The notes under the pieces: model-generated
Database searches by the model: none
What the model saw: the letters and a program-made list of their open reading frames with translations, nothing else
What the model was told of the DNA's origin: nothing
Program-made: the position numbers and the translations under genes
Shown here: positions 1 through 64,000 of the stretch, in pieces
Layout of the letters: every line of letters begins with the position of its first letter
How positions within the stretch are numbered: the first letter of the stretch is position 1
Origin: Acidobacteriota bacterium
GTDB taxonomy: Bacteria; Acidobacteriota; UBA6911; RPQK01; JAJDTT01
Length of the DNA stretch: 64,000 nt
NCBI GenBank assembly: GCA_965263035.1
Contig: OZ253580.1
Coordinates: 5,600,001 to 5,664,000 of the forward strand
Direction of reading: 5' to 3'

Positions 1-1
1 T

Positions 2-418
2 ACGGCGGTGCTGGACCAGCGCATCCAGGCCGTGGTCAGCAGTTGCGGATTCGATTCCTATCTGGATTATTACGGCGGCGACACGGCTCGCTGGTACTTC
101 GGGAAGGGCTGGTGCCAGATCCGTTACATGCCCCGGCTGTCCAACTACCGGGGACGCTTGGAGAAGATCCCGTTCGATTTTCACGAGTTGCTGGGCGCCC
201 TGGCTCCACGTCCAATCTTCGTCAATGCCCCGCTGGGAGACGGCAACTTCCAATGGCGGAGTGTCGACCGCTGCGTCGCCGCGGCGAGGCCCGTCTATCG
301 CCTTCTGGGGGATGAGAAGAACCTCATCGTCCGTCATCCAGACTGCGGCCACGAGTTCCCGGATGAAGTCCGGTACGAAGCCTTCCGATTCATCGATTCG
401 GTGTTGAAGAGAAGATAG
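2..418 (+). CDS. alpha/beta-hydrolase (esterase-like), 5'-partial
   Basis: Frame is open from the window edge; DQRIQAVVSSCG, LAPRPIFVNAP and C-terminal GHEFP motifs. Confidence 0.7.
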   Translation, partial: TAVLDQRIQAVVSSCGFDSYLDYYGGDTARWYFGKGWCQIRYMPRLSNYRGRLEKIPFDFHELLGALAPRPIFVNAPLGDGNFQWRSVDRCVAAARPVYRLLGDEKNLIVRHPDCGHEFPDEVRYEAFRFIDSVLKRR

Positions 419-430
419 GAGACAAGGCAC

Positions 431-1048
431 ATGTCTAAACATGAAGACGACACGAGTACGGACCAGCCGAACACCGGTCTGCACAAGCGTATTCTTACTA
501 CTCTCATGCGTCAGTATGAGAAGCCGGTCATGAACAACACTTATCGTGCCGATTATGTGGAATGTTTGATTGCGTTTACGCTCGGAAACAATTGGTCGCT
601 GACTTGGACAAAGGGATGGGACTGGGCCGCATGGGACTGCCAGCACACGAACGGAACGCGGCTTGAGATCAAGCAGTCCGCGGCAAGACAATCATGGGAC
701 CGTGAGAATCGCGCCAAGCGCAGATAACCTCAGTTCGACATCAAACCGCGTACTGGATATTGGACGCAGGACGGGAGCCGATGGGTGGACTCGCCGGGTC
801 GTTTGGCGGATGTGTATATTTTCGCGTGGCACGATAAACGGCGAGTTGGAAATGCGGATCACCGAGACGCCGACCAATGGGTTTTTTTCGTGGTACCAGA
901 AACGGACTTACCCCGGGAACAAAAGAGCATTGGATTGGGCAGGCTCAAGAAAATAGGGTCTCCGTGTCGCATCTGGGACCTGAGCCTCTCGGTCGAGAAT
1001 GCATGCCCCCCACTGGGAGTACTGAAGGCTGAAATCGAGTCGGTCTAA
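431..1048 (+). pseudogene. PD-(D/E)XK-like hypothetical protein interrupted by an in-frame TAA (725-727)
   Basis: ORFs 431-727 and 785-1048 share a frame; the read-through NRAKRR*PQFDIKPRTGYW is continuous; WD...LEIKQS motif. Confidence 0.65.
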
Positions 1049-1154
1049 CCTGAAGTTTATCCACTGAGGTCGTGCGATTACCACCGCCGCCACTGGACGG
1101 CGCTCCCTGATTCATCCGGTTTTCAGGGGGATCGGAAGCCGAGACCCGACCCGA

Positions 1155-3926
1155 TCAATCCAGGGAGATTGCGACCCGCTTGAGAACCGCGAAACGGTCT
1201 CCGTTATCGGACCTAAGGGTCACCCGATACTGGAGGCAGCGGTCGCTCTCCTCCACCGCAGCACTTCCCTCGAAGGGTCTCCACGCGCTTCCCTGCAGCG
1301 CCTCCCCCGTGTCCGCGCTCCGCAGCTCGAAGCTCAGGCCGGTTCCTTCCGGAGCGTCGGCCTGGACCTCCAGGGCCGCACCACCGGCGGCTCCCTCCCA
1401 GTGAAACAGGGAGGACTCGTACGTCTGCTCCCAGCGGCGATGGGCGATGTGGCCCATGTCCTGATCGCCCATCCAGTGGGGCCCGATGGTGGGCAGGAAT
1501 TGGACCCGGGGATCGGCGAAGCGGTTGCCGTCGTTGAAATAGACCCGCGAGGAGGTGTGGTGGTCGCCGTCCTTGGTGTGACACGACACGGCCAGGTCCA
1601 AGCGCCCGTCCCGGTCGAAATCTCCGGCCTGGGCGTCGTGGGCCGAATCACAGATGAGGATGGTCCGGTTCCGAGTCCCCAGGCCCTCGGGACCTCCCCA
1701 GTAGAGGTAGCAGGGAAGGGACTCGCGGGTCAGTTCCGCGTGGTAGTGGGGAGAGAAGACGTCCAGGTACCCGTCGCCGTCCCAGTCGGCCACGGCCAGG
1801 CCGATGGGGGTGAAGCCCGGAAGCCACTGGGCGTTCCAGGCCCGGAATCCCCCTTGGGATCCCCAAAAGATAAGGCTCCCCGTGTCGTGGTGACCCGACG
1901 GCTTGTCGTAATAGCTGCCCACCAACAGGTCCTGGAAACCGTCCTGGTTCAGGTCCGCCGTCTCCAGACTGATGGGCATGGGAGAGTCGACGCCTCCCTG
2001 GCGTTTTGCGTCGAACCCCTCGGGACCGCCCCAGAAGACTCGGACGCGGTCTGCCATGCTGGAGCTAACGGCGATGTCGAGCCATCCGTCCCGGTTGAAA
2101 TCGGCCACCGCGCACCCTGTGGACCGCCCCGGAGAGGGGACGGCGGCCCTCCGGCTGCCGTCAAAACCCCGGGCCGTTCCGTAGTGGATGACCAGTTCGT
2201 CGGGGGTCTCTGGGTCCCGGTCCTCAAAGGCGCCCAGAATCAGATCCAAATGGCCGTCCCGGTCCAGATCGGCCACGTTGCTGGACCCGAGATTGAGCTC
2301 GCGTAGCGTCGTCCGGCGTTCCAGGTCGAACCCGCCGGCGCCTCCCCACAGGATGTTGGCACCCAGAATGGGTGAGGCCAGGGCCGCCGCGCCGCCGTGG
2401 CCCGAGTTCAGGACCACGAGATCGGCGTAACCGTCAGCGTTCAGATCGGCGCCGGTGGACTCGTATCCGCTCTGAAACGGGATCTCCCAGACGGAATCGG
2501 CGTCGAAGCCTTTGGGACCGCCCCAATAGACCTGAAGCGGCACCTTCTCGTCCACGGTCCCTTTTCGGCTGTTGGAGAAGGCGGCATGGGCCGGAACCGA
2601 GTCGCGGGCGGGGATGACGACGACGTCGGTCGCTCCGATGGTCTCGACGCCCCGTCCCGATCTCTCCAGAGTTCGGCCTTCTATGCCCCAATAGATCCAG
2701 GAATCGGTGGTGAAGCTGTCGGCGCCCTGGTAGCGGGCCAGCGCCAGGTCGGCACGGCCGTCGGCGTTCAAGTCGCCGATGGCGGAAGCCGACGCGAACG
2801 GAGCCTCCAGATCGAGGCGCGCTTCTCTGGAATAGCCGGACGGACCACCCCACAACACCCGGACCAGATTCGAGTCGCGGCCGGCGCCGGCAATTTCTCC
2901 TCCACCGGCTCGGGAAAGGGCCAGATCCACCAGGACCAGGTCGGGCTAATCGTCCGCGTCCAGCCGTCCCGAGGCCACGTGCGTGGCGGGAAACGCCGGG
3001 ATCGAGACCGCCGTCTGAAACTGTCTTCCCGGACTCCCCTCCGCAATGTAAAAGTCGTCTCCTCCCGTTCCCACTAGGAGATCGGGAAGGGTGTCCCGGT
3101 TCACGTCGTCCGCCTCCAGGCAGATCCCTCCGGTGCCCGGAAGCGGGATCCGGGTCGATTCGGGAGCTTCCGTCTTCCCGCCGGGCGCGGACCAGAACAG
3201 TTGGACGTTGCGTTTGGCCAGAACTGCCACGTCCCGGCCTCCGTCCCCGTCCAGGTCCTCGGCGACCAGGTCGATGCCATCGGGAACACCGAGGTCCAGC
3301 CGCCGGGCCAGCAGGTATCCGCGTTCGCTACCCCAGAAGATGCGGACGATGTTGCCCTCGGGTTGTCCGGGGAGCCACGCCTCCCGGTTCAGGGTCACGA
3401 TTTCAGGCCAGTCGTCCCGGTTCAGATCGGCGATGGCTACGGCTTGCGCGCCGTACACCGGAAGGACCCCGTTGCTCCGGGAGGCCGGCCAGCCGTCTTC
3501 ACCTCCCCAGATGATGGTCAGCAGCCGGCGCGGATTCTGGATTCCGCCGTGGTTTGGACAGAAGACCAGGTCGGGGTGGCCGTCCCGGTTCAGATCGGCC
3601 GCGGCGATGCCCTTGCTTCCCTCCACCGCCAGAGGCGACTCAAGGAGGCTGCCGTCCGAATTCACCGAGACCAGGGTTCCCGGCAGGTATCCGGCGGTGT
3701 CGTGAGTACTGTTGAAGACCAGGTCCAGGAAGCCGTCCTGGTTCAGGTCGAAGCGATGAATGGTGCGGATGGAGCCGTCCCGGCTCACGTACAGGTTCTG
3801 GCCGGAGGCGTCCAGCCGCCCGTCGGCGAAATCCTGGAACGAGTCTTCGACCCAGACGGTCTTTCTGGCTGCCTGCAGTGGGGAAAGTGTAAGGATCAGG
3901 GAGAGGAGAAATCCGATTGCTCTCAT
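1155..3926 (-). pseudogene. secreted FG-GAP/VCBS repeat protein interrupted by an in-frame TAG (2946-2948)
   Basis: Signal peptide MRAIGFLLSL; many DLNxDGxxDL repeats; the two ORFs share a frame (LDADD*PDLVLVDLA); 924 codons versus 934 for the paralogue at 16186-18987. Confidence 0.8.
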
Positions 3927-3991
3927 CGCGCAAGTATAGCAACAACCAGGAATTGTGAATTTGAGAGGGAAGAAGAGGAGAGCGATTCGCG

Positions 3992-4999
3992 TCACTTCTG
4001 TCGGTCCAGCCAAGCGCGCAGGCGCGCGGCTTCCTCGTCCGCGAGCGGGTCGAGTTCGGCTTGATAGAGCCGTGAGCGAACGACGAAACGGTCCATGTCG
4101 TCTGGCGCCGTGTCCCGTTCGATGACTTCCTGCACCTTGCGCGTGAAGAAGTGGCCCCAGTCGGGTTTCCGCCCGTCGAGGTCGGTGAAGCCGTACTCCC
4201 TTGCCAGTCCCCAGCTTGAGAACAGCCCGCCGTTCTTCTGCTCGACATGGGGATCAGCGGCCAGCGCCGCCACCGCTCGGCCAACGAAGCAGGGCGTCTC
4301 GGACTCGGCGAAATAAGGATCTTTCTCGATGCCGTCCCGCCAGTTCGCCTCGGTGACCCCCAAGACGTCGAGCACCGCCTCGGAGCGGAGAAAGCCCGGG
4401 GTGATCGCCAGCGCGGTCACCTGATGGGCGTGCAGGTCGGCGGCCATCGCGTAGGCGAGCCGGATCACGGCGTTCTTGGCCAGGTCGTAGAAGAGGTTTC
4501 CCCGGTACCCGAGCGTATCGCCATCGGTCACCTCGACGATGAGCCCGGCATTGCGCTCGACCATCAGCGGTGCGCCGTGCCGGCTCGTGATGATGTGACT
4601 GTGGACGGCGCGCTCCAACAACTCCATGCCCTGGGCCGTGGAAAGCGTCCAGAATGGCGATCCCCACTCCGTCAGCGCATCGCCGCCCCATATGTCGTTG
4701 ACCAGGACGTCCAGCCGATCCTGTTCGTCGCGGATGCGGGCGAAGAGTTGCTCGACTTCGGACTCAAGGGTGTGGTCGGTCCGTATGGCGAAGCCCCGGC
4801 CACCCTCCGCGGTGACCATCTCCGCCGTCTCCTCGATCGTCTCGGGTCGCCCAGCGGTGGCGGGGTGGCCCCGCACGCTGCGACCGGTGCAGTACACGGT
4901 GGCCCCCGCCGCGCCCAGCATCCGGGCGATGCCGCGGCCGGCGCCGCGCGTCGCGCCGGCGACGACTGCCACCCGGTCAAGCAGGGGCCGGTTCGGCAT
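3992..4999 (-). CDS. SDR family oxidoreductase
   Basis: GATRGAGRG Rossmann motif; YDLAK catalytic YxxxK. Confidence 0.9.
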   Translation of the reverse strand: MPNRPLLDRVAVVAGATRGAGRGIARMLGAAGATVYCTGRSVRGHPATAGRPETIEETAEMVTAEGGRGFAIRTDHTLESEVEQLFARIRDEQDRLDVLVNDIWGGDALTEWGSPFWTLSTAQGMELLERAVHSHIITSRHGAPLMVERNAGLIVEVTDGDTLGYRGNLFYDLAKNAVIRLAYAMAADLHAHQVTALAITPGFLRSEAVLDVLGVTEANWRDGIEKDPYFAESETPCFVGRAVAALAADPHVEQKNGGLFSSWGLAREYGFTDLDGRKPDWGHFFTRKVQEVIERDTAPDDMDRFVVRSRLYQAELDPLADEEAARLRAWLDRQK

Positions 5000-5327
5000 G
5001 GTTCGAGACTCAGCCAACACCCTGCTCATCGAGCCCGGCAACTCAAACCCTCGCGTTCCATCAACCGCATGGGATCCCGGAGATTCGGTATATCGAGGTT
5101 CGCGGACTGCATTTCAGCGCGTTATTGAGAGGCTCTGAGAGTAGCGGATCATCCTGTCCAGCGTCCACGTGTGCGTCACGGCATTACAGGGATGTTGTTC
5201 CGGACCTGCACGAGGCACTGTTCAAGAAACGTCTGGTCTACAATGAAGGGCAAGTGGAGTGGCACGATGAGTTGTCCTGGTTCCATTGAGTTGGCTGATC
5301 CGGTTAGTGGTTCCAGGAGGAGGAAGT

Positions 5328-5447
5328 ATGAGCGTACTCACAGTTGTCGGAATAGCAGTGATGTGTTTCTTTCTTTACCAGATTAAAGAAATTCTGGAGA
5401 GGCTGGATGGACGGGTGTCGAGAATTGAGGACCAGCTCGCTGACTAG
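5328..5447 (+). CDS. 39-aa small membrane protein (TM helix plus coiled tail)
   Basis: AGGAGGAGG RBS directly upstream; translates as MSVLTVVGIAVMCFFLYQIKEILERLDGRVSRIEDQLAD; too short for the ORF track. Confidence 0.55.
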   Translation: MSVLTVVGIAVMCFFLYQIKEILERLDGRVSRIEDQLAD

Positions 5448-5538
5448 GAAGGCCCCTACCGGGCGCGGGCCGGCTCAATCCCGGCAGAAAAAGGGAATTT
5501 GGGAGCGCAAACATTCCAGCCAGCGGTTACGGATCGGA

Positions 5539-5572
5539 GATGAAGAGGGGGACAGGAATGTCCCCCCTCCTA
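5539..5572. repeat. REP-like palindrome
   Basis: GAGGGGGACA-GGAA-TGTCCCCCCTC hairpin; near-identical copy at 23432-23465. Confidence 0.7.
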
Positions 5573-5607
5573 TGAGCGAAACCGGAGATCACTTCAGATG
5601 GGTGGCC

Positions 5608-6247
5608 GGGAGGGACGCATGAGACTCAAGGACAAGGTGGCGTTGGTGACGGGGTCTTCGGGGGGACTGGGCACCGGCATCTGCCGGGCCTTCGCCGCGG
5701 AGGGCACCGACTGTGTCGTGAATTACAACAGCGACCGGGCGGGGGGACAGGAGACCGCCGACTTGGTGGAGCACCTCGGCAGGAAGAGCCTCCTGGTCCA
5801 GGCTGACATCTCCCGGGAAGACCAGGTCCAGGCCATGGTGGATGCGGCGTTGGAACGCTTCGGCCGCCTGGACGTCGTCGTGGCCAATGCCGGCTATGGT
5901 CTGGCCAAGCCACTGCTGGAAACCCGGGTGGAAGAATTCGAGAAGCTGGTTCGCACCAACCTCATCGGGACCTACCTGACGGTCCGCATCGGGGCCCAGG
6001 CCATGAAGTCGCAGGGCAGCGGCAAGATCATCACCATGTCCTCGGTCCACGGACTGGGCGGGACCCACTACTGCTCCCTCTACGAAGCCACCAAGGCGGG
6101 AATCCTCAACTTCACCCGCGGCGCCGCCTTCGATCTGGGCGATTACAACATCCAGGTCAACTGCATTGCCCCGGGAGCCGTGCCCGTACCCAAGGACCCG
6201 CTCCCGGACAAAGATAGCCCACTGTATGCTGCCTGAATGCAGTACAC
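5608..6247 (+). repeat. 640-bp direct repeat (other copy at 10123-10762)
   Basis: Colinear at a constant offset of 4515 bp; almost identical at the 5' end, diverging at the 3' end. Confidence 0.95.
5619..6236 (+). pseudogene. truncated duplicate of the SDR at 10134-10934
   Basis: Same N-terminal ~200 aa; TGG changed to TGA at 6234-6236; homology ends at about 6247. Confidence 0.85.
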
Positions 6248-6379
6248 ATTGCACCGGGACTGTCCCCATCATTGGGTAAAGTAGGGGGCGAACTCTTTGC
6301 CGCTCAACAGCAATTAGATATGAGTGGAGTTTAGCTCTCTGTGGGAGTGGGGGAGGTGTCAACTAATGTCTATAATTCC

Positions 6380-7144
6380 CTATTCCTGGGGCTGGTTCCG
6401 ATTCAACATAAACACGGCAGTATCGGCACCTAACTGGATCCACTCGAACCGATAGTAGCCACCGGGGTGACCGTTAGAGTAGAAGTAAACCTGTTCTCCT
6501 GGTTGTTCACCAGCCATGACAGCACGAACTCCATCTCGCACCTCATCCAACATGTACTTCACCGCGCCACGTCGAATTCCCCCATATCCCCAGATTACGT
6601 GATCTGCAGCGACACCAAAGATACAGATGGGCCTGCATTGCGCGCAACGTATCGCTGTCGCAGTTATTGACGTGCCAAAGGTTCGGGTTAAACTCATAAT
6701 GTCATTAATAGTAAGAATAACAGGTAGTCGAGCCTCAAATATCGACGTCGGCATCAGGCATTCAGCGGCCAGCATATCGCAGACACGTTCGACACTACTC
6801 CCGGTGCGAGGCGCGTTCCTTCCTGTACGGTCCAAGATCACGTGCGCTAGTTCGTGAGCAACAGTAAAACGTTGGCGGGAGTGTGGTTGATCTGAAGAAC
6901 AAACAATACGATACTCCCCATTCTCTTTATGCAGCTCACCGGAGCCGGGAAAACTCTCGTAAGAAATCTCCCGCACGCCCACCTTACGTCCCACCTCCAC
7001 GAGATCGGTTGGTGGACATGAGACATCCCGTATGAGTTCTGCGATCACAAACTTCACGGCGTCGCTCAATGTCCGTGCATTTGGGGCGAGTGAGCGAATA
7101 CGGCGCTCCGCTGCACCAATAGCTTTAGTTCTTCTCCTTACCAT
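6380..7144 (-). CDS. ImmA/IrrE family (peptidase M78) Zn metallopeptidase
   Basis: RQRFTVAHELAH (HExxH) and ERVCDMLAAECLMP motifs. Confidence 0.85.
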   Translation of the reverse strand: MVRRRTKAIGAAERRIRSLAPNARTLSDAVKFVIAELIRDVSCPPTDLVEVGRKVGVREISYESFPGSGELHKENGEYRIVCSSDQPHSRQRFTVAHELAHVILDRTGRNAPRTGSSVERVCDMLAAECLMPTSIFEARLPVILTINDIMSLTRTFGTSITATAIRCAQCRPICIFGVAADHVIWGYGGIRRGAVKYMLDEVRDGVRAVMAGEQPGEQVYFYSNGHPGGYYRFEWIQLGADTAVFMLNRNQPQE

Positions 7145-9060
7145 TCTGGCTGATCCACGACATATTGTTCTTTTGCCCGTCCGATAACACCGTCCAAGTA
7201 AGCTCGGGGTACTCTTCTTCGATACGATGTTCCTTGGCGTCGTGCCGCCATTTCGTCTCTAACGATTCGAGCTACGCGGACGCGTACACCTATAGGTTCT
7301 ACCGCTAGGAGTCGTTTTGTTTCTTTGTCCATCCAAGCCGCATTTCGCTCGATTTCCCAATGTGCCATGTCGGCGGCCGGATCTTCTAGCTCGTCCCAGA
7401 TCCTCACGGCCGCCGTAAAATCGGCCAGAGCCTTCTTATTGTCATCCATAGCGCTACGAACCCGTCCTCGTTGTAGGTATGCACGAGCCATAATTTCGGA
7501 ATTCTGCGCGTCTTTTTCACTGGTTCTTGCCGCCAGCACTTCCGTATAGATGCTCTCAGCACTTCGGCGACTAATGTGTGTCATTAGATCACCCTTTACG
7601 ATCTGCAGATCAAGATAGTCCTTGTTATCTGGGTTGACTAGACGCTGCTCTGCCTCCCCTATTGCCGCACGCGCGGCTTGTCTATTGTTGGCCTCAAGGT
7701 ACGTACGAGCCAGGAGGCTGTAGCAGTCCCCTACCTCATCCGCCCACTTTAGTGTGGAAAACTCATGGATCGCCTTGCGCAAATGTTCGACACTTTCCTC
7801 AAGCAGTCGAGATTTCCGGTCAGCGTCCCGAGCAATTTCCGACTCCATACGTTTTAGGCGTCCAATACATTTGTAGCAGAATGCCGTGTTTCGATCCGAA
7901 TGGATGGCCACGCCCAGTCTCAGACTGTGTTCGGCGTGGGTAACGGCTGCGGATAGACGTCCAGTCCGCTGGTAGACCCAAGAAACTCCACAAATTGTTG
8001 CAATGGCTTCGTCTTTGACTCGCTCCCGTCCACGTCCCTCTACCTTCGATGCCTCAATGGAACGCCGGGCAATGTCCAGGACGAGGCGCTTTTTACCGGA
8101 CGATTTCAGATAGGATTGAATAATCCGGAATGTGCTTGATATTTGCACTGACGCAGTCCGAATGTCAGCTGTCATAGTAAGCTTAACGACATTCATCATC
8201 TGCGCCCGACGGGTCGCATTGTGGTGGTCTTTAATAAAGTTGAGGGAAGCTTCAAGGGCTAAAGTTATCAAACGTTTTGAGGGGTCTGGAATACCATCAG
8301 AAAATCGATCTTCTACGGTTACTGTGGTTTCCTCGATCTTGAGAAAACCGATTTGCACCAGCCGCTGTAGCGCCGTCGGAACCTGCGCAATCTCGCGACC
8401 AATTACACGAGCAACTACTTTAATGGGTAGAGGATCGGGGCACAGGCTGAGTAACGCGCTTGCTCTCGATTCGCATGCGTCAAGACGGGGTAAGCGCCTA
8501 GGTACGTTGCCAAGTGGTGGCCTTGACACCCGAGGTTGGTTCGTCAGGGCACGATGAAGTTCGCCGTACCCGGATTCTGTGCTGAGGTCGTAGTAGGTTG
8601 CGCTCTTTAGTAAAGACGGGATGTAGTCGACGTCTGCTTGATCAAGTACGACTGGAATCACTCGGTGGTTTGCCCCGGCATCATATAGGCTTTGCAGGAT
8701 CATTCGTCCTTCCCACCTCGCTCCCTTACCCTTTCCAGGAGTTTCGTTGCCGTCGAAGCGTCGCTCGAACGTTTCAGTGCACACGGCGATGACGAAATCT
8801 GAATTCTCTATTTTTCTCTTCATCCAGAGAGGCCATCCTTCAGGTGGAGACACCTCGAATCTGTCGATCTCACAGTCGACGCCCTCGGCCCTTAATTTCT
8901 TCACCAAATCAAGTACCTGTTCATTGTGTTCCGCTGTCTCATGGGTATAAGTGATGAATGCAGTTGGCGGCCGCTTGTCACGTGAGGAGTCGAGAGGAGG
9001 AACGGCCCCGCCAAAGGGAAGCGGAGGTGACGATAATCTCAGGCGCGGTCGGTTTGGCAT
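7138..9060 (-). CDS. SEFIR/TIR domain protein with wHTH-like segment and TPR repeats
   Basis: AFITYTHE...LRAEGVDCEIDRF...GWPLWM...SDFVIAVCT is SEFIR-like; C-terminal TPR-like helices; lower GC than the flanks. Confidence 0.8.
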   Translation of the reverse strand: MPNRPRLRLSSPPLPFGGAVPPLDSSRDKRPPTAFITYTHETAEHNEQVLDLVKKLRAEGVDCEIDRFEVSPPEGWPLWMKRKIENSDFVIAVCTETFERRFDGNETPGKGKGARWEGRMILQSLYDAGANHRVIPVVLDQADVDYIPSLLKSATYYDLSTESGYGELHRALTNQPRVSRPPLGNVPRRLPRLDACESRASALLSLCPDPLPIKVVARVIGREIAQVPTALQRLVQIGFLKIEETTVTVEDRFSDGIPDPSKRLITLALEASLNFIKDHHNATRRAQMMNVVKLTMTADIRTASVQISSTFRIIQSYLKSSGKKRLVLDIARRSIEASKVEGRGRERVKDEAIATICGVSWVYQRTGRLSAAVTHAEHSLRLGVAIHSDRNTAFCYKCIGRLKRMESEIARDADRKSRLLEESVEHLRKAIHEFSTLKWADEVGDCYSLLARTYLEANNRQAARAAIGEAEQRLVNPDNKDYLDLQIVKGDLMTHISRRSAESIYTEVLAARTSEKDAQNSEIMARAYLQRGRVRSAMDDNKKALADFTAAVRIWDELEDPAADMAHWEIERNAAWMDKETKRLLAVEPIGVRVRVARIVRDEMAARRQGTSYRRRVPRAYLDGVIGRAKEQYVVDQPEW

Positions 9061-9208
9061 TTAATAAGTATAGATCATGTGATCCGGTTGCGCTTCAAGA
9101 GTTCCAGATGGAAACTGCAGACCTGTGCCAGCAGCCGCTTGCGCACATTGGGAAGGCCCGCGCGATGATCCGACGCTTTCGTCCGATTTCGAAATGATGA
9201 GCAGTGGG

Positions 9209-9824
9209 TCATTGCACGTGTTCGCTTCTTTGGAGCTGCAAACGATGGCCTTGGCCAGACCACCGACACATCCTCTTGGGCCGTCCAGAGCGTCTCTGCC
9301 ATTGCTTTTGTGTCACCGGGCTACGCCTTAGCACGTTCATAGCCACCACCACCGCCTCCACGTCTACCGCCTCTTTCGCCTTGTAAGCCCGGCGGGACCA
9401 ACCATCCTTGATCATTTTGGTCTTGGCGTCCGAGTTACGGGAATTCTTTCACTCCTGGTTGCTCGTGTTCTTGCGCTTGCGTTTCCGTTCGAATCGCACC
9501 CAGTCTGCCCGAGTCGGATTCTTCACTCCCGAGGTCGTCGTCGATCCCTTTACGAACGTCTCGCAGCATCCCCCCACACCCTCACGGACGATGCTTAGCA
9601 TCGCTGGATTCGCATTCAACAGCGTTGCACCAGCCCCAATCGGTCGTCCCCACATCTGCCTTATCTCCGCGAGGCGTTCCAGCATCCAGGCGAACACCGC
9701 CCGGTACGTCTCCGTGTCGATGGATCGCCGGACCCGCGACGGAGTTAACTCCACCTTGGCCGAAAACCGAACCGAAACCTATCCGGTCGAACAGCACGTC
9801 GTCCGCCGCGAAGCGCACCGCCAC
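9209..9824 (-). mobile_element. degenerate IS1182/IS5-like transposase remnant
   Basis: Fragments SRVRRSIDTETYRAVFAW, ATLLNANPAMLSIVR, PTRADWVRFERKRK and KDGWSRRAYKAKEAVDVE, broken by stops and frame changes. Confidence 0.7.
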
Positions 9825-10133
9825 AGCATTTCTTCGCGTGAGGAATGACGCGAAATGGAAGCAGTGTCAGAACAACCTTCGGAAGATCATCGACTACCCG
9901 ACCAATGGTGAGGTGACCCCAATCTACACCTACGCGATGGCTGACCTTCTCGTAGCCGACCCTTGTCCGCTAAGAACCGAGTATTGGCCTTGATAGAATG
10001 AATCGCGCTCGCCGATTGCGGATCGGTCTTCGTCTCTTGCGGAATGTATCCCGTCAGTTATTCCGAGTTCGCATCATCTCTAATTCCGCCCCGCCCCGCC
10101 CCGATGTGCATAATGGATGGCGGGGAGGGACGC

Positions 10134-10934
10134 ATGAGACTCAAGGACAAGGTGGCGTTGGTGACGGGGTCTTCGGGGGGACTGGGCACCGGCATCTGCC
10201 GGGCCTTCGCCGCGGAGGGCGCCGACTGTGTCGTGAATTACAACAGCGACCGGGCGGGGGGACAGGAGACCGCCGACTTGGTGGAGCACCTCGGCAGGAA
10301 GAGCCTCCTGGTCCAGGCTGACATCTCCCGGGAAGACCAGGTCCAGGCCATGGTGGATGCGGCGTTGGAACGCTTCGGCCGCCTGGACGTCGTCGTGGCC
10401 AATGCCGGCTATGGTCTGGCCAAGCCGTTGCTGGAAACCCGGGTGGAAGAGTTCGAGAAACTGGTCAGGACCAACCTCATCGGGACCTACCTGACGGTCC
10501 GCATCGGGGCCCAGGCCATGAAGTCGCAGGGCAGCGGCAAGATCATCACCATGTCCTCGGTCCACGGACTGGGCGGGACCCACTACTGCTCCCTCTACGA
10601 AGCCACCAAGGCGGGGATTCTCAACTTCACCCGCGGCGCCGCCTTCGACCTGGGGGAATACAACATCCAGGTCAACTGCATCGCGCCGGGAGCCGTGCCC
10701 GTACCCAAGGACCCGCCTCCGGACAAGGACGGTGCTCTGTACAAGGCCTGGATGCAGTACACGCCCCTCTCCCGTTTCGGAACACCGGCAGACGTGGCGG
10801 GAGCGGCGGTCTTTCTGGCCTGCAGCGACAGCGACTGGATCACTGGGCAGGTCATCGTGGTGGATGGCGGCATCACCGCCGGCCATCTCATCCCCTCCTT
10901 CAAATACTACGGCGCCAAACCCCGAATGGACTGA
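10134..10934 (+). CDS. SDR family oxidoreductase (FabG/glucose dehydrogenase-like)
   Basis: TGSSGGLG, ANAG, YEATK and VDGG motifs. Confidence 0.9.
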   Translation: MRLKDKVALVTGSSGGLGTGICRAFAAEGADCVVNYNSDRAGGQETADLVEHLGRKSLLVQADISREDQVQAMVDAALERFGRLDVVVANAGYGLAKPLLETRVEEFEKLVRTNLIGTYLTVRIGAQAMKSQGSGKIITMSSVHGLGGTHYCSLYEATKAGILNFTRGAAFDLGEYNIQVNCIAPGAVPVPKDPPPDKDGALYKAWMQYTPLSRFGTPADVAGAAVFLACSDSDWITGQVIVVDGGITAGHLIPSFKYYGAKPRMD

Positions 10935-12076
10935 TCCGAGAACTCCTGGCGCCGAGCCACGACTCTGCGGACCAACTCGTCTCCCACCACCCCCGCCAGG
11001 ATGACGCCTCCGATGATGGCGAATTCCAGTTGGGTGGGGATCCCCAGGAGGTTGATGGCGTTGTAGAGGACCCGCATGACCGCGGCTCCCAGCACCACGC
11101 CCAGGATCGAGCCCTCGCCTCCTCGCAGGCTGCATCCGCCCAACACCGCCGCCGCAATGGCGTAGAGCTCGTAGAAGTTGCCGTGTCCCGACGGCTGGAT
11201 GGAATTCATGTCCAGGGCGAAGAGGATGCCGCCGATGCCGGCCATGACGGAGCAGATGACGTAGGCCAGGATCACCATGCGGTCGGTGTCGATCCCGCTG
11301 TAGCGGGCGGCCTCCCGGTTCCGGCCCAGGGCCAGCAGGTAACGGCCGTAGATGGTCTGGTTCAGGAAGAGTCCCGCCGCCAACGCCAGCACGATCATGA
11401 TCAGAAAGGGGGCCGGGACCAGGATCCGGGAAAGGGGATCGATGTCGCCCAACCGGACCGCGACGCCGGCCAGAACCAGCAGGGCTCCTGCCGCCGCACC
11501 CAACCAGCGTGTCTTCGCCGCCGGGGAATCGGACTCGGTGCGCCTCCGGATTCTCCGGACCAGGGTCCAGATCAGAATGGCCGCTCCGGCCGCGGCGGCC
11601 AGAACCGCCATGGTGACGGGCTTGCCGGTGGCCAACTGCTTGAGTTCCTGGAACCCGTTTCCGAACCCCTGGGTCTGGTCTGCCGTCAGATAGCGGGCGA
11701 ACCCCCGGTACAGGAGCAGGCCGCAGAGGGTGACCACGAAGGGTTGGAGCCTCAGCCGGGTGACCAGGAGTCCGTGAGCCAGTCCGACCAGGAGGCAGAC
11801 GGCGAGGACCGCCGCCAGGGCAACGCCGGCTCCCAGGCCCCGGTGGACCAGGAGCAATGGGAGCAGACACCCCACCAGGCCCACCAGGGAGCCGATGGAG
11901 AGATCGATTCCGCCCGTGATGATGACGAAGGCCACACCGATGCTCAGAATCCCGAACAGCGAAGTCCAACGGATGATGTTCTGCAGGTTGTAAGGCGTGA
12001 GGAAGTCCGGGTTCATCAGCGCGCTGAAGGCGGAGACCGCCAGCAACAGGAGCAGAATGCCCCGCGACTTGTTCAT
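10907..12076 (-). CDS. sugar ABC transporter permease (RbsC-like)
   Basis: GGIDLSIGS and AIAAAVLGG motifs; multiple TM helices. Confidence 0.9.
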   Translation of the reverse strand: MNKSRGILLLLLAVSAFSALMNPDFLTPYNLQNIIRWTSLFGILSIGVAFVIITGGIDLSIGSLVGLVGCLLPLLLVHRGLGAGVALAAVLAVCLLVGLAHGLLVTRLRLQPFVVTLCGLLLYRGFARYLTADQTQGFGNGFQELKQLATGKPVTMAVLAAAAGAAILIWTLVRRIRRRTESDSPAAKTRWLGAAAGALLVLAGVAVRLGDIDPLSRILVPAPFLIMIVLALAAGLFLNQTIYGRYLLALGRNREAARYSGIDTDRMVILAYVICSVMAGIGGILFALDMNSIQPSGHGNFYELYAIAAAVLGGCSLRGGEGSILGVVLGAAVMRVLYNAINLLGIPTQLEFAIIGGVILAGVVGDELVRRVVARRQEFSDQSIRGLAP

Positions 12077-13575
12077 GCGGCTGCCTCCGGGGAGGTGGCC
12101 AGGCGGGCAACCGTTTCTTCCTGGAGGTCTGCCTGGGACAGCTCCCCGCTGATCCGCCCTTCGTGCATCACCAGGACCCGCCGCGAGAGTCTCAGGATCT
12201 CCTCCATCTCGCTGCTGGCGAAGAGGATGGCGGTCCCTTCCTCGGAGAGCGCTTCGATCAGGTGATAGATCTCCTGTTTGGAGCCGACGTCGATGCCGCG
12301 AGTGGGCTCGTCCAGGAGCAGGATCTTCGGTTTCAGGGAAAGCCACTTGGCCAGAACCACCTTCTGCTGGTTTCCGCCCGAGAGGTGCTCGGTGGTGGCT
12401 TCGGCGCCGGGCGTTCGGATTTCCAGTCGGGCGATCATCCGGGCCGCTTGGCGCCGGTGAAGACGGCGGTTGATGAAGCCGCCCCGGAGCCGATGGTGTC
12501 TCAGGGAGGCCAGTGAGATGTTCTCCTCCACACCCATTCGGAGGATCAGACCCTGTTGTTTCCGGTCCTCGGGGACCAGGGCGATGCCGTTCCGGATCCC
12601 CTCGATGGGGTTGGAGATCCGGGCCGGTGTGCCGTCGATCCAAATCCTGCCGCCCAAGGCCGGCTCGGTGCCGAAGAGGGCGCCCAGCAGCGCGCTGCGG
12701 CCCGATCCCAGCAGCCCGGCCATGCCGACGATCTCCCCGGCTCCCACCTCCAGGTCGAGACGGTGCCCCGGATGTTCCCGAGTCCGCAGGTCCCGGACCT
12801 CCAGGCGGACCGGGCCCTGCTGATCTGGGACCTGACCGTAATAGCTGGAGATGTCCCGGCCCACCATGAGCCGCACCATGCGGTCGTGATCGATCTCATC
12901 TTTGGCCAACTCGCCGGCGTTGGAGCCGTCGCGCAGCACCAGGACCCGGTCGGCCAACTCCTTGACCTCGCCCAGCCGGTGAGAGATGTAGATCACCGCC
13001 GCACCTTCGGCTCGAAGCTTCCGAACGTTCCGAAACAGGTTCCGAGTCTCGCCTTGGGAGAGGCTCGACGTGGGCTCGTCCATGATCAGGACCCGGGACC
13101 GGGCCGCCAGCGCCCGCGCGATCTCCACCAGCTGCCGCTGGCCCATGGAGAGTCGGGCGACTTTGGTCGCCGGAGAGCAGTCGAGCCCGATCCGTTCCAG
13201 AATCGGCTGGGCCGCCTGCTCCAGCCGGCGATGGTTGAGGAACCCGAAGCGATGGGGCTCCCGGCCCAGGAAAATGTTGGCCGTCACGTCCAGGTTGTCC
13301 GAAAGGTTCAGTTCCTGGTGGATGAGGTTCACCCCGAGACCGGCAGCGGTCTGGACGGACCCCATTTGGACGGAGGATCCATCCATGAGGATCTGTCCCG
13401 AGTCCTGGACTTCCTCGCCCGCCAGGATCTTGACCAGGGTGCTCTTGCCGGCCCCGTTTTCGCCCACCAGAGCCAGGACCTCGCCGCCGTGAACCTGGAG
13501 ATCCGCACGTTCCAGAGCCACGGCCCCCGGAAATCGTTTGCTGATCTTCCGGGCTTCGAGGACCGGTGCCGCCAT
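12073..13575 (-). CDS. sugar ABC transporter ATP-binding protein (RbsA-like)
   Basis: GENGAGKST, LSGGNQQK and DEPTRGIDVG motifs. Confidence 0.95.
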   Translation of the reverse strand: MAAPVLEARKISKRFPGAVALERADLQVHGGEVLALVGENGAGKSTLVKILAGEEVQDSGQILMDGSSVQMGSVQTAAGLGVNLIHQELNLSDNLDVTANIFLGREPHRFGFLNHRRLEQAAQPILERIGLDCSPATKVARLSMGQRQLVEIARALAARSRVLIMDEPTSSLSQGETRNLFRNVRKLRAEGAAVIYISHRLGEVKELADRVLVLRDGSNAGELAKDEIDHDRMVRLMVGRDISSYYGQVPDQQGPVRLEVRDLRTREHPGHRLDLEVGAGEIVGMAGLLGSGRSALLGALFGTEPALGGRIWIDGTPARISNPIEGIRNGIALVPEDRKQQGLILRMGVEENISLASLRHHRLRGGFINRRLHRRQAARMIARLEIRTPGAEATTEHLSGGNQQKVVLAKWLSLKPKILLLDEPTRGIDVGSKQEIYHLIEALSEEGTAILFASSEMEEILRLSRRVLVMHEGRISGELSQADLQEETVARLATSPEAAA

Positions 13576-13612
13576 GGAAGGTGTCGCTGCGGGGCAGGGA
13601 ATTGCGCCGGAA

Positions 13613-14629
13613 TCAGGGGGTTGGGCCCTTCGCCTCCGCCATCTTGCGCTTCAGATCGTCCCAGAATTCCCGGACGTTGTCCGCGCGAATCGTCTGGGCC
13701 GGGATATCCAGAAAGCCGTTCTCGGGAAGGACGCTACGGTCTCCTTGGGCCAATCCCGCCAGAATCCGCACCGACTCGTAGCCGTACTGGTAGGGCTGCT
13801 GGACCACGGTGCCGTGGATCCGGCCGTCCACGATGCCCTGCAAGGTCGCGTCGGCCTCGTCGAAACCCACCAGGTGGATCCCGTCCACCCCGGCCTGCTC
13901 CAGAGCCACCAGGCAGGCGGGCGGGTTGTAGGCGAAGAGTCCGACCATGCAGCCCAGATCGGGATAGCGGGCAATGGCGTCCTCGCAATTGGCTTTGGCC
14001 TTGGCTTGGTCGAACTGGTCGGTCCGCGTGTCCAGGATGGTGTAACGCTCACCCTTCAGAACCGCGTTCGGGGGGTCGACGGCACCCATGGTCTCTCCCG
14101 GGCGGTCCAGCAACTCGTCGATCACTCCCTGTCTTCTCTGGGAGGCGTTGAGCTGCTCCAGCCGGCCGACGAAGAGCATCACCGAGCCCCCCTCGGGCAT
14201 GGCTTCCCGGACCAGCTTTCCCACCAGGCGGCCCGCCTTGTAGTTGTCCATCCCCACGTAGCAGAGCCGCCGGGTCCGGGGCGCGTCCGAGTCCTGGGTG
14301 ATGACGGTGGTGTGGTCGCAGGCTTCGTTGATCAGGTCTTCCTGGTTGTCCGGGTCGATGGGACTGATGGCGATGCCGTCGATTCCCTGGGCCAGCAGAT
14401 CCTCGACGATCCGTTTCTGGTCCAGCACCCCTTCCACCGGCATCCGCACGTCCACGTCCACGTCCAGGTCGCGGCCCGCCTTGAGCGCCCCGGCTTCAGC
14501 GATGGTCCAGAAGGAGGCGACCCCGTTGGACACGTAAGCCAATTTGGGCCTCTGAGTGTCCGGTCGAGATCCGGTGCAGGCGACCGTCGGCAGCAGGCAG
14601 AGAATGGCGAGGAGGATCCGGTGGCGCAT
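13613..14629 (-). CDS. sugar ABC transporter substrate-binding lipoprotein
   Basis: Lipobox TVAC; periplasmic binding protein motifs VGFD and TVVQQPY. Confidence 0.9.
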   Translation of the reverse strand: MRHRILLAILCLLPTVACTGSRPDTQRPKLAYVSNGVASFWTIAEAGALKAGRDLDVDVDVRMPVEGVLDQKRIVEDLLAQGIDGIAISPIDPDNQEDLINEACDHTTVITQDSDAPRTRRLCYVGMDNYKAGRLVGKLVREAMPEGGSVMLFVGRLEQLNASQRRQGVIDELLDRPGETMGAVDPPNAVLKGERYTILDTRTDQFDQAKAKANCEDAIARYPDLGCMVGLFAYNPPACLVALEQAGVDGIHLVGFDEADATLQGIVDGRIHGTVVQQPYQYGYESVRILAGLAQGDRSVLPENGFLDIPAQTIRADNVREFWDDLKRKMAEAKGPTP

Positions 14630-14673
14630 GTGCTGATTTCCCGTTCGGGTGCGTGCCGGGCACTCTACAAGAT

Positions 14674-14785
14674 TGGAGCGGCGGTTTCCAACCGCCGAAC
14701 TCCCAAGGACTTAAGCGGGTAGGAGAGCATGGGGGAAGGAGCACACGGGGGAGCGGAGGAATAGGCGACTGGAAGTCACCCCTAC
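14674..14785. repeat. inverted REP pair (REPIN-like)
   Basis: GGCGGTTTCCAACCGCC and GGCGACTGGAAGTCACCCCTAC palindromes facing each other; CTAC/GTAG end. Confidence 0.6.
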
Positions 14786-14826
14786 AGGGTGTCGCTACGT
14801 TTTTTTGAGAGAAGCTGACGTGGGAT

Positions 14827-15975
14827 TCAGACCTCGACCCATGCGCCTCCGTTCCGCGCGGATCGGGCGGCGGCGTGGACCACGGCCAGCGTCCGGACGC
14901 CCTCCTCCCCGGTCGGATACCAGGTCGCGTGCGGATCCGGGTCCCGTCTTTCCTTCCGGGCGCGGATCGCCTCCGCGAGATTCGAGTAGATGTTGGCGAA
15001 TGCTCCCGGCAGTCCCTCGGCGTGGCCCACCGTGATCCGGGAAGCCAGGTTGGCCTCTTCGGAGAGGCGGACATCCCCTCGTTCCAGCGTCCGGGTCGGT
15101 TGCCCCAAAGGGGTCCAATAGAGCTGGTTCGGCTGCTCCTGAACCCAGCGCAGCCCGCCACGCTCTCCGAAGACCCGCAGGGTCAAGCCGTGCTGCTGTC
15201 CGACCGCAACCGCGCTGGTCCAGAGCCGGCCCACCGCTCCGCCGGAGAATCGCAGCGCCAACAGGGCGTCGTCCTCGAGCTCCCGGCTCCTGATGGTGGA
15301 GACGAAATCCGCGGAGACGCGGGTCACGTCGCTCCCGATGACGAAGCAGGCCATGTGGAGCGCGTGCAGGCCGGCATCGGCGAGCACCGAACTCACTCCG
15401 GTCTGCTCCGGATCGTAGCGCCAACGGACCCTGGGGTTGTCCGCGTCGGCGGCATCCGCGTGGGACCCGTGCGAGAACTCCGCCACCACGACCCGGATCC
15501 GCCCCAGCTTACCGTCACGAACCATGGCCCGCGCCTGGCGCACCATCGGGTAGCCGCTATAGCCGTAGTTCACCGCCAGGATCCGGTCCGACTCGCGGGC
15601 CGTCTGCACCAGGTCCTCGCCATCCGCCAGAGTCATCGTCAGCGGCTTCTCGCAAAGCACGTGGAAACCCGCCTCCAGAAACGCCTTGGAGATCTGATGG
15701 TGGGTGGAGTTCGGTGTGGCGACCGTCACCAGGTCGAGCCTGGAGTCCGGCCCGAGGCTCTTTTCGCGCCCCAGCATCCGGCGCCAGTCCCCGTACGCCC
15801 GGTCCTCGGCGATGCCCATGCGGATCGCGAATTCGCGGGCCCGGACCGGGTCGATGTCGAGGGCGCCGGCGACCAGTTCGAAGTGTCCGTCCAGCCGGGC
15901 GCCGATGCGGTGGGGGCCTCCGATCTGGCTCCCCTCGCCGCCTCCCACCAGTCCCCAGTTGAGCTTGCGCGGAAT
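14827..15975 (-). CDS. Gfo/Idh/MocA family oxidoreductase (probable ATT start)
   Basis: GLVGGG, VATPNSTH and CEKP motifs; AAGGAGG RBS 9 nt before an in-frame ATT. Confidence 0.85.
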   Translation of the reverse strand: MPRKLNWGLVGGGEGSQIGGPHRIGARLDGHFELVAGALDIDPVRAREFAIRMGIAEDRAYGDWRRMLGREKSLGPDSRLDLVTVATPNSTHHQISKAFLEAGFHVLCEKPLTMTLADGEDLVQTARESDRILAVNYGYSGYPMVRQARAMVRDGKLGRIRVVVAEFSHGSHADAADADNPRVRWRYDPEQTGVSSVLADAGLHALHMACFVIGSDVTRVSADFVSTIRSRELEDDALLALRFSGGAVGRLWTSAVAVGQQHGLTLRVFGERGGLRWVQEQPNQLYWTPLGQPTRTLERGDVRLSEEANLASRITVGHAEGLPGAFANIYSNLAEAIRARKERRDPDPHATWYPTGEEGVRTLAVVHAAARSARNGGAWVEV

Positions 15976-16185
15976 CGCCGCGATCCTCCTTATTCGGCAC
16001 CCGGATCCGCGATTTCTTCGGCGGATTCCAAGCGGATCTCCAATTGGAACACGATCATCACCGCGCCCCGCACGGCTGTCAATTTTCTCTCCTCGCCTCT
16101 TCTCTATTTCCTCTTTTTCTCTTTTCTCTTTTCCTTCCGCTGTGCTGTACTGACCCGCAAGCAAGATGAAGAAGGAGGGCTCGCC

Positions 16186-18987
16186 ATGAGAAGACCGTTC
16201 GGTTTCCTGCTACCGGTTGCATTTCTGGCAGCAGGACTGACTGGGGCAGGAGCGGAGAAGGCGTGGGTGACCCACAGCACCTTCCAGGATTTTTCGAGGG
16301 GGCGTCTGGGCGATAGCGGGGTCAACCTCTACGCGACCCGCTCCGGGACGCTCGAGATGATCCGCCGCTGGGACCTGAACAACGATGGTTACCTGGACAT
16401 CCTGTTGGGACAGGACCACGACGTCCTGGAAAATGCCCATATCCTGGTCTACTGGGGTCGAGCCGGGGGACCCGAGTCCATCCTGCCGGATCTTCCGGAC
16501 CACCAACCCCTGGCCCGCCTGCTGCGGCAGATCCGCCTCCGGGATAGGGGGGTGACGAGGCTTCCCAGCGACGGGGGCGGCCGCTCTCTGGTGGTGGACC
16601 TGAACCAGGATCACTATCCCGAGATCGTCTTCTGCAACTTCATCCACAACTACTCGGAGAACATGTCGGCCGTCATCTACTGGGGTGGCGCCGACGGTTA
16701 CCAGGCCGAGCATCGGACCGAGCTGCCCACCCTGCTGGCGGGGGGATTGGCGGCGGGGGACTTCAACGGCGACGGGTTCATTGACCTGGCCTTCTCGAAT
16801 CGGGGCATCGAAGGCGGCGAGCGTTTCGGTTTCGACCGGCACCTGGAGTCGTACGTCTACTGGAACGGTCCTCGGGGATTCGATACCTCCCGCCGCAGCG
16901 TCGTGGAGACCGTCAGTGCGGCCGACTGCGCGGCGGGAGACGTGGACGGAGACGGCTACGCGGATCTGGTGTACGTCAACAACAATTCCCGGCACCAGAG
17001 TGTCTATCTGTACCGGGGAGGTCCCGGCGGACTCAGTGCCGAGCGCGACGAGTGGAAGGGGGGCGACCCCGTTGGAGCCCATCTGGCGGACGTGGACCAG
17101 GACGGCCATCCGGATCTGGTCCTGAACCACGCGGACGACCGGGTGGTGCTTCATCGCGGATCCGGGCGGGGGCCGACCCGGGAGGCATGGATCGAACTGC
17201 CCACCGAGGGAGCCAAGCAGAGCCGGACGGGTGACCTGAACCGGGACGGGTTCCCCGAGCTGGTGCTGCCCAACAGTCGCGGTTCCGCTTCCTATGTCTA
17301 TTGGAACGGCCGGGAGGGGTTCTCGCCGGAGCGACGGAGCGAGTTGCCCACGCTGGCGGCCACGGATGCGGTACTGGCCGACTACGACGGGGACGGTTGG
17401 GTGGATCTGGTTTTCGCCAACGAGTACGGCGGGGAGACCTACGACGTCAACTCCTATCTCTACTGGAACGGGCCTCAGGGGTTCGATGCGGCGCACCGGA
17501 AGCAACTCCAGGGCTTCGGTCCCGTGAGCGCCGGTGGAGGCGATCTGAATCGGGACGGACACGCCGATCTGGTGCTGATCAACCGCTCCAGCGGCACCCA
17601 CGGGTCCATCGATTCCCTCATCTACTGGGGGAATCCGCGGCACTACTACTCGACGGCCTCCGTGACCGAGATTCCGGGAACGGGCGGCCTCATGACCAAA
17701 GCCGACCTGAACCAGGACGGCTGGGTGGATCTGGTCTTTCCCGCCGGGCGGGTCTACTGGGGAGATCCGGCCGGCTACAGCACCGACCGTCGGGAGGAAC
17801 TGGAGACAGGCGGCTATTCGGTCACCACGGCGGATCTGAATCGGGACGGACACCTGGATCTGGTGGTGGCCGTCGGCTCGGCGGACGCGACCACGCCCGA
17901 TCCGACGGGTCTCATTCGTTGGGGCGGGGAGGGAGGTTTCCGGTCCGGCCGTGAAACCCGTTTGCCACTCCGTTGCCGGCGCCCCATGGCGAGCTCACTG
18001 GCCGATTTCAACCGGGACGGATTCCTGGATCTGATCTTCACCGACGTGGACTCCCCGAACACGGAGATCTTCTGGGGAGATGAATCCGGGACCTACGATC
18101 CGGAGCGGCGCCTCCATCTGAAGGTCCACTCGGCCTCCACCGCCGAGATCGCCGACCTGAATGCCGACGGCTGGCTCGACCTGATCCTGGGAGCCGTCTA
18201 CGACCCGGAGCGGTTCGGCCGGCCCATGCGCAAGGCCACGCTGCTGTGGGGAAGCCGGGACGGATTCTCGGAAAAAAGGTCGCTGGAGTTGGAGGCCTTT
18301 GAATCGGAAGAGCAATCGGTGGCTGACCTGAATCGGGACGGCTATCTGGACATCGTGATGACCAACTACCATGGGTACACGACCCGCTCTCTGCCCGTCC
18401 TCATCTACTGGGGCGGTCCGGACGGGAGCTACAGCGAGTCCCGCCGGTCCACTCTTCCCGGCGAGTCCACCCTGGCGCTCACCGTGGCCGATCTGAACCA
18501 GGATCGCTGGATGGATCTGATCGTGGTCAACCACGTGGAGCGGGGAGACCATGCCGTGGGCACCAACATCTTCTGGGGCGGGGAGGAGGGGTATTCCTAC
18601 TCCCGCCGCGACTGGATCCAGAGTTTCGGTCCCCACTTCAGCATCAGCCACGACGTGGGCAACATCTACCACCGGCGCCTGGAGGAGGAGTACACGTCGG
18701 AGCCGTTGGAGATCGCCGATGGAGTGCGCCCCGGCCGTCTGGAGTGGGAAGCCCGAACTCCCCATGGAACCGCGGTCCGCTTCCAGATCCGGAGCGCCGT
18801 CTCGACCGCGAAGCTGGAGCAGGCCGGCTGGACGGGTCCCGGGGGCCGGGAAGGGTACTTTGACGACCCGGGGTCAGAGATTCGGGTCGGTGAAGGGGAC
18901 CGATGGCTCCAGTACCGGGTCCTTCTGACGTCGCCCGACGGGGGGAGCACTCCGGTTCTGGAAGAGGTCCGGTTCCTGGCCGAGTAG
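16186..18987 (+). CDS. secreted FG-GAP/VCBS repeat protein
   Basis: Signal peptide MRRPFGFLLPVAFLAAG; GGAGG RBS; more than 10 DLNxDG repeats. Confidence 0.9.
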   Translation: MRRPFGFLLPVAFLAAGLTGAGAEKAWVTHSTFQDFSRGRLGDSGVNLYATRSGTLEMIRRWDLNNDGYLDILLGQDHDVLENAHILVYWGRAGGPESILPDLPDHQPLARLLRQIRLRDRGVTRLPSDGGGRSLVVDLNQDHYPEIVFCNFIHNYSENMSAVIYWGGADGYQAEHRTELPTLLAGGLAAGDFNGDGFIDLAFSNRGIEGGERFGFDRHLESYVYWNGPRGFDTSRRSVVETVSAADCAAGDVDGDGYADLVYVNNNSRHQSVYLYRGGPGGLSAERDEWKGGDPVGAHLADVDQDGHPDLVLNHADDRVVLHRGSGRGPTREAWIELPTEGAKQSRTGDLNRDGFPELVLPNSRGSASYVYWNGREGFSPERRSELPTLAATDAVLADYDGDGWVDLVFANEYGGETYDVNSYLYWNGPQGFDAAHRKQLQGFGPVSAGGGDLNRDGHADLVLINRSSGTHGSIDSLIYWGNPRHYYSTASVTEIPGTGGLMTKADLNQDGWVDLVFPAGRVYWGDPAGYSTDRREELETGGYSVTTADLNRDGHLDLVVAVGSADATTPDPTGLIRWGGEGGFRSGRETRLPLRCRRPMASSLADFNRDGFLDLIFTDVDSPNTEIFWGDESGTYDPERRLHLKVHSASTAEIADLNADGWLDLILGAVYDPERFGRPMRKATLLWGSRDGFSEKRSLELEAFESEEQSVADLNRDGYLDIVMTNYHGYTTRSLPVLIYWGGPDGSYSESRRSTLPGESTLALTVADLNQDRWMDLIVVNHVERGDHAVGTNIFWGGEEGYSYSRRDWIQSFGPHFSISHDVGNIYHRRLEEEYTSEPLEIADGVRPGRLEWEARTPHGTAVRFQIRSAVSTAKLEQAGWTGPGGREGYFDDPGSEIRVGEGDRWLQYRVLLTSPDGGSTPVLEEVRFLAE

Positions 18988-19030
18988 CGGCTCAGGCTGA
19001 GATCGGAAACTGTCCCGTTTTGACCGGCGA

Positions 19031-19426
19031 TCAGCGGGGACTCGACGGCTTGGTGCCGGATCCCTCCCGCTTGGCTGCCTTCATCCCGGATACTTTGACG
19101 TCGGCCTCGGAGAACTCGCCGGTCACCTCGACCCGGAAGTTCTCCCTGACCTTGGCGTTCTCCAGCAGCTTCACGGCCTCCTCGTCTCCCGCCGGGTCGA
19201 ACTTGAGGAACCGGCCCTCCAGGACCAGACCGAAGCCGCTGGCCTTGCAACTCTCCATCAGGGCGCAGGCGACCGTATGCTTGGCCGCCTTCTCTACATT
19301 GGCTGCCACGCGGGCGCCGCAGGCCGCGTCCATGAGCACTCCGGTCCTGGTGTCCGGACCGGCGAGGACCAGCATCGAGCCGGTCAGCAAAACGCAGGAA
19401 AAACAGATCAGGTGAACTCGCTTCAT
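19031..19426 (-). CDS. small exported Cys/His-containing OB-fold-like protein
   Basis: Signal peptide; GVLMDAAC...HTVACALMESC motif. Confidence 0.65.
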   Translation of the reverse strand: MKRVHLICFSCVLLTGSMLVLAGPDTRTGVLMDAACGARVAANVEKAAKHTVACALMESCKASGFGLVLEGRFLKFDPAGDEEAVKLLENAKVRENFRVEVTGEFSEADVKVSGMKAAKREGSGTKPSSPR

Positions 19427-19761
19427 CTTGGATCCCTCATGACTTCGTTCGGTGTTGCTGCCTGTTCGGATATTGAACCATAGCCGCAACGGCTCTGCAC
19501 CATGGTTGAGGAATGAGAAAAGAGGAAATAGGAAAGCTCCCTCACCGGCTGGGCTCCGGAGGATTCATGGAAGAAACAAGCCTTCGAACCAATCTGGCTC
19601 CAGAATCCTTAACCAGATCGTTTTCGGTAGAGGTGCCCGCTACGCGTAAACTACGCGTCCTTCTTCACTCTTTCCTCTTTCCTCATCCCCGGTTGCCCGC
19701 CCGAGCGTGCCGCTTCATGATAAGGACCGATTTTCGAGGTGAGCCGGTCGGGGAAACGCCT

Positions 19762-21291
19762 ATGTTGAGAATGAGCACTTTGTGGGTCGCGGGATGGATC
19801 TTCCTATCCTTATGGACAGGAAACGGAATCGCCCAGCGTCCGGGTGACCTGGTGCTCACTCCGGGAGTCCGCCAGCTCTTCCTGGACGACTACGTCTTGG
19901 GGTCTCTCTACCGGGTCCGGCGCAGAATTCACCAGCCTCACCGGTACGAAGGAAGTCCGGTGGTCCGGGCGGACCGGCCCTGGGAGATTCAACCGGGCCG
20001 TTACGCCGCTCCTGGAGAGACGCCGGCGGAGAGCCGGGTGATCCAGATCAGCAGCGCCCCGGCCTGGGACCCCGGCGAGAAGGTCTGGAAGATGTGGTAC
20101 TCCGGAGGTCCGGGAAAAACTGCGTTCGCACGCTCTCGGGAGGGAATCGTCTGGGAAAAACCGGCGTTGGGGGTGAAGGAGTTCCGGGGCTCCCGGGAGA
20201 ACAATCTGGTGGCGGTCCGGGGAGAGCCGGACGCCCTCGTCCAGCATGTCATCCTGGATCCGCAAGGGACCGGCGAGCGCCGCTACAAGGGGGTCCTGGG
20301 ACCGCGGGACCGCCGGCCGGTCGTCTCCGCCGACGGCTACGAGTTCACGATACTGGACGTTCCTCCCATACCGAGCCAGGACACCTCTCAACTGACCTAC
20401 GACGAGTTGGGCCGGCAGTATATTCTGACCGTCAAGCACCGGGGGCCCTTCGGCCGGTCGGTCTACCTTTCACTGAGCCGGGATTTCGAAAATTGGACCG
20501 ATCCCCAGCTTATTTTTCATGCCGCCGCTCTGGATCAGAAGTTGGGCGAACAGCGCATACGGGAGCACCTGGTCGATCCTCGACTCTACACGCCCCAATT
20601 CAATCAGCCGGAGAACTACAACACCGAGATCTACAAGATGCCCATCTTCCCCTACGAGGGCGTCTACATCGGTCTGCCCAACTACTTCGAGTCCAGTGGG
20701 ATCACTCCTCCCCACCACAACAACCAGGACGGCGTCAATTCGGCGAAGCTGGCCACCAGCCGCGACCTGCTCAACTGGGTGAAGGTGGGCTCTCGCGAGT
20801 CGTTTCTGCCCGTCTCCCGGCTGGGTGAGGGAAGGATCGACACGGCCCAGGTCCTGCCGGCGTCGCGGCCCATCGTCAAGGGCGACGAGCTCTGGTTCTA
20901 TTACAGCGGTCTGGATGTCCGCTACCCGGCACGGGGCGCCTATCAAGGCGGTATCCATCTGGCACGCCTTCGCCGGGACGGTTTCGTCTCGTTCTGGGCC
21001 GACGAAAAGGGAGGGTTCGTCGAGACCGGAACCCTGCGCTTCGGCGGGACCCAGCTCTGGGTCAATGCGGACGCCTCCCGGGGCGAAATTCGGGTGGAGG
21101 TCAGGAACCCGGGGGGGCGTAAGGTTCTGGACGGTTGGACCCGCCGTGATTCCAGACCCCTGACCACCGATCAGCTGAAAGTGCGGATGCAGTGGGAGGG
21201 AAAAGACAGTCTGGAGTCCCTCAGCGGCCAGAGGGTCCGCTTCCGCTTCCATCTCAAGGACGCCCATCTCTATTCTTTCTGGTTCGAGTGA
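19762..21291 (+). CDS. five-bladed beta-propeller glycoside hydrolase-like protein
   Basis: RQLFLDD, WKMWY, LATSRDL and LARLRRDGFVS motifs; signal peptide. Confidence 0.7.
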   Translation: MLRMSTLWVAGWIFLSLWTGNGIAQRPGDLVLTPGVRQLFLDDYVLGSLYRVRRRIHQPHRYEGSPVVRADRPWEIQPGRYAAPGETPAESRVIQISSAPAWDPGEKVWKMWYSGGPGKTAFARSREGIVWEKPALGVKEFRGSRENNLVAVRGEPDALVQHVILDPQGTGERRYKGVLGPRDRRPVVSADGYEFTILDVPPIPSQDTSQLTYDELGRQYILTVKHRGPFGRSVYLSLSRDFENWTDPQLIFHAAALDQKLGEQRIREHLVDPRLYTPQFNQPENYNTEIYKMPIFPYEGVYIGLPNYFESSGITPPHHNNQDGVNSAKLATSRDLLNWVKVGSRESFLPVSRLGEGRIDTAQVLPASRPIVKGDELWFYYSGLDVRYPARGAYQGGIHLARLRRDGFVSFWADEKGGFVETGTLRFGGTQLWVNADASRGEIRVEVRNPGGRKVLDGWTRRDSRPLTTDQLKVRMQWEGKDSLESLSGQRVRFRFHLKDAHLYSFWFE

Positions 21292-21306
21292 GGGAGGTCC
21301 CGAGGG

Positions 21307-22575
21307 ATGACTCCTGAGGATCGCGCCGTCAACGCGGTGGATGCGCTGGGCGAAGAATATCTGCAATTTCTGGCGGACCTGGTCCGTTGCCCCACGCTGC
21401 TGGGTCAGGAGGCGGAGTGCCAGGAGTTGATCTACCGGCGCCTCGTGGACCTCGGTCTGGAGACCCGGAAGTGGGATCCCGACCCCGCATCGATGGAGTC
21501 GGACCCCGATTTCGTGCCCGTAAGCCGGGAGTATGTTGGGCGGCCCAATGTGGCCGGTGTTCTGGTACCCGCCGCCGCCGGCGGGCGGAGCCTGGTGCTG
21601 AACGGGCACGTGGACGTGGTGCCTCTCGGACCCCTGCACTGGTGGAGCTTCGATCCCTGGGGAGCGGAGGTTCGGCAAGGCCGGATGTACGGGCGCGGCG
21701 CCCTGGACATGAAGAGCGGGCTGGTGGCGGCCCTGCTGGCGGTGGCGGCGGTCCGCGAGTCGGGCGCCCGGCTGCGGGGGCCGGTCCGGGTGGAGAGCGT
21801 CATCGAGGAGGAGTGCACGGGAAACGGAATGTTGGCGAGTCGCCTGGATTCAGGAAGAGTGGACGGCGCCGTCCTGACCGAGCCCACCGGGCTCCAGGTC
21901 TGGACCGCCACACTGGGCGTGCTCTGGTTCGAGGTCTGCGTCCGGGGCCGGCCGGCCTACGTGGGAGAACCGGGACGCCAGGTGAACGCGATAGAGAAGG
22001 CGGCGTCTCTCATTCACCGCCTCAAGCCGGCGGTCGTCGAGGCTCTGAATCGGGACTTCCGGCATCCCGCGTACGTTCACCGGCCTCGACCCCTGAGCCT
22101 CAACGTCGGGCGGATCGAGGGAGGCGATTGGCCTTCCAACGTGGCGCTCGAGTGCCGGTTCGGTTGCCGCATGTCGTTTCCCATCGACTGGTCTCCGGAA
22201 CGAGCCCGGAACTTTGCCGAGGAGCAGGTTCGCCGGGCGGCGGCGGACGATTCCTGGCTGGTCCGGAATCCGCCCCGGATCCGCTGTAACGGTTTTCGGG
22301 CCCGAGGTTGGGTCGCGCCCCAGGTGACTGGCCCTTCCAGTCTGGTCGACCTGTTGGAAGAGTGTCACCGTGGCGTCACCGGCCAGGAACTGGAGCGGGA
22401 TGCCTTTCCCGGCACCGCCGACGCCCGTTACTTCAAGGCCGAGCTGGGAGAGCAATCCATCTACTATGGCCCGAGCGGCGGAAATCTCCATGCGCCGGAC
22501 GAGTACGTGGAACTGGAGTCGGTCCTGGAGGCCGCCCGCGTGCTCTCCCGGCTGGTGATCAGGTGGTGTAGTTGA
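21307..22575 (+). CDS. ArgE/DapE family (M20) deacylase
   Basis: NGHVDVVP, GRGALDMKSG, EEE and HAPDE motifs. Confidence 0.9.
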   Translation: MTPEDRAVNAVDALGEEYLQFLADLVRCPTLLGQEAECQELIYRRLVDLGLETRKWDPDPASMESDPDFVPVSREYVGRPNVAGVLVPAAAGGRSLVLNGHVDVVPLGPLHWWSFDPWGAEVRQGRMYGRGALDMKSGLVAALLAVAAVRESGARLRGPVRVESVIEEECTGNGMLASRLDSGRVDGAVLTEPTGLQVWTATLGVLWFEVCVRGRPAYVGEPGRQVNAIEKAASLIHRLKPAVVEALNRDFRHPAYVHRPRPLSLNVGRIEGGDWPSNVALECRFGCRMSFPIDWSPERARNFAEEQVRRAAADDSWLVRNPPRIRCNGFRARGWVAPQVTGPSSLVDLLEECHRGVTGQELERDAFPGTADARYFKAELGEQSIYYGPSGGNLHAPDEYVELESVLEAARVLSRLVIRWCS

Positions 22576-22594
22576 AAAAAGGAGACAAGACGGA

Positions 22595-23329
22595 ATGGTA
22601 GTTCTGATCACCGGCGCCAGCCGGGGGATCGGGGTCGGATTGGCGGAAGGATTCGCCGTCCCGGGAGCCCGCTTGGCGCTGACGGCCCGGAGGAGGACGT
22701 CGCTACAGGAGACCTGCCGCAGAGTCGAGGCTCGTGGGGCTCGGCCTCTGCCCTTGGCGTTGGACGTGCGGCGCCGGGAGGACATGCCGGCGGTCGTCGA
22801 TCAGGTGGAAGCCGAGTTGGGCCCCATTCAGGTGCTGGTCAACAATGCCGGCGTCAACATTCCCCGTCCGGCCGAGCAGGTGACCGAGGAGCAATGGGAC
22901 GAGATTCTGGACGCCAACCTCAAGGGGGCCTTTTTTTTGGCGCAGGAGGTGGGACGCCGGATGATCCCCCGGGGACGGGGGACCATCGTCAACGTAGCCT
23001 CGGCGGCCGGGCTGGTGGCCCGTGAGGAAAGAGCGGCCTACGGCTCCAGCAAGGCGGGCATGATCATGTTGACCCGGGTGCTGGCTCTGGAATGGGCCCG
23101 GCACGGCATCACCGTCAACGCCGTCGCACCCACCTTCGTGGAAACCGACCTCGCGGCGCAGACGCTGGATCGTCCCGGCATGCGGGAGAAGATCCTGGGC
23201 CAGATTCCCCTGCGGCGACTGGCGACGGTGGAAGATGTCGCCGCCTCGGTTCTTTTCCTGGCCTCCCCTCAGGCCAGTTTCCTCACCGGTGTGGTTCTCC
23301 CCGTGGACGGTGGCGCCACCCTGCGCTGA
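22595..23329 (+). CDS. SDR family oxidoreductase
   Basis: TGASRGIG, NNAG and YGSSK motifs. Confidence 0.9.
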   Translation: MVVLITGASRGIGVGLAEGFAVPGARLALTARRRTSLQETCRRVEARGARPLPLALDVRRREDMPAVVDQVEAELGPIQVLVNNAGVNIPRPAEQVTEEQWDEILDANLKGAFFLAQEVGRRMIPRGRGTIVNVASAAGLVAREERAAYGSSKAGMIMLTRVLALEWARHGITVNAVAPTFVETDLAAQTLDRPGMREKILGQIPLRRLATVEDVAASVLFLASPQASFLTGVVLPVDGGATLR

Positions 23330-23392
23330 AGTAAGAGACGCCCCCCCACCGGCTGCGGACCTGCGCAATCCTGGCAGAAAAAAAGGGGGGCC

Positions 23393-23465
23393 GTGGGAGC
23401 GGGGGTTTGTAACCCCCGATTCCGGGTCGGCGATGAAGAGGGGGACAAGAATGTCCCCCCTCCTA
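23393..23465. repeat. REP pair between convergent genes
   Basis: GGGGGTTTGTAACCCCC and GGGGGACAAGAATGTCCCCC palindromes. Confidence 0.65.
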
Positions 23466-23470
23466 GGAGT

Positions 23471-24514
23471 CTAGGTCGACGGCGGCCGGGAGGAGAGGCC
23501 GGAGATGATCGTATCCACGTGCATGGTGAATTCCAGGGCATTGTGGATCAGGCGGCCTCGCGTGGACTCGCCGTCGGTGGGAGGCCAGTAGCCGTCCCGG
23601 TGCTGTTGCCGAACGAACCAGTCACCCATGCGGTAGGTCCAGGCCTCATAACGGGGATCGCCCGTGATGAGGTAGAGCAACGAACTTCCCCAGCCGCTCT
23701 TGCAGACCGGATCATAGCGGAACTGGCCGTCGATGGCGGCCATGGAGAAGTCCTGGTACCGGCGCGCCAACTCCAGGTAGTTCGGATCGGGGTCAGCCAG
23801 AAACAGGCGGCAGAGGAACCCGGCGGCGATTCCTCCCACGGTCCAGCGCTGGAGCCGTGCGACGCGATTCTCGACCACGAACCAGAAGGCTCGATCCGGG
23901 GGGAACTCCCGGTTGGTCGCTTGGCGGGCGCGGGACCAGTCGTAGTAGAAGCGGTCCGGAAGTTCGTCCTGGGCGTCGTAGATCCTTTGCAGGAAGCTCG
24001 CCACCGACCGCGCCGCCTCCAGATTTCCCGTTGCCAGGCACGCGAAGCCGCCCCCGGCGGTGTAGGGGATGCTCTGATCGTCGCTCTTGGAGCCGTTCTC
24101 GCGACGGTCGTTGGCGAAGGCGCCTGAAGCCGGGTCCTGCCAACGCAGGAGTGCCGGCATGAGACCGTGGGAGAGGTCGTATTGGCCCGCCATCTGGGCG
24201 CCCACGATCAGAGCCGAGTCCCGGTAGGCCCAGGCGTCGTTGAGCTTCCGGCAGGGTCCGCCGATGCGGCCGTCCGGTTGGAGCATGTGTTTTCTGATCC
24301 AACCGCACAGGCGGCTTGCCGCCCCGGTTTCCCCCACCAGGGAAAAGGTCCAAGGGCCGCGGTAGAAGAAATATCCCTCGCTCACGTCGCCGATGGACCC
24401 GTCGGGATTCATCTGGTCCAGCAGCCATCGGGTTGCTTGCCCCCGGACCCGCCTGTAGCGCGCCACACGATCTCTCTTTTGTTCTGCCGTCAACTCGCCG
24501 CTGGTGCCCCGCAT
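23471..24514 (-). CDS. hypothetical (alpha/alpha)-barrel, prenyltransferase-repeat-like protein
   Basis: QW-like repeats WLLDQMNPDGS, WQDPASGAF and QQHRDGYW. Confidence 0.6.
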   Translation of the reverse strand: MRGTSGELTAEQKRDRVARYRRVRGQATRWLLDQMNPDGSIGDVSEGYFFYRGPWTFSLVGETGAASRLCGWIRKHMLQPDGRIGGPCRKLNDAWAYRDSALIVGAQMAGQYDLSHGLMPALLRWQDPASGAFANDRRENGSKSDDQSIPYTAGGGFACLATGNLEAARSVASFLQRIYDAQDELPDRFYYDWSRARQATNREFPPDRAFWFVVENRVARLQRWTVGGIAAGFLCRLFLADPDPNYLELARRYQDFSMAAIDGQFRYDPVCKSGWGSSLLYLITGDPRYEAWTYRMGDWFVRQQHRDGYWPPTDGESTRGRLIHNALEFTMHVDTIISGLSSRPPST

Positions 24515-24687
24515 TTGGTTGGCGATACTACCAGCCGGTCCGATCCGCTGCCGCGTCCGATTTTCTCGCGCCGGGAAACGGGAGAAGGAAGAACCGAGCG
24601 TCATGGCGCGGGAGTAACCTGTCGTGGGGCCAGAAGGGTCTGGCCGGATCTCTGGTGGGGCGCCGGGAAGGGGAATCGGCGAGACTC

Positions 24688-26337
24688 ATGAACGACATGA
24701 CGAAGAGGATTCTGATCGTTGCTCCGGTCGCGTTGATCATCGTCCTTGCCCTGTCGTTTCTGCCCGTCGATCGAGACTACCTGTCGTCCCGGCACGTGGA
24801 GGTGACCTGGCTGGCGCTGCTCCCGCCGCTGGTGGCCATCGTCTCGGTTCTGATCACTCGCTGGCTCGTCCCTTCGCTTGTCTTTGGCATCGCCAGCGCT
24901 GCCGTGATTCATGCCTGGCCTTCGCCGGCCGGCATGGCCGAGTCGCTCGTCGTGAACTACTTCTGGGATTCGGTGCTGGACTCCTTCCATCTCTCGATAC
25001 TGGGTTTCACGGCGTCACTGCTCGGTCTGGTCAGCGTCACCACGGCCAGCGGGGGACTCCACGGAATGATCAACCTGATCCTGCGGCTGGCGCGGGGACG
25101 CCGTGGGGTATCGGTGGCGACCGTGGGCATGGGCTTCGCGATCTTCTTCGACGACTATGCCAACACGGCGATCGTGGGGCCCACGGTCCGGCCGCTGTTC
25201 GATCGACTCAAGCTGTCCCGTGCCAAGCTGGCCTACCTCATCGACTCGACGGCTGCTCCCATCGCCGGTCTCGCACTGATCTCGACCTGGATCGGGACCG
25301 AGGTCTCCTATCTCCAGGGCGCGGCGCGGGACCTGGGATTGGACGCCAGTGGATACGAGCTGTTTCTCTCGGCCATGGGCTACCGGTTCTATTGCGTTTT
25401 CGCCCTCTTCCTGGTGTTGGTGGTGGCGGCCACCGGCCGCGACTTCGGGCCCATGTTGAAGGTGGAGAGACGGGTGCGCCGGTCCGCGGATGACGCTGGT
25501 CCCCAGAGCGCGGCGGAGTCTCCGGCGATCCGGCCGCGCTGGTACAACGCCGTGGTGCCCATCGGCACGGTGCTGCTCTTGATCATGATCCAGATCTACT
25601 ATTGGGGGAGCCGGGATCCCGGGACCGACCTGGCTTCCCTGTCGGGATGGAAGGATGTGTTCATCCGGGCGGCCGCGGCTCAGGATGGCGAGGCCCTCAC
25701 GTTCGCCATGCTCTACTCGGGTGTGACCGGAGCCGCTCTGGCGATCCTGTTGCCGGCCCTGCAGGGCGTAATGACGGTGCGGGAGGGGCTTCTGGCCTGG
25801 ATGGGGGGTGTCCGGCATGTGTCGGGGGCGCTGGTGGTGATCGTCTGCGCCTGGGCCCTTTCGGCCGGATGCCGGGACTTGGAGACGGCGCATTATGCCG
25901 TCGCCGTGCTGCGGCAGGGCGTGAGCGTCGAGTGGGTTCCGCTGGCGGTGTTCGTGACCGCCGGATTGGTGGCCTTCGCCACCGGGACCAGTTATGGGAC
26001 CATGGCCATCATCATTCCCACGGCCGCCCAGTTGGGGTACGAATCGGGCGGCGAGGCGGTGATGATCCTGGCCATGGCGGCCGTCCTGGACGGCGCCATC
26101 TTCGGCGACCACTGCAGTCCCATCTCCGACACCACCGTCCTCTCTTCCATCTGCAGCGGGTGCGAACATCTGGAGCACGTTCGTACCCAGATCCCCTACG
26201 CTCTTCTCGGTGCCGTCGTGGCCGCCCTTGCCGGCTATGCCCTGGTGGGAGCCTGGGGAGCCGACCTCTGGGTCGGGATGGCCGCGGGTACGACGTCCAT
26301 ACTGGTTCTGATTCACGTCGTGGGCCGGCGGGCCTGA
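24688..26337 (+). CDS. Na+/H+ antiporter NhaC family transporter
   Basis: IFFDDYAN, DSTAAP and GAIFGDHCSPISDTT motifs. Confidence 0.9.
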   Translation: MNDMTKRILIVAPVALIIVLALSFLPVDRDYLSSRHVEVTWLALLPPLVAIVSVLITRWLVPSLVFGIASAAVIHAWPSPAGMAESLVVNYFWDSVLDSFHLSILGFTASLLGLVSVTTASGGLHGMINLILRLARGRRGVSVATVGMGFAIFFDDYANTAIVGPTVRPLFDRLKLSRAKLAYLIDSTAAPIAGLALISTWIGTEVSYLQGAARDLGLDASGYELFLSAMGYRFYCVFALFLVLVVAATGRDFGPMLKVERRVRRSADDAGPQSAAESPAIRPRWYNAVVPIGTVLLLIMIQIYYWGSRDPGTDLASLSGWKDVFIRAAAAQDGEALTFAMLYSGVTGAALAILLPALQGVMTVREGLLAWMGGVRHVSGALVVIVCAWALSAGCRDLETAHYAVAVLRQGVSVEWVPLAVFVTAGLVAFATGTSYGTMAIIIPTAAQLGYESGGEAVMILAMAAVLDGAIFGDHCSPISDTTVLSSICSGCEHLEHVRTQIPYALLGAVVAALAGYALVGAWGADLWVGMAAGTTSILVLIHVVGRRA

Positions 26338-26376
26338 GAGACTTGGGAGAATTCGCCGCATGCGAGACGAAAGGAA

Positions 26377-26401
26377 GGACGACCGCAAGGGTCGTCCCTA
26401 C
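26377..26401. repeat. GTAG-type REP palindrome
   Basis: GGACGACC-GCAAG-GGTCGTCC followed by CTAC. Confidence 0.55.
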
Positions 26402-26533
26402 GCCAGTTGTCTCACTGTTCTCAGCGGCGTGAGACGGCGTCCGAGCGTGGCCGTCCGCCCGTTGACAGGGCCGGAAAGGCCGCTATATGCTGGCGCCCTT
26501 CCCGAATAATCATCAGCGTTTTGGAGGGTCTGA

Positions 26534-27382
26534 ATGATGTTGCGACGGACAAGCGTATTCCTGTTGATGGCGGGGTTGGGACTCACCCAGGCCTGCCAGG
26601 CTTCGAGCCACAAGGATCAAGGAACCCGGTATCTGCGTTTCAGCGTGGACGGCCAGGAAGCCTACGGCATCCTGGAAGGGGATCAGGTCCGGCAACTGAG
26701 TGGGGATCTTTTCGGCGAATGGGAAAAGACCGAAACCACCCACGCGCTGGCGGACGTCACTATTCTGGTCCCCAGCAAGAACCCCTCCAAGGTTCTGGCC
26801 CTGGCCGGGAACTACAAGTCCCACATCGGGAGTTCGGAGCCGAACCCTTATCCGGAGCCCTTCATCAAGCTTCCCTCCTCGTTGCTGGCCCCCGGAGGAG
26901 AGGTCGTCCAGCCGCCCGACACGGATCCGGTGCATTACGAGGCCGAGGTGGTCATCGTCATCGGCAAGCGAGCCCGGAACGTGTCGGTAGAGGCGGCTCT
27001 GGACTATGTCCTGGGCATCACCTGCGGCAACGACATCAGCGCCCGAACCTGGCAGAGAAACGACGTTCAATGGTGGCGCGCCAAGGCGGCCGATACGTTC
27101 AGCCCCACCGGACCTTACATCCTCTCCGGGGTGGACTTCAGCAACCTGAATATGGTGCTCAAGGTCAACGGGGAGGTTCGCCAGGAAGCCAAGATCTCCG
27201 ACATGATCCACGGGCTCGCCGAGTCGGTCAGCTTCATCAGCAAGTACGTGACGCTGGAACCGGGAGATCTGATTTTCACCGGGACCCCGGGGACCACCAA
27301 GGGCATGCAGCCTGGCGACGAGGTCACCGTGGAAATCGAGGGGGTCGGAGTCCTGAAGAACAAAGTCGTCGCAGCCAGTTGA
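26534..27382 (+). CDS. fumarylacetoacetate hydrolase family protein
   Basis: HYEAE, NDISAR and GDLIFTGTPG motifs. Confidence 0.9.
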   Translation: MMLRRTSVFLLMAGLGLTQACQASSHKDQGTRYLRFSVDGQEAYGILEGDQVRQLSGDLFGEWEKTETTHALADVTILVPSKNPSKVLALAGNYKSHIGSSEPNPYPEPFIKLPSSLLAPGGEVVQPPDTDPVHYEAEVVIVIGKRARNVSVEAALDYVLGITCGNDISARTWQRNDVQWWRAKAADTFSPTGPYILSGVDFSNLNMVLKVNGEVRQEAKISDMIHGLAESVSFISKYVTLEPGDLIFTGTPGTTKGMQPGDEVTVEIEGVGVLKNKVVAAS

Positions 27383-27446
27383 CACTTGGCGTCGACGAGT
27401 ACTCGGCGTCCCGTGGCGGCTTTTCCCGCGGGCGCCGAGACCGGAC

Positions 27447-28640
27447 TCAGCTCTTGGAGTCGTAGAGCACGGATGCGGTGAAGCTCAGCAGGTCCCCTTG
27501 GTCCAGGGACACTTTGCGGAGGCGGTCGAAGTCTCCGGCAATCTGGCAGAGTTGGGGGACCGACGAGCACTTCAGCTCGTGCGCTGGAAAATCCTTCAGA
27601 TACTCCACAGAGACCTCGATGGCCTCGTCGTAGCGTTCGATCCTCTCCAGGAGGCGCACCAGGGCCTGGGCAGCGGCGGTCCCATCCGGATCCGAGTCGG
27701 ATCCACCCAGCTTCTTCCGGAAATGCGCCACTCCCTCTGAGATCTCCCGGCCCAGAAGAACCTTCAGGTAGAAGGAGTGGTCCGTATAGAGGTTCTCGAA
27801 GGGAGGCTCGCCGGGGTACTGGAACATCTCCGACAGGCATCGGCCGTAGTCGGTGAGTTCCAGAGTCAGGTTCAAAGAGTGTCGATCTTCCAACCGGGGA
27901 CTCAGTTGAACCACGGAACTGACGTGGGACGTATCGATGTAATAGGTGTTGCCCTCGAAGAGCCAGTCCCGGCCGGCGATCAGCTCGCTGATGCTTCCGG
28001 TGGCCGGAGCCGTCCCCTCCCGGCGCCGAACGCTGCTCTTCAAGTTGGCCAGCAGCTCGGAATGGAGCGTCCTCACCAGCAGCCGTCCCGACTCCTCCTG
28101 CCCATCCGCACTCGGGAACTGGGAGAATGAGGTGATGGCTCGGCAGATTCCGTATCGGGCCAGGATCATCTCGAATCCCTTGCTGGGATTCGCCCCCTCG
28201 TAGAAGGCGATCTCAATGACGGCGTCCTCGGCTTCGTCGGCGGCGATGGCCTTGATCGCTCCGGCAATGGAGCCGTTCTCGCCGATGGCCCGGAAGTAGG
28301 GCCAGGAAGCGATGATGTCTCCGTCGGCCAGAAAGTGTTCTCCCACCTCCCGGGCGGCGGCGATGGTGGCTTGCTCGTATTCCCCCTGGGTCTCGGGATC
28401 GAGCCCTGCAGTCGGCTCGGTCAGGATCAAAGGAAGGCTCATCTGGTGGCGCTTCTGCATGAGTCTGGCCTCGAACAGAAGCGGGTATTTCTTCTCTGCC
28501 TTGAGGTTCAAGATCAGGGACTCGAAAGCCGCTTCCGATCCGTCGGATCGGGCCGCTTCCAGAATCTCTCCGAACGGATCCCGAACCGGAATCGCGGTCG
28601 CGGTCAGGCCCTTCAGGAAGCCACGCCGGTCTCTTGGCAT
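27447..28640 (-). CDS. conserved hypothetical helical/TPR-like protein
   Basis: Long ORF; GICRAIT and YIDTSHVSS motifs; N-terminal RRGFLK. Confidence 0.65.
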   Translation of the reverse strand: MPRDRRGFLKGLTATAIPVRDPFGEILEAARSDGSEAAFESLILNLKAEKKYPLLFEARLMQKRHQMSLPLILTEPTAGLDPETQGEYEQATIAAAREVGEHFLADGDIIASWPYFRAIGENGSIAGAIKAIAADEAEDAVIEIAFYEGANPSKGFEMILARYGICRAITSFSQFPSADGQEESGRLLVRTLHSELLANLKSSVRRREGTAPATGSISELIAGRDWLFEGNTYYIDTSHVSSVVQLSPRLEDRHSLNLTLELTDYGRCLSEMFQYPGEPPFENLYTDHSFYLKVLLGREISEGVAHFRKKLGGSDSDPDGTAAAQALVRLLERIERYDEAIEVSVEYLKDFPAHELKCSSVPQLCQIAGDFDRLRKVSLDQGDLLSFTASVLYDSKS

Positions 28641-28654
28641 GGGCCACACTATAG

Positions 28655-28814
28655 CAGCCCGTGGCAAAAGCCGTCACGGCATTCGACCGTCCCTGCATCG
28701 TGCGCGGACTGCGTTGCTATCGGCTCACATACTCCCGGTATGCTCCCTCCGTTGCGCCTTGTCCGGCGGGCGCAGGAACGGTCTCGGTGCTCGTGGAACT
28801 TTCACCACGGACTG
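28655..28814 (+). mobile_element. MITE copy 1 (160 bp)
   Basis: Terminal inverted repeats CAGCCCGTGG.../...CCACGGACTG; three copies in the window. Confidence 0.85.
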
Positions 28815-28911
28815 CTGGCACTTCCAGACCCGCCAGAAAGTTCGCGATCCGCAGCCGAAACGGCTAGCGAATAACTGAGGTTAAATTGACACTCCCGGGT
28901 TCAGCACGTAT

Positions 28912-30153
28912 ATGGGTGCGACCGATCAACCCGTGGCGGAAAATCAGCAAAAAATCACGTCCGATGTGAGGGGGTGGAGCCGCGACTTCAAACTGCTGGC
29001 TCTGTCCTCCGGGCTCTTGAGCGTCGGGTTCGCGGTCTACATGACCACCTTCAACAACTTCATCGTCGAGGAGATCGGGATCCAGCCCCGTCAATTCGGC
29101 GTATTGGAGTCGATCCGGGAAATTCCCGGCCTTCTGACGGTGGCGTTGATTGCCGTCTCCATCCGCCTCCCGGCGGCTCGTCTGGCGGGGTCTCTGCTCA
29201 TCTTGATGGGCATCGGCATCGGCGCCTACTTCGGCGTCCACACCGTCGGCAGCCTGATCCTGGCCTCTCTGGTGTGGAGCGTGGGCTTTCACGGCTGGCT
29301 TCCGCAGCGGGAGACCCTGGCCCTGACCCTGTCGGACGCCCATAAGGGGAGGCGCCTGGGGCAACTCCGAAGCATCGACGAGTTCGGCTTCCTGCTGGCC
29401 ATGGCCCTGACCTTCGGCTTCATCGGATTCGTGGGTTTCCGTTGGATCTTCCTGGGGGCAGGCATGGCGGTGATCCTGGGAGGATTCGCGATCTTTCCGG
29501 TCCGTGTCCCTGCGGCCATCACATCCGAGGACCGTTTCGTCTTCCGCCGTGAGTACCTCACCTATTATCTCCTGACCTTCTTTCAAGGGTGCCGGCGCCA
29601 GATCTTCGTCGTTTTCGCCGTCTTCTCCATGGTCTTCGTCCACGGCGTGACCACGGAGCAAATCATCGTCCTCATGTTCGTCAACACCCTGCTGGCAGTC
29701 CTGGCGGCGCCCCTGGTCGGGGGCCTGATCGACCGCTTGGGGGAGCGCAAGATCCTCAGCGTCGCCTACTCGATGTTGATCCTCATCTTCTGGGGGTACT
29801 CCTTCATTCAGAACAAGTGGGTGCTCTATGCCCTCTATTGCGTGGACCGTCTCCTGTTTCTGGCGTCCGTATCCTTGAGCACCTATCTGAACAGAATCGC
29901 CCGCACCGCCGACCTGCGCCCGACCATCTCACTCGGCGTGACCCTGAACCACGTGGCGGCGGTGACCCTGCCGCTCGTCGGCGGATTCCTGTGGGACCGT
30001 TTTGGGTACGCCCTCATCTTCCAGATCGGATCTGTGGTGGCAGCCATCGTTCTCATCATTGCCCAATTCATCGAGCCGGCCACAACCAAGCCCCCCCGCC
30101 AAGATGCGGAGGACCTATTCAGAACAGCTCAAGTTGACGATCATCCCCGATGA
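28912..30153 (+). CDS. MFS transporter
   Basis: About 12 TM helices; GGLIDRLGERK motif A. Confidence 0.9.
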   Translation: MGATDQPVAENQQKITSDVRGWSRDFKLLALSSGLLSVGFAVYMTTFNNFIVEEIGIQPRQFGVLESIREIPGLLTVALIAVSIRLPAARLAGSLLILMGIGIGAYFGVHTVGSLILASLVWSVGFHGWLPQRETLALTLSDAHKGRRLGQLRSIDEFGFLLAMALTFGFIGFVGFRWIFLGAGMAVILGGFAIFPVRVPAAITSEDRFVFRREYLTYYLLTFFQGCRRQIFVVFAVFSMVFVHGVTTEQIIVLMFVNTLLAVLAAPLVGGLIDRLGERKILSVAYSMLILIFWGYSFIQNKWVLYALYCVDRLLFLASVSLSTYLNRIARTADLRPTISLGVTLNHVAAVTLPLVGGFLWDRFGYALIFQIGSVVAAIVLIIAQFIEPATTKPPRQDAEDLFRTAQVDDHPR

Positions 30154-32434
30154 CCTTCTCGAACTTCAGGCCCAGGTGGCCCAGAACCGGTTGGGCCACC
30201 GGGCGCACCTGTTTCCGGACATAGTGTTCACGGTCGATGTCGGCAGTGGTCTCGCCCGCCGGTTCCGGACCGGCCAGAGTCATGAGATATGAGATCCGGC
30301 GGCCGGGCTTGCCGGCCATCTTGCGCGCCGCTGCGACGTGAGGGGGAGTCGTGCTCCGGTATTCCTTCAGCGGTTTCCCCAGCATCTTGCTGTAGACGAG
30401 AAGGTGGTCCAGGCGCCCCGCCCGGAGGCGGGCCACGGTATCGCGAAGGTAGGGCCGGGCATCTTCTTCCGTGAACAGTTTCCGATAGAGTTCCTTCTGG
30501 ACCCTTCTGGCCAGCTCGGTCCAGTCGCTCCGGACCACCTCCATGCCGGTGAAGACCACCTCAGACCCAGGCCCGTCGCCCACGAAGCCCACGTACCGCT
30601 TGCGGGCGCCTCGTCCGCCTTGGCGGGTCGCCGGGATGAAGAATTTCCGGTAGAGCCGCTCCATTTCCAACTCCAGACGGCTGTTCACTCTCCACTTTTC
30701 GAGGACGTGGCTCTCCAGGTCCCGGTTGAGGCGCCGCGCCAACTCTTCTCCCCGGGCCTGGGCTTCGGCAGTGGTCTGCTCGCCGGAGAGCACGAAGAGG
30801 CTGTCGGTATCTCCGTAGATAACCCGAAAACCGTACTGCCGGAACCGGTCTCTGGACCAGAGCAGGATCTCCCGGCCGAAGGTGGTAATGGCCGCGGCCA
30901 GTTCGGGGCGGTAGAAGCGGCAGGCAGGTGTGCCCAGAACTCCGTAAAAGGAGTTCATGAGGATCTTGATGGCATGGCTGGCGACTTGGTCGCCCGCGGC
31001 CTTGGCGGCTTCACGGCGGGGAAAGAGGTGGTTCAGCAGCTGTGTCAGAACGCCCGGTTCCCGACGGAAGGACGCCCCATTCGGGGCGACGATGGGGTCC
31101 TGATCCGGCTTGGGCTGTGGAAGGTAGCCCAGGGGATCGATCTGAAAGGTGCGGATCAGGCTGGGGTAGAGGCTCTTGAAGTCGAAGACCAGAACCTGTT
31201 CGTAGAGGCCCGGATCCGGTTCCAGAACGTGGCCGCCCGGGCTGGATCCGGGGCTGGAAACGGCGCCGACGCTGGGGGCGGCAATGCGTCTCTTGTGGAG
31301 TTCCGTCAGGTATCGGAAATCGAAGGCCGCGATGGACCCGCTCACGCGATCGATGGGAAGACCGGTCAGCCGGCTTCGCTCCACGGCCAAGTCCATCAGT
31401 TTCAGTTTTTCCAGGATTTCCAGGGCCAGCCTGGCGTCGGTCCGGTTGTAGAGTACGAAACGCTCCCGGTCGTTGTGAAAGCTCTCCATGATCTCGGCCG
31501 GCCGGTCGGCGCCGTGGAGCGTCTTCCCCTCGCCCAACACCTGCCGGGCGGCAAAGTCCAAGGAGTAGCGCTGGAGGCGAACGAAGGATCCCCGGAGCAG
31601 GTGGATCCCGTCGGCCACCACCCGGCCTGGGATCCGGGCCTCCCGGTTGGCCCAGGGGGAGCGTGAAGGCCGCAGCCTCATGGGCTCTCGGACGCGCCCC
31701 AGTTGGAGTGGGACACCGCAGCTCCGGCTCAGGCGGTCCAGGACCCGAAGGTCGAAGTCCACCACGTTCCAGCCGGTGAGGACGTCCGGGTCCAGTTCCC
31801 GGACTCTCCCGCAGAACGCCCGTAGAAATTCCTCCTTCCGCCGGAAACAGACGGCGCCTCCCGCCGATTCGCCTCCGTCGGGGTCCAGCAGCAGGACCTC
31901 CGAAGTCCCGCAGCCGTGCAGAGCCACCGAGAACACGGTCTTGCCGCCGGGATCGGTCTCGATATCCAGGGAGAGAATCGAGAGCCGGGGTGTCCAGTTT
32001 GCCGGAGCCAGATTGGGATTCCGGTAGACCCATCCCAGTCCGGGAACCCGGCGGCCGTCTCCGTCGATCTGCAGGGCGCCCCGGATACCATGGTTGATGA
32101 GGAACCTGGTGGCGAAAGGGATGTCCGCTTCAAAGCAGGGGATGCGATGGTCGATGAGGCGGTCGCGCAGGGCAGGAGTGTCCGACGGTATGCGGAGATT
32201 GACTCGCACCAGAGGAGTGCCATCCATGGCGCGAAAGCGGGACGGGACCAAAGAGCGTGCATCCAGTTGCCGTGCCCGGCTCCGGTGCCGCGAAGCGACG
32301 TAGAAGTGGGGGATCTCCCGGTCATCACGGACCAGAAACGGATCTCCGTTCTCCAGGCGCCCGTACAGGTGCACCACGGGACGCCGGGCCTCGATCCGAT
32401 AGGTGGCTTGGAGAATGAACCCGCGGATGGGCAT
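30119..32434 (-). CDS. polB: DNA polymerase II (family B)
   Basis: LDIET exonuclease motif; DFKSLYPS, KILMNSFYG and YGDTDS motifs. Confidence 0.95.
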   Translation of the reverse strand: MPIRGFILQATYRIEARRPVVHLYGRLENGDPFLVRDDREIPHFYVASRHRSRARQLDARSLVPSRFRAMDGTPLVRVNLRIPSDTPALRDRLIDHRIPCFEADIPFATRFLINHGIRGALQIDGDGRRVPGLGWVYRNPNLAPANWTPRLSILSLDIETDPGGKTVFSVALHGCGTSEVLLLDPDGGESAGGAVCFRRKEEFLRAFCGRVRELDPDVLTGWNVVDFDLRVLDRLSRSCGVPLQLGRVREPMRLRPSRSPWANREARIPGRVVADGIHLLRGSFVRLQRYSLDFAARQVLGEGKTLHGADRPAEIMESFHNDRERFVLYNRTDARLALEILEKLKLMDLAVERSRLTGLPIDRVSGSIAAFDFRYLTELHKRRIAAPSVGAVSSPGSSPGGHVLEPDPGLYEQVLVFDFKSLYPSLIRTFQIDPLGYLPQPKPDQDPIVAPNGASFRREPGVLTQLLNHLFPRREAAKAAGDQVASHAIKILMNSFYGVLGTPACRFYRPELAAAITTFGREILLWSRDRFRQYGFRVIYGDTDSLFVLSGEQTTAEAQARGEELARRLNRDLESHVLEKWRVNSRLELEMERLYRKFFIPATRQGGRGARKRYVGFVGDGPGSEVVFTGMEVVRSDWTELARRVQKELYRKLFTEEDARPYLRDTVARLRAGRLDHLLVYSKMLGKPLKEYRSTTPPHVAAARKMAGKPGRRISYLMTLAGPEPAGETTADIDREHYVRKQVRPVAQPVLGHLGLKFEKVIGDDRQLELF

Positions 32435-32609
32435 CTTGGAACTCCAGGTTTCTTTCCATTTTACGCTTGCGGCGCAGAAATGCCTGCTCCCGATTGGCAG
32501 ATGCGGGGGCGGGGGAAGACCGCCGGACGGGGCTTGTGGGCTACGAGGCGGACCTGATTCGCTGGTGGAAACGGAAACCTGCGAATGCGGGGATGACCAA
32601 CGCCGCCGA

Positions 32610-33299
32610 TCAGTTCTGATTCGCGGGAGGCGCCTTCCGGTAGTCCCTGTTTCGATGGCGGATCAGATCGCCGTCCACCATGAAGACCACGTCTTCGGCA
32701 ATGTTGGTGCAAAGGTCCGCAATCCGCTCCAGGTTCCGGGAGGTGGACAGCAGGTGGACCGATCGCTCCACCGTGTCGGAGTCCTGTTTCATCAGCTCTT
32801 GCAGCGAGATGAACATATCCCGGTTGATGGCATCGATTTCGTCATCCATGGTGAGGACCGTCCGGGCCAGGCCGGTGTCCATCCGGATCAGGGCGTCCAG
32901 GCTGTCTCGCACCATCCGGCGGACGCCGGTCACCATTCGCGCGAAGTCCAGCGAAACCTTCAGCGCCGGGTGAACGGAGAGGTAGGAGGCTCGTTCGGCG
33001 ATATTGACGGCCAGATCGCCCATGCGCTCCAGATCGTTGTTGACTTTCAGAACCGTGATGATGAATCGAAGGTCACCGGCGACGGGCTGGTAGAGCGCCA
33101 GGGCCTTGAGGCAGTCCTCCTCCAGATCCAATTCCTTGAGATCGATCTGGCGGTCTCCGGAAATCACCTCTTCTCCCAAGTCGTGCCGGCGGTCGAGCAG
33201 CGCCAGGATGGCGTTGTTGATGGCCTCCTCGACGATGCTTCCCAAACCGAGCAGTTTTCTCTTCACGCGTTCGAAATCGCGCACCATGTGCTTGGTCAT
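32610..33299 (-). CDS. phoU: phosphate signalling protein PhoU
   Basis: QPVAGDLR, LERMGD and LERIAD motifs; end of the pst operon. Confidence 0.95.
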   Translation of the reverse strand: MTKHMVRDFERVKRKLLGLGSIVEEAINNAILALLDRRHDLGEEVISGDRQIDLKELDLEEDCLKALALYQPVAGDLRFIITVLKVNNDLERMGDLAVNIAERASYLSVHPALKVSLDFARMVTGVRRMVRDSLDALIRMDTGLARTVLTMDDEIDAINRDMFISLQELMKQDSDTVERSVHLLSTSRNLERIADLCTNIAEDVVFMVDGDLIRHRNRDYRKAPPANQN

Positions 33300-33536
33300 G
33301 GAAAGTTTCCCGGACCGGCGCGGCCGGCTTCAACGTAGCCGGGCTACGGCCCTACGATTCTCCAATTTCATGCCTGGGAGCCTGCGCCGCAGAAATTGAT
33401 CTACTGCGAAAGCGGTAGAATCGGTCCATATTTCCCCGATTTGTCGGCGAATAGAACAACTATGCACCTCCAAATCGAGAAAATCTGGCCTCGATTCCCC
33501 GCTTTCTCGCTACGATCATTTCTACCGCGCAGACTC

Positions 33537-34289
33537 CTAACCGAAACGTCCCGTCACGTATTCCTCGGTTCGCCTCTCCTGGGGGCGCGTAAAGATGGTC
33601 TGGGTTTCATCGAACTCAACCAGCGTACCATTCTCAAGGAAAGCCGTATGCTGCGAGACGCGGGAGGCCTGCTGCATGTTGTGGGTCACGATCACGATGG
33701 AGTATCGCTCCTTGAGCTCGAACATCAGGTCCTCGATCCGGGCGGTCGAGACCGGGTCCAGCGCGGAACAGGGTTCGTCCATCAATATCACCTCGGGCTC
33801 CATGGCCAGGGCCCGAGCGATGCAGAGCCGTTGCTGCTGTCCTCCCGACAGATTGATGGCCGAATCGCCCATCCGGTCTCGCACCTCTTCCCAGAGGGCC
33901 GCCCGTCTCAGCGAACGTTCGACTCTCTCGTCCATATCTCCGGGATACCCGTTGATGGAAGGACCCCAGGCCACGTTCTTGTAGATGGACTTGGGGAAGG
34001 GGTTGGGCTTCTGGAAGACCATTCCGGCCCGCCGCCGGACATCGGCAGGGTCCACATCCGGAGCGTAGATGTCCATGCCCCGGTAGAGCACCGTTCCCTG
34101 ATGGCTGGCCCCCTCGATCAAGTCGTTCATGCGGTTGAACGCCCTGAGCAGTGTGCTCTTGCCGCAACCGGAGGGGCCGATGATGGCGGTGATCCCACGT
34201 TCCTGGATGGAGAGCGAGACGTTCCGGATGGCTGGAATGCCTCCGTAGAAGATGCTGAGATCGACGGTCTGCAGAATCGGTTCTATCAT
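33537..34289 (-). CDS. pstB: phosphate ABC transporter ATPase
   Basis: [17 protein letters not shown] and [13 protein letters not shown] motifs. Confidence 0.95.
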
Positions 34290-34310
34290 GGCCAACCAGC
34301 GGGTCTGGAC

Positions 34311-35168
34311 TTATCGTCCCGGTTTTCTCCCCAGTCGGTGCCGGATATAGACGGCAGTCGCGTTCATCAGAAGCAAGACCACCAGCAGCACGATGATGCC
34401 GGCGGCGGCGACATGGTGGAATTCCTGCTGGGGCCTCGAGGACCAGTTGAAGATCTGGATGGGAAGAGTCGTAAAGGGAGACAACGGATTCTCCGGCACG
34501 AAGGCCACGTAAGTGAGAGCTCCGATCATGATCAGCGGAGCCGTCTCACCGATGGCGCGGGAGACGGCCAGGATAACGCCGGTCAAGATGCCGGGAAAGG
34601 CGGAAGGCAGCACATGGTGCCGAACCGTCTGCCAACGGGTCGCCCCCAGCGCGTAGGAAGCATGACGGATGGATTGAGGCACGGCCCGGATCGCCTCCCG
34701 GGAGGCGATCACGATCACCGGTAGAATCAGCAGCGCCAAGGTCAGGCTTCCCGCGAGCACGCTCCTCTCAAGGGCCATGGTCCGGACGAAGATGACAAGT
34801 CCCAGGATACCGAAGACGATGGAGGGGACTCCCGAGAGATTGGACAGGTTGATTTCGATCAAACGGGCCAGTCTCCCTTTCCTCGCATATTCCTCCAGGT
34901 AGATGGCCGAAGCCACCCCCAACGGAACGGAAAAGGCGGCTGTGAAGCTGATGACCCAGCAGGTGCCCCAGAGCGCCGACTTGATGCCGGCCCGATCAGG
35001 GAAGCGGGACGGGAACGATTGCAGAAACTGCAGGTTGAGCCAATCCACCCCCTGGCGGCTGACGTGATAGAGGAGTAGGCCGAGCAGAAGGACGCCGCCC
35101 CAGGTCACCAGGGCGCAGGCGTAGTGGAAGACGGAAGCCAGACGCCGCCGGCCGGCCAGACTCTTCAC
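34311..35168 (-). CDS. pstA: phosphate ABC transporter permease
   Basis: GVPSIVFG and RAIGETAPL motifs. Confidence 0.95.
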   Translation of the reverse strand: MKSLAGRRRLASVFHYACALVTWGGVLLLGLLLYHVSRQGVDWLNLQFLQSFPSRFPDRAGIKSALWGTCWVISFTAAFSVPLGVASAIYLEEYARKGRLARLIEINLSNLSGVPSIVFGILGLVIFVRTMALERSVLAGSLTLALLILPVIVIASREAIRAVPQSIRHASYALGATRWQTVRHHVLPSAFPGILTGVILAVSRAIGETAPLIMIGALTYVAFVPENPLSPFTTLPIQIFNWSSRPQQEFHHVAAAGIIVLLVVLLLMNATAVYIRHRLGRKPGR

Positions 35169-36064
35169 TCGTACACCTCCCGGAACCGGTGGAGCACCCG
35201 GTTGGCGATCACGTTCATGAACAAGGTGATGGCGAACAGCAGGGCGGCGACGGCAAAGATGGTCTGGTACTCGATGGTGCCGGCCGGGGTGTCGCCGAGA
35301 CTGACCTGGACGATATAGGCCGTCATGGTCTGGATGCTCTCCGCCGGATTGAGCGTCATCTTGGGGGTCGCTCCCGCCGCCAGGGTGACCGCCATGGTTT
35401 CGCCGATAGCTCTGGAAATCGCCAGAACGAAGGACGCCACGACACCCGACGTCGCGGAGGGAAGGGTCACGCCCACCGTGACTTCCAACGGCGTGGCTCC
35501 CAAGGCATAAGCGCCTTGGCGGAGCGACTGGGGCACGGCCCGGATGGCATCGTCGCAGAGAGAGGCCACCATGGGCAGCACCATGATGCCGACGACGATG
35601 GAGGCGCTGGCCGCGTTGAAGATCCGGATCTGGTCGAAGAACGTCTGCAGAATCGGCGTGACGAAAGTCAGGGCAAAATAGCCGTACACCACCGTGGGGA
35701 TGCCGGCGAGGATTTCCAAAACGGGTTTGACCACCTCTCGGACGCGGTCCGAGGCGTACTCAGAAAGATAGATGCCCGTGGCCAGGCCCACCGGCAGAGC
35801 GACCAGGGACGAACCCAGGACGATGAGCAGGGTTCCCGAAACCAAGGGCAGGACACCGAAGGATCGGGGTTCCAGCAGCGGCGTCCAGCGGGTGCCGAAC
35901 AGGAAGTCCAGGATGGGGACTTCGCGGAAGAAGAGGGCCGATTCGGAGAGCAGAATCAGGATGATGGCCACCGTCGTGGCCACCGAAACGCAGGCGCAAC
36001 CCAGGAGGAGCCACCCGATGAGCTTCTCGCGAACGTTCCTTTTCTTTCGGAACTGGAGTGACAT
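35165..36064 (-). CDS. pstC: phosphate ABC transporter permease
   Basis: AGIPTVVYG and RAIGETMAV motifs. Confidence 0.95.
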   Translation of the reverse strand: MSLQFRKKRNVREKLIGWLLLGCACVSVATTVAIILILLSESALFFREVPILDFLFGTRWTPLLEPRSFGVLPLVSGTLLIVLGSSLVALPVGLATGIYLSEYASDRVREVVKPVLEILAGIPTVVYGYFALTFVTPILQTFFDQIRIFNAASASIVVGIMVLPMVASLCDDAIRAVPQSLRQGAYALGATPLEVTVGVTLPSATSGVVASFVLAISRAIGETMAVTLAAGATPKMTLNPAESIQTMTAYIVQVSLGDTPAGTIEYQTIFAVAALLFAITLFMNVIANRVLHRFREVYE

Positions 36065-36111
36065 GTCTGCGGTGAATCGGGTACAGGAACTTCAGTCCTG
36101 AAAGCCGGCGG

Positions 36112-37095
36112 TTAGCCGCCCACCTGGAACAGATCCAGCAGCGAGGCTCCTGCTTTGTGCCCACCGCCGTAGACCGTCCCCGTAATGCCGTTGGTGAAGC
36201 GGTTCAAAGCCAACTCGTAAACTGCTGCCGGAAGCGCCACGTAACCCACCTCCTGCACCAGATTGGGAGCTTCCCGGAGGTAGAATTCCACGAACGCCAC
36301 CACCTCCTCACTCCGTGCCTGATCGTTGACGTAGATGAAAATAGGGCGGGAAAGGGGCTTGTACGTATTCGTGTTGATGGTTTCGTTAGATGGAAAAACC
36401 GGACCTTCTCCCCCGTCGATGGGGATCAGCTTCAGGCGGGAGGCATTCTCGGCGTAGTACGCGAAGCCGAAGAAACCCAGAGCCTCCGGGTCGCCCGCGA
36501 TGCCTTGAACCAGGACGTTGTCATCCTCGCTGGCGGTGAAATCGGGGCGGCAAACCTGGGATTTTCCATTGACCGCCTCGGTGAAATAGTCGAAGGTCCC
36601 TGAATCGGTTCCGGGTCCGTACAACGAAATATCTCTATCGGGCCACTCCGAGCGGATGTCGCTCCATTTGTTCACCATGCTCCCGGGCTGCCAGATCTTC
36701 CGCAGCTCCTCCACGGTCAGATAGTCGAGGAAATCGTTGGCTGGATTGGCCACAACGGAGATGCCGTCAAAGGCTACGGGCAATTCGATGTACTGAACCG
36801 AGTTCGCCTCTGCGGCTTCCTGCTCGATGGGTTTGATGGCGCGCGACGCGTCATTGATGTCGGTCTCCCCGGTGCAGAACTGCTTGAATCCTCCACCTGT
36901 GCCGGAGATGCCCACCGTGACCTGGACCCCGCGGTGGATCTTCTGGAACTCTTCGGCGACGGCCTCGGTGATGGGGAATACGGTGCTGGAACCATCGACC
37001 TTGACTCGACCGCGCATTCCTCCCGAGTCGTCGGCACCGCCGCAAGAAGACAAGAGGAGCCCCGAAAGACACAAGCAGCGCATCATTTTCGTCAT
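36112..37095 (-). CDS. pstS: phosphate-binding lipoprotein
   Basis: Lipobox LSSC; [13 protein letters not shown] and SGTFDYF motifs. Confidence 0.95.
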
Positions 37096-37125
37096 CGATC
37101 CTGTTTCCTCATCTCGTTGCAAAAA

Positions 37126-38571
37126 TTAGAAGTTCAGTTGAAACCGGGTGACCACGGCGTGGGTGCCGCCGACCTCGTACAAGTCGCCGAAGACATAGTT
37201 GAACATGATCCGGGCGACCGGATTCAGATACCAGTTCACAGCCGCCGTCAGGTTGGTGAGACGGCCTCCCTGAATGGCTCTGTCCGTCAGGTCCAGAGTG
37301 GAATACCGGAGCGCCATCTCCCAGGCTCCCGTCCCCTCTCCCGGCGCAAAATTTTTCCGGGGCCGCACGCGGTCGAAGGAACCCGAGGAAGCCTTGTAGT
37401 TCCGCTGCTCTCCGGTCAGGAAGACGCTGGCATAGATATAGAAGCCACCGAAAGCCGGGTCTCCGGCGATCTGGGAATGGGCCGCCGAGTAGGTGTACTC
37501 GGACTGAACCGAAAAGGGCCCGCTCACAACGGCGCCTTCCAAGGCCAGCATCTGAACCTGATCCGAGGGAAATGAGGCCGTGTCCAGATAGCGGTCCGTG
37601 AGATGGAGTTCCGGGCGCTGCCGCCAGCGCAGGGCGCCGTCGCTGGGTCTTCTGAGGCTGTAGCTGACACCCAGATGGGCCAATCTGTCCTTCTGCTCGC
37701 TGAGGGCCGGCACGCCGGTCAGACGAAAGGTGCCGGCGACGCCGTCTCCCAGACTGGTTCCACCGTTGTCCGTATCCCGGAAGATGCCCGCAGCCCAGGT
37801 CAACCGCTGGTCGAACTGGGAGTTGTAGACGGTCAGCCCCACGTTTCTACTGGACGAGAAGACGTTGGGCAGGGAGCGTTCCACGAAGGTCATATAGTTG
37901 CTGCTGGTGAGTTCCTCCAGGCTGTAGGGTTCCTTGTAGTGACCGACCTTGACGTTCCCGACGCCGGGAAGTGCCTTGAGTCCGATGAAGACATCCTTCA
38001 GCGCCGTTGAGCCCCCAGCAAAGTCGAATTGGCTTTTGAAGCTCAGGTTCCCGAACAGGTCGCCCGACATGTAAAGACGCGTCCTGCGGAATTCACTGCC
38101 GCTGGTCTGATCTCCGATCGCGTCCCTCACGGATTGATCCTCGCTGATCCACATCCAGTCGGCCTGGATACGTCCGCCGATCTTGAGACTCACCCGCTTG
38201 TCCGGTGTCTCCAGCCGGACTCCATCCTTCCAATAGGGTCGCAGGGAGTTGTCGTCTTGAGTTCGGTCTGTAGATTCCTTCTTCCCGGGCTCATTGTGCT
38301 GCTCCTGTTGGCCTTTTCCCTTGCAGCCCGTGGTGAAAGTCCCGCGAGCACCGAGACCGTTCCTGCGCCCGCCGGACAAGGCGCGATGAGGGAGCATACG
38401 GGGAGTATGTGACCGAGTCGCAACGCAGTCCGCCGGGATGCAGGGACGGTCGAATGCCGTGACGACTTTTGCCACGGGCTGCTGGGCACTGGATGAGGTC
38501 TGGGCTGTCAGGGAAACGCCTCCCGCTTGCAGCAGCAGCGTGCTGAGGATGAGCAGTCCCGTACGCTTCAC
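37126..38571 (-). CDS. phosphate-selective porin (OprO/OprP family) with an in-frame MITE insertion
   Basis: [16 protein letters not shown] and VNWYLNP motifs; C-terminal Phe; GTG start with signal peptide; upstream of pstS. Confidence 0.88.
38324..38481 (-). mobile_element. MITE copy 2 (158 bp) inside the porin CDS
   Basis: Reverse complement of copies 1 and 3 with two 1-bp deletions. Confidence 0.85.
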
Positions 38572-38917
38572 GGAGTTTCCGCTCCATATCCCGATTGCGG
38601 AGGATACGAAAACAATATGAAGCAGTGATGAAGAAGGCATGAAAAAAACCGGTCCCTCGCAACCTTTTCGAATGTCCGAAATTAAGAGTTTCCCACGCCT
38701 GGTCGGCAGGGCGCCTCACCGGTCTCGACGCGATCCAGGGCTTTCAGCGGCGGCGCGCATGCCATCTATTTCGATCACCGGGACCATGGCATACAGTTGT
38801 GGAGATTACACTTGCGAAGGCCCTTGCGGCAAGGCTTCGCCGGGAAAACCCTCTCCTGCGGTCCGTCGCTCTGTGCGTCCGAGTGGCCGGCTAAATCGCG
38901 TGGCCGGCGTGGATTGT

Positions 38918-40387
38918 TCAGTCGAAGCAGTAGAGGGCGCTGACGGTCCGCAGATAGATCTTTCCATCCACCAGCGCCGGCGTGGCATAGCAATCCTCAC
39001 CCATGCGGTTGACGGCCAGCACCTCCCATTCCGGTGCGGCCCTCAGGACCGAGACGTCACCGTTCTCGCCGAGCAGATAAACCTTGCCGTCGCCCCCGAC
39101 CGGAGACGCGAAATACCGGCTCATGGCCTCCTTGAGTCTTCCTTGCTTGAAGACGGCGCCCGTGCCCGGGTCCAGAGTGGTGACGATGCCTCCGTCCTTG
39201 ATCAGGTAGAGGACCCTCTCATACAGGAGGGGAGAGGGCACGTTGGGCAGGCTCTTGTGGTACTGCCATCCTCGGGCGGTCACGGTCGTGTCCCCCTTTC
39301 CGCCCAGACGAATCCTCTGGACAGAGTTCACCGACGCCCGGCGCAGGCGGTAGATTTCCCAGTCCCGCTCTCCCATTTGGCTGTCCAGATCCAGATCGAT
39401 CGTATCCCACGCCTTGTGGTAGTTGGCCGCCAGGGCACCCACGGCTTCTTCCTTGGAGAGCTTCCGGTCTCCGTTGCGATCATGTGTCTTCAGGACCTCG
39501 GCAAAGGGGAGGATGTCCTCCTGCTTGCCCGGATCGGCGCCGCCTGCCCATCCCAGAACGTATGCATACTCTGCGTCCAATACGGGGGTGGGTTTCATTT
39601 GCCAGGTCAGTCCACGGCTCCACCAGATCTTCCCCCCGGTGGCCGCCGAATAGGCGACGAGTTGAAATGACCCTGGAACCAGGACCTGGAGTTCTCCGCC
39701 TGGAGGCCGGTAGAGGACCGGCGTGGAGAAACCCCGCCGGACCAGGGGACGCTCGTTGCGCCAGGCGATACGTCCCGTCTTCTTGTCCACCGCCACCATG
39801 AACGATCCGGACTCGCCGTCGCAGACCTGAACCACATGGTTGCCGGCCAGGACGGGAGAGCCGCCGATCCCGAACGGAGTATTGTATGGGCCCAGCGGGA
39901 CCCGCCAGAGTTCGTTGCCGTGGGCATCGTAGGCCAGGAGGCCCAGATCCTGGAAAAAGACGTACACGTTGCTCCCGTCGGTCACGGGGCTGGGAGAGGC
40001 GGGGGAGTTGTCCCGGTGGAGCTCGCCCTTCCTGGTTCTGGCGACGTCCCGGGTCCACCGGATTTCTCCTGTCTTCCGGTCCAGGGCCGTCGTGGAGAGG
40101 CGGTTTTCGTGGAAGCCGGTGACGAAAATGATCTCCCGGGAAAAGACGGGAGACGAATGGCCGGGAGGAAGGGATGTCTTCCAGCGGACGTTTTCCTGTG
40201 GTCCGAACCGGAGCGGGAGATCCCGGGAGGTGGAGACGCCGGACCCGTTGGGTCCCCGAAACTGCGTCCAGTCTCCTGCCTCCGAGACCTGCATCGTGAG
40301 GGCCAACAGCGGGCACAGGACCAAGCGGCGGCGCCCCATGCTGGTGGGACACCGTGCGTCATTGGACGATTGGGTTGCAGGTCTCAT
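38918..40387 (-). CDS. PQQ-like beta-propeller repeat protein with EF-hand-like insert
   Basis: DWTQFRGPNGSG, repeated SPV motifs, DRNGDRKLS. Confidence 0.85.
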   Translation of the reverse strand: MRPATQSSNDARCPTSMGRRRLVLCPLLALTMQVSEAGDWTQFRGPNGSGVSTSRDLPLRFGPQENVRWKTSLPPGHSSPVFSREIIFVTGFHENRLSTTALDRKTGEIRWTRDVARTRKGELHRDNSPASPSPVTDGSNVYVFFQDLGLLAYDAHGNELWRVPLGPYNTPFGIGGSPVLAGNHVVQVCDGESGSFMVAVDKKTGRIAWRNERPLVRRGFSTPVLYRPPGGELQVLVPGSFQLVAYSAATGGKIWWSRGLTWQMKPTPVLDAEYAYVLGWAGGADPGKQEDILPFAEVLKTHDRNGDRKLSKEEAVGALAANYHKAWDTIDLDLDSQMGERDWEIYRLRRASVNSVQRIRLGGKGDTTVTARGWQYHKSLPNVPSPLLYERVLYLIKDGGIVTTLDPGTGAVFKQGRLKEAMSRYFASPVGGDGKVYLLGENGDVSVLRAAPEWEVLAVNRMGEDCYATPALVDGKIYLRTVSALYCFD

Positions 40388-40587
40388 CCTCGATGTCTCT
40401 CCTGCCGATTGGGTCTGTAGCCCGTGTTGGAATTCCGGGGGAAACTGTAATCCATGGACGATTGGAGACTAGGCGGAAATTGGGAACGAGTCAAACGTCG
40501 GGAGGATGGGGTCAGGGGTAGATTTTCGCCGCCGGTCATCCATACTGTCCAGGCTGAAGCCGATCGGAGAGAAACAATGAGGAGGGC

Positions 40588-41247
40588 ATGATGGCCGACA
40601 GCGACAAGGGACCGATTTCGGTCAAGGACATGATTCTGGTGCCGGCGGTGATCACCTTGGCCGTGACCATCCTGCGCTTGACCGGAGAGCTCAACGGCTG
40701 GTCTCCACTGTTGTTCAATTCCGAAGCGGGCGGCGGCGCCGCCATTGTGGGGATCGCTTGGCTGGTGCCCATCTTCGGGGTCTACTTCGCCTTGAGGCTG
40801 GCCAGGTCCGGTGGCGCTCCCACGTCAGCCGGCCGGGTGCTGGCCTACGCGGCCGGGGGGCTGGCCGCGGCCGTCGCCATCATGATCGGAGGCAGTCTGC
40901 TGGTGGGAGAAGCCTATCCGGTCGCCATGCTGGTTCCGGCCGTTGCCGGAATCGTGGGTATGAGCATCGCCTGCCGCGGCTGGTGCGCTCTGGGCAGGAT
41001 CCTGTTCTACTACGCTCTGGCGGCCCGCATTCCGGTGATCCTCATCACCCTGCTCGCGGTAGTGGGCGACTGGGGAACCCACTACGACGCCGTACCCCCC
41101 GGGTTCCCGGAGATGAGCGCCATGGGCAAATTCTTCTGGTCGGGTGTGGTTCCCCAGTTGACCGTTTGGGTGGCCTACACCATGGTCGTGGGAGCCCTGT
41201 TCGGGGGAATCGCCGTCGCGGTGACGAGCCGGCGCAGATCGGTCTAG
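40588..41247 (+). CDS. integral membrane protein
   Basis: About 6 hydrophobic helices; GGAGG RBS. Confidence 0.75.
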   Translation: MMADSDKGPISVKDMILVPAVITLAVTILRLTGELNGWSPLLFNSEAGGGAAIVGIAWLVPIFGVYFALRLARSGGAPTSAGRVLAYAAGGLAAAVAIMIGGSLLVGEAYPVAMLVPAVAGIVGMSIACRGWCALGRILFYYALAARIPVILITLLAVVGDWGTHYDAVPPGFPEMSAMGKFFWSGVVPQLTVWVAYTMVVGALFGGIAVAVTSRRRSV

Positions 41248-41265
41248 AGAGGTGCCGGAGTCTGC

Positions 41266-41667
41266 ATGCCAAAGGCCAAGCTCGGCCAGTTCGATGATCT
41301 CGTCCGGCTCTCGAACGAGCCGCTTGAACCCATCGTGGAACGCCTGCGCGCAGTGATCCTCGAAATTCACCCGGATGCCTGCGAAGTGGTCCGCCTCGGC
41401 GACCGGGCCGCCACTTACGGTTGCGGGCCCAGAAAAATGATCGACGGGTACGCATACATCCTGCCCTACAAATCTTGGGTCAATCTCGGCTTCTACAGGG
41501 GTACGAGCCTGCCGGATCCTGAGGAATTGCTGGAAGGGACCGGCGCCAGGATGCGTCACGTGAAGATGCGGACGGTTGAGGACGTAGAACGGCCCGGCGT
41601 TCGAGGGCTGATCAGGGAGGCCTGCGGCGAGCGCAAGGCTGCGCTTGGACTCGCAGCCCGTGGCTAA
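41266..41667 (+). CDS. DUF1801/YdhG-like protein
   Basis: VNLGFYRG and LLEGTGARMRHVK motifs; stop codon lies inside MITE copy 3. Confidence 0.85.
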   Translation: MPKAKLGQFDDLVRLSNEPLEPIVERLRAVILEIHPDACEVVRLGDRAATYGCGPRKMIDGYAYILPYKSWVNLGFYRGTSLPDPEELLEGTGARMRHVKMRTVEDVERPGVRGLIREACGERKAALGLAARG

Positions 41668-41813
41668 AGTCGTCACGGCATTCGACCGTCCCTGCATCGT
41701 GCGCGGACTGCGTTGCTATCGGCTCACATACTCCCGGTATGCTCCCTCCGTTGCGCCTGGTCCGGCGGGCGCAGGAACGGTCTCGGTGCTCGCGGGACTT
41801 TCACCACGGACTG
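41654..41813 (+). mobile_element. MITE copy 3 (160 bp)
   Basis: Near-identical to copy 1. Confidence 0.85.
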
Positions 41814-41814
41814 C

Positions 41815-43497
41815 TCAGTCCAGCGGAAAGGTAACGGCCCCATCCGAGGGTGAGGAAACCGTACGGGCGTACTTGGCCAAGACGCCGGTCTTGGAACGAG
41901 GCCTGGAGGGTTTCCAGTTCCGGAGGCGGCGCCGGATCTCCTCGTCGCTCAACTCCACGTTCATCACGCGTTCCTCGATGTCCAGCTTGATGATGTCGCC
42001 ATCCTGCAAGGCGGCCAACGGTCCGCCGACGGCGGCTTCGGGAGCCACGTGCCCCACCACGAAACCCCGAGTGGCGCCCGAAAAACGCCCGTCCGTGATG
42101 AGAGCCACCTTGTCTCCCAATCCGGATCCCTGGACCGCTCCGGTGACTGCCAGCAGCTCTCGCATGCCCGGTCCACCCACGGGGCCCTCGTTGCGGATGA
42201 CGATGACGTCTCCCGGCTTGATCTGACCTTGCTTGATGGCGGCGAACGCCGTCTCCTCCCGGTCGAAGACCCGGGCGGGACCGGTGTGACCGTCCCGATC
42301 GACACCGGAGATTTTCAGCACGCACCCGTCGGGGGCCAGGTTTCCCCGCAAGATGATGAGGCCGCCGGTCTTCTTGACGGGATCGGATACGGGCCGGATG
42401 ACCTCTTGTCCCTCCGGAGCCTGACGGCGGGTCAGCTCCTGGGCCAGGGTCCTGCCGGTGACGGTGGGGAGCTCACCGTCGATGAGCCCCGCTTCCAGCA
42501 ACAGGCGGCCGACGTAGGTCATACCGCCGGCCTGGTGCATGTCGGGGGCGGTAAAGCGCCCCGCCGGCTTCAGGTCGGCCAGGACCGGAGTCTTGCGCGA
42601 GATCAGGTCGAAGTCGTCGATGTCCAGAGGAATGTCGGATTCCCGAGCGATGGCCAACAGATGGAGCACCACGTTGGTGGAGCCGGCCGTGGCCATGGCC
42701 CCCGTGATGGCATTGAGGATGGCCCGCCGGCTCAGGATGTCCCGGGGCCGGAGTCCCTGTTCCAGGAGCTGCATCACCAGCCGTCCGCATTCCAGGGCCG
42801 CCTCTTCCTTCTTGGGGTCCACCGCCGGGATTCCATTGAAGCCCATGGGGGAGATGCCCAACATCTCGAACGCGGTCGACATCGTGTTGGCGGTGAACTG
42901 GCCTCCGCACGCCCCCGCGCCGGGACAGGCGTAGTTCTCGATGCCCCTGAGTTCTTCCCGGTCGATTCGACCCGCATTGTAGGCCCCGATGGCCTCGTAG
43001 GCGTCCTGAACCGTGAGCTTACGCCCGTTGTATTCCCCCGGCATGATGGAACCGCTGTAGAGGATCAGACTGGGGATGTTGAGCCGCGACAGCGCCATGG
43101 CGGCGGCCGGGTTCGTCTTGTCGCATCCCGTGATGGCGACGAGGCCGTCGAACAGGTGTCCCCGGCAGACCAGCTCGATGGAGTCGGCGATGACCTCCCG
43201 GCTGACCAGCGACGCCTTCATGCCTTCGGTCCCCATGGCGATCCCGTCCGTCACCGAGATGCTGTTGAACTCCAGGGGAGTTCCGCCGGCGGCTCGAACC
43301 CCTTCCTTGACCTTTGCCGCCAGTCTGCGGTGGTTGAAGTTGCAGGGCGTGACCTCGATCCAGCAGTGGGAGACACCGATGAGAGGTTTGGCCAGGTCCT
43401 GGTCGGTGAAACCGATGGCCTTGAAGAAGGATCGAGCTCCCGCCCGGTCGGGCCCGTCCAGAAGAGTTCGGCTCTGGTGTCTCATATCGAATGGCAT
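41815..43497 (-). CDS. ilvD: dihydroxy-acid dehydratase
   Basis: PCN, GCDKT, GACGGQFTANTM and TDGRFSG motifs. Confidence 0.95.
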   Translation of the reverse strand: MPFDMRHQSRTLLDGPDRAGARSFFKAIGFTDQDLAKPLIGVSHCWIEVTPCNFNHRRLAAKVKEGVRAAGGTPLEFNSISVTDGIAMGTEGMKASLVSREVIADSIELVCRGHLFDGLVAITGCDKTNPAAAMALSRLNIPSLILYSGSIMPGEYNGRKLTVQDAYEAIGAYNAGRIDREELRGIENYACPGAGACGGQFTANTMSTAFEMLGISPMGFNGIPAVDPKKEEAALECGRLVMQLLEQGLRPRDILSRRAILNAITGAMATAGSTNVVLHLLAIARESDIPLDIDDFDLISRKTPVLADLKPAGRFTAPDMHQAGGMTYVGRLLLEAGLIDGELPTVTGRTLAQELTRRQAPEGQEVIRPVSDPVKKTGGLIILRGNLAPDGCVLKISGVDRDGHTGPARVFDREETAFAAIKQGQIKPGDVIVIRNEGPVGGPGMRELLAVTGAVQGSGLGDKVALITDGRFSGATRGFVVGHVAPEAAVGGPLAALQDGDIIKLDIEERVMNVELSDEEIRRRLRNWKPSRPRSKTGVLAKYARTVSSPSDGAVTFPLD

Positions 43498-43515
43498 GGT
43501 CCGGAAATTGTCTCA

Positions 43516-43549
43516 TATCTCACGATCGTCCGAGTTCTTGCGAAAGATA
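43516..43549. other. candidate 13-8-13 recombination site upstream of recombinase 1
   Basis: TATCTCACGATCG-TCCGAGTT-CTTGCGAAAGATA; homologous site at 47289-47322. Confidence 0.6.
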
Positions 43550-43567
43550 CAGATAGAGGAACCACAC

Positions 43568-44560
43568 ATGGACGACAAATTCCTAGAGGACCTGGAACGG
43601 ACAACACTGGCCGAAAATGGACAACTGGACTGGCGATTGGAGCTTCACGGCATGGCCAAGAACACCCGCATCAACTACATGAGTAGGCTCGGCTTTTTCG
43701 ACAAGTACATGAGAAAACAGTGGCCCGGATACCCGCCGGAAGCTCCCAGCGACAAAATGTTGGCCCATTTTTTGATCATGGAATTCATCCGGGGTCTCGC
43801 CGCCTCCGGGCTAAAGGCTTCCGTGAACGCCGTGAACTGGCGAGCCACTGTTCTGGACCATGTCAAGCCCGCCGGAGCACGGACCCGGCGGAACCTGAAG
43901 AGACTTCGGGCATTATCCGGCCGGGAAGGAAGAGGACGTGGACAGGCTCCGTCTCTGACGTTAGATCAGGTCCACAACCTGATCCAGACGACGATCGAGG
44001 CTCGCGATTCCTGGTCTTTCCGGGATGCCGCGCTGATTTCGACCTGCTACTACGGAATGCTCAGAATCTCGGAAGCTGTGTCCCTGGATCGGGACGACGT
44101 GACATTCCTCGATGACGGGAGGGCTCGACTGTTCATACGCCAACGCAAAAACGATCAAGAGGCCAAGGGCTCCAAGATCACCTTGCCCGAAGACGGAGCC
44201 GAACTGCTCCGCGCCTGGCTCGACTCCGTAGGGATCACGTCCGGTCCCCTGTTCCGGGGCGTCCGGCCTGCTCGGTCCGGGCCGAACATCGGAGACTCTA
44301 ACTTGAGCAGAGAACAGGCCCAAAGGATCGTCCAAGGCCGCGCCAAGGACGCCAAGCTGGGACATATCACCACGCACTCGCTGAGACGGAGCCACGCCAG
44401 ACACTTGAAGGAAGCCGGCGCATCCCTGGTCGAAATCCAGCACGCTGGAGGCTGGCGGTCTACGGGAATGCCCGCGCTGTATTCCGGGCATGACGAAGCA
44501 CAAGGCGACGTGATGCAAAAGTTTTACCCGGTCAGGCCCAGGCTCCGGCGGGTGAAGTAG
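43568..44560 (+). CDS. Cre-like tyrosine recombinase 1
   Basis: Catalytic R-K-H-R-W-Y in GMLRISE, RKND, HSLRR, GGW and PALY. Confidence 0.9.
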   Translation: MDDKFLEDLERTTLAENGQLDWRLELHGMAKNTRINYMSRLGFFDKYMRKQWPGYPPEAPSDKMLAHFLIMEFIRGLAASGLKASVNAVNWRATVLDHVKPAGARTRRNLKRLRALSGREGRGRGQAPSLTLDQVHNLIQTTIEARDSWSFRDAALISTCYYGMLRISEAVSLDRDDVTFLDDGRARLFIRQRKNDQEAKGSKITLPEDGAELLRAWLDSVGITSGPLFRGVRPARSGPNIGDSNLSREQAQRIVQGRAKDAKLGHITTHSLRRSHARHLKEAGASLVEIQHAGGWRSTGMPALYSGHDEAQGDVMQKFYPVRPRLRRVK

Positions 44561-44840
44561 CCGCCATTCGGCCCAGGCTGGCCGCTCTCGGAAAAGGAAG
44601 GTAAAGGTAGGGCGAAGGCCGCTCAGGAGCCGCCTGGGCCTCCTCACTCCCCCTCCGGCGGCTGCTATCGCCGTGCTCCCGATTCAGAGCAGATCGCTGA
44701 TCCTGACACACTTTCCAACATCTCAAAAGGTTTATTGCCCGGCCTGCTGATTCCTCGTTCTCTTCGAGCCATGTCAACTGTACTTCCAGTGATAGCTCCA
44801 TCTGTACGCTCTCCTGAGTCGATTTCCGCCGCGTAAGGGA

Positions 44841-46925
44841 TCAGGACGGACTCCGCCCCCATTCGAGGCCTTGGTGCCGATACCCCGCAAGGTACTTGGC
44901 CACTAGGTCCAGGACGTCATCGAAATCCCTCGGTTGAGTGGATTTCAGCTTTTCGATCCTGCCTCGCAAAATATCCTCATCGCCATACACGTCAACCAAC
45001 TCATCCCACTCCATACGAAAAGAACGGTGAACGATCCTTCCGGCGGCCTTCCGTGTCAACGTACGCGCTGACTCAAGCAGAGCCCGGGTCACGCGGGGCG
45101 AATCCGGGACTTCGAGAGGCGGTTCATCGGGACCAGACTCTTGTTTTATAGAGACGAACGTCCGGAGGAGACATTTTTCCTTGGCCAGAGATTCGGCTGG
45201 CGCAGATCGAACTTCCTCTCGCCAGATTCTTTCGAATTGCTGTGCCGCGCGCTCCGAGACGAGCTCGTGTCCTATGTTTTTTTGGTGTCCGACCAACATG
45301 ATCAGTTCCCACTTGGCCGACAACTGTTCGATCTGGGACAGGATGCATCGAACAGCATCCTCTATTCGGTCAGGGCTTTCGAGCTTTCGCACCAGCCGAT
45401 AGACTACTCTGCGGACGGCGTGGCGAGGTTCGAGGTCGAAAAACCCTCGCTGGAGATCAGGCATCTCGGGCAGGAGATTGAGGAGTACGATGCTTCCTGG
45501 TACGACGTGCTCCGGGCTGAACTGATCCTCGTACACTTCAAGGCCGGCAATGACATCCTGGCGCCTGTCAGCGGGCAAGATTCGCAGGTAATTGTCGAAG
45601 GCTTCGCGGTCCGCCATATGGCCCCATGCTTGTTCCGCTGCGGTAGATGCCTGGGAACCTTTATTGGGGACTCGTTCCAAGTACAGACGCATAAAATCTT
45701 CATCCGCCACGCGTCTCTCCTGAAGCCACGCGTCTTTAAAATCAGCGCCGTGGTTGAGGCCGCCAACATGCTGCTGGGCTGCGGGGAACAAGTGGAAGAT
45801 GAGTTGTCGGGCGACCCCTTTGTGGTCCGGTGCCGCCGTCTCGATCAGTTCGTTGATCTGATTTTCTCGGGACGATGGATCTTCGAGAGCACTCCTGGTC
45901 GAGGTCGTGGTGAGGCTGGGTATCGATTTGTGCAAGGCAGAAAACACACCCGGGAGAGACATGCGAATGGCTTCGAGGGCGAGAACATCCACCAGGTTGA
46001 CTCGGCCGTTGAGGGCTTGCACAGTACCGCGAATTGCAATGGCATAGCGACGAACATGCCTGATGTTTCTTATAGGGGGCCGGACGACGTCGTGAAACAC
46101 GTCAGGCCAGCGTTCCTCGTCGAATGGACCGGCATTTTCTATCCCCGAAAGCGCGCCGTCGATCGCGTGGGTAATCTGGCTGATCATCACCTCTTCCGGA
46201 ATCTCGGGGAGATCGATATCCCACTGTAGAATTTTCTCAAGATAGTCTCGTCCGCGGATCCCCGTCGATTCAGTCAGTGCCTTTTCCACCCGCTCCCGGT
46301 CGAATGCCGTGATGTAGATGACGTTTGGAAAATTCGCAGTCAGCCGGACGAGCTTGAATACCGCTCGGATTTCCGGGGTCGTCAGGCGGTCAATGTCATC
46401 GACGACGACGACGAGTGGCGTCCCGAGAGCAGTAAGGGCCTTCTTGACCTTGTCCCTGCGCTCGGCGATTCCCTCCTTCCTGAGATCGGGTAGATTTACA
46501 AGAAGTTTCATCGCCAGTCTCACCCGGTCAATCCATGGCCCAGCAACAGGTAGCCACCCCCACCTCATCCCGGAGAAGCTCTCTCCATAGCGGGTCAAAC
46601 TCTTACCCAACTCATAAAAACGACGACGGTCACGGCCTCTAAGCTGCGCCGAGAGTTCAACGAAGAAGGACTCGACGAGTTGTTCGGTGCCGCTAAACAT
46701 CCACGGGTTGAAGTCGAGGATCTCGATTCCCGCTTTTTTCAGGTGCGGACGAACCAGATTGACGAAGGACGTTTTTCCTGAACCCCAGGGCCCCAAGGCA
46801 CCGGTCACGAGACCCTCCGAGGCGTCGAGCGAGAGAAGCTGTTCGGAAAACGATTCCGCTAGCTTTGCCCTGCCGAGGACATCCTCCTCGGGATTCCGAA
46901 TAGGGGTATCCATCCTAATTGTCAT
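44841..46925 (-). CDS. KAP family P-loop NTPase
   Basis: DVLGR, GPWGSGKT, FNPW, VVVVDDIDRL and YLEKI motifs. Confidence 0.9.
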   Translation of the reverse strand: MTIRMDTPIRNPEEDVLGRAKLAESFSEQLLSLDASEGLVTGALGPWGSGKTSFVNLVRPHLKKAGIEILDFNPWMFSGTEQLVESFFVELSAQLRGRDRRRFYELGKSLTRYGESFSGMRWGWLPVAGPWIDRVRLAMKLLVNLPDLRKEGIAERRDKVKKALTALGTPLVVVVDDIDRLTTPEIRAVFKLVRLTANFPNVIYITAFDRERVEKALTESTGIRGRDYLEKILQWDIDLPEIPEEVMISQITHAIDGALSGIENAGPFDEERWPDVFHDVVRPPIRNIRHVRRYAIAIRGTVQALNGRVNLVDVLALEAIRMSLPGVFSALHKSIPSLTTTSTRSALEDPSSRENQINELIETAAPDHKGVARQLIFHLFPAAQQHVGGLNHGADFKDAWLQERRVADEDFMRLYLERVPNKGSQASTAAEQAWGHMADREAFDNYLRILPADRRQDVIAGLEVYEDQFSPEHVVPGSIVLLNLLPEMPDLQRGFFDLEPRHAVRRVVYRLVRKLESPDRIEDAVRCILSQIEQLSAKWELIMLVGHQKNIGHELVSERAAQQFERIWREEVRSAPAESLAKEKCLLRTFVSIKQESGPDEPPLEVPDSPRVTRALLESARTLTRKAAGRIVHRSFRMEWDELVDVYGDEDILRGRIEKLKSTQPRDFDDVLDLVAKYLAGYRHQGLEWGRSPS

Positions 46926-46950
46926 GGTCCTTTAACCACCACCTCGCGGG

Positions 46951-47063
46951 CCGGGGGGATGTCGTCGGCCGGCGGACCCGGTCATCGACGAGGCAATGTC
47001 AAACTCGTTGACTCCTTCCGGATCCGCCGCCCCATGCGGCGATCGCCGGCGACCTCCCTCCGG
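46951..47063 (+). other. long imperfect hairpin with three stacked stems
   Basis: Pairs CCGGGGGGATGTCGTCGGC/GCCGGCGACCTCCCTCCGG, GGCGGACCCGG/CCGGATCCGCC and TCGACGAG/CTCGTTGA. Confidence 0.6.
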
Positions 47064-47288
47064 ATGTTCGGATTTTATCACGCCCTCCTCCGCTTCTCGG
47101 AGAAACGCCGCCTTCTTCCGAACGATCCCCATCTCTTTGCGAGCGCCCCCTCTTCTCGCAAAAAATCCCTCCTCTCCTTGGAAATCGTCACCCGGATAAG
47201 ATGCTTTACGGACAATAATTCGGTGCCGGTGCTTGAGCGGTCACGCTCGGCAGCTCTCACCCTTGAGACCACAACTTCCGCGCAAATT

Positions 47289-47322
47289 CATCTATCGATC
47301 GTGTTCGTTCTTGCGAAAGAGA
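47289..47322. other. candidate 13-8-13 recombination site upstream of recombinase 2
   Basis: CATCTATCGATCG-TGTTCGTT-CTTGCGAAAGAGA; same distance to the ATG as site 1. Confidence 0.6.
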
Positions 47323-47340
47323 AGAGTAGGAGGTATCAAC

Positions 47341-48339
47341 ATGAGCGGAAGACTAAACCTGGATGATTTGGAACGAACCGTGCTGGCTGGGGACGAGGAC
47401 CGGGACTGGAGGCGGAAGCTGCGAGCCCGGCCAGCGGGGACGCAGAGAGCCTATGGATCACGCCTGCTCCGGTTCGACCGCTGGATGGCCAAACGCTTCG
47501 CCGACGTAGACCCGGAGCGACCCAAAGACCAGCACGTCGCTCTTCACCTGATCCGGGAGTTCAAACGAGGACGAACCGGCGCGGTCCTGCGACTGAGCAC
47601 CACCGCCTTGCGTTGGAGGGCCAACGCGCTGGACCAGCCTTCGCCAATCGGACGCAAGACGCGGGAAACCCTGGATGTGCTGCTCCGGGAATTGGCCCGA
47701 GTCGGACGGACCAAACGTAGCGCTCCCAGCTTGTCCGAATCGGAAATGGACCGGCTGTTCCGGCAAGCCGAATCCGCCGTCGTCCCGTGGGGACTCCGAG
47801 ACGGTGCGCTAATAGCCGCCTGCTTTTACGGGCTGCTCAGGGCCTCCGAAGCCCTGGCCCTCGATGTCCAGGACGTCCGGTTCCAGCTCAACGGGGAAGC
47901 CACGCTCAGAATCCGCCGGAGCAAAACCGACCAGCATGGGGAGGGCCGGAACGTCACCCTGATTCCCGCCGCTGCGGATCGGCTCCGGCGCTGGACCGAC
48001 TTCGTCGAAATCCAGACCGGCCCCGTCTTTCGCTCTATCCACCGGCTGCCCTTCGGGGATTATCAGATTCGCAGCAAGCGCCTGTCCTTCAACACCTTCC
48101 ACGGACTGCTCGCATATCGCGCCAAACAAGCCGGGCTCGGGAGGGTGAGTACGCACACTTTGAGAAGGAGCGGCGCCAGGGCGCTCATGGAGCGGGGTGC
48201 TACCGTAGCCGAGTTCCAGTTGGCCGGAGGCTGGACAAGCGGCTTGATGGCGGTCTACTACGCCTGAAACCCGGAGGCTCAGGGTGCCGTCGTGCGAAAG
48301 TATTTCTCGGGAGCCCCAAAGCTCAAAGCCGTCAAGTAG
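47341..48339 (+). pseudogene. Cre-like tyrosine recombinase 2 with a premature TGA (48265-48267) after the catalytic Tyr
   Basis: LLRASE, SKTD, HTLRR, GGW and VYY motifs; the read-through tail NPEAQGAVVRKYFSGAPKLKAVK aligns with the C-terminus of recombinase 1. Confidence 0.8.
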
Positions 48340-48543
48340 AGTCGCCGTAGGAGCCCCCCAGACGTTTGGAAGGTCCTAGACCTTGGCCGAGGCCCGTCCG
48401 TTGATCTGGGCCGCCCAGGGGCGAGGAAGGGGGCCGGGAAACCCTGTAAGAAACCCGACCCCTGGAGGAACGGCCCTGGCCTGATCGCCAAATCGCCAGA
48501 GCCTATGACGGTTCCGAGTCCAAAACTGGCGGACCGATTGTGG

Positions 48544-49169
48544 CTGGCCCGCCAGGACCGCCGCCTTCTCGACTTCCATGCCGCCGTTGACCAGAGACTG
48601 GAACGCCCGCGCCCTCCCCGTCAGATCGGAGGCAAACAGGGGCGCCAGGTCCAGCGTCACCGGCATCTCCAGCTTGGCCCGGAACTCCGCCTCCAGCCGG
48701 TTGACCAGGGGCTGGAGCGCCGCGTGAGCCCAGTATCGGAAACTCTCCCGCCTTGCGCTCCCGTCGGACCGATCCCCGAGCATGGCCGAGGGGATTCCGC
48801 AAGCCGAAAGTACGGACTGTTTTGCGTCTTCCCGGAGCGTACACAGTGCCTCCGGTGGAGCCGGTCAAGCCTGGACGGTATCCAGTCTTTCTGAGGTGCC
48901 GCATCCCGGCCCTCACCGAAGCCTACCGCCGTCGTCTCCACTAGGGCCAGCCCTCCGGCCAGCGTCTTGAGGTCGGCTTTCATGGGCGCCAGAGGGTCGT
49001 CCGCTTCGTCCTGTTCGGCATGGGGAACGGGGAGCAAGAATCCGGTAGGAGTTGAGGACTCATTTGCTAGCCAACTTTCCAAGGCTTTGTCCAGGGACCC
49101 GGTTTGGTCCGCAACCTCCAGGGGTCCGCAGCCCTTCCACGGGACGCAGGGATCGATGGCCCACCGCAT
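48544..49169 (-). pseudogene. phage portal-like protein remnant (frameshifted, 5'-truncated)
   Basis: ACGIPSAMLG...RESFRYWAHAALQPLVNRLEAEFRAKL resembles an HK97-type portal C-terminus; frame change near 48870. Confidence 0.6.
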
Positions 49170-49476
49170 CTAGGCGGGAGAGCATACCCAGGTTTATTCG
49201 GGCCTTCTTACTGTGGAAAATAGCTCGTCCTAACCGCGCCCTGAATGGACCGCACAACTCACCTACAAACAAGGCTTGGAGCTGTTGGGACTTGTCCCGG
49301 AGAGGGCAATCGGCTACTATTAGATGTTCCTAGGTGAGCCCGCCGAGTGCTTGAACACCCGGCAGGCTCTATGCTCACTCGTCCTGCGTCGGAGGAAGAG
49401 CCAGCCTAATTGGTATTCTACCTGAATCCCTCCGCTGCCTGAATCCGGCGCAGGACAATCTCCTGGAAGACTTGCC

Positions 49477-50346
49477 ATGTCTGATGCACCCAAAGACGAC
49501 ACCAGACGTAATCTGACCATTATTGGAATCATTCTGGCTGTACTAATCCTTATGATTTCGCTAGTTGTCCTGATCGATCCCGAACTGGGGGCAGCTTTCA
49601 TGCAGGTTCAGAAGGACCAGCATGAAGACATGATCGAAACGGAGAGTTCACAGGAATCCCTGAACGCCTTAGATCTTCGACAGAATCCGGTTCCGGAATC
49701 TAGCCACTCCGAGTCCGACCCATCTGTCGTCCGGGTCAGCAACGAAGTGCCCGACGACAATGGGACCGTCGGCGTATGGTGGAGGGACGCCGGTGCCCTT
49801 TCCGGAAAACTTCGGATCAAGCAGGTGGGAGCCAAGCTGACGGCAAACTGGACCTTCATGAACGGGCAAACCATGACTCGGAAACTCGTAGAGTCCAAGG
49901 AAGCCGGACTGAGGCGGTTCGACATCCCGGAGAGCGCACCCCACAACGAGTATTACATCCTCCAAGAGGATGGGTGGTTGCGCCTGGGTGGTCCCAACGG
50001 CGTGTTTCAAGTAATCCCACCCGACTCGTTGAACATCCCTAAAAGCGCCCCTCCAAACCCGCAGGCATACTCGCCTGCAAGAGGGCACTCCTCTTGTGAC
50101 GGATTGAAGCACCTTGATCCCTGGAACGGGGAGAGTCCCGAATTGAACCGGGCAGTGCAGCTCCGCCTGAACGATCCCAATAGCTTGGAGGTGTTGGAAA
50201 CGAAGATCGGCGAGAACGAGTCCGGGCGTCACCTCATCACGATGGAGTTCACGGCCCGAACCCCATTTGGGGGAAGAAAAAGAATGCGGGCTGTGGGCTG
50301 GCTGGATCACGACACCAAGGATGTGGAATTGACCTTCTTGAGATAG
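49477..50346 (+). CDS. membrane-anchored hypothetical protein
   Basis: N-terminal TM helix; C-terminal LNDPNS...FTARTPFGG motif. Confidence 0.7.
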   Translation: MSDAPKDDTRRNLTIIGIILAVLILMISLVVLIDPELGAAFMQVQKDQHEDMIETESSQESLNALDLRQNPVPESSHSESDPSVVRVSNEVPDDNGTVGVWWRDAGALSGKLRIKQVGAKLTANWTFMNGQTMTRKLVESKEAGLRRFDIPESAPHNEYYILQEDGWLRLGGPNGVFQVIPPDSLNIPKSAPPNPQAYSPARGHSSCDGLKHLDPWNGESPELNRAVQLRLNDPNSLEVLETKIGENESGRHLITMEFTARTPFGGRKRMRAVGWLDHDTKDVELTFLR

Positions 50347-50369
50347 CCTGGAGGTAGTCGTAAGTCCGG

Positions 50370-50987
50370 TTGGGCAAGACTGATATTAAGATCCACCGCC
50401 TCCGCGCTTGGCCCGTGTCGCTTGATTTTCCATTGACGGTACCAATGGGACATTACCCAAGCGAAATCGAAGACGCGCTGCATGACCTGCTCTCCCAACC
50501 AGCCTACTTCCATCGTGTAACTCGTTTTCAAGGTCCTCGCGCTCGCACCACTGGAGAAACCACCGGACGACCCAGGCATAGGGCTGCCGGGTCTCGGCGT
50601 TGGATTATCCGGGCAGAGAACAACTCGTCGGCCGCAACGCAGGCGGTGGCGCCAGCCCGTTCCAGGACCGGCGGGGGAACCTCCGCAGGCAGGTCCCCGC
50701 GGGCGGCCTGTGAGCGGGTCCGGGAACTGGTGAGTTAGCACGATGACCAGGTGGTGCTGTTGATTTGGGGCGGCCGGATTCTCGGCTGGTCCCTGCGCCG
50801 CATTGCGGCGGCCCTGGAAGGGTCGATCGCGCCTCCCGGTCGCCGCGCCGGGTACACAGCCGGCCATTGGACAGCGGCTACGGTCCAGCGGATCTGCCGC
50901 CGGCATGGGATCGCAACGGATCGTCCGGCCGATCCGCCTCGTGTTTTGCTCGACTCTCTGAGACGGGGTTCCGGTCCCCGCCGGTAG
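50370..50987 (+). pseudogene. remnant with a recombinase-type HTH DNA-binding segment, in-frame TAG at 50736-50738
   Basis: Two same-frame ORFs; GWSLRRIAAAL...WTAATVQRI motif. Confidence 0.45.
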
Positions 50988-51047
50988 AAGGAGAAGGACG
51001 GATACAGTCCCCCGAGGCCCGAGGACGCTCCGGCTGACCGTCTTCTT

Positions 51048-51965
51048 CTATCTCAGGTTGAACTGGACTTCGATGGTCGCAAAGACATCCACCGGTCTCC
51101 CATTGAGCCTTCCGGGCCGAAAGCGCCAGTTGGTCTCGATCTCCCGGATGGCCTGCTCTTCCAATCCGTGGCCCAATCCCTGAATGACCTTGAAGCTGTC
51201 GACGTTGCCGTCCTTTCGGATGATGGCCTGGAGCCAGACCACACCCTGAACCTTGGCGTCCTGGGCGGCCTGGGTGTAACTGGGAGTCGTCTGCACTATG
51301 GGGACGGGGTTGGTAACTCCGTCCCCAGATCGATAGACGTGGCCGCCGTCTCCAGCCTCAGATCCCGAGCCCTCGCCCAGACTCTTACCTCGGCCGATGC
51401 GCTCCCAAAGCTCACTGGAGAGTTTCTGTGCCTCGTCGACTTGCTTGGCAGACATTTCTGATCTGAGCAAGGTTTTTTGGCGGGCGGCGAGGGACTGTCG
51501 CTGGGCGGCGGCGAGATTCGACCAGGCATAGGCTTTCACGTAGTCTTTCGGCACACCCTCGCCATTAGCGTACATGACTCCAAGGTCGAATTGGGCGTCG
51601 ACGTGACCCTGCTCGGCGGCCATCCGATACCACTTCACCGCTTCCTGATCATTCTCCGGCACGTCTCGACCACGAGAGTACATTGTTCCAAGAGTGAATT
51701 GGGCGGCGGCGTGACCCTGTTCGGCAGCCATCCGATACCATCTCACCGCTTCCCGATCATTCTCCGGCACGCCGTCACCATCATCGTATCTGAGGCCTAG
51801 GTTGAATTGAGCGTTGGCGTCGCCTTGCTCCGCCGCCGTTTGTAGAGGCCCGATGTCCTGGGCTTCGGCAGGTTCGGATTGAAACGCAGCCAGAATGACA
51901 AGGGAAAGGAGCCGGCGCGGGAGCCTAGCTATTCGGGGGTCTTGGGAGGTCATGGGACGAAGCAT
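51048..51965 (-). CDS. Sel1-repeat / TonB C-terminal fusion protein
   Basis: Three AAEQG..AQF.LG..Y Sel1 repeats; PSYT...VQGVV...WRFRPG TonB-C domain. Confidence 0.9.
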   Translation of the reverse strand: MLRPMTSQDPRIARLPRRLLSLVILAAFQSEPAEAQDIGPLQTAAEQGDANAQFNLGLRYDDGDGVPENDREAVRWYRMAAEQGHAAAQFTLGTMYSRGRDVPENDQEAVKWYRMAAEQGHVDAQFDLGVMYANGEGVPKDYVKAYAWSNLAAAQRQSLAARQKTLLRSEMSAKQVDEAQKLSSELWERIGRGKSLGEGSGSEAGDGGHVYRSGDGVTNPVPIVQTTPSYTQAAQDAKVQGVVWLQAIIRKDGNVDSFKVIQGLGHGLEEQAIREIETNWRFRPGRLNGRPVDVFATIEVQFNLR

Positions 51966-52022
51966 ATCCTCTTCTATCAGAGGGACGCTACGCTCCCCCT
52001 GTGGTGACTCGGTTCCCGGATA

Positions 52023-52050
52023 GAATGCGGTAAGGGGCTTTACCGCATCC
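52023..52050. other. dif-like palindrome (11-6-11)
   Basis: GAATGCGGTAA-GGGGCT-TTACCGCATCC with a TAA-N6-TTA core. Confidence 0.5.
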
Positions 52051-52120
52051 TTCCCCTCTGATGGTCTTTGGATCGCTCACAAGGGGAGATCGAGAAAATC
52101 CTGGATTCCCGAAAATTCGA

Positions 52121-52186
52121 GCCCGTGAGAGGGCCTAGAATCGACAATCTCGATCGAGGCAAGGATAAGGGTATAGGCCCCTGGCG
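52121..52186 (+). repeat. island hairpin motif, copy A
   Basis: CGT-N5-GGCCT-N23-CAAGG...AGGCC; related copies at 53370 and 60698. Confidence 0.6.
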
Positions 52187-52287
52187 GATCTCGCGCCTCC
52201 ACCAGCGCCTCGCGGCGGAGCGGGGAACTCTCAAGCGCGTAGCGCTGCCCTTCTGTGGATGTCCGACCAACATGGGAGACTGACGAC

Positions 52288-53265
52288 ATGAACCAGAGTT
52301 TCGATGTGGATGGATTCATCCGCCGTATTGGTGAACGGCTCGTCGACGAATTCAAGGACGCCAAAGCAGGCACGACTCCATCGACCGTAGGGGCGGCGGC
52401 AGAGCAACCGGTGAGGGATCAACTGGCACAGGTCTTGCCTAGAGGTATAGCAGTGGGAGAGGGTTTCGTGATCGACAGCTATGGCGCGACGAGTCGTCAG
52501 CAGGATGTAGTCCTTTACGAGCGGGATATTTGTCCCGTGTTTTCGATAAACAAAACTCCGCAGACGACGTATTACCCGTGCGAAGGGGTCATCGGTGTAG
52601 GCGAAGTCAAGAGTTCGCTGGATCGGGACTCCCTGCGTGACGCATTCCAAAAGGTCGCATCCGTAAAGCGCCTCCGACGGCACGTCGTACATCACCTAAT
52701 TCCTAACCCCAAGACCGGGGAACTATTCCCCATGAATCGCAACTACCTGACGCATGGGGAGTCGATACTTCGGATGGATGAAGCATCGGACCGCAAGGAA
52801 AGGCTACAGATATTCGGGTTCGTGTTGGCGGGCGCATCACGGGTAAAACAGGAAACGCTGGTAATGACCTTCCGAGAACTTGCTGCGCAGATGGGAGACG
52901 GCTTGTCACCTAACCTGTTAGCGACATTGGATGGTCACGCCATTAATTGGGGCAACATCGGAAAGCGAGAGCGGAGAGAAATACGTCAGTCTAAAGATGG
53001 CACGTACAAGTTGACCGTATACAAGGACGGTCCCCAGAGCTGGCAGGCATCGTGGTCGGCAGAGACTGCGGCGCATGTTGGTGCATCCGAAAACGCCGAT
53101 GCGTTCCGCTTGCTGGTGCGCTGGATAAGGCAGGGCGCTGAGTTGGGTAGAACCAGCGACATAAGGTCGTTTGACCGCTACTTTGAGGTACGATCCTCTG
53201 GCGAATCGAATGCCATGTGGTGCATTCCGAAGCTGAGGACACGGCGAAACCGCATCAAGACATGA
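52288..53265 (+). CDS. DUF6602/NucC-like PD-(D/E)XK nuclease
   Basis: VLPRGIAVGEGFVIDSYG..SRQQDVVLYE...GEVKS motif. Confidence 0.75.
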   Translation: MNQSFDVDGFIRRIGERLVDEFKDAKAGTTPSTVGAAAEQPVRDQLAQVLPRGIAVGEGFVIDSYGATSRQQDVVLYERDICPVFSINKTPQTTYYPCEGVIGVGEVKSSLDRDSLRDAFQKVASVKRLRRHVVHHLIPNPKTGELFPMNRNYLTHGESILRMDEASDRKERLQIFGFVLAGASRVKQETLVMTFRELAAQMGDGLSPNLLATLDGHAINWGNIGKRERREIRQSKDGTYKLTVYKDGPQSWQASWSAETAAHVGASENADAFRLLVRWIRQGAELGRTSDIRSFDRYFEVRSSGESNAMWCIPKLRTRRNRIKT

Positions 53266-53369
53266 AGGAGTTGCGTAGCGAGGTCCCTGATCTCAGCGAC
53301 CGCATGGGAAAGATCGAAGGGCCGCTCGGCATGCTCCGGGAGTTCTTTGTCCGCAACGGACTTCTAGAT

Positions 53370-53433
53370 CGTCATATGGCCTGTGTTGGCCAGGCGTGCC
53401 CGGACCAAGGGATAAGGTATAGGCCCCCAGGCG
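53370..53433 (+). repeat. island hairpin motif, copy C
   Basis: CAAGGGATAAGGTATAGGCCCCCAGGCG closely matches the 3' half of copy A. Confidence 0.6.
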
Positions 53434-53609
53434 TTGTCCCAGCTGCTCCCCTGCTGTGGCTGATGAGCAAGATCCTCCACGATTCCTACCAGGGAAGACC
53501 TCCCAGAGCTTTTTGTTAGACTGCCGAGAAAATGCACCCCTCGGAACTCGGAGCTCAAGGCCAGAGACAGATCTTGGTGTCCCCTTTGGGGAACCCACGA
53601 ACCCCCGCA

Positions 53610-53909
53610 ATGTGGGTGGTGGGTCCGCTGTTCCTGCCCTGGTTGCAAGAGGCAATCCGGGATGAAGAGGTGGCCGTGATCTTCCTGAAGGAGTTCTGGC
53701 CTCGGATCGTGGGGGATGAGTTAGCGAAATCGACGGTGCCGCTACGTTTGCGCAAACGCACTCTGGAGATCGGCGTCTCCGGCCGCGAATGGGAGCGGGT
53801 GCTCCAGGGGATGGCGCGGCCCTTGATGTCCAAGGCCAATGAGTTCTGGAACCGGTCTCTGGTCCGCCGTCTGGACTATCGCGTAGTTGACCCCTGGCCG
53901 GGAGATTGA
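53610..53909 (+). CDS. DUF721/DciA family protein, possibly 5'-truncated
   Basis: WPRIVGDELAKSTVPLRLRKRTLEIGV..EW motif. Confidence 0.7.
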   Translation: MWVVGPLFLPWLQEAIRDEEVAVIFLKEFWPRIVGDELAKSTVPLRLRKRTLEIGVSGREWERVLQGMARPLMSKANEFWNRSLVRRLDYRVVDPWPGD

Positions 53910-53938
53910 TCTGCTTGAGGCGGTAAAGGAAGCTTCAA

Positions 53939-55858
53939 ATGTCCACTGCAACTCTGACAAGCTTAGCAATGCTGAAGGTTAATATCGACCGAGGGCAGGA
54001 TTACCTCGACTATCTACGGCCCTTCATTCTTCAGGTGCTTGTCACACACAAGCCAGACCCGATAACGGATGCTGCTGTCCAGGATCTCATCAGGATCGAC
54101 TTCGGACTGGAAATTCCTCGTCGCGCCGTTCAGATCGTGCTCAAGCGGCTATCGCGCCGATATCCGCTGAAGAAAGCATACGGCGTTTATCGGATCAACG
54201 GGGAACTGCCCGACCCTAAAATTGCCGTCAGAAAGACCGCAGCCAACCGACACATTCAGGCCGTGCTGTCGGGGCTGGCCGAGTTTTCCAAGGGCACCTC
54301 CAAACCGATTATGAGCAACGATGAAGCCGTTACCGCGATCTGTGCCTTCCTCACGCAGTTCGATATCCCGTGTCTGCGAGCCTACCTTCGTGGCACAGCA
54401 ATTCCGACTATCGAAGGTCAGCACTCCGCACAGATCGTTCTCGTGAGCAAGTACGTCCTGGCTTTACAGAACACCGATCCAGAACGCTTTGAGAGTTTCC
54501 TCGTAGTCGTCAAGGGCCACATGTTGGCAAACGCTTTGCTTTGTCCAGACCTCACGAACGCTCCGAGATCGTACACGGGTGTGACCTTCTATCTGGATAC
54601 GCCACTTCTCGTCCAGCGGTTAGGACTTGAAGGATACCCAAAGCAAGCGTCGGTGAGGAGTTTGGTCGAGTTGCTCCACAACTTGGGCGCCACCGTTGCG
54701 ACGTTTTCGCATTCACACAATGAACTTAGCGGCGTAATTAGGGGTGCGGCTCAATACGTGGATTCTCGGTACGGACGTGGGCTCATCGTGATGGAGGCCC
54801 GCCGCCGTGGAACGACCAAATCTGACTTGCTTCTCTTGGCGGGCCAGATCGACGACAAGCTCGAAGATGCTCGGATTGACGTCCTCAATACGCCACGGCA
54901 CATCAAGAATTTTCAGATCGATGAGGCGGCATTCGAGACGATGCTTGGAGACGAAGTGGCGTACTTCAATCCTCGCGCCAAAGAACACGATATTAATTCT
55001 GTTCGCAGCATCTACGTGCTCAGAGCCGGCACGTCCCCGTCAATTCTGGAGCGGGCAAAGGCCGCTCTTGTCACAAGCAATGTCGGGTTCTCTCAGGCTG
55101 CATTTCAGTATGGGCAGAATCACGCGGAGTCGCGTGAGGTGTCGAGTGTGATCACGGACTTTAGCCTTGTGAACATGGCTTGGCTAAAGGCTCCACTCGG
55201 TGCTCCAGCCGTTCCTGTGTTCGAGCTGTTGGCATTCTCGTATGCGGCACTAGAACCACCGAGCGGACTATTTGAGAAATACTTGAGCGAGATTGATAAG
55301 TTGGCGCAGCAAGGAAAGATTACCGCTCGGGATCACCAATTCCTACGAAGCAGTCCGTTAGCCCATGCGGAACTGATGAACTTGACGCTCGGAGAGGAGG
55401 AAGCGCTAACCGAGCAGTCGATTCCAGAGATGCTCAATCGGGTGACGGAAGAGATTCAGAGCGAAGGAAACGCCAAGTACACGAGCGAACGCGGCGCGCA
55501 TGAACAGACACAGAAGAAGCTTGCCAAACAGCTCACAACCACAGAGCGTATTCAGAAACGCTTGTACTGGCGTTGCCACCAACAGGCGACAGTGGCCGCG
55601 TGGTGCGCGTCGATAAGCATTAGCTCATTTCTTGTTGTCGGGCTAGCCGCTACTGGTGTTGGTTTACGATCAAACAATGCCATCGTAGGATGGCTGCTCC
55701 TGGCGGCATCGGTCGTTGTGGCCGTGTTGACATTGGGAAATCTGATTTTCGGCACTAGTGTCAAGCACCTCCACGAAAAGGTGCAGGCTCATTGTTTGGC
55801 TTGGCTCCTTAATCGCAAAGCGGCTGAAATCGGACTCGATCTTTCTGAGCTGCAATGA
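53939..55858 (+). CDS. hypothetical protein with PIN-like core, coiled coil and two C-terminal TM helices
   Basis: FYLDTPLL, HDINSV and LVTSN motifs; C-terminal hydrophobic hairpin; lower GC. Confidence 0.65.
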   Translation: MSTATLTSLAMLKVNIDRGQDYLDYLRPFILQVLVTHKPDPITDAAVQDLIRIDFGLEIPRRAVQIVLKRLSRRYPLKKAYGVYRINGELPDPKIAVRKTAANRHIQAVLSGLAEFSKGTSKPIMSNDEAVTAICAFLTQFDIPCLRAYLRGTAIPTIEGQHSAQIVLVSKYVLALQNTDPERFESFLVVVKGHMLANALLCPDLTNAPRSYTGVTFYLDTPLLVQRLGLEGYPKQASVRSLVELLHNLGATVATFSHSHNELSGVIRGAAQYVDSRYGRGLIVMEARRRGTTKSDLLLLAGQIDDKLEDARIDVLNTPRHIKNFQIDEAAFETMLGDEVAYFNPRAKEHDINSVRSIYVLRAGTSPSILERAKAALVTSNVGFSQAAFQYGQNHAESREVSSVITDFSLVNMAWLKAPLGAPAVPVFELLAFSYAALEPPSGLFEKYLSEIDKLAQQGKITARDHQFLRSSPLAHAELMNLTLGEEEALTEQSIPEMLNRVTEEIQSEGNAKYTSERGAHEQTQKKLAKQLTTTERIQKRLYWRCHQQATVAAWCASISISSFLVVGLAATGVGLRSNNAIVGWLLLAASVVVAVLTLGNLIFGTSVKHLHEKVQAHCLAWLLNRKAAEIGLDLSELQ

Positions 55859-55985
55859 CGACATTTGGAGAGTCAATCGTGGAGGAATCCGCCTTGGTCT
55901 GGGTTGCTCCTATCTATACTTACTTGTCCGCGAGTTCTCCCGCTCTCCCGGCTCCCTTTTCAGCCCTATACCCCCTCGCTGTGGT

Positions 55986-56966
55986 TCAGACGGAAATCCT
56001 CTCCACCAAGTTCCCGCTAACGCGCCGCCGCCGGTCGTAGATCTGGGTGGTGCGGGGGTGGGCGTGACCGGCCAGGTACTGGACGTCTTCGAGCGGCACG
56101 TTCTGGCTGAGCAGATCCGTGACCACCAGGACGCGGAACGAGTGGGGCGAGAGGATCTTCGGCAGCCCGGCCGCCTTGAGCCGGCGCTTGAGCACCAGCT
56201 GCACGGCCAGAGGCGACATCGCCCGATCGGTGAGCGGACTGGAGCGGCGCTGCCCGGCCCGATACAGTGGTGAGGCCTGGGGCGCATCCGTGAGCCCGGC
56301 CCCTTCGAGGTAGGCCGCGATCCATTCGTCGAGATCATGGCGCACCGGGATCTCCCGCGACTTGCCCCCTTTCTCCGCAAACTGCAGCGACCGGTGGTTG
56401 CCGTTGTCGCGCAGGTCCTGGATCCGGAGCCGGCTGATGGCCCCGACCCGGGCGCCGGTGTAGATGAGCGTCCCGAGGACCGCCCGATCCCGAAGCCCGT
56501 ACACGTCGCGGGTTTTGATGGCGGCGAGGAGACGGCGCGCCTGGTCGACACTCACCTCGGGCGTGCGGCCCTCCCCGAAGGGATGGCGCACCCCCCGGAC
56601 CGACTGGAACGGATTCAAGACCGCCGCGTGCCGGGCCACCAGGACGTCGAAGAAGTGGCGCAGCGCCGCGAGGGCCTGGTTCTGGGTGGGGGCGGCCCCG
56701 GGGAGCTCGTCCAGGAACCGGCCGGCCAGGCCGGGGGTCACCTGGTGCAGCTCCAGCCCTTGGTCCTCGCACCACGCGAGGAACCGACTCACCTGGTGGG
56801 CGTAGGCGGTCCGGGTGTGGGGATTCGAGATTCGCGCAGAGAAGAACTCGTCCGCGGCGAAGCAGGCCGCCTTGCCGGCTCTCACGAGAATGGCCGGGAA
56901 GTCCCCTTGGAGGTCATTTGTTGCCGGTGAATCTCCGGTTCTGAGGGCGAGGTCGGTGTCGCTCAT
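55986..56966 (-). CDS. Xer-like tyrosine recombinase 3
   Basis: TGARVG, EKGGK, HSFR, AGH and TTQIY motifs. Confidence 0.9.
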   Translation of the reverse strand: MSDTDLALRTGDSPATNDLQGDFPAILVRAGKAACFAADEFFSARISNPHTRTAYAHQVSRFLAWCEDQGLELHQVTPGLAGRFLDELPGAAPTQNQALAALRHFFDVLVARHAAVLNPFQSVRGVRHPFGEGRTPEVSVDQARRLLAAIKTRDVYGLRDRAVLGTLIYTGARVGAISRLRIQDLRDNGNHRSLQFAEKGGKSREIPVRHDLDEWIAAYLEGAGLTDAPQASPLYRAGQRRSSPLTDRAMSPLAVQLVLKRRLKAAGLPKILSPHSFRVLVVTDLLSQNVPLEDVQYLAGHAHPRTTQIYDRRRRVSGNLVERISV

Positions 56967-56970
56967 AGTA

Positions 56971-56998
56971 GCTACGTATAATATACTTTATCGTAATC
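56971..56998. other. dif-like site directly upstream of recombinase 3
   Basis: GCTACGTATAA-TATACT-TTATCGTAATC; AT-rich within GC-rich DNA. Confidence 0.65.
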
Positions 56999-57193
56999 TG
57001 ATCTACGCCCCGGACTCCTGGTTTTCCCCGTCGGCCGGGGGGCGATCGAGGCGTTGCGCGGCGAACGCTCGGTGCAGGAGATCGCGTTGTCGGCATTAGA
57101 GCCGGCGTTCGCGGCCCTTCGCGGCACGGCCTCCCGAAGTGGGGCGCGAACGGACCGTCATCGGCATCAGGTCGCGCGGTCGCACCCTCTCCG

Positions 57194-59482
57194 CTACGAA
57201 GCAGGAGTCGCCAGAGCTTCCCAGAACGACCGGATCTTCGGGTCGGTGTCGGGACGCCCGACGAGACCCGCCATGATTTGCTTCGGCAGGAACCGTGGGC
57301 GCAGGAACTTTTTCCGCTGTCCCCTCGTGGCGCGTTCTTCCAGTCTCATGATGCCGTGTTCAACCAGCTGGCGCTGGAGCCCATCCCATCGGGGGTCCGA
57401 GAAGAGACTCGATAACGTGTCGTCCTGTAGGCACACGAGGGCGGTTCGGCGGTACACTCGCATCAGGCGCTCCATCAAGTTCATCTCTGCCTCCGGCACC
57501 GCGGGACCCTTCGGTCCGAAATCGTCCGTGATCGGAGCCCCACACGACTGTAGCGTGTCCGTGATGAACGACGGGTCGTAGTTCGTATCCGTCGTATCGT
57601 CATTGTCGACCACACGAATGCCTGTCACATCATCCATGCCGAGTCCGGTCAACTCCAGTCGCGTCGACTCTAGGCTGACCCTAGGTTCGTACAGCCGTAC
57701 CCCGTTCGCCTCGCACGCCACGAACCGAGTCGACGTGAGGTCAGTGCGCCGCATGACTACGTCGATCAACGAACATTGACTCAAGGTGACGTTCTTGAGA
57801 TCGCTGCCCGGGAATACGACGGACTGAATCGTGCAGCCTTGGATGCCATCTGAATCCCGGCAGCCCTGTTCCTCCCGCAGCAACGCCATAGCGAGGAGCC
57901 CGGCATTCTCCCGCACCTGCGCCGTCCGGCGGCTCTCCTGCTCGGCCGCCTTCGAGAGACGGTCCAGCCGTTCCTGCAATCGGTTGCCGTCGGCCGGCGC
58001 ATCCGACGCAGCCGTCTCCTGCGCTACCCGGTCGGCAACTTCCTCGGGTAAAGCAGAACGACTCAGGATGACGCGTAGATTCGCGTCCGCGGCGAACTGG
58101 GCCGTAATTGTTCTGGCGAGAAAGAAGAAGAAGAAGAGCTCGTGTTCGAAGGCGATTCCGCCGCGCTCCGACGGTGCGTCGCCCCGGCCGAGAAAGGCCA
58201 TCGCCGGTAGCCGCTCTACAATCACCTGCTTTGCGGTGTCCGGCAGCCCTGCGTCATGGACGAAGTATTCCGCAACGAAACGAATCGAGCCGACATCGAG
58301 TCCGCGGGTTTCCTGGTTCCACATCTCCTCCGCGAGTTCCTGCATCAAGTTGCCGAACTGGTCTGTGGTCATGAGAGGTCGCGAGTTTCGATCCAACAGC
58401 TTGTCGTTCAGTTCTCTCGACGAGTACTCTCGCACGAGCGTGCGCAGCAGATCGTCGCCACTGGAGAACGAGGGGTCATGCTGCAACATCTGGACGACCC
58501 GCGTGAAGAACAGCGGCTTCAAGGCCAGAGAGGGATGGTCCTTGAAGGTGTGCGTCACGCGTTTGCAAAACGTCTCTGCCTCCGACGAGGACCAGCCCTT
58601 CTTCTCGATCCGTTTCAGGTAGTCCTGTCGATCTTCGTCAGACCACTCCTGGATTTGAACCGGCACGTGGGACCACGCCTGATCGCCGGTGGTCGAAGCA
58701 CGCCCAGCCCTTTCGAGAAACTCCTCCTCGTAGTACGTGGACCGGGCCGACACGAGAATCTGACCGTCTCCATGGAGCTGTTCGAGGAATCCCGCGAGCG
58801 AGCTGAAGGCGTCGTCGTAGCCACTGACGCCGAGTAGCTCGTCGAATCCGTCGATGACCGGCACGAGGACTCCGAGCTGTGCCAGGACCGCGACGGAATG
58901 ATAGGTGAGACCGACCTTCAGGTCCTGTAGCTCAGTCGCCAGCGCCTCGCTCAACCGTGCGAGCGATCGCCCCTGAGCGTTCACGTAGAGCAGCAGCCTA
59001 GAAGTGCGTCCGCTCAGATAGGCTTCAGCCTGCCGCCGCACGAGTTCCCGCAGGACAAAGGTCTTGCCGGCGCCTGGCCCACCGGTGACCATCACCACTC
59101 GCGTTGTGTCGGCTTCCTTACCGAGCAGGTCGGTGAGGACTTCGATGGCTGCCCCGGAACGGTGCGGGGATTCTGCCCGCGTTGGAATGAACAGCATGGG
59201 TTTCTGCGCCGATTGAATCATCTGCGCGACGTGACGCAGATCGGCCATGCCGGGTCCGGATGCGAAGGTGCGGTACAGAACGCGGGATGCACCGCTCACC
59301 GTGACCCACACGCCCTGGTCTCGCGAGACGGAGAACGTAGCCTCTTGCGGTTCGCCGCGCATGGTCCAGCTGGCGCGGAACCTGCGGTCGGACCCATCGA
59401 CATCGACCCTTGTGCCCGGGTCTCCGAACGATGCCAGATCGTGCCTGATGCGTTCGTTCCAGTACGCAAAATAGTCATTCAT
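57194..59482 (-). CDS. NACHT/STAND NTPase with pentapeptide-like repeats
   Basis: GGPGAGKT, VIDGFDEL and FEHE motifs; VFPGSDLKNVTLSQCSL repeats. Confidence 0.8.
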   Translation of the reverse strand: MNDYFAYWNERIRHDLASFGDPGTRVDVDGSDRRFRASWTMRGEPQEATFSVSRDQGVWVTVSGASRVLYRTFASGPGMADLRHVAQMIQSAQKPMLFIPTRAESPHRSGAAIEVLTDLLGKEADTTRVVMVTGGPGAGKTFVLRELVRRQAEAYLSGRTSRLLLYVNAQGRSLARLSEALATELQDLKVGLTYHSVAVLAQLGVLVPVIDGFDELLGVSGYDDAFSSLAGFLEQLHGDGQILVSARSTYYEEEFLERAGRASTTGDQAWSHVPVQIQEWSDEDRQDYLKRIEKKGWSSSEAETFCKRVTHTFKDHPSLALKPLFFTRVVQMLQHDPSFSSGDDLLRTLVREYSSRELNDKLLDRNSRPLMTTDQFGNLMQELAEEMWNQETRGLDVGSIRFVAEYFVHDAGLPDTAKQVIVERLPAMAFLGRGDAPSERGGIAFEHELFFFFFLARTITAQFAADANLRVILSRSALPEEVADRVAQETAASDAPADGNRLQERLDRLSKAAEQESRRTAQVRENAGLLAMALLREEQGCRDSDGIQGCTIQSVVFPGSDLKNVTLSQCSLIDVVMRRTDLTSTRFVACEANGVRLYEPRVSLESTRLELTGLGMDDVTGIRVVDNDDTTDTNYDPSFITDTLQSCGAPITDDFGPKGPAVPEAEMNLMERLMRVYRRTALVCLQDDTLSSLFSDPRWDGLQRQLVEHGIMRLEERATRGQRKKFLRPRFLPKQIMAGLVGRPDTDPKIRSFWEALATPAS

Positions 59483-60057
59483 GAGGACGTCTGCTCCAGG
59501 CACTGGATACGTACTCCACAATCGCTCAGGGCCCGATCGTTGAGCCCTTCGCCGGCTGCGCGCCGCCGCATCCAGGCGGCACCCGCCGGGTCGGCTGCAT
59601 GGGCCGAGAGAGCGGCGGGTAGCAGGTCATCGTCGTCGCTTACGATTCCGACTCTCGACTGGCCGAGCGTAGCCGCGAAGACGGCGTCGTGGCCGAGCAT
59701 GGCGTCGACCATCTTCTGCCGTCTAGGTTTGGCTTGGAGCCTTACCGTACCTCGCAGCTCGATGTCTGAAAATTGGAGCATCGTTATCGCGAGTGTCGGC
59801 CGAAGGAGCAGTCCTTGCCGTCGGCCGCGGAGCGCTGGAAGCAACGGCAGCAACAATAGTGCGGACGGGCTGTGAACGCCCTGTTCATCGATCCAGCCGC
59901 CGTACAGACGCACATCCAGTTCACGCAGGCCCGGGAACGCAGCATGCGACGCGCGAGCGATCAGATCGAGGAGTTCCGCCGTACGGATCTCGACCTCGTG
60001 CTCGAACCTGATGCGCGGGCAGAGGTTGTCGTAGTCGACGAGTGCAAGGCCCTGCAT
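59479..60057 (-). CDS. NYN domain (PIN-like) nuclease
   Basis: VDYDN, QKMVD and VSDDDDLLPA motifs; ATGA overlap with the NACHT gene. Confidence 0.8.
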   Translation of the reverse strand: MQGLALVDYDNLCPRIRFEHEVEIRTAELLDLIARASHAAFPGLRELDVRLYGGWIDEQGVHSPSALLLLPLLPALRGRRQGLLLRPTLAITMLQFSDIELRGTVRLQAKPRRQKMVDAMLGHDAVFAATLGQSRVGIVSDDDDLLPAALSAHAADPAGAAWMRRRAAGEGLNDRALSDCGVRIQCLEQTSS

Positions 60058-60205
60058 TCTCTATCGTATTCCAAGCAAGGGTTAGTCGACGAATTTCCGT
60101 AAGTTATTCATAAAAAGTGGTTTGCTTTAAGTGCTCAGGTCTCGATTCCCACTTTCGAGCGGGAATCTGCGGGACCACCGAAGCCGTTCATCTCAAATTT
60201 GAACA

Positions 60206-60445
60206 TCAGCCCTTCACCCGCCGCGGGTCGTTGCCCGGAGCCACCGTGTCCTTGTCGCGGATCTTGCCGTCGACGCCCTTTGTCGTCAGCTCTCCCCCGC
60301 CCTGCTTCTTCAGCATCTCGCGGGCGGTGGCTTGGGCCTCTTCCTGCGTGCGATGGACGCTTCCCGCGCGCGAGGCATTGTTTCGCTTGTTCTCCCAAGT
60401 CCCATCGGGGCGACGGGACACTGTACGATCTTGCGGCTTGCTCAT
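60206..60445 (-). CDS. DUF2188 family protein
   Basis: TQEEAQATAR...GVDGKIRDKDT..NDP motif. Confidence 0.85.
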   Translation of the reverse strand: MSKPQDRTVSRRPDGTWENKRNNASRAGSVHRTQEEAQATAREMLKKQGGGELTTKGVDGKIRDKDTVAPGNDPRRVKG

Positions 60446-60697
60446 GCTGCCCCTTCCTGCTGCTCTAAGAGGGTATGGAGGCAATCCCATATATACTATC
60501 GTAGGTGACCGACAGGACTAGACCCCAAATAAGCGTGATCCAAGGGGGGCCTGTTAAAGAGTACCGGAAAAGCTCATCCTAAGTTTCCCCCGCACAGGCA
60601 GGGATCTTTTGGACAGTGTCCGTTAACTGAAATTTTCGGAAGCCTATCGAGGCACGGTCTCGTTTCGAGGAATGTCTCCGAGGTTACGAACAACGAA

Positions 60698-60761
60698 GCC
60701 CGTAGAAGGGCCTGAGATCGATGATCTCCCTTGAGCCAAGGGGTAGGGGGCACAGGCCTTT
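60698..60761 (+). repeat. island hairpin motif, copy B
   Basis: 35 of 50 positions identical to copy A by manual alignment. Confidence 0.6.
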
Positions 60762-60870
60762 ACGCGCTATCGCAGTCCTGCATCGGTTCCAGCAAGGGAT
60801 CGGGGTCCTGACAATCGCACCCCGGTACATCTTGGCCCTTTTCGCCTCTAAAGAATCCCGGGACCGGCGT

Positions 60871-61875
60871 TCAGGCTCCATACCGGAGGCGAGCCACGGC
60901 ACCCCGACCGGCCAGTTGTGCACGGGCATAGTGGCCTGGCATCTGGGGAGACGACCACCGGCCGTCGATCTGCATCTCGACGATCGTGGCCCCATTTGCG
61001 ACGAGACTCTGAGCCGATCCCACCCGGAGGCTGTGGCCAGAAACCCGGCCCTCGATATCGGCGGCGGCGGCGCGGCGTTTCAACATTAGCCGGAGCCCGG
61101 AGACCGAGAGTGGCTGATTCCCGCAGACGTCCCCTCGGCGTACCCGGCGAAACAGGGGCCCGGTGGAGAATCCGGCCCTATCGAGCCAAACTCGGATTCT
61201 TTTCACGGTGCGGGGCCCGAGATATTGCACGGCTCCCTTGCCCTCCGGGTCGGACTTCGAGAATCGGATGGTGAGACGCCCGGAGCCGTCCGGCTCAAAA
61301 ATGACGTCCTCGACCACCAGGGCGCATAGTTCCGAGACCCGGAGCATGGCATCGCTCATAACGGAGATGATCGCGGCGTCTCGCAATCCGGCCAGAGAGT
61401 GATTCCCATTGGCGGCGAGGGCGGCCATAACGTCCGCATCCCTCCATTGAACGCCTTTCACTTGCCCGCGTCCCCGTCCCTTCCCCTTGCGGCGGAGCCC
61501 GGCGAGGACGGCTTGACTTACGGGGCCTACCGGGGACGGCTGGCCGGTGGTCTTGGATTGGAACCGGACGGCGGCCACCAACTGCCCGGCAACAGCGGGC
61601 GATTTCCCCACATCGTGCAAGCTGGTGAGGTATTCGGCAAGCGTGTCATCCGTGAGGGGCTGCCCGTCCAGGTAGTCGTAGAGACGTTGCAGCTGCCCCT
61701 GGTAGGCGGCTCGGGTGTTGGCCGAGATACTGGCAGCCGCCAACTCGCGGGCCCCGGCGCTGATCCGGGCCAGTGGTCCGACTCCGGAAGACATTGAGGG
61801 GGACACTTCGAGGGCGTTCTTATTGGGCGTCGTCGTCTTTTCCTCGGTGACATTGCCAGTAGAATAACTCACCAT
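60871..61875 (-). CDS. Cre-like tyrosine recombinase 4 (start may be 61794)
   Basis: MLRVSE, SKSD, SGHSLRVGSA, GRW and PGHY motifs. Confidence 0.9.
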   Translation of the reverse strand: MVSYSTGNVTEEKTTTPNKNALEVSPSMSSGVGPLARISAGARELAAASISANTRAAYQGQLQRLYDYLDGQPLTDDTLAEYLTSLHDVGKSPAVAGQLVAAVRFQSKTTGQPSPVGPVSQAVLAGLRRKGKGRGRGQVKGVQWRDADVMAALAANGNHSLAGLRDAAIISVMSDAMLRVSELCALVVEDVIFEPDGSGRLTIRFSKSDPEGKGAVQYLGPRTVKRIRVWLDRAGFSTGPLFRRVRRGDVCGNQPLSVSGLRLMLKRRAAAADIEGRVSGHSLRVGSAQSLVANGATIVEMQIDGRWSSPQMPGHYARAQLAGRGAVARLRYGA

Positions 61876-61897
61876 AAGTGTAATTATAGAGAGTTAT
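61864..61897. other. loxP-like site (13-8-13)
   Basis: ATAACTCACCATA-AGTGTAAT-TATAGAGAGTTAT at the 5' end of a Cre-like gene. Confidence 0.8.
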
Positions 61898-62225
61898 TAT
61901 GGGGTCTGTCAAGCGCTTCAAAACATGCTCATCAGGGTTGAGGAACCGGGATGAAGGGAGGATTGCGCAACTATATCCGATGGAAATGAACCAGGAACGG
62001 GGTGCTCCACCCTCCATTTCTGTGCGGCCAATTCAAAAAAAGATGAACTAGCCGCAATAGTGGGAAGCGGCCCCACTCCATGGAACCCTTTTGCCACCTG
62101 ACAACGACGACTCCCAGAGCAAGGTTCGACAAATCGTTGTCCCCGTGCCAAGACCAGGAACCATCCCGCCGGTATACCCCTGCCATCCTGGGTTTCCGGG
62201 GGATTTGATATATCCTGAGTGTTCA

Positions 62226-64000
62226 ATGACCAACAACGATCTGAACTGGATTGCCAACTACATCTGGGGTATCGCCGACGACGTCCTGCGCGACCTCTAC
62301 GTTCGCGGCAAGTACCGCGACGTCATTCTTCCCATGACCGTTCTCCGCCGGCTGGATGTGGTGTTGGAGGACACCAAGCAAGCGGTACTGGACATGAAAG
62401 CCACTCTCGACGCGGTGGGTGTAGTCGAGCAAGATTCGTCCCTGCGGCAGGCGGCGGAGCAGGATTTTTACAACACCTCGAAGTTCACCTTGCGCGACTT
62501 GAGGTCCCGCACCAACCGTCAGCAGCTCACGGCTGACTTTGAGGCCTACCTCGACGGCTTTTCGCCCAACGTCCAGGACATACTCGAAAACTTCGAGTTC
62601 CGAAACCAAATTCCGCGGTTGTCCAAGGCGGATGCCTTAGGCACGCTCATCGAGAAACTCACTTCGCCTGATATCAATCTGAGTCCGGACCCGGTCATGA
62701 ACGCCGATGGTTCCGTGCGGTACCCCGGCCTCGACAATCATGGGATGGGTTCGATCTTTGAAGAGCTGGTTCGCCGCTTCAACGAGGAGAACAATGAGGA
62801 GGCGGGTGAACACTGGACACCACGTGACGCCGTGACTCTGATGGCGAAGCTTCTCTTCCTACCCATCGCTGACGAAATCAGATCTGGAACTTACCTGCTC
62901 TACGATGGCGCCTGCGGGACCGGCGGCATGCTGACAGTGGCCGAGGAAACACTGTCGCAGCTCGCCGCCGAGGGCGGCAAGCAGGTTTCCACGCATCTCT
63001 ATGGCCAGGAGATCAACGCCGAAACCTACGCCATCTGCAAGGCCGACCTGCTGCTGAAAGGCGAAGGCTCGGCGGCCGACAATATCGTGGGCGGACCGGA
63101 GCACTCGACGCTCGCCAACGACGCATTCCCGTCCAATGAGTTCGACTTCATGCTTTCCAATCCGCCCTACGGCAAGAGCTGGAAGAGTGACTTGGCACGC
63201 ATGGGCGGCAAGAAGGATATGCGCGACCCGCGTTTCGTGATCGAGCATGCGGGCGATCCCGAATATTCGCTGGTCACGCGGTCCAGCGACGGTCAGATGC
63301 TGTTTCTCGCCAACAAGCTCTCCAAGATGAAGCAGCACACGCCGCTCGGCAGCCGCATCGCCGAGGTCCACAACGGCAGCTCCCTTTTCACCGGAGATGC
63401 CGGACAGGGTGAGAGCAACATCCGCCGCTGGATCATCGAGAACGATTGGTTGGAGGCGATGGTCGCTCTGCCTCTCAACATGTTCTACAACACCGGCATC
63501 GCCACCTATGTCTGGGTGCTCACGAACCGAAAACCCGATCACCGGAAGGGCAAGGTGCAGCTAATCGACGCTACGAAGAGATACCAGCCTTTGCGGAAAA
63601 ACCTGGGAAAGAAGAACTGCGAACTCGGTGAAGAGGACATTGCTTGGATCTGCGAGACGTTCCTCGGGTTCGAGGAGAATGACCAGAGCAAGATCTTCGA
63701 CAATGCCGCCTTCGGCTACTGGAAAGTGACGGTGGAAAGGCCGTTGCGGATCGAAGGTATTGACCCCAGCCGTGCATACAAGGCTGCGGAGATCAGAAGA
63801 CTGAAAGCAAGTGGCGAGCGGAGTGAGACGGCACCGGCCGTGATCAAAAAGATTCACAAGCGGGGGACCGAACCCAACCCCCTTCACGGCCTATTCAGAA
63901 CTACCATCAATGGGCGATCTGCCGTGGTGGAGTACGAACCGGACACCGATCTGCGCGACACGGAGCAGATCCCTCTGCTGGAGGAGGGAGGAATTGACGG
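62226..64000 (+). CDS. hsdM: type I restriction-modification M subunit, 3'-partial
   Basis: MTNNDLNWIANYIWGIADDVLRD, GEHWTPR, YDGACGTGGML and NPPY motifs; runs off the window end. Confidence 0.95.
   Translation, partial: MTNNDLNWIANYIWGIADDVLRDLYVRGKYRDVILPMTVLRRLDVVLEDTKQAVLDMKATLDAVGVVEQDSSLRQAAEQDFYNTSKFTLRDLRSRTNRQQLTADFEAYLDGFSPNVQDILENFEFRNQIPRLSKADALGTLIEKLTSPDINLSPDPVMNADGSVRYPGLDNHGMGSIFEELVRRFNEENNEEAGEHWTPRDAVTLMAKLLFLPIADEIRSGTYLLYDGACGTGGMLTVAEETLSQLAAEGGKQVSTHLYGQEINAETYAICKADLLLKGEGSAADNIVGGPEHSTLANDAFPSNEFDFMLSNPPYGKSWKSDLARMGGKKDMRDPRFVIEHAGDPEYSLVTRSSDGQMLFLANKLSKMKQHTPLGSRIAEVHNGSSLFTGDAGQGESNIRRWIIENDWLEAMVALPLNMFYNTGIATYVWVLTNRKPDHRKGKVQLIDATKRYQPLRKNLGKKNCELGEEDIAWICETFLGFEENDQSKIFDNAAFGYWKVTVERPLRIEGIDPSRAYKAAEIRRLKASGERSETAPAVIKKIHKRGTEPNPLHGLFRTTINGRSAVVEYEPDTDLRDTEQIPLLEEGGID

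Follow-up and report, generated by a model that had tools for sequence, protein, structure and literature searches.

In the Cre/loxP system of phage P1, the recombination site is placed directly upstream of the recombinase gene, and both loxP and pdif sites are short palindromes with an asymmetric 6- to 8-bp spacer that are recognized by a simple tyrosine recombinase; in Acinetobacter plasmids, a pair of sites encloses each pdif module, and recombination relies on the host XerCD. XerS is described as genetically linked to its dif-like motif (PMC2731167). Among integrative elements, cfPICI are described as carrying capsid, head-tail adaptor/connector, and terL genes and as being without tail and holin genes; their size is 14 kb at the median, and the stretch from att to the integrase can hold accessory defense genes (PMC10085698). 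SCC-type arrays are described as tandem or nested integrative elements with defense genes (PMC11470126).

We analyzed a stretch of 64,000 nucleotides (the window) from an Acidobacteriota genome, G000, in which a single strain-specific insertion of 28.8 kb, absent from the 7 congeners examined, adjoins the core gene ilvD. It extends from 43498 to window-equivalent 72268 (72288 with the right repeat), its left 20.5 kb (43498-64000) lying in the window and the remainder beyond the window end (Table 1). We consider this locus to be, probably, a composite and decayed integrative defense island of phage or satellite origin and not a new kind of gene-capturing platform.

Table 1. Features of the ilvD-adjacent island and its borders. 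Positions count from the first base of the window; those above 64000 are window equivalents beyond its end.
Feature	Position	Strand	Basis or remark
ilvD (dihydroxy-acid dehydratase), core gene	41815-43497	-	Pfam ILVD_EDD_N 9e-119, ILV_EDD_C 6e-76
Left direct repeat (attL core) TGTCTCATATCGAATGGCAT	43478-43497	.	Junction alignment with 7 congeners
Int1 upstream motif ATCTCACGATCG-N8-TCTTGCGAAAGA	43517-43547	+	Repeat search; no simple palindrome
Int1, simple tyrosine recombinase (about 330 aa)	43568-44560	+	PF00589 1e-20; catalytic residues conserved
KAP-family P-loop NTPase, PifA-like	44841-46925	-	Pfam KAP_NTPase 5e-41; PADLOC PifA 1e-64
Int2 copy of Int1-type upstream motif	47290-47320	+	Repeat search, upstream comparison
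Int2, tyrosine recombinase	47341-48267	+	PF00589; catalytic residues kept
Phage portal remnant, frameshifted, following Int2	48547-49169	-	tblastn; weak Pfam Phage_portal hit, E 0.011
289-aa ORF	49477-50346	+	No known family
Int3-family fragment, N-terminal coding part only	50528-50706	-	80% identity to copy F, 2914207-2914384
Sel1-repeat/TonB_C protein	51048-51965	-	Pfam; not obviously defense
DUF6602/NucC-like PD-(D/E)xK nuclease	52255-53265	+	Pfam DUF6602 2e-22
DciA/DUF721-like small protein	53532-53909	+	Pfam DciA 2e-10; multicopy
639-aa PIN-like protein ("PIN-2TM")	53939-55858	+	Atlas 0.97 to "PIN like domain" clusters; lead only
Int3, Xer-like simple tyrosine recombinase	55986-56966	-	PF00589 8e-23 plus SAM-like N domain
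Int3 dif-like 11-6-11 site GATTACGATAA-AGTATA-TTATACGTAGC	56971-56998	-	Ends 5 nt before Int3 ATG
NACHT NTPase with pentapeptide repeats, NLR-like	57194-59521	-	Pfam
192-aa NYN-like protein	59479-60057	-	Atlas 0.90 to NYN clusters; lead only
DUF2188 protein	60206-60490	-	Pfam 8e-20
Int4, simple tyrosine recombinase	60871-61875	-	PF00589; catalytic residues kept
Int4 dif-like 11-6-11 site ACTCTCTATAA-TTACAC-TTATGGTGAGT	61867-61894	-	9/11 arm pairs
Int4 promoter, perfect sigma-70-like TTGACA-18-TATAAT	61883-61912	-	12/12 matches
hsdM	62091-64000 in window, ends 64208	+	Pfam
hsdS	64205-65626		Beyond window
hsdR	66170-69178		Beyond window
IS-like remnant	69314-71156		Beyond window
tRNA-Leu(UAA), island's own	72126-72212	-	At distal end, beyond window
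Right direct repeat (attR) TGTCTCATGCCGAATGGCAT	72269-72288		Beyond window

Genome comparison identified the insertion: in all 7 congeners with an ilvD match (94 to 95% identity) the ilvD start codon directly adjoins sequence homologous to window-equivalent 72289 onward, and nothing of the intervening 43498-72268 is present there, which makes this segment one insertion specific to G000. The first codons of ilvD form the attachment site and are covered by a 20-bp direct repeat, present once at each island end and as a single empty site in relatives. The left copy is identical to that empty site, with island-specific sequence from 43498 on, while the right copy carries two mismatches, the placement of which suggests that the crossover fell in CGAATGGCAT. 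A repeat search of the island found no internal copies of the repeat marking the joins of Int2, Int3, or Int4 elements. Contigs from three public metagenome runs begin at 43468, 30 bases before 43498; a graph branch at the junction would give such starts if k = 31 is assumed, a weak sign of the insertion border. The sequence-only reading had called the region a hotspot, but the ilvD-adjacent locus proved to be empty in these relatives and not shared and differently filled, the whole 28.8 kb being one insertion bounded by the repeat.

The same reading had reported four clustered tyrosine recombinases, and this we confirm: Int1 to Int4 all match PF00589, retain the R..HxxR..Y catalytic residues, and fall within 18.3 kb, far above chance given that the 6.2-Mb genome contains only 27 PF00589 matches. 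Defense genes lie on the 3' side of every one. A palindromic site at each recombinase 5' end had also been claimed, which is correct for Int3 and Int4, where dif-like 11-6-11 palindromes overlap the promoter or start codon and share inner arms of the form ATAA-N6-TTAT, but not for Int1 and Int2. For the latter pair, repeat search and upstream comparison gave a common 31-nt, nonpalindromic motif (81% identical) that also precedes p5358k and occurs in 3 of 10 family members compared; it probably represents a promoter/operator or arm-type sites. Of the minimal Cre/lox-type units described, a recombinase gene with its own adjacent dif/lox-like site is real for Int3 and Int4, whereas Int1 and Int2 (42% identical to each other) are not such units but integrases of a phage-like element family with about 10 copies in G000.

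Int1 lies 70 bp from the left attachment repeat and is likely the island integrase that catalyzed the insertion. We assign this role by position, because its closest relative outside G000 is only 37% identical and no Int1-type element was found at ilvD in any other genome; the Int1 att region contains GTCTCAT repeats without a clear symmetric core around the inferred crossover. Int2 stops one residue past the catalytic Tyr, similarity to Int1 continuing beyond a TGA. The family plan is best seen in element Y, a second G000-specific insertion of 9.9 kb (5348768-5358660; flanks adjacent in 5/5 congeners searched), whose layout is that of the island: an integrase of the Int1 family, preceded by the shared upstream motif, lies at one end, and a tRNA-Leu(UAA) with the same conserved flank as the island's at the other. 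G000 has four copies of this tRNA plus flank, and the 8 other genomes of the genus have none. Among the products of Y are a portal, major head protein, large terminase, and connector, and homologues of these head/packaging genes adjoin a further six integrases of the Int1 family in G000. Neither a regulator nor a replication or tail gene was recognized in Y, where 5 of 10 ORFs have no Pfam or PHROGs family; elements of this type may be satellites, defective prophages, or gene-transfer-agent-like. The portal remnant behind Int2 is 55 to 63% identical to residues 144 to 354 of the Y portal by tblastn. The island had been said to contain neither conjugation genes nor intact phage genes, and both statements stand: no conjugation-related family appeared among the ORFs scanned, and the portal remnant is frameshifted.

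Most of the cargo listed from sequence was recovered by profile hits (KAP, NucC-like, NACHT, DUF2188, and hsdM); the PIN-2TM and NYN assignments are Atlas leads, with no Pfam, NCBIfam, or PDB sequence hits for either protein, although the translation of the former shows a hydrophobic two-helix pair at the C terminus. By annotation the PifA-like NTPase is an abortive-infection type defense, and the NucC-like nuclease matches PADLOC PD_DExK (4e-30) and NucC effector (2e-20) models. The 289-aa ORF is part of a 1.57-kb block, a copy of which lies at 2.900 Mb with 95.6% identity.

Could the Int3 and Int4 units be docking modules that take in circles with matching sites and stack defense genes on their 3' side, as an integron would? 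Int3-type sites are real, co-varying with the protein in 18 of 24 family loci with compensatory arm changes, and the Int3 unit is a sharply bounded, multicopy module of ∼1.05 kb (the gene and about 50 to 130 bp upstream) whose flanks are unrelated at each of 7 copies. Other Int3 copies adjoin accessory genes encoding an AAA_15/AAA_21 ATPase, DUF3800, LRR and ankyrin proteins, and transposases. Homology among the units nevertheless breaks 20 to 100 bp beyond the site and not at the spacer, and an apparently stand-alone site at 6028480 was rejected as a breakpoint marker, as it adjoins a decayed gene remnant. Within 43400-72400 the Int3 and Int4 sites have no partner of their type at ≤6 to 7 mismatches (shuffled sequence gives 0 to 1 hits), so no cassette or cargo block is bounded by sites, and paralogous PifA-like and hsdMSR cargo elsewhere in the genome ends at gene boundaries and not at sites. 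The claim that these units capture and shuffle defense genes is not supported here.

Int4 (33% identical to Int1) has the -10 box within the left arm of its site and the ATG within the right arm, and its 84% identical orthologue in genome G002 bears on the same question. In favor of capture, the first base of the right arm, TTATGG, is exactly where homology between the two sets in, but this edge is also the start codon, so that conservation of the coding sequence would be a sufficient explanation. In G002 the spacer is a hybrid that does not match the G000 spacer, and the adjoining cargo is not conserved, with no defense genes identified beside the orthologue. Taken with the evidence from Int3, a docking role appears quite unlikely. 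In favor of the composite reading, the G002 orthologue occupies the very edge of its block, with 17 nt separating it from a conserved gene's start codon, an edge position the same as that of Int1 in the island.

Tyrosine recombinase genes paired with hsdMSR operons are known (PMC6265443), and Int4, divergent and directly adjoining hsdMSR, might be thought to shuffle hsdS specificity as in phase-variable type I systems. There is, however, a single hsdS, self-comparison and repeat search found no inverted hsdS repeats within the island, a paralogous hsdMSR operon (4.607-4.613 Mb) has no PF00589 match nearby, and no hsdM lies within 1.5 kb of the G002 orthologue; we regard such a switch as extremely improbable.

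Neither Int3 nor Int4 has a hybrid att site; the palindrome of each is intact, as would suit a working recombination module no less than a relic, and this tells against the composite reading, as does the departure of Int3 from neighboring genes in GC3 (0.87) and GC content (0.69). The sites probably serve as both operator and recombination site. Each recombinase has a single site that lies immediately upstream of its gene and overlaps the promoter, a layout shared with XerS/difSL and Cre/loxP, and in three loci a DciA-like gene follows the Int3-family gene at a distance of 1.2 to 2.1 kb; with their intact palindromes, the units could accordingly be modules for multimer resolution or excision control inherited from circular replicating ancestors, with no role in gene gain. 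Against this, the island has no recognized replication initiator, one chromosome holds ten Int3-family matches, near-identical sites A (5656971) and C (5547258), differing at 1 of 28 positions, are inverted 110 kb apart and would be hazardous if both were active, and XerC/D-like genes and a canonical-looking dif exist separately in the genome. We therefore judge a maintenance role unlikely.

For the composite island that we favor, the evidence supports the following course. The island would have entered the first ilvD codons by site-specific recombination, leaving the 20-bp direct repeat and restoring the ilvD 5' end. It is probably one of a family of small, phage-like integrative elements spread over the genome, which carry an Int1-family simple tyrosine recombinase at one end and head/packaging genes inside, some also having tRNA-Leu(UAA) at the opposite end. 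In the island copy the morphogenesis genes would have decayed to the portal fragment, and anti-phage genes now occupy the space, namely, the PifA-like NTPase, NucC-like nuclease, PIN-like membrane protein, NACHT with NYN-like protein, and type I restriction-modification system. Int2 with the portal remnant, the Int3 unit, the Int3-like fragment, and Int4 would be leftovers or passengers of fused or nested elements, Int3 and Int4 each keeping an intact dif-like site over its own promoter or start codon; as neither site has a partner in the island, no internal module is excisable as a cassette at present.

Among known systems, integrons resemble the locus in that a recombination site and a promoter lie next to a simple tyrosine recombinase gene, with accessory genes beside it. 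As the sequence-only reading had held, no IntI-type integrase was found (best integron-integrase model score, 63 bits against a cutoff of 265); there is also no attC-like site array in the island, and the cargo comes as full operons, each in an orientation of its own. SCC-type arrays likewise place recombinase-plus-cargo blocks with anti-phage genes side by side at one site, but they repeat the att site between blocks, whereas the island has two outer repeats only and its recombinases are of the tyrosine type. Int3 and Int4 share with Cre/loxP and pdif their short palindromic sites and simple tyrosine recombinase, although, unlike in pdif modules, each site stands alone and is paired with a recombinase of its own. 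They are also like XerS/difSL and XerH/difH in being simple and Xer-like with an 11-6-11 site directly upstream of the gene; they differ in that Int3 has ten family matches per genome and not one, in that the units lie in accessory regions, in scores far below the XerC, XerD, and XerS cutoffs (for Int3, 116 and 115 bits against 335 and 330 for XerC and XerD), and in the presence of a separate Xer/dif set in G000. From prophage- or phage-satellite-derived defense islands such as PICI, cfPICI, and P4-like elements the island is set apart by its simple integrase (CB+CAT), its target at the 5' end of a protein gene, the tRNA-Leu(UAA) at its distal end, its three further recombinases, and its loss of nearly all morphogenesis genes, and an AlpA-type regulator or primase-replicase was not identified in it. 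With these elements it nonetheless shares an end integrase, att direct repeats, strain specificity, accessory defense genes near the integrase, and, in members of its family, head/packaging genes (portal, major head, large terminase, and connector).

Comparison of the ilvD-adjacent locus across relatives argues for one insertion rather than the new capture hotspot of the sequence-only reading, in which minimal Cre/lox-type units of site plus recombinase captured and shuffled defense genes. ilvD was present in 29 of 31 related genomes, a count that includes the source genome (G000), and in seven of the eight same-genus relatives (G001 to G008) at 94 to 95% identity, with no match in the fragmented G008. 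G016, which is unpublished, underlies none of the claims made here. We compared the island-side flank of ilvD over 40 kb in G001 to G005 and G007 and over the available 23 kb in G006. In all seven congeners, the sequence right after the ilvD start codon aligned to window-equivalent positions (numbered on past the window end) 72289-72394 onward at 86 to 93% identity and stayed collinear beyond them. The content of 43498-72268 was absent beside ilvD from all of the flanks compared, the exceptions being short Int3-like matches ∼38 kb or more from ilvD in G002, G003, and G007. Junction alignment gave the empty site of the congeners as TGTCTCATATCGAATGGCAT, a stretch that takes in the start codon of ilvD. 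An identical 20-mer (attL) occupies 43478-43497 in G000, and TGTCTCATGCCGAATGGCAT (attR), with two mismatches and 18 of 20 positions identical to attL, occupies 72269-72288. Since the flanks are adjacent in congeners and the 20-mer lies at both ends in G000, 43498-72268 is a single insertion between putative attL and attR sites, carried by G000 alone of all genomes examined. It has the hallmarks of an integrative genomic island: an empty site in relatives, end repeats, and an integrase adjoining one end, the start of Int1 lying 70 bp from attL.

Both mismatches fall in the left half of attR, which suggests that strand exchange would take place within CGAATGGCAT. The heptamer GTCTCAT is repeated 31 bp inside attL and at attR forms a perfect inverted pair, ATGAGAC-N7-GTCTCAT. 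Contigs from three metagenome runs, belonging to three studies, start at 43468, 30 bases before 43498; this is the graph branch expected at the junction if k=31 is assumed, and weakly favors it. Contig joints in four metagenome runs (e.g., 56999 to 60609 and 53877 to 56023) were set aside, their flanks of 21 to 41 letters being weak. A repeat search and short-word BLAST found no internal att copies in the island. Targeting of a tRNA gene was ruled out, as the island contains no tRNA-Leu-derived repeat and its tRNA-Leu lies within the insertion. A ∼155-bp repeat just 3′ of the ilvD stop codon (window 41654-41819) has copies with 92 to 97% identity at 2065244 and 5364409.

The window covers bases 5600001-5664000 of one 6.198-Mb contig with about 63% G+C. 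The four tyrosine recombinases recognized from sequence were borne out as PF00589 genes, each keeping the catalytic Arg, His-x-x-Arg, and Tyr. With 4 of the 27 PF00589 matches of the genome in 18.3 kb, together with an Int3-like fragment, the cluster is real. At 308 to 334 residues, the proteins have the short core-binding-plus-catalytic format that PMC8138268 terms simple tyrosine recombinases. Int1 is 42% identical to Int2, 33% to Int4, and 23% to Int3.

Features of the ilvD-adjacent island, with the second insertion Y (positions in the window or window equivalent; Y in contig positions)
Feature	Position	Strand	Remark
ilvD	41815-43497	-	island begins to its right
Int1	43568-44560	+	tyrosine recombinase
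Int2	47341-48267	+	tyrosine recombinase
Portal remnant	48547-49169	-	frameshifted, after Int2
Int3-like fragment	50528-50706
Int3	55986-56966	-	tyrosine recombinase
Int4	60871-61875	-	tyrosine recombinase
PifA-like KAP NTPase			interleaved with recombinases
289-residue ORF, no known family			interleaved with recombinases
Sel1/TonB_C protein			interleaved with recombinases
DUF6602/NucC-like nuclease			interleaved with recombinases
DciA-like protein	53532-53909		interleaved with recombinases
639-residue protein, two C-terminal hydrophobic helices			interleaved with recombinases
NACHT protein and 192-residue protein			interleaved with recombinases
DUF2188 protein			interleaved with recombinases
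hsdM			part of recombinase and cargo stretch
hsdS, then hsdR, then IS-like remnant			past window end, following hsdM
tRNA-Leu(UAA)	72126-72212	-	after IS-like remnant
Y	5348768-5358660		9.9 kb, bounded by the integrase copy p5358k

The cargo initially listed stands for the KAP NTPase, the NucC-like nuclease, the NACHT and DUF2188 proteins, and hsdM. The PIN label of the 639-residue protein and the NYN label of the 192-residue protein have Atlas leads as their sole basis, and PDB sequence searches with these two proteins returned nothing below an E value of 0.1. The function of PifA and the anti-phage roles of bacterial NACHT proteins form the background to this cargo. One ORF of the IS-like remnant matches an N-terminal transposase profile, and an Rfam search of the region returned the tRNA as its sole match.

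Tandem 108-bp repeats lie within the Sel1-repeat gene (window 51549-51764), with related arrays near 700 kb. A ∼90-bp stretch 5′ of the 289-residue ORF (window 49332-49421) recurs in at least 8 genome places at 74 to 87% identity, some copies lying no more than 1 to 3 kb from Int3-family genes. Small DciA/DUF721-like genes are present in at least 5 copies (the window copy and G000 6018238, 3961063, 3776996, and 3546734), and three copies (two in G000, one in G003) lie 1.2 to 2.1 kb downstream of Int3-family genes, from which a variable gene separates them.

The Int1 family, with some ten copies in G000, is restricted to the genus among the 31 genomes, occurring in G000 and all eight same-genus relatives and in none of 22 genomes outside (E of 1e-25 or better). 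A locus search of genome contigs with Int1 was uninformative, yielding two distant loci from 131 candidate stretches. A palindromic site had been ascribed to the 5′ end of every recombinase; this holds for Int3 and Int4, which have 11-6-11 sites, whereas Int1, Int2, and the p5358k copy share an upstream motif, ATCTnnCGATCG-N8-CTTGCGAAAGA. The p5358k integrase bounds the second insertion, Y, whose flanks are adjacent in all five congeners searched, with an overlap there of 4 to 7 bp. BLAST for direct repeats found none at Y, and its end repeat of about 6 bp (∼CTTCAA) was resolved via relatives. Y has an integrase at one end and a tRNA-Leu(UAA) gene at the other, and the 45-bp outer flank of this tRNA, ending in CCCCTATAATRG, is the same in Y and the island. 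The products of Y include a portal, a major head protein, a large terminase (PHROG, 1e-28), and an HK97-gp10-like connector, along with a weak small-terminase match; neither Pfam nor PHROGs assigns a family to 5 of its 10 ORFs. Homologues of these head and packaging genes adjoin another six integrases of the Int1 family (at 17 kb, 362 kb, and 1.79, 4.88, 5.10, and 5.14 Mb).

The island retains a portal fragment as its only head or packaging gene, in agreement with the original observation that no intact phage genes are visible, and this fragment holds the same relative position as the portal that follows the integrase in Y. Mosaic regions near 2.07-2.10 Mb and 2.90-2.92 Mb contain portal remnants, island-type tRNA-Leu genes, and blocks 94 to 96% identical to parts of the island. 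On the best-supported reading, the island belongs to a family of phage-like integrative elements, as a composite and decayed member that entered ilvD at its 5′ end, now carries defense genes, and has traded its capsid genes for immune genes. What appeared to be a new platform becomes an explainable and testable phage-derived island. With its att sites defined exactly, an attP that can be reconstructed, and an attB conserved within the opening codons of ilvD, a direct integration assay becomes possible for this little-studied family of simple tyrosine integrases.

G000 has five tRNA-Leu(UAA) genes, four of them of the island type with the conserved flank, and no tRNA-Leu(UAA) match extended into the island-type flank in any of the eight other genomes of the genus. 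G000 therefore carries four island-borne extra tRNA-Leu(UAA) genes that its eight congeners do not. Sixteen island genes use TTA for 17 of their 709 Leu codons, against 3 of 462 across eight core ORFs close by, a modest difference. ARAGORN also reports a tRNA-like gene at window 13131-13216, with a two-base anticodon (tt) left undetermined.

The Int3 site, GATTACGATAA-AGTATA-TTATACGTAGC, lies at 56971-56998 and ends 5 nt before the ATG. The Int4 site is ACTCTCTATAA-TTACAC-TTATGGTGAGT; its left arm holds the −10 box of a perfect TTGACA-18-TATAAT promoter, and its right arm holds the ATG. The 6.2-Mb genome contains just 21 instances of ATAA-N6-TTAT, among them five at Int3-family genes or fragments, one at Int4, and one that resembles chromosomal dif. 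We fetched 30 Int3-family loci from G000 and relatives, of which 24 keep the N terminus. A TAA-N6-TTA 11-6-11 site lies within 45 nt of the start in 18 of these 24; the other 6 fail the strict site filter, 2 of them showing a near variant by eye. The arm pairs in the family are CGATAA/TTATCG, CCATAA/TTATGG, GCATAA/TTATGC, GAATAA/TTATTC, TGATAA/TTATCA, and CGGTAA/TTACCG. These compensatory changes show an inverted repeat, bound by protein, whose sequence co-evolves with its recombinase. With six complementary arm variants in one protein family and a site over the gene's own promoter, this is a clear case of recombinase/site co-evolution. A limited literature search, which does not imply absence, turned up no account of multi-copy Xer-like genes whose sites overlap their promoters. 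The dataset lists of PMC8138268 and PMC10085698 may already include a classification of these recombinases or elements.

The Int3 unit has 10 matches in G000 and 1 to 4 in seven of the eight same-genus relatives. Copies share homology only over a stretch that opens at about −33 to −130 upstream and closes with the stop codon; their flanks are unrelated, and the neighbors of six other copies are mixed accessory genes in which defense is not consistent. Two Int3-family loci, copy A (the window site) and copy C (5547258), have sites with 1 difference over 28 positions and a common AGTATA spacer, inverted relative to each other at a distance of ∼110 kb; with an active recombinase, the pair could invert most of the window. 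A short repeat after copy C, considered as an att site, was ruled out as a dispersed repeat of roughly 27 copies (GGAGAAGGGGACAGTCACCTC, at 5548266-5548292 and about 26 other places in G000, with many copies in congeners). At 5875243-5875270, ACGTCGCATAA-TGAATA-TTATGTAAACT resembles the canonical chromosomal dif, and XerC/D probably correspond to the two best matches to PF00589 (948 kb and 4.479 Mb). Two further dif-like sites (2118112 and 2929662) stand at the start of a 2.1-kb block, 98.6% identical between the loci, whose product is a tyrosine recombinase of 395 residues from another family; homology starts inside the site.

The proposal that such sites delimit units of cargo is not supported. 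With up to 6 or 7 mismatches allowed, a level that gave 0 to 1 hits in shuffled sequence, no second site of the Int3 or Int4 type was found across 43400-72400. Homology of the Int3 unit does not break at the site spacer, and PifA-like and hsdMSR paralogues elsewhere end at gene borders with no recombinase nearby. A stand-alone dif-like site at 6028480, considered as a breakpoint, proved to be a decayed unit whose left side weakly aligns to the Int3 N terminus. For an 84% identical Int4 orthologue in G002, homology with G000 starts at base one of the right arm and is absent before it; the orthologue abuts a conserved block 17 nt from a gene start. This edge fits site use; against it stand a difference between the two spacers and the position of the edge at the start codon. 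Compared between G000 (146315-150940) and G002 (1101666-1105886), this conserved block precedes the Int4 orthologue in the latter and another tyrosine recombinase in the former (PF00589 match, 150485-150940), possibly marking a common insertion point at the 5′ end of a gene.

As recombinase-plus-site modules, Int3 and Int4 are intact yet lack a partner site, and their current role is uncertain. We consider it improbable that units of these two types constitute a separate class of docking module, minimal and self-regulating, that recruits circular DNA, defense operons included, to its side. Were this so, each unit would be a simple Xer-like recombinase whose co-evolving dif-like site doubles as its promoter and start region, the units would have spread through the accessory genome of this bacterial family, and defense stacks like the present one would be built without integron-type attC or host Xer. 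The observations behind the sequence-only reading were largely right; the evidence does not support reading them as a new capture hotspot.

Cre/loxP and pdif modules are comparison systems for such sites. No IntI-type integrase is present, as first noted: integron-integrase models scored far below cutoff (TIGR02249, at most 63 bits against 265; NF011946, 29 against 435). The island also has no attC array, with no repeated imperfect palindromes between genes and no Rfam match to one. No conjugation or relaxase Pfam family occurs among the ORFs scanned at 43.5 to 72.3 kb, which upholds the reported lack of conjugation genes and separates the island from ICEs and IMEs. Unlike phase-variable type I restriction-modification loci, it has one hsdS and no inverted hsdS repeats. 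The Int3 and Int4 sites resemble Xer/dif in their 28-bp 11-6-11 structure and ATAA/TTAT inner arms, but none of Int1 to Int4 reaches the cutoff of the XerC, XerD, XerS, or XerA models (Int3 scores 116 and 115 bits against XerC and XerD cutoffs of 335 and 330, and the others score lower). Unlike dif, a single copy near the replication terminus, the Int3 family has 10 matches in G000, and sites are scattered. Related literature includes PMC2731167, PMC5357621, PMC11470126, PMC6265443, and 10.64898/2026.01.13.699239. The Pfam and PHROGs matches of the island and Y include neither an AlpA-type regulator nor a primase-replicase, hallmarks of capsid-forming PICIs. Of the head and packaging genes that these phage satellites carry (PMC10085698), the island itself has only the portal fragment, and such genes are present in Y and beside six other integrases of the family.

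Follow-up and report, generated by a model that had tools for sequence, protein, structure and literature searches.

The two Cre-type recombinase genes described here, which lie in a 64,000-nucleotide stretch of the contig OZ253580.1 of an Acidobacteriota bacterium (hereafter, the window), are each preceded by a copy of a motif, S, that appears to be a conserved integrase-proximal element of islands mobilised by Cre-type ("simple") tyrosine integrases. S is not the crossover point of the mapped integrations. It is most likely an element that helps to control or assist the integrase, not a site that is cut and rejoined, and we tentatively favour the view that it is an integrase-proximal protein-binding element of attP, acting as an accessory site, an operator, or both.

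The consensus of S is ATCTnnCGATCG-N8-CTTGCGAAAGA. The window holds the copies S1 (43517-43548, plus strand, ATCTCACGATCG-TCCGAGTT-CTTGCGAAAGAT) and S2 (47290-47321, plus strand, ATCTATCGATCG-TGTTCGTT-CTTGCGAAAGAG), which are the sites that a preliminary description had placed at 43516 and 47289, counting them from slightly earlier starts as 13-8-13. The pattern TCTNNCGATCGTNNNNGTTCTTGCGAAAGA has exactly two matches in the window (43518-43547 and 47291-47320, both on the plus strand), for a chance expectation of 0, and was matched in 0/100 dinucleotide shuffles, even with up to three mismatches. The coordinates bear out that AAAGA ends 20 nt ahead of both start codons (at 43547 and 47320, for ATGs at 43568 and 47341), and also that the sites lie in direct orientation around the first recombinase gene and a KAP-family NTPase gene, with S1 18-19 nt from the ilvD start codon (given earlier as 18 bp). 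The conservation extends to TAGAGGA in S1 (43554-43560), which is the ribosome-binding region of the first recombinase gene, and to TAGGAGG in S2 (47327-47333). The idea of conserved arms around a variable spacer holds for S1 and S2, whose central octamers (TCCGAGTT and TGTTCGTT) are identical at 4/8 positions, but is weaker over the nine copies compared, because four of them have a YTTYCGTT-like centre in common and the arms vary too. In the alignment of S1 and S2 the motif is more conserved than the adjoining coding DNA, and the blocks are nearly identical in S1, S2, and S4 despite the 30-42% identity of their integrases. Such comparisons point to a strong constraint on the blocks of S.

The proteins encoded downstream are recombinase A (P0003, 330 aa, 43568-44560, plus strand), which stands at the left end of the island and is likely its integrase, and recombinase B (P0004, 308 aa, 47341-48267, plus strand), 42% identical to A. 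They deserve the name Cre-like that they had been given: PF00589 is their sole Pfam match, and the solved structures with similar sequences (E<=0.01) are Cre or its engineered derivative Tre in 17/17 distinct PDB sequences (best E 3e-10). In phmmer, A aligns over its residues 60-306 to residues 49-306 of Cre and spans the positions of the catalytic residues R173, H289, R292, W315, and Y324 of Cre, with LRISE paired to LRIAE, HSLRRSHAR to HSARVGAAR, and AGGW to AGGW, and with the tyrosine nine residues past the tryptophan in both proteins; the catalytic motifs of A are also present in B. A and B thus appear to be two-domain proteins lacking a separate arm-binding domain, and since they are Cre-type proteins with no extra domain, a contact of the integrase with S would be of the core-binding type. 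The nearest relatives of A from outside are P0008 (48% identical) and P0009 (47% identical). The cargo between S1 and S2 is a KAP-family P-loop NTPase (44841-46925, minus strand; PF07693, E 5e-41), of which a DNA copy, 86% identical, lies at genome positions 5319451-5321628, where tblastn revealed no nearby recombinase homologue. The island also encodes recombinase H (60871-61794, minus strand), a further Cre-like paralogue of another clade, which is not preceded by S. About 155 nt downstream of B there is a conserved GC-rich hairpin-like block of 41 nt (48423-48461, plus strand), which may be part of the module formed by the motif and the integrase; a block that follows the paralogue F shares 88% identity with it.

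The position of S relative to the crossover was established in three islands mapped against empty sites. The first one, of 28.8 kb, is inserted at the start codon (43495-43497) of ilvD, which encodes dihydroxy-acid dehydratase (41815-43497, minus strand), and that codon is the edge of the attachment site. The island covers genome positions 5643498-5672268, i.e., 43498-64000 in the window and the rest beyond it, with its right end at the equivalent of 72268. It is flanked by a 20-bp direct repeat, the att core, whose left copy (TGTCTCATATCGAATGGCAT, 43478-43497) has the complement of the ilvD start codon as its last bases and whose right copy (TGTCTCATGCCGAATGGCAT) lies beyond the window, at positions equivalent to 72269-72288. 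Of the congeners holding ilvD, 7/7 have an empty site here, and in the metagenome run X13 a contig at the depth of ilvD loses its match exactly at 43497. The second island (9.9 kb, genome positions 5348771-5358660) is found in the same genome, and its site is empty in 7/7 congeners examined, a count outside which stands an eighth congener (G001) with a listed match for which no locus was obtained. The third island (9.7 kb) is in the congener G007, with an empty site in G000; like the 9.9-kb island, it resembles a phage satellite. S1 begins 19 nt inside the 20-bp repeat at the left end of the ilvD island, S4 sits 23 nt inside the TTGAAG repeat of the 9.9-kb island, and S5 sits 28 nt inside the 12-bp repeat of the G007 island. 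Hence, the crossover repeat is outside S by 19-28 nt in 3/3 islands. By our own count, the centre-to-centre distance between the core and S varies (about 38, 43, and 51 bp), and S lies 20-52 nt upstream of the integrase start. The islands of the paralogues F and K have cargo with 67-80% DNA identity, together with integrases that are only 33% identical and different variants of S. Their integrase start codons lie 37-52 nt from S, behind a second ribosome-binding site, so that the conservation of TAGRRGG includes cases in which it does not serve for ribosome binding.

The searches for the motif yielded nine related copies, confined to three genomes of one genus. The mismatch scan of the organism's own genome placed S at four sites, solely 5' of Cre-like genes or their remnants, and S is also present in two other species of the genus. 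A scan of 60 relatives allowing two mismatches matched 17 genomes, all at two mismatches and none beside an integrase (the reversed pattern gave seven matches), but missed the genuine S5. For this reason we built a sequence profile, which added four full-length copies over 101 genomes, all within the genus. Other collections yielded no further candidates. The exact pattern CGATCG-N8-CTTGCGAAAGA occurs at no fewer than 120 loci (at least 120) in genome_contigs, which we regard as chance matches because none of the matches listed is within 1.5 kb of a homologue of A or B; with TAG added, the pattern had one match in metagenome_contigs, in a Mu-like prophage with no adjoining integrase; and a degenerate pattern had five matches in IMG/VR, 0 of them adjoining an integrase homologue. 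Since the motif is known from only three genomes of one genus, the power of these comparisons is low. The pairs S6/S7 and S8/S9 have only about 10-22 nt in common upstream of S before they diverge, and S and the integrase gene are inherited together as a module. CGATCG was rejected as a special methylation or restriction word, given a mild observed/expected ratio of only 0.65 and no depletion of GATC. To our knowledge, S does not fit the consensus of IHF, LexA, or sigma-54 sites.

In the explanation that we favour, S works as double-stranded DNA and consists of two short blocks, C[G/A]ATC[G/A] and YTNGNGAAAG, 8 bp apart, and its putative binder, next to the attP core, would be a protein, most simply the integrase itself. 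Within the element, S separates the crossover core from the integrase gene, and all three are inherited together. The far end of 3/3 islands has an outward promoter-like site with a score of 10/12, 17-29 nt from the junction, which is the best or sole match in each scanned stretch (0.3-0.5 expected). In the excised circle, this sigma-70-like promoter would face the integrase gene and read into it through the core and S. A protein sitting on S could then act as an operator limiting the synthesis of the integrase, as an accessory site assembling or orienting the attP synapse, or as both, and integration would part the promoter from the gene. The autoregulatory operators suggested in the preliminary description are compatible with these data and are kept within this explanation. 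S2 and the degenerate S3, both in the 28.8-kb island, would be relics of once separate modules accreted there, not excision partners. Several observations weigh against this reading. First, S does not significantly resemble the att cores of the islands that carry it. Second, its dyad symmetry is weak and unconserved, and its spacing from the core is not fixed. Third, the outward promoter-like sites overlap, on the opposite strand, the promoter-like site of the island's own tRNA-Leu, and their conservation may therefore serve the tRNA.

The arrangement has counterparts in well-known systems. At the attP sites of phages and islands, whose P'-arm and integrase-proximal regions are regulatory, with lambda-type arm sites and an autoregulated integrase, the integrase gene likewise abuts attP and is separated from the core by conserved protein-binding DNA, and integration alters the expression of the integrase by exchanging the DNA upstream of it. 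In lambda-type integrases, the arm sites are recognised by a separate N-terminal domain, which the Cre-type proteins studied here seem to lack. In Tn4430, the order is core, accessory motif, and recombinase gene, which is the layout proposed for S. The TnpI study describes a simple tyrosine recombinase whose internal resolution site has a core adjoined by accessory recombinase-binding motifs (DR1-DR2) that control synapsis and directionality, an arrangement to which we liken that of S (PMC2847244). Tn4430 differs from our case in two respects: the accessory motifs of Tn4430 repeat the core half-site and their binding was shown, whereas S is a putative site with no significant resemblance to the core, and TnpI resolves cointegrates, whereas the islands integrate and excise (PMC2847244).

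A somewhat less probable explanation, which we nevertheless take seriously, makes S a cis-regulatory leader ahead of the integrase gene, read by the host machinery and not by the integrase. S could then be a promoter or the site of a host transcription factor; alternatively, its left block could pair with TAGRRGG and block the translation of read-through transcripts coming from outside the island. Near-identical blocks would be unusual for recombinase-specific recognition when the integrases are 30-42% identical, and a host factor would fit equally well; these integrases all belong to one host genus. The fixed distance of 20 nt to the start codon in A and B and the extension of the conserved block into the ribosome-binding region also suit such a leader, but TAGRRGG is kept in F and K, where the start codon is farther downstream and has its own ribosome-binding site. 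The unrelated clade of H has a conserved leader of its own (CCCC-N4-GGGGAGAAACGGAG) immediately 5' of the ATG, which is in keeping with such a reading. As for the promoter, we detected no sigma-70-like one at S1 or S2, and a sigma-70 promoter within S was rejected. As for the RNA, RNAalifold, given five copies, pairs TAGRRGG with the left block, and S5 by itself folds well, with a z-score of -2.05; yet compensatory double changes occur in 0 of the predicted pairs, no consensus structure is predicted for the nine copies, the single-sequence z-scores of S1, S2, and S4 are positive (+0.7, +0.3, and +0.8), and no Rfam family matches at S. A structured RNA leader was rejected on the lack of covariation and of a nine-copy consensus and on these positive z-scores. 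In IS10 and IS50, the fold-back of read-through mRNA shields the transposase from outside transcription, and here too the ribosome-binding site could be paired with a terminal sequence that precedes the recombinase start; unlike in those elements, a conserved RNA structure is not supported at S.

It is unlikely, in our assessment, that S is a true lox-like site whose arms are asymmetric and whose 8-bp exchange region sets heterospecificity. The core would then serve for entry into the chromosome, and reactions between copies of S would serve to resolve multimers of the excised circle or to exchange integrase modules or cargo between co-resident islands. The likeness to Cre/loxP, Dre/rox, Vika/vox, Nigri/nox, and the YR series is real: the enzymes are Cre-type (here 308-330 aa), and the recombinase gene is adjoined by a conserved site that is about 32 bp long, with 8 bp at its centre. 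This proximity fits the native sites of Cre-type enzymes, usually less than 1 kb from the gene (PMC10250229). The 12-8-12 geometry has a centre that is the least conserved part in some pairs, e.g., S2 and S4 match at 14/17 left-hand, 0/8 central, and 19/23 right-hand positions. S8 is a mosaic, with the left part of S9 (17/17) and a right part close to S2 and S4 (20-21/23; Fisher p = 0.005), and S3 resembles S5 inside the motif yet is 95-97% identical to S6 and S7 downstream. If true, these mosaics and the three S modules of the 28.8-kb island would be suggestive traces of cassette exchange, with the 8-bp centre setting compatibility; such a built-in cassette-exchange system would have two adjacent sites of different function. 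However, the mosaic boundary of S3 is at the right edge of the motif and not in its centre, the discordant pairs (3/36) all involve S8, and S1 and S2 differ at 4/8 central bases.

According to the same survey, Cre-type sites have inverted repeats of 13-15 bp, with at most about two mismatches, around an 8-bp spacer, and loxP-type sites have 13-bp repeats with at most two mismatches and cross over in the spacer (PMC10250229). The arms of S match as inverted repeats at only 7/12 positions in S1, S2, and S4 (a value reached by about 2.2% of random 32-mers of this genome), 4/12 in S3, and 3/12 in S5, so that S falls short of the lox type, and we found no 13-[6-8]-13 palindrome with up to three mismatches in 42500-49300. 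For integration, strand exchange within the spacer is contradicted by 3/3 mapped crossovers, which lie 19, 23, and 28 nt outside S, and the enzymes are, in further contrast to the known Cre-type systems, integrases of chromosomal islands with short att repeats (6-20 bp). No partner site or second half-site was found at the far ends of the islands, and full-site matches of S to the attB or attP of its own island had p = 0.31-0.998 against random windows, which led us to reject the likeness of att cores to S seen by eye; the right arm of S4 has a 10/12 match abutting the crossover in the attB of F, a single suggestive case noted post hoc. Among the joints listed from four metagenome runs, none links S1 to S2, in contigs that cannot show rare excision or S1-S2 deletion forms and leaving out stretches with no cover (e.g., 47321-48524 in X9 and X13). 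The heterospecific lox-type sites flanking an excisable cassette, as first put forward, are therefore unsupported, and the idea does not merit being taken further in that form, whichever protein may bind S.

Finally, it is very improbable that the similarity of S has no function and reflects a recent duplication or gene conversion of the upstream region, or the conserved 3' end of an open reading frame stopping at TAG: one frame is open across S to the conserved TAG in S1-S5 (5/9 copies, with a peptide like S-x-D-R-...-E-R-x-x-stop) and spans 105 codons in S3, but its stop-to-stop length is only 20-43 codons in S1, S2, and S5, it has no ATG, GTG, or TTG start in S2 and an in-frame TGA within the motif in S6 and S7 (both by our own reading), and it has no Pfam match above threshold in S3, on which grounds an upstream frame or leader peptide was rejected, and recent duplication cannot explain the identical blocks because the motif is far better conserved than the coding DNA that flanks it in A and B, and protein identity is only 30-42%; the motif is, moreover, present in two further species of the genus.

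Cre-type recombinases are mostly known as resolvases of plasmids and phages and as tools for engineering, and the main bottleneck is to find the sites that they use in nature. The lineage studied here employs them as integrases of defence islands and of elements resembling phage satellites, and the three islands, with attB, attL, and attR mapped to the base against empty sites, provide enzyme-site pairs that can be tested. S itself is a candidate control element for a class of enzymes thought to lack the control of directionality. Binding of S by the integrase would make this a simple example of a core plus an accessory site among Cre-type systems, and binding by a host factor would point to host control of the mobility of the islands.

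S1 (43517-43548; 12-8-12, ATCTCACGATCG-TCCGAGTT-CTTGCGAAAGAT) and S2 (47290-47321; 12-8-12, ATCTATCGATCG-TGTTCGTT-CTTGCGAAAGAG), two copies of a conserved motif 5' of Cre-like integrase genes, form a real and non-random pair: the 30-nt pattern of the preliminary description has exactly two exact matches in the 64-kb window (43518-43547 and 47291-47320), and none of 100 shuffled controls contained any match, with up to three mismatches permitted. AAAGA does end 20 nt before the ATG in both copies, as had been described. The genes starting there encode recombinases A (43568-44560; ORF of 330 aa) and B (47341-48267; ORF of 308 aa), both matching PF00589 and 42% identical to each other. The label Cre-like is justified, since in the whole PDB all 17 distinct sequences that match A at E<=0.01 are Cre or its derivative Tre (best E 3e-10) and the alignment of A with Cre spans the catalytic Arg, the His-x-x-Arg, the Trp typical of Cre and the Tyr. 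The described surroundings are also present, with A and a KAP-family NTPase gene on the opposite strand in the interval between S1 and S2, and the ilvD start about 19 nt left of S1. Metagenome contigs carry two strain variants: a C>T change at 43537, the first base of the right block of S1 (run X6), and a 1-nt deletion at 47334, in the stretch separating S2 from the start codon of B (runs X6 and X10).

S1 and S2 are better understood as belonging to a set of nine copies of one conserved, integrase-proximal element, and S1 stands at the left end of a composite island of 28.8 kb that is inserted at ilvD. The ilvD locus was found in seven of the eight congeners searched (the eighth, a 670-contig assembly, gave no match), and in these seven the ilvD start codon adjoins a spacer of ~130 bp and then a FAD-binding-domain gene. 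In the present genome this gene lies 28.8 kb from ilvD, which reveals an insertion from 43498 to window-equivalent 72268 (the same numbering extended beyond the window). A 20-bp direct repeat bounds the island on both sides (left TGTCTCATATCGAATGGCAT, right TGTCTCATGCCGAATGGCAT), S1 starts 19 nt inward of the left repeat, and 57 nt separate the right end from a tRNA-Leu(TAA) gene. Inside the island are A, the KAP NTPase, B, a XerC/D-like integrase, a NACHT NTPase, the Cre-like paralogue H, a type I restriction-modification system and IS fragments. In four metagenome runs, the summed contig depth was 60-130 for ilvD in most bins (higher in places) and 1-18 for the island, and in run X13 one contig of ilvD depth ceases to match exactly at 43497; this fits an island carried by only a minority of the population. 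A MITE- or REP-like repeat of ~165 nt with a ~60-nt core (e.g., 38324-38487 and 41654-41813), present in more than 150 copies genome-wide and also in congeners, at 80-99% identity, accounts for a depth spike and for apparent joints that the metagenome contigs show near 41650-41815. The island displaced the native ilvD upstream region right up to the start codon, and transcription of ilvD now has to start inside the left end of the island or arrive by read-through; no promoter-like site for it was found in 43498-43567 on the - strand. The right part of the island (66840-71156 in window numbering: 3' part of hsdR, IS and an integrase remnant) is duplicated at genome positions 2918428-2922791 and 2098416-2100297. 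These duplicates are 95-97% identical and each lies close to another tRNA-Leu(TAA) gene, and the homology ends inside S3, a degenerate copy of the motif lying in opposite orientation 1.1 kb inside the island's right end. S2 and S3 are better described as relics of accreted modules than as partners around a cassette.

A whole-genome scan tolerating mismatches recovered two copies beyond S1 and S2, namely S3 and S4 (ATCTATCGATCG-CCGCGCAA-CTTGCGAAAGAG), the latter 5' of the Cre-like paralogue F, which is 30% identical to A. F and S4 occupy one end of a 9.9-kb insertion, the F island (genome 5348771-5358660; outside the window and partly covered by loci L025, 1-8661, and L218), splitting a sodium:solute symporter gene that is uninterrupted in all seven congeners examined. 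Its repeat is TTGAAG, S4 sits 23 nt inward, and the far end has a tRNA-Leu(TAA) gene at a distance of 67 nt from the junction. Since its cargo consists only of phage head genes (large terminase, portal, capsid, gp10-like connector), with F as the sole recombinase, the F island resembles either a phage satellite that forms capsids or the remnant of a prophage. The K island, of 9.7 kb and flanked by a 12-bp repeat, lies in the congener genome G007 at another chromosomal place, which is empty in the present genome; S5 (TGCCCTCGATCG-TTTTCGTT-TTGGTGAAAGAG) is found 28 nt inside the repeat and 5' of the Cre-like integrase K. The two islands have cargo in common (67-80% DNA identity), whereas both the integrase (K and F are 33% identical) and the S variant differ. 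Judging from these sequences, S and the integrase gene travel together. The three independently mapped islands share one layout: the crossover repeat is followed after 19-28 nt by S, and S after another 20-52 nt by the integrase start. On the other side of the integrase genes, a conserved GC-rich hairpin, GGGGCCGG...CCGGCCCC, occurs ~150 nt 3' of B and of F (48423-48461; genome ~5357276-5357316).

A profile built from the sequences of five S copies and applied to 101 genomes from the class yielded four added full-length copies, all within the genus: two in the present genome (S6 and S7), one in G007 (S8) and one in another congener, G001 (S9). S3, S6 and S7 are each followed 3' by ~30 codons of an integrase-like frame keeping a D-W-R motif and then by an IS5-like insertion, in downstream regions that are mutually 95-97% identical, and S8 is followed, in our own ORF reading, by an IS1380-like transposase. 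The pairs S6/S7 and S8/S9 share only ~10-22 nt 5' of S, which fits a module boundary just outside the motif. Within the genus the copies total nine. Outside it, pattern scans found none beside an integrase: 0 of the 120 matches listed in genome_contigs (which contains at least 120 such loci) had an integrase neighbour, metagenome contigs gave a single, chance match, and in IMG/VR 0 of 5 matches adjoined an integrase. The closest proteins to A outside the genus are 47-48% identical, and the S-bearing integrases form one well-supported group in the family tree, which settles neither its inner branching nor a single origin. The genome (62% G+C) has five tRNA-Leu(TAA) genes of differing sequence (window-equivalent 72126-72212; genome 5348837, 2101850, 2801586 and 2914932), two of them 57-67 nt inside island ends and two others 1.5-3.4 kb from S6 and S7; ARAGORN also reports a tRNA-like gene with a two-base anticodon 'tt' (tRNA-???) at 13131-13216. 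The H clade (L159-L167 and L172 in congeners; compare 61794-61900) is the commonest clade of Cre-like paralogues in the genus and has a conserved leader of its own, GGATG-N-CCCC-N4-GGGGAGAAACGGAG, which includes a small inverted repeat, CCCC/GGGG; it stands just before the ATG in 9 of 11 members and is missing from H itself and L168. At genome ~17215-17260, two tandem direct repeats GGG(A)CCGATCC(G/C)GTG(T/A)TTT end ~22 nt before the ATG of a Cre-like paralogue (17280) and could represent another type of binding motif close to an integrase gene.

What could S do? The nine copies have three short blocks at fixed spacing (C[G/A]ATC[G/A], 8 nt, YTNGNGAAAG, 7 nt, TAGRR), with an A/T run 5' of them, and each of the three mapped islands has, 17-29 nt from its far-end junction, an outward-facing promoter-like site (score 10/12; TGGACT or TGGACC-N16-TATAAT, and TTGATA-N17-CATAAT). 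From the fixed blocks, the travel with the integrase and this outward promoter, we tentatively read S as a putative protein-binding DNA element in the integrase-proximal arm of attP, a proposal to which we give slightly less than even weight. In the excised circle, transcription from the far-end promoter would pass first through the core and then through S before reaching the integrase gene. The simplest binder would be the integrase itself, and the bound protein could 1) limit integrase synthesis from the circle, 2) assist the assembly or orientation of the synapse, or do both. There is a documented precedent in TnpI, a simple tyrosine recombinase with accessory binding motifs adjoining the core (PMC2847244). 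Three observations count against this mechanism: the resemblance of S to the att cores is not significant; the blocks are near-identical even though the integrases are only 30-42% identical, so that binding of S by a host factor would fit equally well; and promoter-like sites of the tRNA gene coincide in part with the outward promoters.

Recombination between copies at S itself, with the present patterns as its traces, seems improbable to us. In its favour, S8 is like S9 on the left side (17/17) and like S2 and S4 on the right (20-21/23; Fisher p = 0.005), S3 resembles S5 inside the motif and S6 and S7 downstream of it, and S2 and S4 share 0 of 8 positions in the centre between flanks identical at 14/17 and 19/23. 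However, among the 36 pairs the three discordant ones each include the same copy, S8; the boundary in S3 falls at the right edge of the motif, not at its centre; and a similar centre is common to four copies.

One reading in the preliminary description took S1 and S2 for heterospecific lox sites around a cassette, and this is not supported. The inverted-repeat arms are weak, matching at 7/12 positions in S1, S2 and S4 (a value reached by ~2.2% of random 32-mers of this genome), 4/12 in S3 and 3/12 in S5. No 13-[6-8]-13 palindrome with up to three mismatches occurs anywhere in 42500-49300; native sites of Cre-type enzymes are identified by such a palindrome criterion in PMC10250229. The mapped crossovers of three islands fall outside S, and no additional half-sites were found at the far ends of the islands. 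The central octamers of S1 and S2 differ at 4 of 8 bases, so recombination between them is not expected under Cre rules. An RNA element finds no better agreement: RNAalifold paired the left block with TAGRRGG in five copies, without compensatory change, and predicted no structure at all in nine, folding of S1, S2 and S4 was no better than that of shuffles, and no Rfam family was found at S. Finally, the frame open through S to the conserved TAG spans only 20-43 codons in S1, S2 and S5 and is interrupted by TGA in S6 and S7 (our own reading of the sequences), and no sigma-70 promoter was detected at S1 or S2.

S is a variant of a known arrangement, in which a core plus adjacent control or accessory DNA lies next to the integrase gene; we did not find this arrangement described for Cre-type enzymes in the literature searched. 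Three att sites are mapped to the base, which makes the system directly testable.

Follow-up and report, generated by a model that had tools for sequence, protein, structure and literature searches.

A candidate lox-like site lying over the promoter and start codon of a Cre-type recombinase gene in a defence island of an Acidobacteriota bacterium

The DNA analysed here, referred to as the window, is a stretch of 64,000 nucleotides from the chromosome of an Acidobacteriota bacterium (assembly GCA_965263035.1, contig OZ253580.1, positions 5,600,001 to 5,664,000), and all coordinates are window coordinates unless stated otherwise. Towards its right end a gene for a Cre-like tyrosine recombinase and a type I restriction-modification operon are transcribed divergently, and a 34-bp inverted repeat of the lox type lies over the start of the recombinase gene. 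The features of this region, with the neighbouring genes given for context, are as follows:

57194-59521: NACHT/pentapeptide ATPase, 775 aa, following the 192-aa ORF (context)
59479-60057: ORF of 192 aa, following the DUF2188 gene (context)
60206-60490, minus strand: DUF2188 gene, downstream of the recombinase gene and co-directional with it (context)
60696-60713, minus strand: weak terminator-like hairpin about 160 nt past the recombinase stop codon, a pattern match alone
60871-61875, minus strand: Cre-like tyrosine recombinase gene, intact, 334 aa, the only long ORF over the site
61864-61897, no strand: lox-like core site, a 34-bp 13-8-13 inverted repeat
61864-61876: inner (gene-proximal) arm of the site, holding the recombinase ATG
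61873-61875, minus strand: ATG of the recombinase gene, within the inner arm
61877-61884: asymmetric 8-bp spacer of the site
61885-61897: outer arm of the site
61883-61912, minus strand: sigma-70 consensus promoter into the recombinase gene (pattern scan, 12/12 positions, 18-nt spacing)
61883-61888, minus strand: -10 hexamer, spanning the final four bases of the outer arm and the opening two of the spacer
61907-61912, minus strand: -35 hexamer, 9 nt beyond the outer arm
62091-64000, continuing past the window end, plus strand: hsdM, first gene of the hsdM-hsdS-hsdR operon, divergent from the recombinase gene (context)

The island that holds these genes starts past ilvD (41815-43497), and housekeeping genes resume at approximately window 72-75 kb. 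It contains four tyrosine recombinase genes, a KAP NTPase, DUF6602, the NACHT/pentapeptide ATPase, DUF2188 and the restriction-modification operon, in which Pfam domains HsdM_N plus N6_Mtase, Methylase_S and HSDR_N/SWI2_SNF2 were identified. For the block from the NACHT gene to the DUF2188 gene, none of eight congeneric genomes had a counterpart. Other copies of hsdM, in this and in related genomes, showed similarity only from about position 62130 onward, and the 233 nt between the lox-like site and this conserved hsdM upstream region are unique. When the ORFs of 81 loci were clustered, no neighbour family was found in common with this locus; a cluster of 775-aa proteins present in nine loci proved to be unrelated to the NACHT protein of the same length. 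An inverted 11-mer which occurs twice in the genome (window 43516 and 80054) was considered as a pair of island borders and rejected, as the second copy starts a MerR-type gene among the resumed housekeeping genes; the spacers adjacent to the two copies also mismatch. Shuffling of hsdS, as in phase-variable type I systems, was likewise discarded: there is one hsdS (473 aa) with no inverted repeats within it, and the 12 kb examined contained short, chance-level inverted repeats alone.

The preliminary description of this locus, made from the sequence alone, had reported an intact recombinase carrying the motifs SGHSLRVGSA and GRW..Y, and the 334-aa product of the ORF at 60871-61875 does carry both. 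It possesses a phage-integrase catalytic domain (PF00589, E-value=5.6e-14) at residues 146-320. NCBIfam yielded weak Xer-type matches far below the cut-off and no match to the integron integrases (TIGR02249, NF011946). Of 18 PDB sequence matches, 17 were chains of Cre or the Cre-derived Tre, with E-values of about 3e-10 (best 2.6e-10), and the remaining one was an archaeal Xer-like recombinase (8e-4). Residues R179, K207, H281, R284, W307 and Y316 align to Cre R173, K201, H289, R292, W315 and Y324, the catalytic residues of Cre as listed in PMC10250229. The catalytic tryptophan that had been pointed out earlier thus corresponds to W315 of Cre, and all six residues, the tryptophan included, are invariant in all 29 family members that were aligned.

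An AlphaFold2 model, for which this shallow alignment was the input, had a mean pLDDT of 69.9, the N-terminal 39 residues and residues 277-334 being poorly modelled, and predicted with moderate confidence two domains of helical and mixed character. An arm-binding N-terminal domain is absent, judging from the length of 334 aa and this moderate-confidence model. In a Foldseek search approximately the first 30 ranks were occupied by Cre or Cre-derived chains (E-value 1e-13, 18-21% identity), followed by XerA (2e-8) and by lambda Int, IntI and XerH (1e-5 to 1e-6). By sequence and by predicted fold, Cre is the nearest relative with a solved structure. The domain, the catalytic residues, the nearest structures and the geometry of the site all agree with a simple tyrosine recombinase of the Cre type.

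Relatives of this protein are numerous. Among 8000 candidates scored in the protein search, 1089 were matches; 13 of these (P0001-P0013) are 83-94% identical and the others among the 120 matches listed do not exceed 64%. In species-representative genomes 344 of 379 candidate stretches were confirmed as relatives, and the best 80 of the 344 come from metagenome-assembled genomes of many lineages, often with several copies per genome. These lineages include the Acidobacteriota, Latescibacterota, Poribacteria, Gammaproteobacteria, Alphaproteobacteria, Dehalococcoidia, Binatia, Nitrospinota, Rhodothermales, Entotheonella and Trueperaceae, and they include several known sponge symbionts. The family is strongly conserved, extending at 55-65% identity over at least ten phyla. 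The relatives were arranged in a quick tree, from which L013 and L014 were left out as repeats of L012 on one 23-kb record. Within the genus, seven of the eight other genomes hold a copy at 55-59% identity and the 84% form is found in one alone (G012, the genome of locus L003). The source genome itself contains nine further paralogues at 34-41% identity, none of which has a comparable palindrome.

Mobile elements, on the other hand, gave distant matches. The best match in 72,556 plasmid records was 40.3% identical and all 500 matched records fell below 60%, Pantoea and Vibrio plasmids among them, while in the phage collection (tblastn, E-value 1e-5) a single record was matched, a Microcystis phage at 30%. 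The preliminary description had left room for identity with a characterised recombinase and site, and in these plasmid and phage collections the pair is identical to none (best 40% identity). Judged by its sequence relatives, the protein is one of a large family of switch recombinases encoded on chromosomes, and not a phage or plasmid analogue of Cre. A search of the literature returned no publication on this recombinase family, sponge-associated bacteria included.

The inverted repeat at the 5' end of the gene had also been noticed from the sequence alone, as an AT-rich 13-8-13 site with arms matching at 11/13, within 60871-61898. Comparison of the arms bears this out: 11 of the 13 positions are reverse-complementary and the locus is correctly placed, although the right-hand end was set one base too far, the site ending at 61897. 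By inspection, the right arm is identical to the loxP arm at 10/13 positions, the figure given before, and the left arm at 9/13, so that 7 of the 26 arm positions differ from loxP. As had been reported, the window contains a single copy, and none of 100 shuffles matched. A second copy, for which a genome search had been proposed, is absent from the complete genome of 6,198,070 bp (62% G+C) under every relaxation tried, namely a degenerate pattern with up to 3 mismatches, each arm with up to 2 mismatches (up to 3 within 60 kb), arm plus spacer with up to 6 mismatches, and spacer plus arm score. Inverted 13-8-13 repeats with at least 11/13 matches occur at 263 positions in the genome, just eight of which have at least 70% A+T. 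Since AT-rich repeats of this kind number eight in 6.2 Mb, it is unlikely that one would lie by chance over the start of a Cre-like gene (approximately 0.002 per given gene, with a tolerance of 40 nt). A second palindrome was seen near 62022-62055.

The sequence is reproduced in other samples. A contig from a second study covers 60946-62282 with zero differences, and contigs of related strains from three further runs have an A to T change at 61871, which raises the match between the arms to 12/13 and alters codon 2. No recombined joint at the site was seen in contigs from 4 of 22 runs, contigs being blind to rare rearranged forms. A scan of metagenome and viral contigs with the site pattern gave 23 stretches (12 metagenome, 11 viral) of 20-50% G+C, none related to this element; two of them, L089 and L102, have a distant tyrosine recombinase (27-28% identity) nearby.

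The only promoter-like match found by pattern scan within 60600-62400 is the one over the lox-like site. Its -10 hexamer is 7 nt from the recombinase ATG, ahead of which no Shine-Dalgarno sequence was seen by inspection. The customary spacing from -10 hexamer to transcription start puts the 5' end of the mRNA at or beside the ATG, and from this spacing the message is predicted to be leaderless or nearly so. We take the ATG in the arm as the true start because the close relatives do not keep Met28 but all share the opening four codons, with at most one substitution. Since a bound recombinase dimer would cover the -10 hexamer and the start point, the site probably doubles as an autoregulatory operator. 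The preliminary description had mentioned neither the overlap with the promoter nor the membership in a family of chromosomal switch recombinases.

We then compared the corresponding regions of the relatives. Of 80 loci, 13 had a 13-8-13 repeat of at least 11/13 between -200 and +100 relative to the start, compared with 78 of 2830 control windows; the other 67 upstream windows had none, and the nearest clade within the genus, at 55-59% aa identity, has a different conserved upstream region without such a palindrome. The order -35, outer arm, -10, spacer, inner arm is common to seven loci (L008, L009, L019, L010, L025, L039 and L028) from two phyla, the Latescibacterota and the Acidobacteriota. 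In these the hexamers are conserved, whereas the arms differ from the site described here and between lineages. Five of the seven have no further arm match within 6 kb, while L008 and L019 have extra arm-like matches, none with a matching spacer.

Other relatives possess two sites. In L020, L023 and L033 all 26 arm bases are identical and four of the eight spacer bases are variable, with flanks that are 88% identical; a second site with one good arm lies approximately 265 nt upstream, and in each genome its spacer is by inspection the reverse complement of the first at 7/8 positions, the two co-varying. In L070 two sites with fully (8/8) reverse-complementary spacers flank the recombinase gene, 1.32 kb apart, and in L052, L053, L057 and L075 inverted repeats of 20-28 nt are present at both ends of the gene. 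Matching of the spacers matters for strand exchange alone, and the matched, co-varying spacers are therefore good evidence, at the level of sequence comparison, that members of the family recombine at such sites and that many of them would act as inversion switches.

In several relatives similarity breaks at the site or beside it. The closest genomic relative, L003 (84% aa identity), aligns with the source sequence over 1038 nt at 83.5%, from the arm/spacer border, two bases ahead of the ATG, to approximately 30 nt past the stop codon. Upstream of the gene, 3.2 kb of L003 align at 87% to a different part of the source genome (146.3-149.6 kb), this similarity stopping 5 nt short of the recombinase block. 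L003 thereby retains the inner arm, and the start of another gene replaces the spacer, outer arm and promoter. The junction was considered as one half of an occupied/empty pair and rejected as not clean, since the right flank in the source genome consists of repeats without synteny in the L003 genome.

Four further loci, L026, L029, L032 and L040, share a 98%-identical 2.6-kb unit (three copies in one genome, one in another). Its left end falls within a lox-like site, 1.6 kb upstream of the recombinase gene, and its right end just past the recombinase stop codon; leftward of the site the copies are either unrelated or 81% identical, and no lox-like site was found at the right end of the units. 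In L029 an IS-like insertion lies within the inner arm, and the left neighbour in L026, L040 and L037 is a giant fibronectin-III repeat protein. At the locus described here, one 85%-identical contig loses its match at 61878, the border between arm and spacer.

In the source genome no credible partner for the site was found by pattern, arm or arm-plus-spacer searches. The best half-site (genome position 4361971, arm 10/13, spacer 7/8) is 1.3 Mb distant and was taken as chance. With up to 3 mismatches allowed in each arm, no decayed second site was detected within 60 kb, and no inverted repeat brackets the recombinase gene within -2.6/+1.5 kb, so that two inverted sites with identical spacers, the hallmark of an inversion switch, are not present at this locus; nor is there an integron-integrase signature or a series of repeated sites beyond the gene, as in an integron. 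With no partner site, neither inversion nor excision is currently possible in this genome.

Phage P1 provides the closest well-studied parallel. Both recombinases have the two-domain fold and the catalytic R-K-H-R-W-Y set, and in both systems a 34-bp 13-8-13 site with an asymmetric spacer lies near the gene, with one site per replicon. The protein described here is only about 20% identical to Cre, however, and is encoded chromosomally, the genome having 62% G+C and the gene lying in a defence island. The distance between loxP and cre amounts to some hundreds of bp, whereas the present site overlaps the promoter -10 hexamer and the start codon. Recombinase sites over the recombinase's own promoter, with recombination coupled to autorepression, are known from res of the Tn3-family resolvases and from TnpI/IRS of Tn5401. 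Those systems resolve transposon cointegrates and possess accessory subsites; the present locus has one minimal core site and lacks a transposase. The two-site switches among the relatives (L020/L023/L033, L070 and the L052 clade) belong to the same family (47-62% aa identity) and share the type of site and its position beside or around the recombinase gene, but have two inverted sites with matched spacers, in contrast to the one site, without an invertible segment, of the source genome.

Published pairs of the Cre type include Vika/vox, Nigri/nox, Panto/pox and YR1-YR12 (PMC10250229, PMC3553980 and PMC4957104). The search of PMC10250229 looked for a Cre homologue with a palindrome of 13-15 bp arms and an 8-bp gap within 1 kb, predicted about 500 pairs and validated 8 of 17 as active; the present site was found by the same logic. 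It shares with the active sites described there a T-A-T-A type motif at the end of the outer arm beside the spacer, and differs from them at arm position 7, which is C here and T in the active sites (PMC10250229).

The recombinase and the site are likely to form a cognate binding pair, and the earlier proposal of a Cre/lox-type pair gains support from the similarity to Cre, the invariant catalytic residues, and the sites and co-varying spacers of the relatives. The reading that we favour, with a probability of about 0.6, goes further: the site would be a Cre-type core site which serves as the operator of a leaderless, self-repressed gene and which is now without a partner. Two recombinase monomers would bind the two arms. 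The outer arm spans the promoter spacer and -10 hexamer and the inner arm the transcription start and ATG, so that binding would repress the recombinase's own gene, and the site would thereby serve both for crossover and as an operator. The 8-bp spacer would be the place of cleavage and strand exchange, and exchange would leave the inner arm with the gene while swapping everything from the -10 hexamer outward. The possible partners would be only the sister chromosome, in dimer resolution, or incoming DNA with a compatible site. Cre/loxP itself resolves dimers for P1. As no partner site was found in the genome, it is no more than a candidate recombination site in this cell, and it may be vestigial. 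Since L003 has lost the outer arm and promoter, the full site appears to be dispensable for keeping the gene.

The least unlikely alternative is that the palindrome is an operator and nothing more, bound by the recombinase or by another regulator for control of the promoter; it would have ceased to be a crossover site of this enzyme, or would never have been one, with the true recombination target elsewhere or lost. It would account for the coincidence with a 12/12 promoter, for the want of a partner in the genome and for the atypical arm position 7, and it sits comfortably with a success rate of 8 in 17 for published predictions (PMC10250229). We consider it unlikely all the same, as the 13-8-13 arrangement is the core-site geometry of tyrosine recombinases, the spacers of the two-site relatives are matched and co-vary, and the similarity to L003, like that among the L026 group, stops at the site.

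Another explanation, which we regard as quite unlikely, is that the locus is the locked remnant of an inversion switch of the kind seen in L020, L023, L033 or L070, the second inverted site having been lost, e.g. upon arrival of the restriction-modification operon or of the NACHT block, and the promoter having become fixed on the recombinase gene. Two-site switches are indeed present in the same family, the flanks here are strain-specific island DNA without counterpart in the genus, and the 233 nt next to the hsdM upstream region are unique. Against this, no decayed second site was detected within 60 kb, and the single-site, promoter-embedded layout with intact palindromes is present in at least seven other loci of two phyla. 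Such recurrence, five of the loci having no other arm match within 6 kb, speaks for a layout kept for its own sake.

The site could also be a docking platform like attI, at which circular DNA with a compatible site, e.g. defence modules of the hsdMSR type, is inserted or exchanged. The recombinase gene and the variable DNA do diverge from the site, as intI and the cassettes do from attI; the conserved unit stops at the spacer, with differing DNA beyond it in the source genome, L003 and the L026 group; and the surrounding defence island holds four genes for tyrosine recombinases. Neither at the far end of hsdMSR nor elsewhere was a hybrid or second site found, however, the recombinase lacks an integron-integrase signature, and none of the 23 site-pattern stretches from metagenome and viral contigs is related to the element, so that we hold this to be improbable. 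Finally, an AT-rich promoter region that is partly palindromic by accident is very improbable: the consensus -10 hexamer and AT-rich spacer do account for part of the composition and the genome has 263 repeats of at least 11/13, but the AT-rich ones are just eight, relatives are enriched for repeats at the same place (13/80 versus 78/2830), and their arms co-vary while the layout is kept.

On the favoured reading, that of a partnerless core site which also acts as operator, the locus represents a credible candidate for a new Cre/lox-type pair from a known kind of system, and not a new kind of system. If active, it would add one more such pair, from a bacterium of high G+C content, which would be a candidate for use as an orthogonal tool. 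The interest of the biology goes beyond that of the tool. With the site in the promoter and start codon, binding should shut the enzyme off and exchange should cut its link to the promoter, which would be a compact, self-limiting design. Were the site a docking platform after all, each exchange would also rewire the recombinase's own promoter, and this would represent an unrecognised route for the assembly of defence islands and surface-protein loci in many bacterial phyla.

Four tyrosine recombinase genes occupy an 18-kb part of a single island, the last of them being the Cre-like gene that carries the lox-like site at its 5' end:

43745-44491, plus strand, tyrosine recombinase
47506-48300, plus strand, tyrosine recombinase with an in-frame TGA
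55986-56966, minus strand, XerC/D-like tyrosine recombinase
60871-61875, minus strand, Cre-like tyrosine recombinase with the lox-like site

The XerC/D-like gene is present in many copies, 76-89% identical at the nucleotide level, in its own genome and in its genus. Three further genes of the window were assigned as follows:

44841-46925, minus strand, KAP-family NTPase
52255-53265, plus strand, DUF6602 protein
57194-59521, minus strand, NACHT ATPase with pentapeptide repeats

The three genes and the type I restriction-modification operon together resemble an island devoted to anti-phage defence.

A second 13-8-13 inverted repeat, with arms matching at 11/13, was located at ~62022-62055, between the lox-like site and hsdM and ~125 nt past the former. 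Its arms are unrelated to those of the lox-like site, and it could be a hairpin or the site of another protein. Outside the window, two further AT-rich 13-8-13 palindromes were seen in the genome, at 6028477 (11/13, with lox-like inner ends) and 514836 (13/13); neither of them adjoins a recombinase of the Cre-like family.

The scan of metagenome and viral contigs revealed perfect or near-perfect lox-like palindromes at L089:1156-1189 and L102:6593-6626, the outer seven arm bases of which are identical to those of the window site. A distantly related tyrosine recombinase (27-28% identity) is encoded no more than ~0.6 kb from each palindrome, and both are candidates for additional recombinase/site pairs. 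A repeat of ~165 bp at L083:7280-7460 (genome ~151.3 kb) is found ~30 times, with 88-95% identity, in G001, a related genome, and looks like a miniature mobile element.

Among the relatives of the recombinase, L012, L013 and L014 proved to be a single record of 23,101 bp with three copies of the gene. Arithmetic on their positions places these copies exactly 9605 bp apart, a spacing that points to a circular element of 9.6 kb whose assembly yielded a concatemer; this member of the family would then be carried on a plasmid. At another locus, L029, an IS-like insertion of ~1.67 kb (L029:2697-4366), which has short inverted repeats at its ends and is apparently flanked by a 5-bp target duplication, lies inside the inner (gene-proximal) arm of the lox-like site.

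At three other loci, a gene for a giant fibronectin-III repeat protein starts directly past the lox-like site and points away from the recombinase cassette:

L026:3-4277, minus strand, giant fibronectin-III repeat protein
L040:1-4366, minus strand, giant fibronectin-III repeat protein
L037:2-1354, minus strand, giant fibronectin-III repeat protein

These neighbours fit the idea that this family of Cre-like recombinases controls surface-protein genes.
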